NCBI RefSeq assembly: GCF_964026565.1
Contig: NZ_OZ032162.1
Coordinates: forward strand, 1,544,781-1,576,780
Source of the DNA: Rickettsia endosymbiont of Ceutorhynchus obstrictus
GTDB lineage: Bacteria; Pseudomonadota; Alphaproteobacteria; Rickettsiales; Rickettsiaceae
Length of the DNA stretch: 32,000 bases
Direction: 5' to 3'
In this document: positions 1 to 32,000 of the stretch, one piece after another
Layout of the letters: every line of letters starts with the position of its first letter
Position numbering within the stretch: position 1 is the stretch's first letter
Notes under the pieces: generated by a model
Told to the model about the DNA's origin: nothing
What the model saw: only the letters and a program-made list of their open reading frames with translations
The model's database searches: none
Made by a program: the position numbers and the translations under genes

Positions 1-2753
1 CCGCCGTGGCGGTAGCTCCGCCGCTAACAGTGAAAAGATTGGCATCAGAGGCCGCAGTTAAATTAATATCTGCTCCGTTAAAATTTACAGCCGTGAGCGC
101 GTTCGTTGTCCCTATTACTCCGGTGACCGTAGTATTCGCTGCTAGGTTTAACTTACCGCCAACACCTACAGTACTATCTACCGTACCGTTAATTGTTGAA
201 TTAGCCGTAAGATTAAGAGCAGCGGCAGTTTGACCTTTAAAATCTATGTTACCGGTAACATTATTTACCGTAAGGTTGGTAGCAGCCGTAAAATTGATAC
301 CGGCGTTAACATTACCTAAAGTTAAAGCGCCTGTTATACCTGTAGAAATAGCATTTGCGGTGTTAATTGTTGGTACGACCGTGATATTACCCGCTCCTGC
401 AAAGGTTATGCTATTTAAAGTATTACCCGGTCCGACAATACCTAAAGTTCCTGCGCCAGCTATTTTCAGAGTTTCACCGGTATTAATGGCAGTTATTGCA
501 ACTATACCGCTACCAGCAGCTCCCGGGTCTAAATTTCCATTTAAATTTATAGTAGTATCGCTCCCTGCCGGAGCGGAAGATTGCAGTTGTAAAACAGAGG
601 CTGCATTAGGAAATTTTATACCTCCAGCATTCAAGTTAAAAGCACCACCTACAGCATTTTTGGCATCTAAAGCATAAGTTGCAGCATTCGCCGGCACTCC
701 CGCTTCACCAATATTTATTGCTGCTACATTTGTGGTGCTAAGGCTGTTATCCTGAAATATAGAGCCGGCTTTCATGTTTAACGCAGCTGTTCCTGCGAGA
801 TTTAAGCCTGGCTGCGCTATAACACCACCTATAATATTTATCGCATCTAAGATATTACCTGCGCCAATGGTTTTATTTCCTGCTACTACTAAAGCACCGC
901 CGGTTCCATTAAATGTAACGCTTCCTCCTTGCCCGCCTGTCGTATTAGTTACATTATTACCAAAAGTGAATGTCTGAGCTGCACCGGGTGCTATAATCAA
1001 TTGCGAGACAGCAGTATTTATATTAATGGGACTATTAAAGGCGACATTCCCCGGAACAGTAACCGTAAGCGACCCATTACCGCCAATATTATTACCGATA
1101 TTAATTGTCGCAAGTGTTCCGATATTCGCATTAGTAGCAAGAAGGTTAGTAAAAACATCTAATGTACCGTTATTACCGTTAACTATAGGACTATTAAAAG
1201 TATAAGGACCCGCCGCGCCGTTAAATTGAAGTGTACCCGCAGCATTGTTATAATTAACCCCTGCCGTTGCAGTTAACGTCCCACCAATACTCGCTATCCC
1301 GTTACTAGTAAAATTAAAGTTATTAACTGTAACATTTCCTTGTAAATCAACTGTTGTAGCGTTATCACCTTGGATATTAAATACACCGACCGGATAACTC
1401 CCCGTTGTGTTCCCTCCAATCCCGTTAAGACCGCCTACATTACCGGTAACCGTACTATTATCAGCAAAATTTATCGTACCGGTTCCACCGGCTACTGAAT
1501 TAATTATATTACCGGTTACATCAACGTCATTATCTAGTATAGCGGTCGCATCTGTACCGTTAAAATCCATATTGGAAGTTATGTCGTCCTGAAATTGCGA
1601 TATAGAATTTGTCGTAAATTGCACCAAACCACCTGCACCGGTATTAATAGGCGTTGTCCAAATAAGTTGAGTATCACCGATAGCGACCTTAGTACCATCC
1701 GGATTCTGAGCAATTTCAATTTTTTTAGCAAAAATATTGCCGGTAATGGTTGTTATATTAAGTCCGTCCGTAATAAAGGCTTGGAGTCTCTTAGCATTAG
1801 TACCGACATTTGCTGAAATCTCGGTAGCAGATGTCGAGACGTGAAATGATACTATACCTTGATCATCTGCTCCGCTAACTATACCCTCAGTTGCTACAAA
1901 TTTGTTACTATTAATATTTTCATTACTAAAGTTAACTGCAGAATTTGCTCCTTTAAAAATGAGCTGATTAAGTGTAGGTTGTACGTCAATATCATTGGCA
2001 TCATTAGTAATATATTCATACTTTACACCATTAGCAATATTAATAGTCTTAAGCGTTGCCCAAGTTATATCCCTTACGGTCAGCCCTGAATTAACATTTA
2101 AGGTAGCCGCTGCAGCATTTTCTAACGTAGTTGAATAGGTGTTTGCATTTAATTTAATTGAGTTGGTAATTGTAGGGTCACTAATGTTTAGCGCCCCTGC
2201 ACCATTGGCAAAATCAATATTATTTATATAATAAGTATCGGCAGGAACGGCATTACTGTCGGCGAATGGGCTAGCAGCACCGTTCGCATCCAAAGCACCG
2301 GCGGCGACAGGCTGAGTTATACCGGCACCGGTTAAAGTTTCATTAACACCGTCAGCAATGACAAAATTTACCTTTTGTATATCGGCACCATTACCATTTA
2401 CATTATTAAATAGAGCCGAAGGTACTATCTACATTACAGTTAATGATTACACCGTCACTGCCATCCGGTAAATATATTGAAGCGATCTGCCAAGGGGTAG
2501 GACCGTCAAGAGTAATAGTGTGTGCTTTATTTACTACAGTAATAGCAGAACCGTTAGCAAATGGTCCTGGTACATCGAATCCTAGACCGGTAGATAAATT
2601 AGTAGCTGCGGTAGTAGTGCTATTCACTAAAGCCGCTGGCGCCCCGAATGCGCTACCTCCTGAAAGCATCAAGGCAGCGGTGGAAAGAGCCGAGGCAGCA
2701 AACATACTTTTTTTGAATATTTTTTTCTTTAGACTTTCTTTTTGACTTGACAT
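1..2753 (-). pseudogene. Sca-family (surface cell antigen, rOmpA/rOmpB-like) autotransporter, 5' part. The reading frame changes after codon 115, and the 3' end lies beyond the window start.
   Basis: ATG at 2753 is preceded by AGGAG with a 6-nt spacer. The N-terminus MSSQKESLKKKIFKKSMFAASALSTAALMLSGGSAFGAPA looks like the extended signal peptide of rickettsial Sca/OmpA proteins. This frame stops at TAA 2408-2406. I hand-translated the minus strand in the +1 phase from 2428 downward, checking 2281-2428, 1801-1860, 1561-1620, 1141-1200, 661-720 and 241-300. All checked stretches are in one phase without stops and give G/N/T/A/I-rich passenger-type repeats such as INFTAATNLTVNNVTGNIDF and FNSPIVNGNNGTLDVFTNLL. 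This ORF is absent from the ORF track because its stop lies outside the window. Confidence 0.8.
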
Positions 2754-3320
2754 AACAATCTCCTATTTTTCCATTAATTTATTTTCAATTTTCTTAACTT
2801 ATGTTTCGAGAGCGATATTTTTTAGCAAGCATTTATAAGAGGAACGCCTTGATGTTATTTCTAAAATATTTTTTAAGTAAAAATTCAAGACGATTTAAAC
2901 AGTGATATACGCGGATTTAATACTTAAATTATTAGAAAAACTAGTTCTAAGTTATTTACCGCAACGTATTTAGTTCCCAAAAAGCAATTTTTTAAAGATT
3001 TTACTCTTTTAAATATTAATTTTACTTTCGGTTTAATTTGATTAAATAATAAAACACGACGCTAGGAAATAATTAACGATTATAAAATAAGAAAAAGTTT
3101 TTAACTGCCGATATTGTTGATATAAATAACACAAGCTTATTAGTTGAAAAACTAATAATTTATTGCTATACCGCAACAGTAAGCCTTAGTTAATCTTTAT
3201 TATATTCAGTATTTAACAACTTTAGCCATACAATTAAAAGTTACATTTTTATATTAAAAAAAATTAAATTATAGTGCTTTTTAAGCAATTATTTTATAAA
3301 TACAGGGGTATTTTTAAGAC

Positions 3321-3725
3321 AATGCCTTTGCGTGGGTAGCTGCAACGTCTTGTGAGGAGGCAATGCCCGCGTGAGCAGATTAAAGCACGCTCTATGTCAT
3401 TCCCGTATCCTTGTATGTCATTCCCGCTAGCCCTATGTTATTCCCGCCGCCCCCTATGTCATTCCCGCGCAGGCGGGAATCCAGAAAAATTTATAGTCAT
3501 CCTGAATTTATTTCAGGATCTACTAAAAGAGATGCCGCAAACTTGTTCAGCATGACAAAGAAAAGCCTGGATTCCCGCCTGCGCGGGAATGACATAAGGG
3601 GCAGCGGGAATGACACCGAGAGCGTTTTTAACCATCCACACAACAACGCCTTTGGTCGCTCGCCATGACGTTTAGGGTATCCACGCAACAATGCCATGGT
3701 ATGACACCGAAGCGTTTTGCAAAAT
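3321..3725. repeat. RPE-like palindromic repeat cluster
   Basis: Contains a 138-bp palindromic unit at 3457-3594. Its arms are tgtcattcccgcgcaggcgggaatccag / ctggattcccgcctgcgcgggaatgaca. Its core holds the hairpins atcctgaa-tttatt-tcaggat and the gcatgac/gtcatgc type. Further copies of this unit lie at 7553-7692, ~24040-24175, ~25800-25935 and ~30275-30400. The unit is preceded by four tandem ~21-bp half-arms (3392-3484) and followed by ccacRcaacaacgcc-type terminal modules. Confidence 0.9.
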
Positions 3726-3827
3726 TTTTTAAATAAAAAATTGATTTGCGCGATATTATGAGGTATATATTATTTTTATAAGAGTATTTTATATAAAATT
3801 GCTCGTAAATCTTAACTTTACAATTTT

Positions 3828-3904
<77 letters not shown>

Positions 3905-3933
3905 TATATATAATAGATTTTTTCTTTCTATTA

Positions 3934-4256
3934 TGTCATTCCGTGATTTATTCACGGAATCCAGTCTTTTTATTAAGGTTTTTTCTGGATACCGTGGTCA
4001 AGCCCTCTAGTGTACGAACGTTTAAATAAAGAGGTAAAAATTCTGTCATTCCGTGGCTACGACCACGGAATCCAGCTTATAATATCATAAAAAGACTCTA
4101 AAATAAGTCTAATATGGCTTTATTTTCCTGGATGCCGTGATCAAGTCACGGCATGACACAGCCTTTTTTCAACGTTCGTACAGTAGTGGGTCAAGCCACG
4201 GTATGACACCGAGGACGGTTTGGGTATCCACGCAACAACACCGCCTCATAATGACA
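3934..4256. repeat. RPE-like element (arm-core-arm) whose right arm hairpin is split by a nested element
   Basis: The left arm is tgtcattccgtg-atttatt-cacggaatccag. The right arm is ctggataccgtgg[tcaag]...[tcaag]ccacggtatgaca. It is followed by gggtatccacgcaacaacacc. Confidence 0.85.
4003..4190 (-). mobile_element. 188-bp non-autonomous TIR element (copy 1 of 3) nested in an RPE hairpin loop
   Basis: Termini are ccctctagtgtacgaacgtt ... aacgttcgtacagtagtggg, flanked by the direct repeat tcaag (3998-4002 and 4191-4195). Near-identical copies lie at 7780-7968 and 11253-11441. It has no ORF. Confidence 0.85.
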
Positions 4257-4292
4257 AGGTAAAATCGATCTTGAAATACGAGCAGCATAACA

Positions 4293-5123
4293 ATGTCTCT
4301 ACTGCACGCCTCAATCCTTACCGTTTTTCCCGAAATGTTTCCGGGACCGTTAGGTTTATCTCTGGCCGGTCAAGCATTACACAAAAATATCTGGTCATAT
4401 GATATTGTTAATATCAGAGATTTCGGCATAACTAAGCATAAAAATGTAGACGACGAAGCTTACGGCGGCGGCGACGGCTTAATAATGCGGCCGGATGTTT
4501 TAGGTGCTGCTATCGATTATAGCCTATCTTTAAATCCCGGCAGTAAAATCTATTATCCGTCACCAAGAGGCAAATTATTTAATCAAAGCCTTGCAAGGGA
4601 AATGATCCGGCTAAATTCAGAAAGATTTAGACAAGATGAATTTAATGGTGAGCTGGCTAGGCGTACCGGAGTATGTGAGCACAGGCGAATCCAGAAAAAT
4701 TCGCTTGTATCAAGCTTTATGAATGACGCTGTACGTCAAGATAAAATAATAATTTTATGCGGTCGCTATGAAGGGATTGACGAACGCGTAATTGAAGAGT
4801 ATAATATCAATGAAATTAGCGTAGGGGATTACATCCTATCCGGCGGTGAACTGCCTACTCTTACTATCCTTGATTGCTTAATTAGGCTATTACCAGGCGT
4901 TTTAATAAATCAAAACACGTTATCCTCCGAATCTTTTGAGCAGGACGGCGAGTTTGCCGGTTTATTAGAATGTGCTTTATATACCAGACCCGAAAATTGG
5001 CGAGGAAGAAAAGTACCGAGTGTTTTACTATCGGGCAACCCTCGATTAATTAATGAATGGAAATGCCGGCAATCTACTGAGGTTACCAAATTACGTCGTC
5101 CGGATTTATTAACACGGATTTAG
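4293..5123 (+). CDS. trmD: tRNA (guanine37-N1)-methyltransferase TrmD, carrying a 41-codon in-frame RPE insertion
   Basis: Contains [28 protein letters not shown] and GDYILSGGE motifs typical of TrmD. Gene order trmD-rplS is conserved. The ORF is uninterrupted despite the repeat at 4609-4731. Confidence 0.95.
4609..4731 (+). mobile_element. RPE-1-like repeat inserted in frame inside trmD (123 bp, 41 codons)
   Basis: ggctaaattcagaaagatttagacaagatgaatttaatggtgagc...cacaggcgaatccagaaaaattcgcttgtatcaagctttatgaatgacgctg aligns along its whole length with the intergenic copies at 11041-11164, 20834-20958, 25350-25473 and 30089-30211. Confidence 0.9.
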
Positions 5124-5126
5124 GAT

Positions 5127-5735
5127 AGCTTTGTTGCGTGGCTCGAATTTTTGCAAAGTGTTCGGTGTCATACCGTGGCTTGACCGGCGTTGTTGCATGG
5201 ATGGTAAAAGCAGCAATATGTCATTCTAGCTAAAAGCGGGAATCTAGAAAAAACACTTAAAATAAACAAAATTATATAAAAATTTACTATATAATTCGCT
5301 TAAATATTTTCTGGATTCCCGCTTTTAGGGCGTTGTTGCATGGCTACCAGAATCGTCATTGCGAGGAGGCATTTATGCCGACGTGGCAATCCAGTTAAAC
5401 ATATTTTTATACTAAACTTGTTTAGTATTCTAATTAAATCCCTCATTACATTCGGGATAGCCTGGATTGCCGCAGCCACTTCGTGGCTTCGCAATGACGG
5501 GTTTTTTATTAATTTTCGAGCCATGCAACAACGCCCGCTTTTAGCTAGAATGACATCAAAAATTTGATCCATGCAACAACGCCGCCGCTGCAGGCGGCGT
5601 GGCAATCTAGGCTCTCCCGAATGTAATGAGGGATTAATTAGAATATTAAACAAGTTTAGTATAACTGGATTGCCACGTCGGGACTACGTCCCTCCTCGCC
5701 ATGACGGCATTTTTTGCAACGTTTTTGATCCACAT
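5127..5735. repeat. Mosaic of nested RPE-like elements between trmD and rplS
   Basis: Several module types recur here. The terminal modules are Rgc(g/t)ttgttgcRtgg, and the arm hairpins are tgtcattc...gggaatc(c/t)ag and gtcattgcgagg...ggcaatccag. The cores are of AT-rich and cccgaatgtaatgagggatt types. Confidence 0.9.
5329..5535. mobile_element. 207-bp RPE with GGCGTTGTTGCATGG / CCATGCAACAACGCC termini, nested in another RPE with a 9-bp duplication
   Basis: The direct repeat cgcttttag lies at 5320-5328 and 5536-5544. The host arm reads ctggattcc-cgcttttag-[insert]-cgcttttag-ctagaatgaca. An uninterrupted relative of the host lies at 21319-21501. Confidence 0.85.
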
Positions 5736-5759
5736 AATTTTTTACTAGGAGTTAAATAA

Positions 5760-6179
5760 ATGAATATTATTGACCAGTTTGAACAGGAACATATTTCCCG
5801 GCTTATCGCAAATAAAAAAATTCCTGCTTTTAACGCCGGTGATACCGTTAAAGTTACCGTCAAACTAATTGATAGATCAATAGAGAAAGACGGTAAGGAA
5901 AAAATAATTGAAAGATTTCAAGCTTACGAGGGCGTAGTAATCGCTAAAAGAAATAGAGGAGTTACTTCTTCTTTTCTAGTGCGTAAAATTAGCCATGGCG
6001 AAGGCGTAGAAAGGCGCTTTATGACCTACTCGCCGATAGTACACTCTATTGACGTAGTAAAATACGGCGTGGTTCGTCGTGCTAAGCTTTATTATTTAAG
6101 ACAAAGAAGCGGTAAATCAGCCAGGATTAAAGAAAGGTTTGTGCATGCTAGTAAGAACCCTAAAGCTAAAGCTGTTTAA
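5760..6179 (+). CDS. rplS: 50S ribosomal protein L19
   Basis: GGAG lies upstream of the ATG. The protein has L19 features ([39 protein letters not shown]) and sits directly downstream of trmD as in most bacteria. Confidence 0.95.
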
Positions 6180-6203
6180 TAGAAAATAGTATTATTGGAT
6201 GTA

Positions 6204-6316
6204 TGTCATTCCTGCGAAGGCAGGAATCCAGGTTTTTCTTTGTCATGCTGAAACAAGTTTAGCATGACGAGTATTAGATTGCCGCGTCTAGGCTTAAGCA
6301 CCTCCTCGCAATGACA
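6204..6316. repeat. 113-bp RPE-like element filling the convergent rplS/nth spacer and overlapping the nth 3' end
   Basis: tgtcattcctgcgaaggcaggaatccag + gtcatgctgaaacaagtttagcatgac hairpin + tagattgccgcg...cctcctcgcaatgaca. Confidence 0.85.
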
Positions 6317-6956
6317 TCATACTATAATACTCACAATATTCCCTAATCGGACAAATAGCACATTCCGGTTTTCTGGCTTTACAAATATATCGCCCGTGTA
6401 ATACCAACCAGTGATGGGCATGTGCCAGCCATTTCTTACCGATAATTTGCAATAATTCGGCTTCCACTTTTTCGGGACTATTACCTTTGGCAAGCCCTAG
6501 CCTTTTTGCTACTCTAAATACATGAGTATCAACGGCTATGGTTGGCTGCTGAAATAAACAATTTAATATAACATTTGCTGTTTTTCTGCCTACTCCCGGC
6601 AATTTAATTAATTCTTCAAAGCCGTGCGGTACGCGGCTGTGATAATTATTTATTAGTAGGCTACACAAAGAAATTATATTTTTTGCTTTAGCGTTAAATA
6701 ACCCGATAGATTTGATATAATTTTTTAGCCCTTCTTCGCCGAGCCGTAAGACTTTCTCCGGCGTGTCGTAAACCTCGAATAAGGATTTCGTCGCTAAATT
6801 TACCGATATATCAGTAGCCTGCGCCGATAATATTACCGCTACCAATAAAGTAAAATCATTCTTATATTCTAATTCCGTTTTAGGATTTTCATTATTATCG
6901 CTTAAAATTTTAAAAATTTTATCAACCCATAATTTATCTTTTATTTGTGCTTGCAT
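6294..6956 (-). CDS. nth: Endonuclease III (DNA-(apurinic/apyrimidinic site) lyase). The last ~7 codons and the stop lie inside an RPE arm.
   Basis: Helix-hairpin-helix [11 protein letters not shown], catalytic region VDTHVFRV, and the C-terminal 4Fe-4S cluster spacing [17 protein letters not shown]. Confidence 0.93.
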
Positions 6957-6997
6957 AATACGCTATTAAAATGGTAAAATTTGACTTTCAAGAATAA

Positions 6998-7140
6998 ACC
7001 TCTTGCATAACTTGCTTCTAAAGGTAATTTGTACGTCAAGCAGATAGCTGAATCCTCACGTTACTTGCGTGTACGTTGCGGTTCTGCGCTTCGTGTTTCC
7101 TTCAAATTCCTCTTTATTAGCTACGTTATGCAAGAGGTCT
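6998..7140. repeat. ~143-bp palindromic element of a distinct family in the nth/grx divergent spacer
   Basis: Terminal inverted repeat aacctcttgcataac ... gttatgcaagaggt. Interior segments (ctcacgttact, cttcaaattc) faintly resemble the RPE-1-like family. It is single-copy in this window. Confidence 0.6.
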
Positions 7141-7164
7141 AATTAAAGTTTACTAGGTTTTAAG

Positions 7165-7497
7165 ATGACTGAAAACAAAAATTTTGCCAATAAGAATTTT
7201 GAATTTATAAAAAATGAAATAGACAATAATAATGTTGTGCTATTTATGAAAGGCACTAAAGAGTCGCCTATGTGTGGGTTTTCCGGTAGTGTGGTTGCTA
7301 TTTTAGAAAAACTAGATGTAGAATTTCGCGATATTAACGTGCTTAGCGATCCGGAACTTCGGGAAGCTCTAAAAATTTTTAGCGATTGGCCGACCTTTCC
7401 ACAACTATATATTAAAGGTGAATTTATCGGCGGTTGCGATATAGCCAAAGAAATGTATCAAAGCGGCGAACTTGCAGCGTTGTTAGTGAGAGTTTAA
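7165..7497 (+). CDS. grxD: Monothiol (CGFS-type) glutaredoxin, Grx4/GrxD family
   Basis: Contains VVLFMKGTKESPMCGFSG, WPTFPQLYIKGEFIGGCDI. Length 110 aa. Confidence 0.9.
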   Translation: MTENKNFANKNFEFIKNEIDNNNVVLFMKGTKESPMCGFSGSVVAILEKLDVEFRDINVLSDPELREALKIFSDWPTFPQLYIKGEFIGGCDIAKEMYQSGELAALLVRV

Positions 7498-7552
7498 GAG
7501 ATATTTTCTCGCACCTGTATTAGTAGAATGCATTTTGAGCAAACATCCCCGA

Positions 7553-7984
7553 TGTCATTCCCGTGAAAACGGGAATCCAGGCTTTTCTTTGTCATGCTGA
7601 ACTTGTTTCAGCATCTCTTGTAGTAGATCCTGAAATAAATTCAGGATGACTTTTGAATATTTTTCTGGATTCCCGCCTGCGCGGGAATGACACCGAGGGC
7701 GTTTTTAACCATCCACGCAACAACGCTTGTAGCTTCTCGCAATGACGTTTTAGGTATCCACGCAACAACACCGGCTTGACCCACTACTGTACGAACGTTG
7801 AAAAAAGGCTGTGTCATGCCGTGACTTGATCACGGCATCCAGGAAAATAAAGCCATATTAGACTTATTTTAGAATCTTTTTATGATATTATAAGCTGGAC
7901 TGAAGTGGTCGTAGCCACGGAATGACAGAATTTTTACCTCTTTATTTAAACGTTCGTACAGTAGTGGGCTTGACCACGGTATGA
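7553..7984. repeat. RPE-like cluster between grx and the esterase gene
   Basis: A 140-bp palindromic unit at 7553-7692 belongs to the same family as 3457-3594, in opposite orientation. It is followed by ccacgcaacaacgc modules and then a host hairpin split by the nested element 7780-7968. Confidence 0.9.
7780..7968 (+). mobile_element. 189-bp TIR element (copy 2 of 3)
   Basis: Termini are cccactactgtacgaacgtt ... aacgttcgtacagtagtggg, flanked by cttga (7775-7779 and 7969-7973) inside ...caccgg-cttga-ccacggtat. Confidence 0.85.
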
Positions 7985-8020
7985 TATTGTATTTATAATA
8001 ACTATAAAAAATTAAAACCA

Positions 8021-8656
8021 ATGAATAAAAATTTAATATATCCCGAAATTAACAGTAAAGAGCTACCGCCGAAAAGACTAGCGGTATTATTGCACGGCGT
8101 CGGTTCCGACGGTCACGATTTGATAGGGCTGGTGCCGTATATCAAAGATGATTTACCGGATTGTTATTTTATTTCTCCGCATGGGGTTGAGCCTTACGAT
8201 ATGGCACCTTACGGGCGGCAATGGTTTAGTTTGCAAGATCGCACTCCTCATAAAATGCAAAAATTACTGGAAAATAATGTTGCGCTTCTTGCAGAGATAA
8301 TTAAGCAAAAACAAGCCGAGTTAAACTTGACTAATAAAGATACTATTATTATCGGTTTTTCTCAAGGTACGATGATCGGGCTATATTTAACGCTTGCTAG
8401 CCAAGAGCCGTTTTTATGTAGTATAGGTTTTTCAGGATTACTAGTTGCACCGACTGAATGCATTAATAAATCGACTCCTATTTGCTTAATTCATGGAGAG
8501 CTTGATGAGGTAGTTAGCATTAGCGAAATGGATAATGCCGCAAAATATTTATCCAAATATCAAATACCTTATGAAAGTCATAAAATTCCCAGGCTTGCCC
8601 ACTCTATTGACGCAAAAGGGCTAGAATTTGCAATTAATTTTATTAAAAAACAATAG
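8021..8656 (+). CDS. Alpha/beta hydrolase, phospholipase/carboxylesterase family
   Basis: [12 protein letters not shown] near the N-terminus, nucleophile elbow GFSQGTM (GxSxG), and later D and H candidates ([13 protein letters not shown]). About 210 aa, as in the carboxylesterase/lysophospholipase family. Confidence 0.8.
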
Positions 8657-8965
8657 CGTTGTTGCCTGGATTGGAAAAATCTATAAACTCGTCATTGCGA
8701 GCGAGGATTGTTGCGTGGCTTGACATAAGTAGCAGTATGTCATTCCTGCGAAGGCAGGAATCCAGGCTAAAAAGCCTTAGCTTATAAGGCTTTTTTCTAT
8801 ATAATTGTAAGTTATAGTTACATCTTTAGTTTAATTTTTCTGGATTCCCGCCTGCGCGGGAATGACATAAGGGGCAGCGGGAATGACATCGAAAATTCAA
8901 GCTATGCAATAACGCCTTTAGTCGCTCGCAATGACGCGGTGTTAATCAAGCTATGTAACAACACT
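8655..8965. mobile_element. 311-bp composite RPE inserted exactly at the esterase stop codon, with a 9-bp duplication
   Basis: Termini are agcgttgttgcctgg ... ctatgtaacaacact, with the direct repeat aaaaacaat at 8646-8654 and 8966-8974. A second RPE (about 8707-8925) sits inside the gtcattgcgagcga/tcgctcgcaatgac arm hairpin. Confidence 0.85.
8769..8796 (+). terminator. Candidate intrinsic terminator hairpin inside the RPE core downstream of the esterase gene
   Basis: An 11-bp stem aaaaagcctta/taaggcttttt with loop gctta, followed by a T run and preceded by an A run (potentially bidirectional). The stem is AT-rich, so it is weak. Confidence 0.35.
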
Positions 8966-8985
8966 AAAAACAATAGGATAAATGA

Positions 8986-10257
8986 ATGGATATTTTTGGC
9001 AATAAATTAGCAGATACTGATAGAGAAATTTACGAAATAATTAATAGTGAAAAGCATCGACAAAGAGACGTGGTTGAACTTATTGCCTCGGAAAATTTTA
9101 CTAGCCGTGCCGTGCTAGAGGCTCAAGGCTCGGTACTTACTAATAAATACGCTGAAGGTTATCCGGGGAAGCGTTTTTATAACGGTTGCGAGGAGGTAGA
9201 TAAGGCAGAGCTACTCGCCATAGAGCGAGCAAAAAAATTATTTAATTGTCAATATGCCAATGTTCAGCCTCATTCAGGCTCGCAGGCTAATCAAGCAGTT
9301 TTTTTGACGTTATTACAGCCGGGCGATACTATCCTTGGTATGTCTTTAGATAGCGGCGGGCATCTGACGCATGGAGCAGCTCCAAACATGTCCGGTAAAT
9401 GGTTTAACGCGGTTTTTTACAGCGTTGATAAAGACAGTTATTTAATCGATTATGATGAAATAGAAAAACTAGCAATATTACATAAACCAAAGCTAATTAT
9501 TGCCGGTTATTCCGCTTATCCAAGAAACTTAGATTTTGCCAAGTTCCGAGAAATTGCCGACAAAGTAGGTGCATATCTTATGGCAGATATTGCTCATATC
9601 GCAGGACTTGTGGCTGTTGGTGAGCATGCAAGCCCTTTGCCCTTTGCACATATTGTAACTTCCACTACCCATAAAACTTTGCGAGGTCCAAGAGGCGGCT
9701 TAATTTTATCGAACGACGAAGAGCTTGGGAAAAAAATCAATCTTGCTTTATTTCCCGGAATACAAGGCGGGCCGTTAATGCATATTATAGCTGCCAAAGC
9801 CGTAGCCTTCAAGGAAGCCTTACAGCCTGAATATAAAAACTACATAAAGCAGGTTTTAAGTAATGCTAAAGCTCTAGCGCAAAGCGTACAAGAAAGAGGA
9901 TATGATATTTTAACCAAGGGTACCGATAACCATATCGTGTTAATAGATTTACGCAAAGACGGTATCACCGGCAAAATAGCCGCCAACTCTTTAGATAGAG
10001 CAGGCATTACCTGCAATAAAAACAGCATCCCGTTTGATGAAACCTCGCCCTTTATTACCTCAGGAATTAGGCTCGGCAGCCCCGCTTGCACAACTAGAGG
10101 ATTTAAGGAACAAGAATTTATATTAGTCGGGCAAATGATCGCCGATATATTAGATAGCCTTAAAGACCATCAGAATAATAGCAAATGCGAGGAAAAAATT
10201 CACGCACAAGTAAAAAATTTAGTCAAAAACTTTCCTTTTTATAGTATACTCAAATGA
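8986..10257 (+). CDS. glyA: Serine hydroxymethyltransferase
   Basis: [38 protein letters not shown] and the PLP-lysine region [15 protein letters not shown] are diagnostic. Confidence 0.97.
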
Positions 10258-10301
10258 TGCAGAAGAGTATGTAGGTTTTTGGAAGTTGTAAAAGTATAGT
10301 T

Positions 10302-11030
10302 ATGAATACAAAATTAGTCTTTCCGGGATTTTCGTCAGAAGTAATTAATTTTCTTCAACAATTACAAGCTAATAATAACCGTCTATGGTTTAAAGAAAAT
10401 AAACATATATTTAAGGATTTATTAGAGCCGGCAGCTAATATATTTGTTGAACAAATGACTCAAAATCTTCAGGAAATTGCCGAAGAACCTATGCAAGGCA
10501 AGATTTTTCGTATTTATCGTGATGTACGCTTCAGTAAAAATAACACTCCTTACGACCCGTCTTTAAGAATAGGATTCACCCGCCTAAATACTAAGCAAGC
10601 TCAATGTAGTGATTACCCTATGTTTTATTTGTCACTACAACCGGACAAGCTTATTCTCGCTTGCGGTCTACGTGAGTTTTCTAAAAATGGGTTAATTGCT
10701 TACCGCGAAGCGATAATTGATAATCAAAGAGGGGCAAAGCTTGAAACTCTTCTCAACAGCTATATCAAGAAGAATTTCAAACTTGATCCGCCGGACTTAA
10801 AAAATATACCAAGCGGTTACGATAAAGATCATCCTAGAGAAAATTTATTGCGTCGTAAAAAGCTTGCTATATGGAGTTATTACTCCTCCCTAGATAACAT
10901 TACTACCCCGAATGCCTTAAAATTTTGTCTTGAACAATATCGTATCATGCAACCTATTTATGAGTGGCTAAAGATACTCACTAGCTTTAGAGAAGAATCA
11001 GCTATGCGTAAATATAGCTTCGCTTATTAA
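10302..11030 (+). CDS. DUF2461 (TIGR02453-like) family conserved hypothetical protein
   Basis: The FLxxLxxNNNRxWF N-terminus and the [17 protein letters not shown] motif are typical of that family as I remember it. Function is unknown. Confidence 0.7.
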
Positions 11031-11040
11031 GGTCTATATA

Positions 11041-11164
11041 CAGCGTCATCGCGATCGCTTGATACAAGCGAATTTTTCGGCATTCGCCTGTGCTCACGTA
11101 CTTTAGTACGGTAGCTTAGCTCTTCCTCAAATTCATCTTGTCTGAAACTTTCTGAATTTAGCCG
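11041..11164 (-). mobile_element. RPE-1-like repeat (124 bp) just downstream of the DUF2461 gene
   Basis: cagcgtcatcgcgatcgcttgatacaagcgaattttt...ctttctgaatttagccg is the reverse complement of the trmD and 30089 copies. TA dinucleotides flank both ends. Confidence 0.9.
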
Positions 11165-11252
11165 TACCTAGCGAAACCCGTCATTGCGAACGACTGGAGG
11201 CGTTGTTGCGTGGATGGTTAAATCGCTTAAAACTTGTCATACCGTGGTCAAA

Positions 11253-11441
11253 CCCACTACTGTACGAACGTTGAAAAAAGGCTGTGTCATGCCGTGACTT
11301 GATCACGGCATCCAGGAAAATAAAGCCATATTAGACTTATTTTAGAATCTTTTTATGATATTATAAGCTGGACTGAAGTGGTCGTAGCCACGGAATGACA
11401 GAATTTTTACCTCTTTATTTAAACGTTCGTACAGTAGTGGG
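11253..11441 (+). mobile_element. 189-bp TIR element (copy 3 of 3)
   Basis: Flanked by tcaaa (11248-11252 and 11442-11446) inside tgtcataccgtgg-tcaaa-ccggcattgttgcatgg. Its orientation relative to the host module is opposite to that of copy 2. Confidence 0.85.
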
Positions 11442-11494
11442 TCAAACCGGCATTGTTGCATGGCTCAAATTTTTGATGTCATTCTAGCTAAAGG

Positions 11495-11640
11495 CCATAA
11501 CTGTCCGAAGTTGAAAAATTAAGATTATTAAATAGTACTTTTTTTGCCGTTAATGCTAAAAATACTACTATTTTGATATATAATAGAGTGAAAAACTCAA
11601 ACAGTTTCTCTATTTATTTTTCAACTTCGGACAGTTATGG
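11495..11640. mobile_element. 146-bp MITE-like element with a perfect 25-bp TIR, nested in an RPE arm
   Basis: Termini are ccataactgtccgaagttgaaaaat ... atttttcaacttcggacagttatgg. The direct repeat ctaaagg lies at 11488-11494 and 11641-11647. Removing the insert and one repeat copy restores the arm tgtcattctagctaaaggcgggaatccag. It has no ORF and is single-copy in this window. Confidence 0.85.
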
Positions 11641-11954
11641 CTAAAGGCGGGAATCCAGATTTTTCTTTGTCATGCTGAACTTGTTTCGGCATCTCTTGCA
11701 AAATATCCTGAAATAAATTCAGGATGACTATTATTTTCTAGATTGCCGCGCTCCTTGCAGTCGCTCGCAATGACGATTATGGTAACCACGCAACAACGCC
11801 TCTTCGCGGGAATGACATACTGCTGCTTTTATCGAACCGTGCAATAATGCCGGTCAAGTCACGGTATGACACCATACTTGTAATAACTATAATGCGGTAA
11901 ATTATGAGCCATGCAACAACACCGGCACCTTACAATGCCTCGGTATAACAAATT

Positions 11955-14900
11955 TTAAGCGTTTTCTTGATCAAGTTTTGCCGCAAGCTTACGCATTTTA
12001 TTCATATAGAAACCTGTTCCTGCCGGTACTAAACGTCCGACAATAACATTTTCTTTTAATCCAAGCAATTTATCCACTTTCCCGGCAATAGCTGCTTCGG
12101 TTAAAACTCTTGTAGTTTCTTGGAACGAAGCGGCAGAAATAAATGATCTCGTTTGCAGCGAAGCTTTAGTAATACCTTGCAATATTGCTTGAGCTTCAGC
12201 CGGTTTTAGATTGTTTTTAATAGCTTTCTCATTTATTTCGGTGAATTCACGACGGTCTATTTTTTCACCTATTAATAAGGTAGTTCCGCCGGAATCGGTA
12301 ACTTCCACTTTTTGTAACATTTGACGAATTATTACTTCTATATGTTTATCGTCAATTTTTACACCTTGCAGGCGGTATACCGCTTGAATTTCTTTTACTA
12401 TGTAATTAGCAAGTATTTCTACACCCATTACTTTTAAGATATCTTGCAATACCGGATTACCGTCAATTAATAAGTCACCTTTTTTAACAAAATCACCTTC
12501 ATTTATTACTACGTGCTTACCTTTCGGTACCATATATTCAATAGGGGTTGAGCTATCACCTGGGTGAATAACTATACGCCTCTTGGACTTATAGTCTTTA
12601 CCGAATTCAATTCTACCGTCTATCTCGGCAATCACGGCATGATCTTTTGGACGTCTTGCCTCTACTAGTTCGGCAACTCTAGGCAGCCCGCCGGTAATAT
12701 CTTTGGTCATAGTCGATTCTTTCGGAATACGCGCTACTATATCGCCTACCGATATCTGCATTCCGTCTTCCACACTTAAAATTGCCCCGACCGGTAAGTA
12801 ATATCTAGCTTCCAAGCCGTTTGATAACGTAATGACTTCTCCCTTGCTATCAAGTAATTGAATACGAGGGCGTAACTCTGCGCCGCGTGAATATTGCTTT
12901 GATTCAATGATAACTTTGCTGGCAATACCCGTTGCTTCGTCGGTTACGTCACGAATTGAAATACCCTCTACCATGTCCTTAAACAAGACTTTACCGGATT
13001 TTTCGGTAATAATCGGCACGGTATAAGGATCCCACTCAGCCAATTTTTGTGTTTTAGTAACTATATCCGTATCATCAACCAGCAATCTAGCACCGTACGG
13101 TATTTTATGACGAGCTTTCTCGTTACCTTTAGTATCAAGTAACAATAATTCACAGTTACGACTCATAACAATCTTGCGCCCTTCAGAATTAATAACTACG
13201 TTACGGCTTAAGATTTTAACTTTTGCATCGTAAGAAGCTTCTACCGAAGATACTTCCGCACCCTTAGTTGCCGCTCCTCCGATATGGAAAGTTCTCATAG
13301 TTAACTGAGTACCGGGTTCGCCGATAGATTGGGCGGCAATCACTCCGATAGCCTCGCCTTCGGCTACTAACGAACCGGTAGCAAGATCTCTGCCATAGCA
13401 AGTACTACATAGACCGGTAGCACTTTCACATGTTAAAACGGATTTAACCATGAGCCTATCTAAGCCCGCAGATTCAATTTCTTCTAATTTAGCTTCGTTA
13501 ATCAGCTCGCCCCTGCTAAGAATTAAATCATTAGTAACCGGATGATAGGTATTAATAGCAACGGTACGCCCTAAAACTTGGTCGGCAAGAGCTACCATAA
13601 CTTCACCGCCGTCGATAATAGATTTTACTTCAATACCTTTATTTGTTCCGCAATCTTTTTCCGTAATGATACAATCTTGCGCAACGTCAACTAATTTTCT
13701 TGTTAAATACCCTGAACTTGCTGTTTTTAGAGCTGTATCTATCTGCCCTTTACGCATTCCGTTGGCTGAGTTAAAGCACTCAAATTCAGTCAGTCCCTCA
13801 CGGAAATTGGAAATAATCGGCGTTTGAATAATTTGTCCGTTTGACTTAGTCATCAAACCGCGCATACCGCCTAACTGCTTAATCTGTGCAAAAGACCCCC
13901 TCGCACCTGAAATAGCCATCATATAAATAGAATTTATTTTTTGATGACTTGGATCATCATTAACCGCGAGCGTCGCAATTTCTTTCATCATGTCATTTGC
14001 CACTCTTTCGGTACATCTTGACCAAGAATCCACTACTTTATTATATTTCTCGCCGTAGGTAATTAAACCGTTAGAATATTGTTGTTCAAATTCTTTTACC
14101 TCAGTACGCGTTTCTTCTATATGAGTACCTTTAGATTTCGGTACGACCATATCATCCATCCCGAAAGAAATACCGGAAGAACAAGCATATTTAAAGCCGA
14201 GTTTCATTAATTGGTCGGCAAAAATTACCGTAGCCTTTTGACCGCAATGACGATATACCAAATCTATTACCGCAGATATATCTTTTTTAGTTAGCGGTTT
14301 ATTAATAAATTTAAATCCTATGTTAGGACTAGCCGGCAATAATTCACCGACCATTAACCGCCCAAAAGTAGTATCAACTATAGTAGAGGTCATTTCTCCT
14401 TCTGCATTTAATTGATTCCGGCGAAATTTTATTTTTGTATGGATAGTTATAAATTTCTCATATAATGCATGTTCCATTTCCGCTAAATCGGCAAATATCA
14501 TCCCTTCACCGACTTCATTATCAAAAGCAAGAGTTAAATAGTAAAGACCAAGGACTATATCTTTATCGGGAACAATAATCGGTCTGCCGTTTGCAGGGCT
14601 TAAGATATTATTAGTAGACATCATAAATACCCTAGCTTCAAGCTGTGCCTCAATCGACAAAGGAATATGTACAGCCATCTGATCACCGTCAAAATCCGCA
14701 TTAAAAGCGGCACAAACTAACGGATGAAGCTGAATAGCCTTGCCTTCTATCAATAACGGCTCAAATGCTTGTATCCCTAGGCGGTGCAATGTAGGAGCTC
14801 TATTAAGCAATACGGGATGTTCCCTTATAACCTCTTCTAATATATCCCAAACTTCCGGTTTTTCCGATTCAACCATTTTTTTGGCCGCCTTGATGGTGGT

Positions 14901-16076
14901 AGCAATTCCATATAATTCAAGCTTAGAATAAATAAACGGCTTAAATAATTCTAGCGCCATTTTTTTCGGTAAACCGCATTGATGCAGTTTAAGCTCAGGT
15001 CCTACCACAATAACCGAACGACCGGAATAATCGACCCTTTTGCCTAAAAGATTTTGACGGAAACGTCCTTGTTTACCTTTTAACATATCACTTAATGATT
15101 TAAAAGGACGCTTATTTGCATTTTTTACCGCTTTTCCGCGACGACCGTTATCAAATAATGCATCAACCGATTCCTGAAGCATTCTTTTTTCATTTCTGAC
15201 TATTATGTCGGGTGCTCTTAAATCAATAAGCCTTTTTAAACGATTATTTCTATTAATTACTCTGCGGTAAAGTTCGTTAAGATCAGACGTTGCAAATCGC
15301 CCGCCGTCAAGCATAACTAGCGGTCTTATTTCCGGTGGAATCACCGGTAGGACGTTCATAATCATCCATTCAGGCTTATTTTCCGATTCAAGAAAATCTT
15401 CGACTAATTTTAAACGCTTTACTAACTTTTTCTTTTTAACCTCTGAAGAAGTATTTAATAATTCTTCATATAATTGTTCTTTTAATTTGGAGAAATCTAG
15501 CTCGGTAAGCATTTGCTGAACAACTTCAGCTCCTATAGATGCAGTAAAACTATCTTCTCCGTACTTATCTTTAGCTTTCTGCAATTCTTCTTCCGATAAA
15601 AGCTCGCCCTTTTGAAGGACTGACAGACCGGGATCAACAACTACATAACTTTCAAAATATAATATCTTTTCTATATCTCTCATCGTCATATCAAGAAGCG
15701 TACTAATTCTTGACGGTAATGATTTTAAAAACCATATATGAGCAACCGGCGCAGCAAGTTCTATATGCCCCATTCTTTCACGCCTTACCCTAGAAACAGT
15801 AACCTCAACGCCGCATTTTTCACAGGTAATACCGCGATTTTTCATACGCTTATATTTACCGCAAAGACATTCATAATCTTTTACCGGACCGAAAATTCTA
15901 GCACAAAATAAACCTTCTTTTTCCGGTTTAAAAGTACGGTAGTTAATAGTTTCCGGCTTTGTTACCTCACCGAAAGACCACGAACGTACTTGATCGGGGC
16001 TGGCTATATTGATCCTTATTTGATCAAATTGTTGAGTACTACTCAGTTGCCCGTAAAAATTTACCACTCCAGTCAT
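11955..16076 (-). CDS. rpoC: DNA-directed RNA polymerase subunit beta'
   Basis: 1373 aa. Contains the zinc-binding [23 protein letters not shown] and the catalytic [17 protein letters not shown] lies upstream of the ATG at 16076. Confidence 0.99.
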
Positions 16077-16147
16077 AAATATTTTTCCTTAAAATTTATA
16101 AGACGGTTTATATTACTCGTATTTCAAAATATATTCGATATGTAGGT

Positions 16148-16331
16148 CGTCATTGCGAGCTAGCATTGTTGCGTGAATACTCAAACGTCATTGCGAGCCG
16201 CGTAAGCGGGCGCGGCAATCCAGGCTATCCCGAATGTAATGAGGGATTTAATTAGAATGCTAAACTTGTTTAGCATAAAAATATATTTAACTGGATTGCC
16301 ACGTCGGGACTATGTCCCTCCTCGCAATGAC
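16148..16331. repeat. RPE-like element inside the rpoB-rpoC spacer
   Basis: The left arm is gtcattgcgagccgcgtaagcgggcgcggcaatccag. The core is gctatcccgaatgtaatgagggatttaattagaatgctaaacttgtttagcat. The right arm is ctggattgccacgtcgggactatgtccctcctcgcaatgac. The same core occurs at ~5400-5465, ~5610-5665 and (partial) 31939-32000. Confidence 0.9.
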
Positions 16332-16397
16332 GATGTTTCTGTAACGATTTCAATCCCCTCAACAATTCCCTATCACAATGATAGCCTGAACAAATCC

Positions 16398-19300
16398 CTA
16401 ACTTGAAGTTGTATCCTCAAGTTTTACGTTAAGGCATAACGATCTAAATTCTTTTATCATTACATTGAAAGATTCAGGGATACCGGATTCAAAATTATTA
16501 TCACCGCGCACTATAGAATCATAGATTTTGATCCTACCGTTTACATCATCCGACTTAACGGTTAACATTTCCTGCAATGTATAAGCAGCACCGTAAGCTT
16601 GCAGCGCCCAACATTCCATTTCTCCAAAACGTTGCCCGCCGAAATGTGATTTTCCGCCTAAAGGTTGTTGAGTTACTAAACTATAAGGACCGATAGAACG
16701 AGCATGAATTTTGTTATCGACCAAGTGATGTAATTTTAGTAAATATTTTTGCCCGACCGTAACTCGGCGATCAAAATATTCGCCGGTTCTACCGTCAATT
16801 AATTTTACTTGACCTGAAGTATCTTGATCGGCAAGCTTTAGCATTTCCTTAACGTCTTCAACTTTTGCTCCATCAAATACCGGCGTCGCAAAATATACCC
16901 CTTTACTATTTTCTCGACAGAAATTAATAATTTCTTCATCTGACATTTTTAGTATTTGGTTAGCAGTTTCACCGTATAAATGGGATATAAAAGATTTAAC
17001 TTCCTTTATACTAATTTCTTCATTTTTATATTGAGTAACTAACCCGGATATTTTTTTAGCTAAATTGACCGATGCCCAACCGAGATGCGTCTCTAAAATC
17101 TGCCCGATATTCATCCGTGAAGGAAGCCCTAAAGGATTAAGCACAATGTCTACTACTGTCCCATCTTCTAAAAACGGCATATCTTCTTCCGGCATTATAC
17201 GAGAAATAACCCCTTTATTACCGTGCCTTCCGGCCATTTTATCGCCGGGTTGTAATTTATGTTTAGTAGCAATAAATACTTTTACTACTTTTAAAGCCCC
17301 TTGCGGTAAATCATCACCACTTTGCACTTTTTCAACTTTAGTGGTAAATCTTTTATTAAGAATATCTTTTTTCTCATCGTAATGATGTTTTATTTGCTCA
17401 ATTTCATTCATTACTGTTGAATCTTCAACTATAAGCTGCCAGAATTGACCTTTAGATAAATCTTCTAACATTTTCTTAGTAATCTCTTGACCGACTTTTA
17501 CTGATTTAGGTCCGTTAACAATTACTTGCCCTGTTAGAATTTTTTCTAATCTGGCAAAAACAAAATGTTCAATAATTGCTAGCTCATCATCTCTATCTTT
17601 AGCAAGTTTTTCTATTTGTTGTTTTTCGATAGCGATTGCACGCTCATCCTTTTCAACTCCTCTACGAGAAAATACTCTAACTTCTACTACCGTGCCGCTA
17701 ACCCCTGAAGGTACATGCAATGATGAATCTTTAACGTCAAAAGCTTTTTCTCCAAAAATTGCTCTTAATAATTTTTCTTCCGGCGTAATCGGCGATTCAC
17801 TTTTCGGCGTTACTTTTCCGACTAGAATATCACCGGCTTTTACTTCCGCACCGACATAAATTATGCCGACTTCATCAAGATGGCGAAGGTTTTCTTCACT
17901 AACATTAGGTATATCACGGGTAATTTCTTCAGGTCCAAGGCGGGTATCTCTTGCGATTACTTCAAATTCTTCAATATGAATAGAGGTAAAAACATCTTCT
18001 TTTACTATACGTTCCGATATTAAAATTGAATCTTCAAAATTATAGCCGCTCCATGGAATAAAGGCAACAAGCACGTTTCTACCTAAAGCAATTTCACCGT
18101 TATCGGTACTTGGTCCATCAGCTATAATATCGTTTTTCTTAACATGATAACCGACCTTAACTAAAGGCTTTTGATTGATACAAGTATTATGGTTAGATTT
18201 CTGAAATTTTAATAAATTATAGATATCAACAGAAGGTGATCCATCGGCTTTTTGCTGAGTAGTTCTAATTACGATTCTATTTGAATCAACTTGCTCAACT
18301 ATGCCGTCATGCAGAGCTAATACGGACGCCCCCGAATCCTTTGCTACTACCCCTTCAACCCCCGTACCGACAAAAGGCGCATCCGATTTAATTAAAGGGA
18401 CTGCTTGCCGCTGCATGTTTGAACCCATTAACGCTCGGTTAGCATCGTCATTTTCTAAAAAAGGAATGAGAGAGGCCGCAATAGACACGATTTGCATAGG
18501 AGTGATATCAATAAAATCTACTTCATTCGGTTCCGTCAAAGCAAAATTACCGCCTTCAATCCGGCAATTAATAACTTCATCCTGTAATACGCCGTTTTTA
18601 TCGACTTTAGAATTAGCTTGCCCGATTTTATATTTTCCTTCTTCAATAGCAGACAAGTAAACTACTTCATTAGTTACCTTACCGTTAGCGACTTTTCTAT
18701 AAGGACTTTCAATAAAGCCGTGTTTATTAATTCTAGCATAGGTAGCCATTGAATTAATTAAACCGATATTTTGACCTTCCGGCGTCTCAATCGGGCAGAT
18801 ACGACCGTAATGAGTAGGATGTACGTCACGTACTTCAAAGCCTGCTCTGTCACGACTCAAACCGCCGGGACCAAGTGCCGACAATCTTCTTTTATGCGTG
18901 ATTTCCGATAATGGATTAGTTTGATCCATAAATTGAGATAGTTGTGAGGTACTAAAAAATTCTTTTACTACGGACACTAAAATTTTAGAATTCACTAAAT
19001 CATGAGGCATTACGGTATCAACATCACCCGCCGACATTCTCTCAACTACCGATTTCTCCATCCGAACCAGCCCTATCCTAAATTGATTTTCAATCAATTC
19101 TCCGACAGACCTAACCCTTCTATTACCTAAATGATCGATATCGTCGATAATTCCCTTACCGTCTTTCAGCTCTACTAAAACCCTTAAGATATTTTTAATA
19201 TCATCAGTGGTAAGAACTGTATTTTCTTCAGGAATAGTCAACTCTAATCTGGAATTCATTTTTATCCGACCGACTTCGGAAAGATCGTATCTTTCAGGCT

Positions 19301-20519
19301 CAAAAAATAAATTATGGAACAAGCTTTCGGCCGCTTCAATATTTGCCGGCTCTCCGGGTCTTAATACTCTAACTATATCAAATAAAGCCGATTCACGATC
19401 TTGATTTTTATCGGCAAATAAAGTATTCCTTATATAAGGACCTGATTGAGGATTTATGACTAACACGCCGATAGACGTAATTTTAAGTTCGGCAATAACC
19501 TTTAACATATCGGCAGTGATTATTTCACCGACACTCGCCAATATTTCTCCGCTAGCCGGATCTACCAAATCTTCCGATAGATATTTACCGATTAGGGATT
19601 CATGCATTACTAAAATATGCTTTATTCCTTCGCTTGAATATTTTTTAGCTAAACGCGGAGTAACTTTTTGACCTGCCTCAAGTATTATTTCACCCGTATC
19701 GGCATTTATTAAATCAGTTGTTAAACGATGAGCAGTAATAGATTTCGGCATGAACTCAACCGCCCAACCTCTATCTTTCGCTTGATAAGTTACCGTCTGA
19801 TAGTAAAATTTTATAATTTCACTAGTATTCATCCCTATTGCTCTAAGTAAAGTAGTAGCATAGAGTTTTCTTTTTCTATCTATTCTAAAATAAACGATAT
19901 CTTTAGCATCAAATTCCAAATCAAGCCATGATCCTCTGTAAGGAATAACTCTAGCGGAATATAAAAGCTTTCCCGATGAATGTACTTTCCCCTCATCATG
20001 ATAGAAAAACACCCCAGGGGAACGATGCATTTGAGAAACTACTACTCGCTCCGTACCGTTAATAATAAAAGTGCCGTTTTTGGTCATTAACGGGATATCT
20101 CCCATATAGACTTCTTGCTCTTTAATCCCCTTAATTTCCCTTGCGCCGGTATCCTCATCAATATCCCAGATACTTAATCTTAAAGTTACTTTAAGCGGAG
20201 CAGCATAGCTAAGACTTCTTTGACTACATTCTTCTACGTCATATTTCGGGGTATCAAATTCATATTTAACAAATTCTAAATTAGCAATATTTGAAGGGTC
20301 GGAAATGGGAAAGATAGAGTTTAATATGGATTGCAATCCTTTATTTTTTCTTTCAGGATCTTTTACCGTAAGCTGTAAAAAATTCTTCTCGTAGGAATTT
20401 TTTTGAATTTCAATTAAATTCGGTATATCCGCTACTAGATTTATATGTCCAAAATTCTTTCTTATTCGTTTACTATTCGACAAGGGCTGAGTTGTGATAT
20501 TATCCCTTAATGAAGCCAT
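16398..20519 (-). CDS. rpoB: DNA-directed RNA polymerase subunit beta
   Basis: Diagnostic RpoB motifs are present ([52 protein letters not shown]). I place the start at ATG 20519 (MASLRDN...). It is preceded by AGGAG with a 5-nt spacer and matches the rickettsial RpoB N-terminus as I recall it. The 9-codon extension in the ORF track starts at a TTG (20546) that runs through that ribosome-binding site. Confidence 0.98.
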
Positions 20520-20595
20520 ATAATCTCCTAATAAAACTGTTGCCAACGTTATTTTAATAACAAAAATGAGCTATTTAGTATTCTCTAAATTAACC

Positions 20596-20803
20596 GGCGT
20601 TGTTGCATGGCTCGATCTTACCCCGTCATTGCGAGGATATGCTAGCTATCTCCGTGGCAATCGAGTCTTTGTCATGCTGAACAAGTTTTGCGCATCTCTT
20701 GCAAAATATCCTGAAATAAATTCAGGATGACTATTATTTTCTAGATTGCCGCGCTCCGCGCAAATGCTCGCAATGACGATTCCGGTAGCCATACAACAAA
20801 GCC
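20596..20803. mobile_element. 208-bp RPE with GGCGTTGTTGCATGG-type termini and an 8/9-matching 9-bp flanking duplication
   Basis: Termini are ggcgttgttgcatggctcga ... agccatacaacaaagcc. The flanks are aaattaacc (20587-20595) and aaattaact (20804-20812). Confidence 0.8.
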
Positions 20804-20833
20804 AAATTAACTATAATATTTTCTAATTGTGTA

Positions 20834-20958
20834 CAGCTAAATTCAGAAAGATTTAGACAAGATGAATTTAAAGGTGAGCCTGCGCTAGCCGTTAATAATA
20901 CGTGAACACAGGCGAATCCAGAAAAATTCGCTTGTATCAAGCTTTCTGAATTTAGCTG
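20834..20958 (+). mobile_element. RPE-1-like repeat, variant with a symmetric 17-bp TIR
   Basis: cagctaaattcagaaag ... ctttctgaatttagctg. The first ~110 bp differ from the copy at 30089 by one substitution and one 1-nt indel. Confidence 0.9.
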
Positions 20959-21318
20959 TAATAACCCTAAAAAATAAAATATCTATAAGCTTCTTCTATA
21001 CAAAAGAAATTTACAGAAACTTATAGATTTAACTTTAAAAAATTGGTTATACTAAACTATTACGAAACATAATTTTATATAAAAATAATATTGAGTTGCC
21101 GATTATATCAGCATTTTTATCAATATATTTTTTTACTTTTAACTAATTAATATTACAAAAATTTATTTTTATAATTTATTTTATTCTTTAGAAAAATCAG
21201 CATTTTATATTTAAATATATAATTTACTAAATTTTAATAATTTACAAAAGTGACTTTATTTACTTTAGCAAGTTAAATAATCTAAGTGCTATGCTATAGA
21301 GTTTGCTATCCTTAAATG

Positions 21319-21501
21319 GACGTTGTTGTATGGCTCGATAAAGCAGCAGTATGTCATTCCTAGCTAAAGGCGGGAATCTAGAAAAAATACTTAAAATAAA
21401 CAAACTTATATAAAAATTTACTATATAATTCGCTTAAATGCTTTTCCGGATTCCCGTTTTCACGGGAATGACATCAAAAATTCGAGCCATGCAACAACGC
21501 C
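21319..21501. mobile_element. 183-bp RPE with an AT-rich core and a 9-bp duplication
   Basis: Termini are gacgttgttgtatgg ... ccatgcaacaacgcc, with the direct repeat ccttaaatg at 21310-21318 and 21502-21510. Confidence 0.85.
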
Positions 21502-21551
21502 CCTTAAATGCGGATAGGGCGACAAATTATCATAAAGCTGATTAAAATAGA

Positions 21552-21585
21552 ACAATCAAGGGTAAGGGGACTTAACCTTGATTGT
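21552..21585 (-). terminator. Candidate terminator/attenuator hairpin in the rplL-rpoB spacer
   Basis: A perfect 10-bp stem acaatcaagg/ccttgattgt with a 14-nt loop. On the minus strand it is followed by tctattttaat. It lies about 180 nt downstream of the rplL stop. The large loop and weak T tract lower confidence. Confidence 0.3.
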
Positions 21586-21762
21586 AAATTAAAGGCTCAA
21601 ATAATAGCGAAAAGCTAACATTTTTAATGGCAATAACAGATTTAATAATTTTAAATAAAAATAACTATTTGAGGTAAGCCAAGATTTTTTTAATAAAAAA
21701 TTTTATAAATTTAATATTAAAAAAATACGGCTACTAATTTATAATTAAGAACTAAATCTTAA

Positions 21763-22134
21763 TTACTTTAATTCAACTTTTGCACCTGCAGCTTCTAAGC
21801 TTGCTTTGATTTTTTCAGCTTCTTCTTTATTTACGCCGTGTTTAACCGGCTTAGGAGCTTCGCTTACTAAATTTTTAGCTTCTATCAAGCCAAGTCCGGT
21901 AATTTCTCTTACTACTTTAATTACTTCTATTTTTTTATCACCGCTACTTACTAATATTACATCAAAATCTGTTTTTTCAGCAGCCGCTTCAGCAGCAACC
22001 GGCGCAGCAGCAGCCATTGCCACAGGTGCGGCAGCAGATACGCCCCACTCTTCTTCAAGAGCTTTTACAAGCTCAGCTGCTTGTATTAATGTCAGGGATG
22101 ATAATTCTTCTTTAATTTTAGCTAATTTTGCCAT
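21763..22134 (-). CDS. rplL: 50S ribosomal protein L7/L12
   Basis: Has the Ala-rich hinge [21 protein letters not shown], the C-terminal domain [23 protein letters not shown], and the operon position rplJ-rplL-rpoB. Confidence 0.97.
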
Positions 22135-22164
22135 AGTTTTTTCCTTTTTACTTTAATGTCTTAA

Positions 22165-22674
22165 TTAATTTTTACTAACATACGCCTGTATCACTCTTGC
22201 CAAGCTTGATGCCGGCGCTTGTAATACACCCACTATTTTCGTAGCAGGAGCTTGTAACAACCCTATAATTTTACCTCTAAGCTCGTTTAGCGACGGTAAC
22301 TTAGAAAGCTCTCTTATTGAATGTTCATTTAATAGTTGGTCATTAACTATACCGCCTACTATTTTAAGATTGTCATTAGATTTAGCAAAATCTACAACAA
22401 GTTTTGCTACTTCAACCGGATCTTTAGAATAAGCAATAGCAGTAGGACCGGCAAATAAATTAACGGCACCGTCTAGCCCCGATTTATTAGCAGCTATTTT
22501 AGCCAAAGTATTTTTAACAACTTTAAAACCGGCTCCTTTAACTTTAAGAGACTCTCTAAGTGAACTAATTTGACTAACCGTTAACCCATGATAATGAGCA
22601 ACAATTACGGAAGTTGATTCCTTATAAACCTTTTCAAGCTCTTCTACGACTATTGGCTTTTCCGATCTTAACAC
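22165..22674 (-). CDS. rplJ: 50S ribosomal protein L10
   Basis: GTG start at 22674 with AGGAG 8 nt upstream. The sequence is L10-like and lies between rplA and rplL. Confidence 0.93.
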
Positions 22675-22697
22675 TTTTTAATTCTCCTTGAATAGTA

Positions 22698-23420
22698 TTA
22701 CAATATACTGGCTAAATCTATTTTTACTGATGGTCCCATAGTAGAAGACAAATATACCGCCTTTAAATAATTTCCTTTAACACCGGCAGGCTTTGCTTTA
22801 ATTACCGCAGTGATTAAAGCTTGTAAATTTTTTCGTAAATCTTGCTCCGGAAAAGATAATTTTCCGACGCCTGCATGGATTATACCAGCTTTCTCTGCTC
22901 TATATTCCACTTGTCCGCTTTTGGCATTTTTTACGGCAGTCGTAATATCTAATGTTACGGTACCAAGCTTTGGATTAGGCATTAAACCTTTAGGTCCTAA
23001 AATTCTTGCAACCGAACCGATGACAGACATCATATCCGGTGTTGCTATGCAGACATCAAAATTAATTTTACCGGCTTTAATTTCTTCAATAATCTCTACC
23101 GAGCCGACCATATCTGCTCCAGCTTTCTTCGCCTCTTCTATTCTTTCTTCTTTGCAAATAACTGCAACTTTCACGGTCTTACCGGTACCGGCAGGCAAAG
23201 TAATAACTCCTCGTACCATCTGATCGGAATGCCGAGGATCTACACCTAATTTCATTACTATTTCTAAAGTTTCGTTAAACTTTACATATGATGCAGATTT
23301 TAAAAATTCAACGCCGCTTGTTAAATTATATAAAGCGGATGAATCTACTTTTTGCCTTGCTTCTCTTATTTTTTTACCGCCGCTAGCTTTAGCGGTAACA
23401 ATTTTTTTATTTATTGACAT
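22698..23420 (-). CDS. rplA: 50S ribosomal protein L1
   Basis: L1 motifs are present ([29 protein letters not shown]). The gene starts 4 bp after the rplK stop. Confidence 0.97.
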
Positions 23421-23424
23421 ATGA

Positions 23425-23859
23425 TTAATTCCCTACAACTTCCAATCCCATGGATTCAGCAGTACCGCGAATAATTTTCGCCGCTGCATTAATATCGTTA
23501 GTATTAAGATCAACTATTTTAAGTTTAGCAATCTCACGACAGTCATCCATAGTAACTTTCCCGATCACGACTTCTTTTTTAGTAGCTTTCGATCCTTTTT
23601 CAATTTTGGCATATTGCTTTAAATAATAAGATGCCGGCGGCGTCTTAATTTTAAAAGTAAAACTACTATCTTCATAAACGGTAATCACGGTCGGTAAAGG
23701 CGTGTTAGGCGCAATACTTTGTGTCGCGGCATTAAAAGCTTTACAAAATTCCATAATATTTACCTTCCGCTGACCGAGCGCAGGTCCGATAGGCGGAGCA
23801 GGAGCAGCCTTAGCTGCCGGAATAATTAAATTAATATAACCTTTTATTTTTTTCGCCAT
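23425..23859 (-). CDS. rplK: 50S ribosomal protein L11
   Basis: [24 protein letters not shown] is the L11 signature region. AAGGA lies upstream of the ATG. Confidence 0.97.
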
Positions 23860-23947
23860 TGATAAATCCTTACTTTATTCACGTATGTTATTTGTGAGTT
23901 TTATTACTTTTTTTATATCATTCCAGACGTTTTTACTTATCGCTGCC

Positions 23948-24451
23948 GACTTTGTTGCATGACTCGATACAAGCAACAGCATGTCATTCCTAGCTAAAGG
24001 CCGGGCTTTGTTGCACGGCTCTAAAAAAGTGCCGTATGTCATTCCCGCGCAGGCAGGAATCTAGCCGTATTTATGTCATGCTGAACTTGTTTCAGCATCT
24101 TTTAGTAGATCCTGAAAAAATTCAGGATGACTTAAAAAGTATTTTTCTGGATTCCCGTTTTCACGGGAATGACATCAAAAATTCGAGCCATGCAACAACG
24201 CCGAAGGCAATGCTCGCGTGGATACCGGAATCGTCATTGCGAGGAGGGACGTAGTCCCGGCGCGGCAATCCAGAAAATAATAATTTTCATAGCATTTTTT
24301 GCTATTTTTTTCTCCAGATTGCCACGTCGATGCTCCGCATCTCCTCGCAATGACGGGGTAAGATCGAGCCATACAACAACACCCAACCTTCACGAGAATG
24401 ACAGAGAGCATACTTAACCTGTCCACACAACAACGCCGCCTCGCAATGGCG
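23948..24451. repeat. RPE-like cluster (at least three elements) between nusG and rplK
   Basis: Three parts are recognisable. A truncated left end runs gactttgttgcatgactcga...tgtcattcctagctaaagg. A full element follows, from ggctttgttgcacggctc to tcgagccatgcaacaacgcc, with the gtcatgctgaa/atcctgaaaaaattcaggat core. A gtcattgcgaggagg-armed element then carries a different short core (atagcattttttgctat). Confidence 0.9.
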
Positions 24452-24505
24452 ATTTTTAACCTCGTCAATTTCTTCTTTTACAAAACTGTATAGTACTAAT
24501 TTATT

Positions 24506-25084
24506 TTAGTTATTTTTTTTCACTTGCGTAAAATTTAATTCTATCGGAGTTGCTTTACCGAAAATTGATATTGAAACCCTTAACTTATTTTTTTCTTGAT
24601 CAACTTCTTCGACCATACCTGCGAAAGTTTCAAATGGTCCCTCTGTAACTATAACCGACTCGCCGATTTCAAATAATTTAAAATCCTTAGCTTCTTTAGC
24701 TTCTGATTCCAACTTACTAAAAATATTCTGTATTTCGCTTTCAGTAAGAGCTTGTGGAGTAGTTTTACTTCCTAAAAACCCGGTTACCCCCGGTATATTT
24801 TTTACTAAATGCCAAGATTTATCGCTCATATTCATCTTTATCAAGATGTAGCTAGGCATAAATTTTTTTTCAGTCTTAACGTTTTTGCCTCGCTTAACCT
24901 CAGGCACTCCGAAAACCGGTACTAATATATCTTCAAAAAATTCAGACATTTTTTGCTTAAGTATCTTATCGAGTATCATTTGTCTTATGCGTTTTTCAGA
25001 ACCCGATAATGTATGAATAACGTACCAACGCATTTCATGTTTTTGAGAATCAGTTAACGTATTACTAATGCTTTGCTCTGTCAC
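24506..25084 (-). CDS. nusG: Transcription termination/antitermination factor NusG
   Basis: GTG start with GGGA upstream. RWYVIHTLSGSEKR marks the NGN domain and GESVIVTEGPFETFAGMVEEVD the KOW motif. The gene follows secE. Confidence 0.95.
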   Translation of the reverse strand: MTEQSISNTLTDSQKHEMRWYVIHTLSGSEKRIRQMILDKILKQKMSEFFEDILVPVFGVPEVKRGKNVKTEKKFMPSYILIKMNMSDKSWHLVKNIPGVTGFLGSKTTPQALTESEIQNIFSKLESEAKEAKDFKLFEIGESVIVTEGPFETFAGMVEEVDQEKNKLRVSISIFGKATPIELNFTQVKKNN

Positions 25085-25103
25085 AATTTTCCCTATTTAC
25101 CGG

Positions 25104-25304
25104 CTATTTAGCAATGTTAAGTAAAATTTGTATTATATTATGTATAGTGTAATCTAGTACTAAACAAATTAAGCTAAAAATAAAAACCGCGACCACTACT
25201 ATAGATGTTGAAGCAATTAGTTCTTTTTTAGCGGGCCAAACAACTTTATAAGTCTCTTGTTTGACTTGCTCAAAAAATTTATAGATTTTATTTTCTTTAA
25301 ACAT
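25104..25304 (-). CDS. secE: Preprotein translocase subunit SecE
   Basis: 66 aa with the conserved [19 protein letters not shown], followed by a single TM helix. It lies between tRNA-Trp and nusG. Confidence 0.9.
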
Positions 25305-25349
25305 ATCCTAAATTGCTAATTCCAAACTATAGCTTCAACCATTAAGGTA

Positions 25350-25563
25350 CAGCGTCATTCATAAAGCTTGATACAAGCAAATTTTTCCGGATTTGCCTGT
25401 GTTCACGTACTCTAGTACGGTAGCTTAGCTCACCATTAAATTCATCTTGTCTAAACCTTTCTGAATTTAGCTGTATATACACTAAATTTTGCAAGTTTCG
25501 CTTGTGCTCACGTTATTTAGTATACGCGTAGCTTAGCTCGCTCTGAAATTTAATGTCTATACC
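25350..25563 (-). mobile_element. RPE-1-like repeat (25350-25473) followed by a degenerate partial second copy (about 25484-25563)
   Basis: cagcgtcattcataaagcttgatacaagc...ctttctgaatttagctg is flanked by TA on both sides. The downstream partial copy retains gcttgtgctcacgt...gtagcttagctc. Confidence 0.85.
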
Positions 25564-25610
25564 TTAATGCTTTTTGCTATACAAATCAATTTTTTACTTC
25601 TGCCTAAAGG

Positions 25611-25686
25611 TGGCAGGAGCGACAGGCATCGAACCCGCAACCTCCGGTTTTGGAGACCGGCGCTCTACCGATTGAGCTACACTCCT
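25611..25686 (-). tRNA. tRNA-Trp (anticodon CCA), CCA encoded
   Basis: The reverse complement folds as acceptor AGGAGTG/CGCTCCT, D arm GCTC-AATCGGTA-GAGC, anticodon stem CCGGT/ACCGG with loop CTCCAAA, and T loop TTCGATG. Length 76 nt. This is the conserved position upstream of secE. Confidence 0.9.
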
Positions 25687-25752
25687 ATCATATTTTAAAA
25701 AATAAATCAATATATATTTATTAAAATCCAACTATAAAGGTCTCTAAAGTCC

Positions 25753-25985
25753 GTCATTGCAAGGAGGCACAGGCGTTGTTGCATGGCTCGAATTTTCGAT
25801 GTCATTCCTAGCTAAAGGCGGGAATCCAGACTTTTCTTTGTCATGTTGAACTTGTTTCAGCATCTGCTTGTATTAGATCCTGAAATAAATTCAGGATGAC
25901 TATAATTTTCCGGATTCCCGTTTTCACGGGAATGACACCGAAAATTCGAGCCATGCACCACCACCACTAATGCTTCACAATGGCG
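25753..25985. repeat. RPE-like element(s) between fusA and tRNA-Trp, ending 4 bp from the fusA stop
   Basis: A degenerate outer hairpin gtcattgcaaggagg...cttcacaatggcg encloses an element from ggcgttgttgcatggctcga to tcgagccatgcaccaccacc. That inner element has the tgtcattcctagctaaaggcgggaatccag arm and the gtcatgttgaa/atcctgaaataaattcaggat core. Confidence 0.9.
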
Positions 25986-25989
25986 TTTT

Positions 25990-28089
<2,100 letters not shown>

Positions 28090-28101
28090 TTTTAGTTTAC
28101 C

Positions 28102-28584
28102 TTATTTCATTTTTTTAGGACTAAAATGAGAGAAAGCTTTATTAGCTTCAGCCATTTTATGAGTATCTTCTTTCTTTTTGATAGCGGCGCCTCTATTATT
28201 TGATGCTTCAAATAATTCTTCAGCTAACTTATCGATCATCATTTTTTCGGATCGCTTTAATGCGGCATTAATAATCCAACGTGACGCCAGAGCATACCCT
28301 CTTCTTTCATCCACGGGAGCCGGTACTTGGTAATTAGCTCCGCCCACTCTAACCGAAGTCACTTCAAGATAAGGCTTTACATTATTCATGGCATTATTAA
28401 AAGCCTCATAAGGTTCTACCTTATGTTTTCTTTCCATCTTATTAAAGGCTGAATAAACTATTTTTTCCGCAAGAGATTTTTTACCTTCTTTCATAATATT
28501 ATTAATAAATCTTGACAGCAAAGTACTGTTATATTTCATATCAGGTAAAATTACTCGCTTTTCCGCGGCGTGACGACGTGACAT
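28102..28584 (-). CDS. rpsG: 30S ribosomal protein S7
   Basis: The S7 sequence includes GKKSLAEKIVYSAF and EVTSVRVGGANYQVP. Order rpsL-rpsG-fusA. Confidence 0.97.
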   Translation of the reverse strand: MSRRHAAEKRVILPDMKYNSTLLSRFINNIMKEGKKSLAEKIVYSAFNKMERKHKVEPYEAFNNAMNNVKPYLEVTSVRVGGANYQVPAPVDERRGYALASRWIINAALKRSEKMMIDKLAEELFEASNNRGAAIKKKEDTHKMAEANKAFSHFSPKKMK

Positions 28585-28607
28585 TTATTTTTCTCTCTAT
28601 CTATTAA

Positions 28608-28997
28608 TTATTTTTTTGCAGCTACGGCTTGTTTACGGGAAGCACCGTAACGTGAACGGCCTTGCTTACGCCCTTTAACACCTTGAATGTCATAAGCACC
28701 AAGTACTATATGATATTTCACCCCCGGAAGATCAGGAACCTGTCCGCCTCTAACTAATACTCTATCATGCTCTTTTACGCTATGTTTTTCACCCGGTATA
28801 TAAGCATTAACGCTTCTTTTATTACTTAAACGTACCGTGGCAATTTTACGGAGAGCAGAGTTAGGCTTTTTAGGGGTCACCGTTTTGACTACAAGACAAA
28901 CACCGCTTTTAAAAGGATTAGCCTCTAAGGCAGGAGATTTTGTTTTACGAGTTTTTGATTTTCTCCCAAAACGTACTAGTTGATTATATGTCGGCAT
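28608..28997 (-). CDS. rpsL: 30S ribosomal protein S12
   Basis: I place the start at ATG 28997 (MPTYNQLVR..., the conserved S12 N-terminus), with GGAG about 10 nt upstream. The 10-codon extension in the ORF track starts from a TTG. The [10 protein letters not shown] motif is present. Confidence 0.96.
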
Positions 28998-29051
28998 TAA
29001 AAAAACACTCCAAAAAACTTTATTCAAAATATACTGTTCGTAAATGAAGAG

Positions 29052-29256
29052 TTGTCACCTCGTGACTTGTTGCACGGCTTCCAGAATCGTCATGGCGAGG
29101 CGCCTCTTGGCGCCGTGGCCATCCAGTTTTTGTCATGCTGAACTCGTTTCAGCATCTCTTATAGTTATATCCTGAAATAAATTCAGGAGGACTATTATTT
29201 TCTAGATTGCCACGCTCCTTGCAGTCGCTCGCAATGACGTTTGGGATATCCTCGCA
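29052..29256. repeat. RPE-like element between the ABC permease gene and rpsL
   Basis: The left side is gacttgttgcacggc...gtcatggcgaggcgcctcttggcgccgtggccatccag. The core is of the gtcatgctgaa/atcctgaaataaattcagga type. The right arm is ctagattgccacgctccttgcagtcgctcgcaatgac. Confidence 0.88.
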
Positions 29257-29313
29257 CCTCAGACAGCACTAAATTTAAATTATAATTACTTTTTCCATAA
29301 AAGCAAGAACGTT

Positions 29314-29970
29314 TTAATTAACAATTAGCTTTTTCTCTATTATTTTTGCTATATTGCTGATTATCATTACTAAAATGTAATAACAAAAAGCCGCAACAAG
29401 TGCGGGCAAAAAATAATTATACGTTTCACCCGACACTATGCTCGCCCTACGCATTAAATCCATCTCGCCGAGCGTCGAAATAATTGCCGATTCTTTTATC
29501 AAATTAACCAGCTCGTTTATTAGCGAAGGAAATATATTTTTAATTGCCTGCGGTAAAATTATATCTTTCATTATTAACGCCTTAGGTATAGCAAGAGCTT
29601 CCGCCGCCTCAACTTGCCCTTTATCGACGGCATTAATTCCCGCTCTAATTATTTCCGAAACATATGCCCCAGAATTAAGGGAAAAAGCCGTAACTCCGGC
29701 GACGAAAACGCTAAATTTAATACCGATTAAATAAGGTAAACCGAAATAAATAATACTTAACTGAATAAGTAAAGGTGTGCCACGAAAAATAGAAGTATAA
29801 AAATTTGCAAATAACCTTAATATAAAATTTTTGCTTACTTTACAAATTGCTAATAATATTCCTATTAGCAAGCCTAATATCACGGCAATCACACTATATT
29901 TTAAAGTTATTAACGTTCCTTTAACAATAAAAAGGATATGAGGAGAAAATTTTATAAAATATTCAAACAT
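29314..29970 (-). CDS. Amino-acid ABC transporter permease (His/Glu/Gln/Arg/opine, HisM/GlnP-like family)
   Basis: About 5 predicted TM segments. Contains FRGTPLLIQLSIIYFGLP and the EAA loop VEAAEALAIPKALIMKDIILPQA. Confidence 0.88.
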   Translation of the reverse strand: MFEYFIKFSPHILFIVKGTLITLKYSVIAVILGLLIGILLAICKVSKNFILRLFANFYTSIFRGTPLLIQLSIIYFGLPYLIGIKFSVFVAGVTAFSLNSGAYVSEIIRAGINAVDKGQVEAAEALAIPKALIMKDIILPQAIKNIFPSLINELVNLIKESAIISTLGEMDLMRRASIVSGETYNYFLPALVAAFCYYILVMIISNIAKIIEKKLIVN

Positions 29971-30088
29971 TATAATTTTGGAATAAAAATAAGTGGGGAT
30001 AAGATAACATCTTGAAATATTTTTTGCAAGGAATCTAATAACTAGCTAGGGCATCGTCAAGTTAAGTTTATGTGCGTTAGATATTATA

Positions 30089-30211
30089 CAGCTAAATTCA
30101 GAAAGATTTAGACAAGATGAATTTAAAGGTGAGCCTGCGCTAGCCGTTAATAATACGTGAGCACAGGCGAATCCAGAAAATTCGCTTGTATCAAGCGATC
30201 GAGAGGACGCT
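30089..30211 (+). mobile_element. RPE-1-like repeat (123 bp)
   Basis: cagctaaattcagaaagatttagacaagatgaatttaaaggtgagcctgcgctagccgttaataatacgtgagcacaggcgaatccagaaaattcgcttgtatcaagcgatcgagaggacgct. Confidence 0.9.
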
Positions 30212-30238
30212 ATACTATCAATATATTACCTATTGATT

Positions 30239-30504
30239 AGCGTTGTTGCATGGCTCGATAAAAGCAGCAGTATGTCATTCTAGTTAAAGGCGGGAATCCA
30301 GACTTTTTATTGTCATGCTGAACAAGTTTTGCGCATCTTTTTTAGTAGATCCTGAAATAAATTCAGGATGACTTAAAAATATTTTCTGGATTCCCGCCTT
30401 CGCGGGAAGGCGTTGTTGCGTGGATCGGAAAACAGTGATTTTTTGACCATCTTTACAAAGCCTCGGGGGAATGACATCGAAAATTCAAGCCATGCAACAA
30501 CACC
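30239..30504. mobile_element. 266-bp RPE with a 9-bp duplication, its right arm interrupted by a ~58-bp solo end of another RPE
   Basis: Termini are agcgttgttgcatgg ... ccatgcaacaacacc, with the direct repeat ctattgatt at 30230-30238 and 30505-30513. The right arm reads ctggattcccgccttcgcgggaa[ggcgttgttgcgtggatcgg...cctcgg]gggaatgaca. Confidence 0.85.
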
Positions 30505-30666
30505 CTATTGATTAGTATAATTGCTAAGAATTCTTGCTCCTTTTTTAGAGGCTATTTTACCATAATTAAAAATTATTTCTAAAATATAATATAAATTATA
30601 TATGCTTTTCTAAAGAATTATCTCTAAACTATTTAATTCCATTAATAAATTGAGGTATAAGTTAGT

Positions 30667-31227
30667 ATGTCGTATATAAAATATATAGTTTTATGGTTAA
30701 TTATATTAACTAATGTTAATCTTTATGCTGATAGCAAAGATATAATTTCCGGCAAGGAAACTTTAAAAGTACCGGTAAGTAACGAACATCTTCGTACTCT
30801 TAATATAGCTTCTACTCTTCTTATTTCTTGTGTAGATTTTCGTCTAAAAAGTGAAACCGTTGAGTTTATGAACAAATTAAATTTACTAGAAGATTATGAT
30901 GAAGTATCGCTTCCCGGCTCTTCCCTTGCTTTAGTTAACAATCAATATCTTTATTGGGGTAAAACAATTGAAGATGTTATTGAGATTTTACAAAAACTAC
31001 ATAATATTAAACAAGTTATCTTTCTCGATCATCGTGAATGCGGAGCGTATAAACTTCTTGTTGGAGCAGAATATCTTACAACGCCTAAAAAAGAAACAGA
31101 TATACATACGGAAACTTTAAATAAAGCACGCAAAATCATTAACAAAAAATTTCCAAATTTGAAAGTCTATACTTTTTTAATGGGACTTGACGGGGTAATA
31201 GAGCAAGTTTACGATAGACCCAACTAA
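30667..31227 (+). CDS. Hypothetical exported protein with beta-carbonic-anhydrase-like zinc-ligand motifs
   Basis: The N-terminus [23 protein letters not shown] resembles a Sec signal peptide. C55-x-D57-x-R59 (SCVDFR) and H122-x-x-C125-G (DHRECGA) fall at roughly the spacing of beta-class CA active sites. There is no other recognisable similarity. Confidence 0.6.
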
Positions 31228-31322
31228 TATATAATGAGTTATGTAACCCCAACTATGGATAAGTTGTAGCTTAAAAATTTATCCATAGTTCGCGTTATGT
31301 ATGGTCATTGCCTCATTTATAC

Positions 31323-31479
31323 GGCGTTGCTGCATGGCTCATAATTTACCGTATTATGGTTATTATAAGTACGATGTCATACCGTGGCATGACACCGAAA
31401 CACTTTGCAAAAATTCGAGCCATGCAACAAAGCCTCCGGTCGCTCGCAATGACGATTCCGGTAGCCACACAACAACGCC
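31323..31479. mobile_element. 157-bp RPE with a 9-bp duplication
   Basis: Termini are ggcgttgctgcatgg ... ccacacaacaacgcc, with the direct repeat catttatac at 31314-31322 and 31480-31488. Confidence 0.85.
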
Positions 31480-31621
31480 CATTTATACTTAACTTGACAA
31501 TGCCGCTCGCATAGATTATGATACGTCCGTAGAGGATTTTAATACATTATGGGCAAAAACGAAGATTTTTGCTGCGTGATTCTTTAATTCTCACCGGAGC
31601 TAGTTTCAGAATGGGGGTAGT

Positions 31622-31897
31622 ATGTTACGTCATAACAATTTAGCAGGAACTCATAAACAAACTACACCGTTAAATAATACCAACCCAGCTTCAGAAAAGC
31701 ACGTGTTAGTATCCATTATTGCGAATTCATTATTCAAAGAATCTAATATAAATAATCAAGGGACGCAGAACAATAGCGTATATTCAGAGAATAATATTAC
31801 AGATGCCGATGATCATAACACAGGGTGCGGTATGTGTAACTGTCTCGGAGTTATAGCTACCGTCTGTTGTGATATTTTATTATTCCTATGTGAGTAA
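31622..31897 (+). CDS. Small hypothetical ORF with an N/T/Q-rich N-terminal part and a Cys-rich hydrophobic C-terminus
   Basis: 91-aa ORF with a G-rich stretch (GGGGGT) upstream of the ATG. The C-terminus is GCGMCNCLGVIATVCCDILLFLCE. I recognise no homology, so it may not be a real gene. Confidence 0.3.
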   Translation: MLRHNNLAGTHKQTTPLNNTNPASEKHVLVSIIANSLFKESNINNQGTQNNSVYSENNITDADDHNTGCGMCNCLGVIATVCCDILLFLCE

Positions 31898-31938
31898 AAA
31901 ACCTAGATATATACTATAGTAAAGTAGTTTTCATAATT

Positions 31939-32000
31939 GATTTCCTTATTACATTCGGGGTAAGTTGGATTGTCACGCAACTTACAGCAGCGGCATTGTT
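31939..32000. repeat. Partial RPE-like element running off the window end
   Basis: ccttattacattcggggtaagttggattgtcacgc resembles the ccctcattacattcgggatagcctggattgccgc core/arm seen at 5440-5480 and 16230-16260 (reverse orientation). Confidence 0.6.

Follow-up and report, generated by a model that had tools for sequence, protein, structure and literature searches.

Two related MITE families inserted at a defined target within RPE-like modules of weevil-associated Rickettsia

Specific targeting of REP repeats is documented for insertion sequences (IS) from five families (PMC1525189). For ISRm22, a member of the IS4 family, 10 of 10 copies in S. meliloti were located in REPs, at the palindrome axis, and its hybrid repeats were ascribed to recombination (PMC1525189). 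Elements of the IS4Sa type have CA------T ends and direct repeats of 8-10 bp, and the repeat length can vary within the IS4 family; in the IS231 subgroup, the ends start with 5'-CA(T) and the duplication varies from 10 to 12 bp (De Palmenaer et al. 2008, PMC2266710). IS231A duplicates 11 bp at GGGNNNNNCCC (PMC2577343, Table 1). For IS1397 and ISKpn1 of the IS3 family, the choice of a repeated extragenic palindrome (the palindromic units of enterobacterial BIMEs) by the transposase has been proven experimentally (PMC1525189, PMC3184786). Among the Rickettsiaceae, the MITEs mISOt1, mISOt2, and mISOt4 of Orientia tsutsugamushi share their TIRs with identified cognate ISs (Nakayama et al. 2008, PMC2575882), and R. 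conorii was listed with 0 mobile elements (PMC1525189). The classical Rickettsia genomes had no active transposons with which repeat targeting could be tested. To our knowledge, the RPEs (Ogata et al. 2000, 2002) have not been described with TIRs and target duplications, or with a mechanism of mobilisation.

The window analysed here was a 32,000-nt stretch of contig NZ_OZ032162.1 (positions 1,544,781 to 1,576,780) from the Rickettsia endosymbiont of Ceutorhynchus obstrictus (GCF_964026565.1). Three copies of a non-coding element of 184-189 bp with inverted ends, family A, were found exactly where the initial annotation had placed them. They were near-identical, as it had also claimed: copies 2 and 3 showed 100% identity over 190 nt, and copy 1 was a reverse complement with 96% identity and 2 mismatches within one TIR. 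All three copies split a CCGTGG-N5-CC module and were bordered by a direct duplication on both sides. The family-A features and target modules of the window were as follows.

3935-4002, plus strand: left part of the double-hairpin RPE-like host of copy 1, gtcattccgtga-tttat-tcacggaatccag ... ctggataccgtgg
3996-4004 (left; 5-bp core tcaag at 3998-4002) and 4189-4197 (right): 9-bp direct repeat of copy 1, GGTCAAGCC
4003-4190, minus strand: family-A MITE copy 1, 188 bp with CCC...GGG ends; core CA...TG at 4005-4188; degenerate TIR CCCTCTAGTG... on the low-coordinate side
4191-4210: right part of the host module of copy 1, ccacggtatgacacc
5168-5200, plus strand: unoccupied target module, ataCCGTGG-CTTGA-CCggcgttgttgcatgg, with its CCGTGG-N5-CC part at 5173-5185
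7773-7781 and 7967-7975: 9-bp direct repeat of copy 2, GGCTTGACC
7780-7968, plus strand: family-A MITE copy 2, 189 bp; core 7782-7966
11246-11254 and 11440-11448: 9-bp direct repeat of copy 3, GGTCAAACC
11253-11441, plus strand: family-A MITE copy 3, 189 bp; core 11255-11439
11852-11864, minus strand: unoccupied variant module CCGTGA-CTTGA-CC (GA for GG)

The TIR 20-mer CCCACTACTGTACGAACGTT had 6 matches with up to 3 mismatches in the window, whereas 0 were expected in shuffled sequences. The TIRs of family A were 18-20 nt long, including perfect TIRs of 20 nt. The element had no coding capacity, with stops in all six frames and a longest stretch of 32 codons lacking a start; at least 22 proteins of 40-65 aa that RefSeq lists as “hypothetical” were read-through ORFs of it. 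The whole element was predicted to fold with -39 kcal/mol (z -8.3), and its interior was a double-hairpin RPE-like repeat. The two inner hairpins described earlier were present, but copies 2 and 3 had CTGGACTGAAGTGG in place of CTGGATTCCGTGG as the left arm of the second, a change that marks a subtype. An Rfam search of the window returned only two tRNAs. Both the host modules and the MITE interior were repetitive and palindromic, in a Rickettsia genome crowded with short palindromic repeats; the term RPE-like refers here to this repetitiveness and palindromy. An intact paralogue of the whole host module of copy 1 was found at positions 6330-6405 of locus L003. The uninterrupted module ataccgtggcttgaccggcg reported at 5168-5190 was indeed present, and its 9-mer GGCTTGACC at 5177-5185 was the only target 9-mer of the window without a flanking element.

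A second, shorter element, family B, was located just downstream of copy 3, in a different RPE-like module.

11487-11495 and 11640-11648: exact 9-bp direct repeat of family B, GCTAAAGGC
11496-11639, plus strand: family-B MITE, 144 bp; TIR CATAACTGTCCGAAGTTGAAAAA, homologous to the family-A TIR
Host of family B: a different RPE-like module, gtcattcta / GCTAAAGGC / gggaatccag
21363-21371, plus strand: unoccupied family-B target GCTAAAGGC in the same module type
23993-24001 and 25811-25819: further empty family-B targets

The TIRs of the two families were identical at 20 of 24 positions, a level reached in 0 of 2000 shuffles, and their targets GGTCAAGCC and GCTAAAGGC had 6 of 9 positions in common. 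Exact 9-bp repeats surrounded family B at 3 of 3 loci, all of them in GCTAAAGGC.

A sample of about 230 kb, drawn from the source genome and two other, related Rickettsia of weevils, contained 23-24 more or less full copies of family A. The CCGTGG-N5-CC context of the window copies was borne out by this wider set, since 20 of the 24 full copies lay in this module (binomial P ~1e-7), which represented only 13-16% of all GG-N5-CC sites. The proportion was 9/10 in 90.6 kb of the source genome and 11/14 in 107 kb of the Orchestes rusci symbiont, where 9 of 19 and 11 of 26 such modules, respectively, were occupied. The peptide query through which part of the census was reached contained the flank motif, and the copies found in this way were therefore biased, whereas those not used to fetch loci were not; all 14 of the latter were in the module. 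Because 3-4 copies stood at atypical sites, the module did not hold the 100% of copies required for type 1 of Tobes & Pareja. As in REP targeting, the insertions shared one position within a repeated palindromic element, and a consensus target could be derived (20/24; family B 3/3). The non-module targets CATATGCGCG, GGTATGACACC, and GGCCCCTCCC were also duplicated on both sides.

Comparison with related genomes revealed an occupied and an empty version of one host site. The element at L016 8303-8490 was absent from the orthologous site in L015, which belonged to a sister genome with 99% identity and read atgccgtggcttgaccacggcat between otherwise identical flanks; the difference was exactly the element plus one repeat. 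L016 2245 and L015 822 were likewise orthologous and shared both their flanks and their repeat (GGACAAGCC), and their elements were in opposite orientation and of different subtypes. In-situ inversion through TIR recombination was disfavoured for this pair by the difference in subtype. Exact direct repeats that matched the variant of the locus itself were found around 20 of 23 full copies, and where a locus had a variant (ACAAG, TCAAA, GATCAAGCC), that variant stood on each side of the element. The median identity among family-A copies was 97.8-98.9%, and this near-identity indicated recent activity. Tandem elements were present at L018 2658-3065. The empty orthologous site and the site filled by another subtype in the opposite orientation support the reading of the family-A copies as recent, independent, site-specific MITE transpositions and not segmental duplications. 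The initial annotation had reached the same view of independent insertions, and it is strengthened by the locus-specific duplications and by the unselected copies, all in CCGTGG-N5-CC. Its observations that copies 2 and 3 lie in opposite orientations when read against the asymmetric host, and that the outer flanks differed between the window copies, also held. Small size without coding capacity, TIRs, a target duplication generated at each locus, and presence/absence polymorphism were thus all found, as is characteristic of MITEs.

The same pattern might in principle have arisen without transposition, by ectopic recombination or gene conversion between RPE modules, or by copying of module and insert as one unit. 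Conversion in either orientation would be possible because the host modules are palindromic as well as repeated, and chimeric flanks (L021 10041 and L017 13331) and derivatives with a deletion at one end (L016 213-358 and L017 11287-11428) are traces of recombination acting on the copies. Such exchange, however, does not account for loci that each duplicate their own variant 9-mer (ACAAG, TCAAA, GA..), three targets without homology to the module, outer flanks from different module classes, the empty orthologue described above, or the repetition of the pattern by family B in a different module; this explanation was largely refuted and appeared extremely improbable. The initial annotation regarded the hairpin loop as the targeted structure, and in that case a hairpin or cruciform would be cut at its stem-loop junctions, with the loop as the duplication. 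The ccacgg-type host agreed with this, forming a strong hairpin (-11 kcal/mol, z -4.6) whose 5-nt loop equalled the minimal duplication, as did a module with a 6-nt loop (ataccgagg-cccctc-ccacgg), in which the duplication was one base longer; IS1397 and ISKpn1 have also been reported to insert into palindromic units (PMC1525189). However, stable hairpins were formed neither by the ccgg-type host in which window copies 2 and 3 lie (-2 kcal/mol, z +1.2) nor by the target of family B (-2.2 kcal/mol), and GGTATGACACC was a target outside any hairpin. The hairpin within the element itself, gccgtgaCTTGAtcacggc, was equally stable (-10.1 kcal/mol) and had the same CTTGA loop, with GA/TC closing pairs, and yet 0 insertions were found in it among about 24 copies. 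Recognition of the hairpin is therefore unlikely. Since two of the three window hosts did not fold and the element's own CTTGA hairpin was never hit, the determinant seems to be the sequence of the target, and the specificity would lie in sequence contacts between transposase and DNA instead of an extruded hairpin.

The length of the duplication and the true ends of the element were a related question. The 5-bp loop duplication proposed at the outset was correct insofar as the repeats tcaag/tcaag, cttga/cttga, and tcaaa/tcaaa were exact in window copies 1, 2, and 3, but the exact repeat reached 9 bp in all three (GGTCAAGCC, GGCTTGACC, and GGTCAAACC), so that 5 bp was a minimum reading and 9 bp more likely. 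With CA...TG ends, the duplication measured 9 bp in 16 copies, 10 bp in 2, and 11 bp in 1, whereas with CCC...GGG ends the same data were read as duplications of 5-7 bp. The latter ends, with a 5-bp duplication, would point to a mobiliser of the short-duplication type, such as an IS1380-family enzyme (CC ends, 4-5 bp repeats). Consistent with this, 5-bp repeats were exact in every canonical copy, the copy at L016 19259 fitted 5-7 bp better and was mismatched at 9 bp, IS1380-family elements begin with CCC (ISPa33: CCCGGATTTCTCATGA, CTAA repeats), and, in the Polydrusus symbiont, one IS1380 element and a TIR copy lay 0.8 kb apart. Against it, L018 10053 had a perfect 10-bp repeat although no CC/GG stood beside CACTACTG/CAGTAGTG, L017 10068 would demand a coincident TIR mutation, and the resulting spread of 5 to 7 bp exceeded the IS1380 range. 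The sole IS1380 element seen, in L001, was disfavoured as a parent: it had an unrelated IR (CCCGGATATTGCATGA), its flanking TTAG repeat was not in an RPE module, and the 120 best homologues of its transposase included no weevil-Rickettsia protein. The CCC...GGG reading was accordingly judged rather unlikely. The ends would instead be 5'-CA...TG-3', with duplication of GG-N5-CC over 9 bp and occasionally 10-11 bp, a reading favoured by the odd sites and family B; the choice among 5, 7, and 9 bp rested on four atypical copies together with the analogy to family B.

Family A is thus probably a MITE moved in trans by a DDE-type transposase at a GG-N5-CC target that is duplicated by repair. The putative transposase would bind the ends of this non-autonomous DNA transposon and make a staggered cut in the short, nearly palindromic GG-N5-CC, in the context CCGTGG-(CTTGA/TCAAG)-CC, which appears to be confined almost wholly to one class of RPE-like modules, and gap repair would then copy the target into a direct duplication. 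Because the element ends (CC/GG) and the duplicated target restore GG-N5-CC at both junctions, an occupied site could be hit again, and re-insertion would give rise to tandem elements. The mobiliser may be an IS4-family enzyme of the IS4Sa or IS231 type, which the end and duplication features fit best; this assignment was based on the duplication length and three conserved end positions, a weak match, in that the ends of families A and B (CACTACTGT... and CATAACTGT...) both had C1, A2, and T9 when compared with Table 1 of PMC2266710. In the GTDB representative genomes, no autonomous element with these ends was found using a pattern anchored on CCC; since CCC was required before the core, elements in other targets would be missed. 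When metagenomes were scanned with a degenerate TIR, the three matches lay in unrelated GC-rich or AT-rich surroundings, lacked a second end, and were attributed to chance. Viral contigs gave 0 hits, and blastn of the whole element and a 48-mer end against plasmids (E<=10) returned nothing relevant. About 270 kb of fetched loci contained no cognate transposase and no candidate gene for a DDE enzyme with the YREK motif of the IS4 family, only IS3, IS630, IS1380, and Rpn-type genes. An IS3 orfA followed a TIR in L001, but this IS3 was rejected as the parent because it started at TGATGTGG, 3 nt past the TIR, with its own TG...CA ends, having inserted beside or into a TIR copy, and its relatives in pPCS109 and pRPR shared the TG...CA ends without this TIR. 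In the Orchestes loci, the TIRs of an IS630 element and another IS3 were unrelated, and the ends of ISRpe1 (IS481-like; TGTAATAGTTGAG...) were also unrelated.

The weevil symbionts carry two MITE families that are polymorphic and were active recently, and whose 9-bp target in RPE-like modules is sharply defined. They offer clean strain markers, a source of recombination substrates (chimeric flanks and deletions), and a tractable setting in which the transposase at work in an obligate intracellular genome could be sought. The cargo between the ends was varied: family A enclosed a double-hairpin RPE, the tandem copy at L018 2850-3056 had the same TIR ends around a completely different, complete RPE composite, and family B held a third cargo. 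It is conceivable, if quite improbable, that the TIR pair acts as a shuttle, in which end pairs routinely capture and move RPE modules and RPE modules supply the landing sites. Such mutual nesting, if true, could be the route of RPE mobilisation that has been missing since the description of RPEs in 2000.

The arrangement had been called an unusual parasite of a parasite, which is not unusual in kind, as five IS families target REPs (PMC1525189). Targeting of REP-type repeats by insertion sequences is established, with ISRm22 and IS1397 as precedents; what is new is the host, the RPE-like repeats of Rickettsia, and an invader that is a MITE built from such repeats. As with ISRm22 of Sinorhizobium meliloti (IS4Sa), nearly all copies were at one position, the palindrome axis of a genome-wide repeat, in both orientations, with hybrid direct repeats and the CA------T end signature. 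ISRm22 differs in being autonomous (~1.2-1.7 kb with a transposase), whereas the elements here are gene-less and 144-189 bp long, in its RIME/REP host, and in its direct repeat, given as 6 bp by Tobes & Pareja 2006 (PMC1525189). IS1397 and ISKpn1 differ as IS3 elements with TG...CA ends and a frameshifted orfAB. The Orientia mISOt MITEs were likewise amplified in Rickettsiaceae and mobilised in trans, but they were not reported to target another repeat family, whereas the target here is an RPE-like module. With IS231A of the Bacillus cereus group, the elements share a target of a G-run, N5, and a C-run that is duplicated on insertion; IS231A differs in its Firmicutes hosts and its 11-bp duplication, compared with mostly 9 bp here, and the ends are alike in CA only. 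IS231 also shows a preference for the ends of the transposon Tn4430, and MIC231 consists of foreign cargo flanked by two IS231 ends. The host modules and the MITE interior resemble RPEs as short palindromic repeats, from which the element differs by its TIRs and target duplication.

Three copies of family A, a 185-189-bp MITE, lay in the window where the initial annotation had placed them:

4003-4190, reverse orientation: copy 1
7780-7968: copy 2
11253-11441: copy 3

The 20-mer CCCACTACTGTACGAACGTT gave six matches in the window at no more than 3 mismatches, versus none in 100 shuffles. The claimed near-identity of the copies held, since copy 2 was the same as copy 3 over 190 nt and copy 1 was 96% identical, with two changes within one TIR. 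Each copy interrupted the module ataccgtgg-N5-cc(a/g)(c/g)gg, an RPE-like repeat (RPE, Rickettsia palindromic element) with the native target ataccgtGGCTTGACCacggtat, and the claimed pentamer was present to the left and right of each. An intact, unsplit module was found at 5168-5200, and the outer flanks were not alike among the three copies, also as initially described. The 9-mer GGCTTGACC/GGTCAAGCC/GGTCAAACC occurred seven times in the window, six times flanking copies 1-3 and once in the empty module (5177-5185). The window was a conserved part of the Rickettsia core genome (trmD, rplS, glyA, rpoBC, fusA, and ribosomal proteins) and was dense in RPE-like repeats, with 39 families of direct repeats and 123 inverted pairs. 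Its sequence matched OZ034920.1 987979-998614 and the adjoining parts of that record (assembly GCA_964030775.1). The interior of family A was likewise an RPE-like repeat with a double hairpin, in one class with the module that hosts copy 1. At 7970-7999, the target 9-mer supplied a -35-like TTGACC with TATAAT 18 nt downstream. This predicted promoter (11/12 sigma-70-type match) ended 22 bp before the ATG (8021) of a 211-aa hydrolase gene, and every GGCTTGACC module held a similar sigma-70-type motif.

The exact TIR was rare in public data. A scan of 185,579 representative genomes with a pattern anchored on CCC found it at three loci of the Polydrusus tereticollis Rickettsia endosymbiont, at one locus of a Paracaedibacteraceae MAG, and nowhere else; the metagenome scan returned chance matches only, and the viral and plasmid collections contained no relevant match to the TIR or element. 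Further copies were sought with a 42-aa query translated from the element, a 32-codon stretch of which is called as a gene when the flank offers an upstream start. The query retrieved 22 proteins of 40-65 aa, annotated as hypothetical, from the Rickettsia endosymbionts of the weevils Orchestes rusci and Ceutorhynchus obstrictus; their N-termini (…IPWLD/…IPWSS, then PLLYERL) encode ataccgtgg-cttga/tcaag. At least 22 small “hypothetical proteins” of weevil Rickettsia (P0001-P0022, e.g. WP_341793008.1) are annotation artefacts, ORFs which start in the flank and enter the element, and they serve as handles for locating copies. Those in the window were:

7869-8021, minus strand: artefact ORF beginning in the flank and running into the element
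11181-11306, minus strand: the same
4137-4262, plus strand: the same

The loci of these proteins were fetched with 10-kb flanks (~230 kb from three genomes), and the census table listed 23 full or nearly full copies. The Orchestes rusci endosymbiont (GCA_964030945.1) was the sister genome, 99% identical to the source. One of its contigs (L009 1-1160, against ~4400-5595 of the window) was not colinear upstream of rplS and carried an extra copy (L009 834-1021) whose module had no counterpart there in the source genome; either the region was rearranged, or a further insertion occurred beside a breakpoint. In the Paracaedibacteraceae MAG (DAHVSZ010000044.1; L004 4940-5080), a single element end, 26 nt identical and preceded by GGCTTGGCC, adjoined Rickettsia-type hairpin repeats (ctggattcccgccttcgcgggaatgac), while the rest of the contig was GC-rich and of a different order. 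This suggests that these small elements are exchanged among intracellular bacteria or that RPE-like repeats are more widespread.

The motif CCGTGG-N5-CC made up just 13-16% of the GG-N5-CC sites (~2 per 10 kb) and enclosed 9/10 copies of the source sample and 11/14 of the Orchestes sample, a preference with a binomial P of ~1e-7; ~45% of such modules were occupied. The suggested check of whether every copy lies in a CCGTGG module placed 20 of 24 copies inside it and the remaining copies outside. The peptide query was biased for the flank motif. However, all 14 unselected copies (three in the window and 11 in flanks), namely those that did not prompt the fetching of a locus, lay in CCGTGG-N5-CC, so the specificity is independent of the biased query. 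Insertion into an RPE hairpin loop, as initially proposed, was borne out for the position in the module but not for the structure. As DNA, the ccacgg-type host folded into a strong hairpin (-11 kcal/mol, z -4.6), whereas the ccgg-type host, which harbours window copies 2 and 3, did not (-2 kcal/mol, z +1.2), and neither did the target of family B, a second MITE (-2.2 kcal/mol). The inner hairpin of the element itself, gccgtga-CTTGA-tcacggc, had the same loop and equal stability (-10.1 kcal/mol) with closing GA/TC instead of GG/CC, and no insertion was found in it in any of ~24 copies. Since weakly folding hosts were used and the stable inner hairpin was spared, the target determinant is probably the sequence GG-N5-CC in the CCGTGG context, not the loop structure.

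Comparison with related genomes revealed both empty and occupied sites. The source genome carried one element (L016 8303-8490) in the interval separating folE from a tRNA synthetase gene; the Orchestes orthologue contained atgccgtggcttgaccacggcat with otherwise identical flanks, and the two sites differed by precisely the element and a single repeat copy. Another orthologous site was filled in both of the 99%-identical genomes (L016 2245-2433 and L015 822-1009) with shared flanks and the shared variant repeat GGACAAGCC (ACAAG), yet the orientations were opposite and the subtypes differed (CTGGATT-CCGTGG versus CTGGACTGAAGTGG), which indicates that one site was struck twice independently. The difference extended to position 21 at either end of the element, where G stood in place of T. 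Each locus with a variant loop (ACAAG, TCAAA, or GATCAAGCC) showed its own variant on the left and right, and three insertions in non-module sequence (CATATGCGCG, GGTATGACACC, and GGCCCCTCCC) were all perfectly duplicated. The median identity between copies was 97.8-98.9%, and many copies were identical. Together, these results support the independent, site-specific insertions suggested earlier and exclude segmental duplication. Spread by gene conversion is very unlikely.

In the host module, the loop is preceded by GG and followed by CC, and the element apparently ends in CCC/GGG, so canonical sites fit equally well with CCC...GGG ends and a 5-bp duplication, CCA...TGG ends and a 7-bp duplication, or CA...TG ends and a 9-bp duplication. 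The initial annotation gave 5 bp, and the pentamer indeed stood on both sides. However, one atypical site (L018 10053) had no CC/GG beside CACTACTG/CAGTAGTG yet showed a perfect 10-bp repeat, and another (L017 10068) duplicated GATCAAGCC, for which the 5-bp reading would require a coincident TIR mutation. One source site (L016 19259) was mismatched at position 9, contrary to a 9-bp duplication. Independent support for 9 bp came from family B, in which CA...TG ends give the same length as in family A:

11496-11639 (window): family B element, 144 bp, TIR CATAACTGTCCGAAGTTGAAAAA
L016 16796-16939 (source genome): further copy
L018 5805-5948: further copy
L009 7064-7207 (Orchestes symbiont): further copy
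21363 (window): empty target
23993 (window): empty target
25811 (window): empty target

The TIRs of the two families were identical at 20/24 positions, which was reached by 0/2000 shuffles. Family B always lay within another RPE-like module, gtcattcta-GCTAAAGGC-gggaatccag, with an exact 9-bp repeat of GCTAAAGGC or its complement in 3/3 loci, and the targets of the two families agreed at 6/9 positions (GSTMAAGSC). On the atypical sites and family B, we prefer a duplication of 9 bp (9-11).

Recombination acts on the copies after insertion. Two copies had chimeric flanks (L017 13331 and L021 10041), and two one-ended deletion products (L016 213-358 and L017 11287-11428) had the inner CTTGA hairpin joined to the flanking repeat; hybrid repeats of like kind were reported for ISRm22 by Tobes & Pareja (PMC1525189). 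At L018 2658-3065, a standard copy was followed by the 9-mer, a 207-bp element, and the 9-mer again (GGTCAAGCC three times in all), as would be expected from a second insertion at the regenerated GG-N5-CC junction. The 207-bp element had the right TIR of family A, a degenerate left TIR (CCCGGAAGTGTATGAACGTT), and an RPE composite completely unlike the family A interior, which shows that the RPE cargo between the two family A ends can vary. Mobilisation of RPEs by end pairs of this kind, as this single variant copy might imply, is unlikely.

No cognate IS with family A ends was found in the representative genomes, metagenomes, viral and plasmid collections, or fetched loci. In the Polydrusus symbiont, a nested wreck (L001 2740-5127) contained a TIR copy in a cgg-CTTGA context, an IS3-family element beginning 3 nt after it, and an IS1380-family element (IR CCCGGATATTGCATGA, TTAG on both sides) splitting the orfB of the former, after which the sequence switched to an autotransporter fragment. 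The orfA behind the TIR copy belonged to the IS3 element, which had its own TGATGTGG... end, and the IS1380 element differed from family A in its IR and had its TTAG repeat outside any RPE module; the IS3 element was rejected as the parent, and the IS1380 element is an unlikely one. No weevil Rickettsia appeared among the best 120 homologues of the IS1380 element. IS630, a second IS3, and ISRpe1 (IS481-like) were rejected for ends unrelated to family A. Rpn-family (Transposase_31, PD-(D/E)XK) recombination-promoting nuclease genes (L017 14516-15457; L022 17189-18103) were present in the Orchestes symbiont and in pRPR, a plasmid of R. peacockii.

The results well support two related MITE families in Rickettsia with REP-type target selectivity and probably RPE-derived cargo, for which no parent was found. 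The literature search yielded no account of a TIR element nested in RPEs, and a 2006 survey had no mobile elements to test in R. conorii (PMC1525189). Rickettsiaceae MITEs with cognate ISs were already known from Orientia (PMC2575882). The parasite-of-a-parasite arrangement is not as unusual as first thought, because members of five IS families are already known to target repeated extragenic palindromes, as proven by experiment for IS1397 and ISKpn1 and derived from genome analysis for ISPpu9/10, ISPa11, ISRm19, and ISRm22 (PMC1525189, PMC3184786). In three end positions, duplication length, and target shape, families A and B resemble the IS4 family, to which they may belong. Ends of the IS4Sa subgroup read CA------T with repeats of 8-10 bp, the length varying within the IS4 family (PMC2266710); IS231A makes an 11-bp duplication at GGGNNNNNCCC, and Tn5 prefers AGNTYWRANCT (PMC2577343, Table 1). 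In S. meliloti, every copy of ISRm22, also of the IS4 family, occupies the axis of the palindrome within a REP (PMC1525189).

Follow-up and report, generated by a model that had tools for sequence, protein, structure and literature searches.

A lineage-specific, in-frame RPE-3 palindromic element in the trmD gene of the Rickettsia endosymbiont of Ceutorhynchus obstrictus

The trmD gene of the Rickettsia endosymbiont of Ceutorhynchus obstrictus contains an in-frame palindromic element of the RPE-3 family, 126 nucleotides in length, that adds 42 codons to the gene. We found it in the window, by which we mean the whole stretch of 32,000 nucleotides that was analysed. The reading that we favour, with a probability of roughly 85%, is that RPE-3 inserted recently in the ancestry of this endosymbiont, that the element is read through in frame, and that the result is a working TrmD with a passenger loop. 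The following features of the gene and of the element are used throughout.

4293 to 5123, forward strand: trmD coding sequence, 276 codons plus stop (ORF list, PF01746, NF000648, TIGR00088)
4560 to 4571, forward strand: codons of S90-P91-R92-G93, equivalent to the SPQG 'cover loop' (alignment to solved TrmD structures)
4606 to 4624, forward strand: left terminal inverted repeat TCCGGCTAAATTCAGAAAG, family consensus TACAGCTAAATTCAGAAAG (copy alignments and direct reading)
4608 to 4733, forward strand: RPE-3 insertion of 126 nt, codons 106-147 (filled versus empty genes, RPE3 model, blastn and nhmmer)
4715 to 4733, forward strand: right terminal inverted repeat CTTTATGAATGACGCTGTA (reverse complement of the left end, a few positions excepted)
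4761 to 4775, forward strand: codons of G157-R158-Y159-E160-G161, a conserved motif after strand 150-155 and just downstream of the insert

TrmD is the tRNA (guanine37-N1)-methyltransferase that makes m1G37, and it is an antibiotic target. The gene in the window is an open reading frame of 276 amino acids, and the first-pass annotation was right that it stays open from 4293 to 5123. Its product matched Pfam PF01746 in two stretches (E 7e-43), and it scored 264.7 bits with NF000648 (cut-off 220) and 222 bits with TIGR00088 (cut-off 195), in both cases again in two stretches with the insert between them. Using the insert-free protein as query, tblastn found a single trmD locus in the genome, which consists of a single contig of 1,838,929 bp with 34.4% G+C.

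The boundaries of the element come from the comparison of this filled gene with empty ones. Empty orthologues encode 234 amino acids against 276 here, and the insert is therefore 42 codons or 126 nucleotides long, occupying 4608-4733 instead of the 123 nucleotides and 41 codons at 4609-4731 that were given at first; the peptide that had been quoted as its product was exact and has 42 residues. In the two closest relatives (L004 and L005, whose proteins are named for the Rickettsia endosymbionts of Oxypoda opaca and Halotydeus destructor) the flanks are 90-94% identical to ours and the empty site is clean, at ATG ATA. The junction reads GAA ATG ATA GGT/CAG CAA GAT AAA in these relatives and GAA ATG ATC CGG CTA AAT ... 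GCT GTA CGT CAA GAT AAA in the window trmD. The simplest reading would be a core of 124 nucleotides (4608-4731) lying between the two copies of a duplicated TA, the left one at 4606-4607 and the right one at 4732-4733. Under this reading the left TA is now TC, a change that is synonymous in the Ile codon.

The element had been described as RPE-1-like, and the profile searches assigned it to another family. TrmD residues 105-147 aligned to positions 1-43 of the 43 in TIGR03775 (RPE3) with 74.5 bits (cut-off 30.25, E 4e-21), a full-length match with no difference at the level of the model, and a genome scan with the same model gave 74.1 bits at the trmD site. TIGR01045 (RPE1) had no match in the TrmD protein at E <= 0.01, and the 14 matches of the RPE1 model in the genome are all outside trmD. 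The correction of the family to RPE-3 is part of the value of this analysis. The termini of RPE-3 are imperfect 19-nt inverted repeats, TACAGCTAAATTCAGAAAG against the reverse complement of CTTTCTGAATGACGCTGTA. The trmD copy folds as one long hairpin (-38.3 kcal/mol, z -2.5), and because this energy takes rank 35 among 67 RPE-3 copies, the fold can be called typical of the family. The centre of the trmD element is unlike both of the main variants in its own genome. A stop codon that appears in the family consensus was set aside as an artefact of the two mixed central variants, all the closest copies being open.

Four intergenic copies of the element were located elsewhere in the window by blastn, with 4560-4780 as the query.

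11039 to 11164, reverse strand: intergenic RPE-3 copy (83% identity, E 3e-31)
20836 to 20960, forward strand: intergenic RPE-3 copy (87% identity, E 1e-37)
25347 to 25471, reverse strand: intergenic RPE-3 copy (90% identity, E 3e-44)
30080 to 30196, forward strand: intergenic RPE-3 copy with a diverged 3' end (87% identity, E 8e-33)

These are the repeats that the first-pass annotation had placed at 11041, 20834, 25350 and 30089. All four were recovered and could be aligned over their whole length, and at 83-90% identity and E values from 3e-31 to 3e-44 their similarity to the trmD insert is far beyond chance. The copy at 25347-25471 makes up, together with a second repeat, a composite insertion of about 255 nt (25331-25590); this composite is missing in both closest relatives (synteny gaps in G010 and G023) and adjoins a conserved tRNA-like sequence, present in each of the three genomes.

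At the scale of the genome, a profile built from the copies matched 81 times with nhmmer, 71 of these matches being near full length, and the trmD element itself had 41 blast matches at 81-94% identity. TIGR03775 matched 75 times in this genome and not once in 14 control genomes, and RPE-3 copies were found in five other genomes of the genus, as befits a family confined to Rickettsia and close relatives. With the consensus of its own genome the trmD copy shares 89% identity, and with single paralogues as much as 94%, but it is only about 80% identical to the copies that lie in the trmD genes of R. bellii and of a Nabis endosymbiont. Of the 71 copies, 38 are open in the frame that trmD uses. 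Six of the seven copies that are embedded in long open frames use this same frame, and about 11 genomic copies lie in long ORFs in it.

The preference for one frame bears on the idea that the element is removed after transcription or after translation, in the manner of an intron or an intein, so that the mature TrmD would be normal. Such strict use of a single frame by the ORF-embedded copies would be needless if they were spliced out. The element RNA does form a stable hairpin, as removal might lead one to expect, but no intron or intein family was detected, and the peptide matches the RPE3 domain model alone. Furthermore, RPE inserts have been described as translational fusions that are compatible with protein folds (PMC10969869, PMC3767692). 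We consider removal very improbable; under in-frame read-through, the RPE-3 insert of trmD would be translated together with its flanks.

The same element is present in other genes of this genome. Internal RPE3 inserts in the same frame as in trmD were seen (loci L032-L041) in a ComF-family gene, in folC, in ybeY and in an unnamed 209-aa ORF, and also in a 1227-aa gene resembling glutamate synthase beta and hydroxylases. The inserts in rnc, lipB and an EnvZ-like kinase gene are N-terminal, the one in addA is near the C-terminus, and a glnA fragment bears RPE3 as well. The ybeY gene of genome G005 (G005:C25:43674-44345, L042) matches the RPE3-bearing YbeY continuously over 225 aa, and the ybeY genes of G010 and G023 are empty; the G005 gene may represent another shared or recurrent RPE3 insertion.

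Within the protein, the insert is found between the SPRG cover loop (residues 90-93) and the GRYEG loop that binds AdoMet. The SPQG loop is known to cover AdoMet at the centre of the trefoil knot of TrmD (PMC5372744). Lying between these two AdoMet-binding loops, the insert is thus inside the knot-forming part of the SPOUT domain, and not N-terminal to the knot as was first proposed. The distance from YPSPRGK to IILCGRYEG had also been underestimated, as it is about 17 residues in empty orthologues (a helix and a short loop) instead of a few. TrmD residues 7-106 and 149-273 align to residues 25-124 and 125-243 of the Anaplasma TrmD structure 3knu, and since the flanks are adjacent in 3knu, at residues 124 and 125, the intervening 42 residues have no counterpart there.

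In the predicted structure the insertion site is between a helix (98-106) and a strand (150-155). The insert enters at the N-terminal end of that strand and GRYEG follows its C-terminal end; given the way parallel alpha/beta sheets are usually arranged, the insert would be expected on the face of the sheet away from the cofactor and the active site. The AlphaFold model, made with 116 sequences, has the core of TrmD at high confidence and the insert residues 107-146 at a pLDDT below 50. The modelled core superposes on another Anaplasma TrmD structure (4ig6) with a TM score of 0.90, normalised to the target, and an rmsd of 2.3 Å. Probably the extra segment is a flexible appendage with no function of its own, and we would place it at the surface of the protein.

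Outside the insert, TrmD retains 41 of the 41 columns that are invariant among 116 homologues, including P91, G93, G157, R158, G161, D163, E164, R165 and G184-E186. In the GRYEG motif, G157, R158 and G161 are thus invariant, and E160 is conserved in at least 90% of the sequences of this 116-sequence alignment. The flanks are under purifying selection, with dN/dS values of 0.128 and 0.072 against two empty relatives and 0.077 between those relatives, each such pairwise value being an average over the time before and after the insertion. The pair formed by R. bellii and the Nabis endosymbiont has kept an insert and an open trmD over a dS of 0.28, with a flank dN/dS of 0.094; the dN/dS of the insert in this pair is about 1, but it comes from 5 differences only, a number too small for interpretation. 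Judging from the single copy, the invariant residues, the low dN/dS and the modelled core, TrmD looks functional, and m1G37 is most likely still made by the insert-bearing enzyme.

Could TrmD instead have been inactivated, or be on the way to it, with trmD a young pseudogene that has not yet decayed and m1G37 either dispensable or otherwise supplied? The genome has no second trmD, no invariant residue has been lost, and a dN/dS of 0.07-0.13 is like that of insert-free relatives. It is true that the insert interrupts the conserved knot region, with an AdoMet-binding loop on either side of it, and that endosymbiont genomes hold many decaying genes, of which the RPE3-bearing glnA fragment is an example. 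Against this, the allele was found in samples of several host labels, and a comparable insert with an open gene has been kept in R. bellii strains and in the Nabis endosymbiont. A passage of PMC7641325 also describes TrmD as essential in bacteria. Inactivation is in our judgement quite unlikely, and we continue with a working TrmD that carries a passenger loop.

The insertion is specific to one lineage. TrmD has its two halves adjoining, with no insert, in 23 of the 27 species of the genus that were scored and in all 16 genomes drawn from other Rickettsiales families. This upholds the central claim of the first-pass annotation, that a Rickettsia palindromic element lies in frame within trmD at a place where these orthologues have no homologous segment. 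In a maximum-likelihood tree of insert-free trmD, the window gene grouped with those of the endosymbionts of O. opaca and H. destructor (support 96/95). R. bellii and the Nabis limbatus endosymbiont belong to a separate clade (support 100/99), together with four empty genomes.

An insert in the TrmD loop was present in four of the 27 species. In R. bellii (Q1RH66, 282 aa) and in the Nabis limbatus endosymbiont it is, as in the window, an RPE3 of 126 nt in the same frame and in the same helix-strand loop. It differs from the window's in its insertion codon, the site being three codons downstream (GAT ATA CAG CTA ... GCT GTA AAC, versus GAT ACA AAT when empty), in the identity of about 80% already mentioned, and in belonging to a clade in which all the other genomes are empty. 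Between R. bellii and the Nabis endosymbiont the copies share 96% identity. The shifted site, the low identity and the different clade point to an insertion independent of that in the window. The TrmD of R. tillamookensis (284 aa; L031:1810-1965) also has an in-frame palindromic element in this loop, but one of the RPE5 family and 150 nt in length (TIGR03776, 83.6 bits). It occupies the same codon as in R. bellii and reads AAT ATA TAT TCT ... AGT ATA AAT, versus AAT AAA AAC in the empty state, so that ATA flanks the element on either side. Several places in the window's own genome match this RPE5 element at 82%.

Shorter extras in the loop were seen in TrmD proteins of uncultured Rickettsiaceae-like bacteria, of 36 residues in P0007, 22 in P0037, 11 in P0049 and 5 in P0028. 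P0007 scored 26.2 bits on the RPE3 model, below the cut-off, and from its sequence its extra may be a decayed RPE3 remnant. The P0037 insert begins and ends (IIETE ... ILASAISDKA) in a way that resembles the RPE3 peptide. All four extras may be elements that are shrinking through in-frame deletion.

The most economical account of these data is at least three independent insertions in the TrmD loop. We weighed this against a single ancient insertion that would date from the ancestor of the genus, lost precisely from most lineages and with its boundary shifted in others. The ancient event would be compatible with the occurrence of an insert in four of 27 species and with the 5-36 extra residues of the distant P0037, P0049, P0028 and P0007, some of which are like a decayed RPE3. 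It does not fit well with the site in the window, which is three codons upstream of that shared by R. bellii and R. tillamookensis, nor with the identity of the window's copy, which reaches 94% with paralogues in the same genome and is about 80% with the R. bellii copy. Moreover, the R. tillamookensis element is of a different family, RPE5, and the closest relatives of the window gene are cleanly empty, and exact loss would have had to occur at least five or six times. A single ancient insertion is for these reasons unlikely, and we keep to a recent insertion of RPE-3 in the ancestry of this endosymbiont.

We propose the following course of events. A non-autonomous palindromic RPE-3 would have entered trmD in the recent ancestry of the endosymbiont, whose closest named relatives are those of Oxypoda opaca and Halotydeus destructor. 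The core of 124 nt, with its imperfect 19-nt terminal inverted repeats, would have landed on the TA of the Ile105 codon ATA, and duplication of this TA would have brought the addition to exactly 126 nt and put it in the only frame of the element that is usually open. Read-through of trmD would then give a TrmD with 42 extra, highly charged residues at the turn between helix 98-106 and strand 150-155.

The junctions in trmD and folC suggest that the position of the TA in the codon matters. The three trmD events and one folC event all fit a TA at codon positions 2-3, and with the TA in this position the element falls in its usually open frame. Among today's empty sites, the TA is present only at those that correspond to the trmD event of the window (ATA) and to the folC event (GTA in G005); the fit of R. 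bellii and R. tillamookensis needs an ATA allele, as the empty relatives now have ACA or AAA. In the folC of the window's own genome (L033, G000:C1:1014210-1015613) RPE3 is found at residue 304. In the folC of G023 this very TA holds a palindromic element of another family; AAT ATA lies to the left, and GTA CAA to the right, of both elements. The folC gene is empty in G010 and in G005, which reads AAC GTA CAA (L033 was compared with L045, L046 and L047).

The TA could also be part of the ends of the element rather than duplicated. For the four other copies of the window, comparison with G010 and G023 showed sites that are rearranged, composite or too diverged to define junctions. A search of the genome for an autonomous element with RPE3 ends found none, and of nine solitary end-like matches outside the RPE3 copies none brackets a longer element. 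With no clean intergenic TA duplication and no longer element with the same ends, the mechanism of transposition is one that we infer. Bacterial MITEs that duplicate TA are derivatives of IS630/Tc1-mariner-type elements. RPE-3 is like them in being short, in having terminal inverted repeats and junctions compatible with a TA duplication, and in its lack of coding capacity for a transposase. It is unlike them in that its TA may belong to the element and in that no autonomous partner with the same ends was found in the genome.

We give even odds to a broader interpretation, in which the helix-strand turn of TrmD is a recurrent landing site for RPEs (RPE3 twice and RPE5 once, at the TA of ATA in the same phase), folC is likewise such a site, and RPE3 and RPE5 are transposable elements that duplicate TA. 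Already under the reading that we favour, the recurrent hits in the TrmD loop are best accounted for by three filters acting jointly, namely a TA target, the right codon phase and a structurally permissive loop. If the broader interpretation is true, the occurrence of RPEs in proteins should be predictable from three conditions, a TA, its phase in the codon (2-3) and a loop that is permissive, and a deep trefoil knot would be able to tolerate an insert of 42-50 residues in its core.

Because some 70 copies of this repeat are present in the genome, we also considered that a copy might have been misplaced in trmD during assembly. Repeats of this kind collapse in short-read graphs, and the interiors of contigs switch to a paralogue. 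Sequence data from 15 public runs with nine host-organism labels contained 77-93% of the sampled words of trmD. In contigs of two of these runs, X1 (records 1 and 8) and X8 (records 17 and 24), unique trmD sequence is joined to both ends of the element, and in a contig of X15 (record 16) it is joined to the right end. No contig that skips the element, and no empty allele, was found among the contigs of these three runs. Three independent runs, with different host labels, therefore join unique trmD to the element; in addition, the insert is exactly in frame and the insert-bearing protein is on record in three contigs. A misassembly is hardly credible on this evidence.

Read depth rose roughly 20- to 200-fold over 4601-4740, as expected of a multi-copy repeat. 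Five clustered differences at 4654-4660 in the Logan contigs of X8 and X15 were considered as strain variants and rejected, since they equal a paralogous copy at genome position 512849. Most probably the assembler changed from one copy to another within the repeat; contigs of multi-copy repeats do this, and their interiors are not to be read as alleles. A polyA RNA run from the same study as one of the DNA runs had no reads of the organism and is hence uninformative on trmD expression.

Ogata et al. reportedly described Rickettsia palindromic elements in frame in protein-coding genes in 2000 (Science 290:347) and 2002 (Genome Res 12:808). In-frame RPE insertions in Rickettsia ORFs are now established (summarised in PMC10969869 and PMC3767692), RPE-1, -2 and -3 being the families that are frequent inside ORFs and RPE-4, -6 and -7 those for which insertion hot spots have been suggested (PMC3767692). 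R. bellii reportedly has 526 RPEs, 53 of them in genes, with no list given in the text (PMC1458961). The trmD insert shares with these known cases a dispersed palindrome of about 100-150 bp, found both between genes and in ORFs, that keeps the host ORF open and occurs in unrelated housekeeping genes. It is unlike them in that trmD is not named as a host in any paper that we found in the literature searched, and in that the event is specific to one endosymbiont lineage. A precedent for trmD as an RPE host does exist among sequence records, in the R. bellii TrmD (Q1RH66) described above.

Since 2000 the in-frame RPEs of Rickettsia have counted as a textbook oddity; one more host gene is unsurprising, and the value of the case is modest. 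What is new against the literature that we found is limited to the repeated use of one loop and to the pattern in the codon phase of the TA, and it rests on four junction comparisons. The clean junctions between filled and empty sites in our trmD and in folC suggest a TA target in a fixed codon phase, a mechanism that is unaddressed in the literature searched. The knot segment of the SPOUT trefoil, in an essential enzyme, appears to have taken 42-50 extra residues at least three times. RPE-bearing TrmDs are consequently natural variants with which the folding of knotted proteins, and the tolerance of the knot to loop length, can be studied.

Downstream of trmD, the spacer that separates it from rplS (5124-5759, 636 nt) is packed with other repeat families, and ORFs on both of its strands encode repeat-like peptides. 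In relatives such as R. tillamookensis (L031) the corresponding trmD-rplS gap is 15 nt.

What the first reader, a model, noticed from the sequence alone, without database searches (positions are those of the whole stretch)
5320..31488. Six RPEs with GGCGTTGTTGCATGG...CCATGCAACAACGCC termini are each flanked by a 9-bp direct duplication
Each of the following elements has the same kind of 15-bp terminal inverted repeat and is bracketed by a locus-specific 9-mer that occurs once on each side.
- 5329-5535: cgcttttag / cgcttttag
- 8655-8965: aaaaacaat / aaaaacaat
- 20596-20803: aaattaacc / aaattaact (8 of 9)
- 21319-21501: ccttaaatg / ccttaaatg
- 30239-30504: ctattgatt / ctattgatt
- 31323-31479: catttatac / catttatac

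The 9-mers are unrelated to each other and AT-rich. In two cases the pre-insertion sequence can be reconstructed: an RPE arm at 5320, and the esterase-glyA junction at 8646. This is the signature of transposase-mediated, MITE-like insertion with a fixed 9-bp staggered cut. It is not what recombinational spread or replication slippage would leave. No transposase is encoded in the window. I do not remember target-site duplications being an established property of these RPE families, so this deserves a literature and genome-wide check.
Basis: seen in the sequence. Interest (0 to 1): 0.75.

Follow-up and report, generated by a model that had tools for sequence, protein, structure and literature searches.

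The report
Rickettsia RPEs behave as IS903-type MITEs
Six short palindromic repeats (RPEs) in this Rickettsia endosymbiont genome are real insertions, each flanked by a 9-bp target duplication, and their ends match those of IS903-type insertion sequences, which gives a concrete and testable mechanism for how these repeats spread.

Summary
All six elements sit at the stated coordinates. Five have exact 9-bp flanking direct repeats and one has 8 of 9.

The signal appears only at k = 9. It is absent from displaced-flank and shuffled controls. It recurs in 11 further elements from at least five other Rickettsiaceae or Rickettsiales genomes.

Relatives hold empty sites with a single copy of the 9-mer for e21319 and e8655. 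A reciprocal case exists, and e5329 restores a perfect palindrome when removed.

New here: the RPE end consensus GGCGTTGTTGCATGGCTCGA matches the terminal inverted repeat of 1.05-1.1 kb IS elements. These encode IS5-family, IS903-group transposases that align over 99% of their length with IS903B. IS903B and three lineages of the closest IS clade make 9-bp duplications. Several copies insert into the loop of a REP-like hairpin (GGCTTGAYC), which is also a recurrent RPE target.

The best reading is that these RPEs are MITEs moved in trans by an IS903-group DDE transposase.

Not found: any such transposase in about 0.5 Mb of Rickettsia sequence examined. Many RPE copies lack duplications, and one IS clade with identical ends shows none.

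The searchable literature lists the RPE target duplication as unknown.

The parts
5320..5544 (.). e5329: a 207-bp RPE/MITE (5329-5535) with 9-bp target duplications CGCTTTTAG at 5320-5328 and 5536-5544. It is nested in the right arm of another RPE.
   Evidence: Removal restores GATTCCCGCTTTTAGCTAGAATGAC, the exact reverse complement of the host's left arm. Folds as a full-length hairpin, z = -10.5.
5186..5583 (.). Host RPE that carries e5329. It has perfect 15-bp TIRs and no 9-bp duplication of its own. Its left flank is GGCTTGACC, the preferred hairpin-loop target of the related IS clade.
8646..8974 (.). e8655: a 311-bp composite RPE (8655-8965) with doubled TIR modules at each end and duplications AAAAACAAT at 8646-8654 and 8966-8974. 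It lies between the esterase stop codon and the glyA start.
   Evidence: The empty site in L248 reads ...atcaAGAAACAATaggttagactaATG. It is present in the 99% strain L246 and in L247.
20587..20812 (.). e20596: a 208-bp RPE (20596-20803) with duplications AAATTAACC / AAATTAACT (8 of 9), in the rpoB-rplL spacer.
   Evidence: The relative L231 lacks this RPE but has a different ~300-bp segment between two TCTAAATTAA copies, so the comparison is ambiguous.
21310..21510 (.). e21319: a 183-bp RPE (21319-21501) with duplications CCTTAAATG, in the rpoB-rplL spacer.
   Evidence: Clean empty site in the Polydrusus endosymbiont: L231 ~1490-1510 reads gctatcttaaatgcagatagg, a single copy. Hairpin z = -6.1.
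30230..30513 (.). e30239: a 266-bp RPE (30239-30504) with an internal extra TIR at 30409 and duplications CTATTGATT. It lies upstream of the carbonic-anhydrase-like gene.
   Evidence: Absent from L231 and L232, but the target region is too diverged to read the 9-mer.
31314..31488 (.). e31323: a 157-bp RPE (31323-31479) with duplications CATTTATAC and a doubled right-end TIR module. It is an internally deleted copy.
   Evidence: Strain L002 has 64 more internal bases. The orthologous insertion in L231 at 10602-10833 has CGTTTATAC / CCTTTATAC, so the insertion is shared and older.
3400..4242 (.). Cluster of RPE fragments and TIR modules around a tRNA gene, with no intact TIR pair plus duplication.
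7540..8000 (.). Cluster of RPE fragments with right-end TIR modules at 7713-7772, without duplication.
11199..11923 (.). Nested RPE cluster. The pair 11449-11851 is flanked by GGTCAAACC / GGTCAAGTC (7 of 9), which is the GGCTTGAYC hairpin-loop target read on the other strand.
23948..24437 (.). Nested RPE cluster without duplications. It is partly replaced by different sequence in the 99.4%-identical strain L002.
25772..25965 (.). RPE next to the 3' end of fusA, with no duplication.
29054..29246 (.). Truncated RPE inserted at the loop of a small hairpin (gtcacctcgtgacttg...). L231 has a different RPE at the same point with duplications GACTTGATC / GGCTTGATC. Strain L002 has only a longer variant of the small hairpin, carrying ~43 extra bases in its right arm.

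Best explanation
These RPEs are non-autonomous transposons (MITEs). Each is a 150-310 bp palindromic element bounded by ~20-bp terminal inverted repeats with consensus GGCGTTGTTGCATGGCTCGA.

Inferred mechanism: a DDE transposase of the IS5 family, IS903 group, supplied in trans, binds the two ends. It cuts the target with a 9-bp stagger and joins the element. Repair of the stagger leaves the 9-bp direct duplication.

Targets are either AT-rich spacer DNA or the loop of pre-existing small RPE/REP hairpins, core GGCTTGAYC. Insertion into hairpin loops builds the nested RPE piles seen in the window.

Shown:
- The insertions are real, from empty sites.
- The duplication is fixed at 9 bp.
- The ends are identical to those of IS903-group IS elements.
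- Those IS elements make 9-bp duplications and several of them insert into the same hairpin-loop target.

Inferred:
- An IS903-group enzyme did the moving in Rickettsia.
- That enzyme is, or recently was, present in this lineage.
For: Insertion and duplication:
- Six of six claimed elements are verified.
- 17 elements across at least six genomes have flush 9-bp repeats, against 0 in the controls.
- The signal appears only at k = 9.
- Single-copy empty sites exist for e21319, for e8655, and reciprocally for L231 1007-1235.
- Removing the nested e5329 restores a perfect palindrome.

Link to an IS family:
- The exact 17-mer GGCGTTGTTGCATGGCT is the terminal repeat of 1080-1104 bp IS elements in Gemmatimonadota and other MAGs.
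- Their 318-aa product matches NCBIfam NF033579, IS5 family transposase, at 4e-74. It also matches Pfam DDE_Tnp_1_5 plus DDE_Tnp_1.
- It aligns over 99% of its length with the IS903B transposase at 35% identity, E = 1e-50.
- The consensus of 34 RPE ends matches the IS consensus at 18 of the first 22 positions (exactly over the first 18 for the IS right end) and matches IS903B at 16 of 22.

9-bp duplications by these IS elements, seen directly:
- IS903B in two E. coli plasmids: ATTAAATTT and GTTTTCAAA.
- The 1050-bp IS in L253: perfect GGCTTGACC. In L251: 8 of 9. In L252: 7 of 9.
- The IS in L255: TACCAGGTT / TACCAGGTC.

Shared target:
- L253 sits in the hairpin gtcaccccgtGGCTTGACCacggggt.
- The Rickettsia RPE at L231 8813-8993 sits in gtcacctcgtGACTTGATCacggggtgac.
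- The same core flanks window elements at 5177-5185 and at 11449/11851.

Precedent: MITEAba12/ISAba12 has 9-bp duplications, identity confined to the TIRs, and only 36 of 90 copies with a detectable duplication (PMC6382973).
Against: - No IS903-group transposase gene or fragment was found in the window or in about 0.5 Mb of Rickettsia and Rickettsiales sequence fetched. tblastn with two divergent queries gave nothing, even at E <= 1. The cognate partner in Rickettsia is therefore unproven.
- Only 12 of 68 adjacent TIR pairs carry a duplication.
- Fourteen listed copies (about 12 independent insertions) of the Gemmatimonadota-type IS, whose ends are identical to RPE ends, show no duplication at any offset. 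This includes copies on 4.4-4.8 Mb contigs. I cannot explain this.
- No clean insertion polymorphism with a duplication was seen among the ~99%-identical strains. Current activity is therefore not shown.
- The e20596 site in L231 is ambiguous.
Confidence: 0.75

Rival explanations
1. The RPEs are MITEs, but they are moved by a transposase of another family that also makes 9-bp duplications, such as IS4/IS10/IS50 or IS1. On this view the end similarity to IS903-group elements is incidental.
For: No cognate transposase was found in Rickettsia sequence. A 9-bp duplication is not unique to the IS903 group (general knowledge of IS families).
Against: The RPE end is identical over 17-18 bp to ends of IS elements that encode IS903-group transposases in several phyla. 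An exact 17-mer shared by chance is about 6e-11 per comparison. The preferred hairpin-loop target is shared as well. From my own knowledge, IS4- and IS1-type ends (CT..., GGTAATG...) do not resemble the RPE end.
Confidence: 0.08
2. All the insertions are ancient relics. The transposase was lost long ago, and present-day RPE diversity comes only from recombination, gene conversion and deletion among copies.
For: No transposase was found. Copies are only 82-90% alike. Most copies lack duplications. Among ~99% strains the differences are segment replacements and an internal 64-bp indel, not clean insertions.
Against: e21319 and e8655 are absent from relatives that are 91-96% identical in flanking genes or 90% identical in the esterase protein, and they keep perfect 9/9 duplications. 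The Polydrusus endosymbiont has its own lineage-specific insertion with a perfect duplication. Transposition therefore continued after these lineages split. This rival concerns timing, not the mechanism of origin.
Confidence: 0.12
3. The 9-bp repeats do not come from transposition. They belong to the element, arise by chance in AT-rich DNA, or are produced by slippage or recombination at hairpins.
For: Some flanks are RPE-derived and recur in different genomes (CGCTTTTAG, GCTTTTAGC, GCTAAAAGC). This could suggest that a composite is being copied as a unit.
Against: The 9-mers differ from site to site. Controls give zero. The length is sharply 9. Empty sites hold exactly one copy. The recurring loop targets are offset by 1 bp between genomes, which indicates independent hits on a hotspot.
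Confidence: 0.03

Closest known systems
Rickettsia palindromic elements (RPE; Ogata et al. 2000, 2002)
   Same: Short (about 100-300 bp), highly palindromic, multi-copy repeats of Rickettsia. They occur in spacers and next to or inside genes. They include the characteristic internal motifs GTCATTCC...GGAATCCAG and CGTCATTGCGAG. They fold as long hairpins.
   Different: In the literature I could search, RPEs have TIRs but the target duplication is marked '?', and no transposase is assigned (PMC2229807; PMC10969869). Here a fixed 9-bp duplication, empty sites and an IS family with the same ends are shown. I could not assign the copies to RPE-1 to RPE-10, because the original papers are not held and NCBIfam gave no RPE-domain match.
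MITEAba12 / ISAba12 of Acinetobacter (PMC6382973)
   Same: A small AT-rich MITE with 16-bp TIRs and 9-bp duplications. Identity to the parent IS (about 1.02-1.05 kb, single DDE transposase) is confined to the TIRs. Only a minority of copies (36 of 90) keep a detectable duplication.
   Different: For MITEAba12 the parent IS is co-resident and transposition was observed in the laboratory. Here no parent IS was found in the host genome and no transposition has been observed. RPEs are full-length palindromes and nest into each other.
IS903 / IS903B (IS5 family, IS903 group)
   Same: Ends start with GGC. IRL GGCTTTGTTGAATAAATCGA matches the RPE consensus at 16 of the first 22 positions. It makes a 9-bp duplication in AT-rich targets. 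Its transposase is homologous end to end with those of the IS elements that carry RPE-type ends.
   Different: IS903B is an autonomous 1057-bp IS of enterobacteria. Positions 11-17 of its TIR differ from the RPE end. The much closer IS relatives are uncharacterised elements from MAGs and metagenomes (L143, L249-L255, L169 and others).
IS elements that target REP sequences (Tobes and Pareja 2006, PMC1525189) and CGTC-tagged REPs, which include RPE-4 and RPE-6 (Di Nocera et al. 2013, PMC3733652)
   Same: The IS clade found here inserts into the loop of small REP-like hairpins. The Rickettsia elements contain and insert into CGTC-type and GTCAC-type hairpins.
   Different: As far as I could find, those reports do not involve IS903-group elements with these ends or RPE-type MITEs. 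I did not read PMC1525189 in detail.

Membership tests
MITE (non-autonomous derivative of a DDE-type IS) | Terminal inverted repeats at both ends | tested here: met
   15-20 bp TIRs on all six elements. Consensus of 34 ends is GGCGTTGTTGCATGGCTCGA.
MITE (non-autonomous derivative of a DDE-type IS) | Target-site duplication of fixed length, with a single copy in empty sites | tested here: met
   9 bp only; 17 elements against 0 in controls; empty sites.
MITE (non-autonomous derivative of a DDE-type IS) | Small, multi-copy, with no transposase gene inside | tested here: met
   157-311 bp. 34 TIR hits in 32 kb. No ORF with transposase similarity.
MITE (non-autonomous derivative of a DDE-type IS) | A full-length IS with the same TIRs in the same genome or lineage, supplying transposase in trans | tested here: inconclusive
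   IS elements with the same TIRs exist in other phyla and in AT-rich metagenome contigs. None was found in about 0.5 Mb of Rickettsia sequence. The whole genomes could not be scanned.
Cognate of the IS5 family, IS903 group | IS ends begin with GGC and resemble the IS903 IR | tested here: met
   RPE consensus against IS903B IRL is 16 of 22. Against IS elements that encode IS903-group transposases it is 18 of the first 22 for the consensus, and exact over the first 18 for the right end.
Cognate of the IS5 family, IS903 group | 9-bp target duplication | tested here: met
   RPEs. IS903B. IS elements of L251, L253 and L255. Exception: Gemmatimonadota-type copies show none.
Cognate of the IS5 family, IS903 group | Transposase with DDE_Tnp_1_5 plus DDE_Tnp_1 architecture acts on these ends | not testable with these tools
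   The architecture is shown for the IS elements that carry these ends. Binding or cleavage of RPE ends needs an experiment.
Rickettsia palindromic element (RPE) | Palindromic repeat of about 100-300 bp, dispersed in Rickettsia genomes | tested here: met
   Hairpin z-scores of -6.1 and -10.5. Copies occur in Rickettsia endosymbionts, R. asembonensis and R. tamurae.
Rickettsia palindromic element (RPE) | Assignment to a named RPE family (RPE-1 to RPE-10) by consensus or encoded peptide | tested here: inconclusive
NCBIfam scans of the translated elements gave no RPE-domain match.

The most novel reading that the evidence does not exclude
[quoted passage not shown] On this reading, at least the large class with GGCGTTGTTGCATGG ends consists of MITEs of a widespread, uncharacterised clade of IS903-group insertion sequences that home to the loops of REP-like hairpins. 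That would explain the nested RPE piles and the link between small CGTC/GTCAC hairpins and long RPEs. It would also mean that transposition continued after present-day insect-endosymbiont Rickettsia lineages diverged, which implies a transposase source in or near those genomes. Because the duplication is three codons long, an insertion keeps the reading frame whenever the element length is a multiple of three.
Probability: 0.55. Interest if true: 0.7.

Novelty: new member of a known kind. Interest (0 to 1): 0.62.

Why it matters
RPEs are a textbook oddity. They are repeats that invaded rickettsial genes and RNAs, and how they move has never been explained. A 2008 review table lists their target duplication as unknown.

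Three results turn that question into a testable one. The duplication is fixed at 9 bp. Empty sites exist in relatives. The ends are identical to those of IS903-group elements. The direct test is to express a matching transposase and ask whether it moves an RPE.

The result also gives annotators a rule for delimiting RPE copies, namely TIR plus 9-bp duplication, and for dating insertions between endosymbiont lineages. It also points to an unstudied, REP-targeting IS903-group clade found across several phyla.

Tried and rejected
- Viral contig scan with the 15-mer returned only single chance matches and was uninformative.
- L003 (Halotydeus endosymbiont, about 87% identity) was too diverged in the spacers to serve as an empty site.
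- A profile search for the transposase in the 5.8-billion-protein collection listed only the best 120 of 7939 hits. All were Gemmatimonadota-like or unnamed, so it could not reveal a Rickettsia copy.
A DNA search with an RPE against plasmids found nothing.
- For the alphaproteobacterial relatives ISAli17 and ISSpo9, the ends and duplications could not be defined from three copies.
- Four contigs of the Pyrocoelia endosymbiont end 92-138 bp inside a repeated element that starts with the TIR. This is a candidate long element. It could not be extended, and a metagenome scan for its sequence found nothing.
- Cluster look-up of the AT-rich transposase of L250 returned no organism names.
- Rfam found only two tRNAs. 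NCBIfam gave no RPE-domain hit for translated elements.
- I checked whether element lengths are enriched for multiples of three. They are not (lengths).

Full report
**Source of the window.** It is 99.99% identical to OZ034920.1 (GCA_964030775.1), a 1.65-Mb chromosome. Its proteins are named as 'unclassified Rickettsia'. It carries trmD, rplS, nth, an esterase, glyA, rpoC, rpoB, the rplL-rplK cluster, nusG, secE, fusA, rpsG and rpsL. G+C is 37.7%. The closest other species available is the Rickettsia endosymbiont of Polydrusus tereticollis (OZ032142.1, locus L231). It is 91-96% identical in the flanking genes.

**The observation.** The motif GGCGTTGTTGCATGG (up to 3 mismatches) occurs 34 times, against 0.31 expected. 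The six elements lie at exactly the stated coordinates. Five have exact flush 9-bp direct repeats and one has 8 of 9. They share about 20 bp of terminal inverted repeat. Their interiors are built from different palindromic modules. Two that I folded form full-length hairpins, with z = -6.1 and -10.5, as expected of RPEs. Other TIR pairs in the window have no duplication.

**More than chance.** I pooled 389 kb from the window and from loci of other Rickettsiaceae and Rickettsiales genomes: the Polydrusus, Pyrocoelia and Halotydeus endosymbionts, R. asembonensis, R. tamurae and Rickettsiales MAGs.
- 17 TIR pairs have flush 9-bp repeats with at most one mismatch. Five controls with flanks displaced outward by 4-20 bp gave 0 each.
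- Shuffling the right flanks among pairs predicts 0.27 where 15 were seen.
- Scanning repeat lengths 5-13 gives 12 pairs at k = 9 and 0-1 at every other length.

**Real insertions.**
- Removing e5329 and one 9-mer from its host RPE (5186-5583) yields an arm that is the exact reverse complement of the host's left arm.
- In L231 the site of e21319 reads gctatcttaaatgcagatagg, one copy of the 9-mer, with 92-94% identical sequence on both sides.
- In L248, a contig whose esterase is 90% identical, the esterase stop codon and the glyA start are 9 bp apart.
- Reciprocally, L231 carries an RPE (1007-1235) flanked by ACAATAACC on both sides where the window has a single (gt)AATAACC.
- e31323 is shared with L231 at the same site with the same duplication, so it is older.
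- e30239 is absent from L231 and L232, but the target has diverged.
- The e20596 site in L231 holds a different ~300-bp segment between two TCTAAATTAA copies. I count that comparison as ambiguous.

**The link to an IS family.** A scan of one genome per species with the 17-mer GGCGTTGTTGCATGGCT returned Rickettsia loci. It also returned many Gemmatimonadota, Myxococcota and other MAG contigs in which the 17-mer is followed by a conserved sequence.
- In those contigs the motif is the terminal inverted repeat of 1080-1104 bp elements.
- These encode a 318-aa protein that matches NCBIfam NF033579 (IS5 family transposase) at 4e-74, and Pfam DDE_Tnp_1_5 plus DDE_Tnp_1.
- That protein aligns over 99% of its length with the IS903B transposase at 35% identity, E = 1e-50.
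- The consensus of 34 RPE ends is GGCGTTGTTGCATGGCTCGA. The IS consensus is GGCGTTGkTGCATGGCTCsG. IS903B is GGCTTTGTTGAATAAATCGA.
- Two simple IS903B insertions in E. coli plasmids are 1057 bp long and flanked by 9-bp duplications, ATTAAATTT and GTTTTCAAA.

**A closer IS clade with the same duplication and target.** I used the transposase of L143, a 1118-bp contig of 48% G+C that is itself one IS with RPE-type ends. It comes from the same co-assembly as a Rickettsiales MAG that carries TIR-plus-duplication MITEs (L113). A metagenome scan with it found 1050-bp relatives.
- L253 has ends GGCGTTGTTGCATG... and a perfect duplication GGCTTGACC.
- L251 (35% G+C) has 8 of 9, and L252 has 7 of 9.
- The right flank of L249 is again GGCTTGACC.
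- A further AT-rich lineage (L250, L255) has ends GGCCTTGTTGCACGGCT and the duplication TACCAGGTT / TACCAGGTC.
- In L253 the target is the loop of the hairpin gtcaccccgtGGCTTGACCacggggt.
- The Rickettsia RPE at L231 8813-8993 sits in the loop of gtcacctcgtGACTTGATCacggggtgac, with duplications GACTTGATC / GGCTTGATC.
- The same core flanks the host RPE at window 5177-5185 and the pair at 11449/11851.

The ends, the duplication length and a preferred target are therefore all shared between these IS elements and the RPEs.

**What is missing.**
- tblastn with the Gemmatimonadota-type and the AT-rich transposases found nothing in the window or in any Rickettsia locus fetched, about 0.5 Mb, even at E <= 1. 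The partner in Rickettsia is inferred, not shown.
- Only 12 of 68 adjacent TIR pairs have duplications. Many of the others are inner TIR modules of elements with doubled ends, sit inside nests, or are truncated.
- Among ~99%-identical strains the RPE differences are segment replacements and one internal indel, not clean insertions.
- Fourteen listed Gemmatimonadota-type IS copies (two pairs of which are not independent) show no duplication at any offset. I cannot explain this.

**Comparison with what is known.** In the library I could search, the Rickettsia genome papers only count RPEs. Delihas (2008) lists RPE with TIRs present and the target duplication as '?'. A 2024 MITE review treats RPEs as MITE-like without giving a duplication or a parent IS. 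No paper couples Rickettsia RPEs with IS903 or IS5. The original RPE papers are not held, so an earlier mention cannot be excluded. The closest documented analogue is MITEAba12/ISAba12.

**Verdict.** The observation and its interpretation both stand, and the interpretation can be made more specific: these RPEs behave as MITEs of the IS903 group. As a kind of element this is a new member of a known class. It also proposes a mechanism for a long-standing open question, and that mechanism can be tested directly.

Noticed in passing
window 20834-20958; partial copies at 30089, 11164 and 25473, and a 1-mismatch match at 4608 inside trmD; L231 ~725-845: A second, unrelated palindromic repeat of about 125 bp, with TIR CAGCTAAATTCAGAAAG and flanked by TA on each side (gtgTA|CAGCT...AGCTG|TAata). 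This looks like a Tc1/mariner (IS630)-type MITE. It sits at different positions in the window and in the Polydrusus endosymbiont.
   Followed up: partly
window 29054-29246, L002 (reverse complement) ~10447-10542, L231 8790-9020: One spot between rpsL and the permease gene has three states. L002 has a longer variant of the small GTCACCCCGTG...CACGGGGTGAC hairpin (~43 extra bases in its right arm) and no TIR-bearing RPE. L231 has the short hairpin plus an RPE with a 9-bp duplication. The window has a different, truncated RPE joined at the same point. This suggests a hotspot hit more than once, or replacement by recombination.
   Followed up: partly
window 24272-24422 and 31386, compared with L002: Between strains 99.4% identical, an RPE segment is replaced by unrelated RPE sequence. 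In addition, e31323 lacks 64 central bases that are present in L002.
   Followed up: partly
L132, L157, L169, L177, L182, L185, L187, L199, L216, L236-L240: IS903-group IS elements (1080-1104 bp) of Gemmatimonadota-type MAGs have ends identical to RPE ends but no target duplication in any of 14 listed copies. These are about 12 independent insertions, because L182/L199 are one insertion in two MAGs and L238/L239 share a left flank as an inverted duplication about 5 kb apart.
   Followed up: partly
L153, L170, L181, L193 (Rickettsia endosymbiont of Pyrocoelia pectoralis): Four contigs end 92-138 bp inside the same repeated element, which begins with the RPE TIR: GGCGTTGTTGCATGGCTCGGAAGAATTAGAAGAG...AAGATATG. 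This is a candidate for a longer, possibly autonomous element in a Rickettsia genome. It could not be extended.
   Followed up: partly
L115, L151, L184, L206: Contigs labelled 'MAG: Klebsiella pneumoniae' are 65-67% G+C where measured (L151). They carry an IS903-group IS with RPE-type ends, so they are very likely mis-binned.
   Followed up: no
L250 and L255 (GCA_013573015.1 and a sister assembly with roughly 1 million contigs): An AT-rich IS903-group IS with a 333-aa transposase inserts repeatedly into the motif AAAAGGTACCAGGTCACTTTT. The host organism is unknown.
   Followed up: partly
window 25990-28089: fusA encodes 699 aa here and in the close strains, but 690 aa in the Polydrusus and Halotydeus endosymbionts. 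An RPE (25772-25965) abuts its 3' end, so the extra residues may be RPE-derived.
   Followed up: no
L245 1-4273 (immediately upstream of the window): A very large ORF, whose product is called at 3696 aa with no Pfam hit, lies just upstream of the window.
   Followed up: no
window 8654-8656: The esterase stop codon TAG is now made of the last base of the left duplication plus the first two bases (AG) of the RPE. The empty site has the native TAG at the same place, so the insertion left the protein unchanged.
   Followed up: yes
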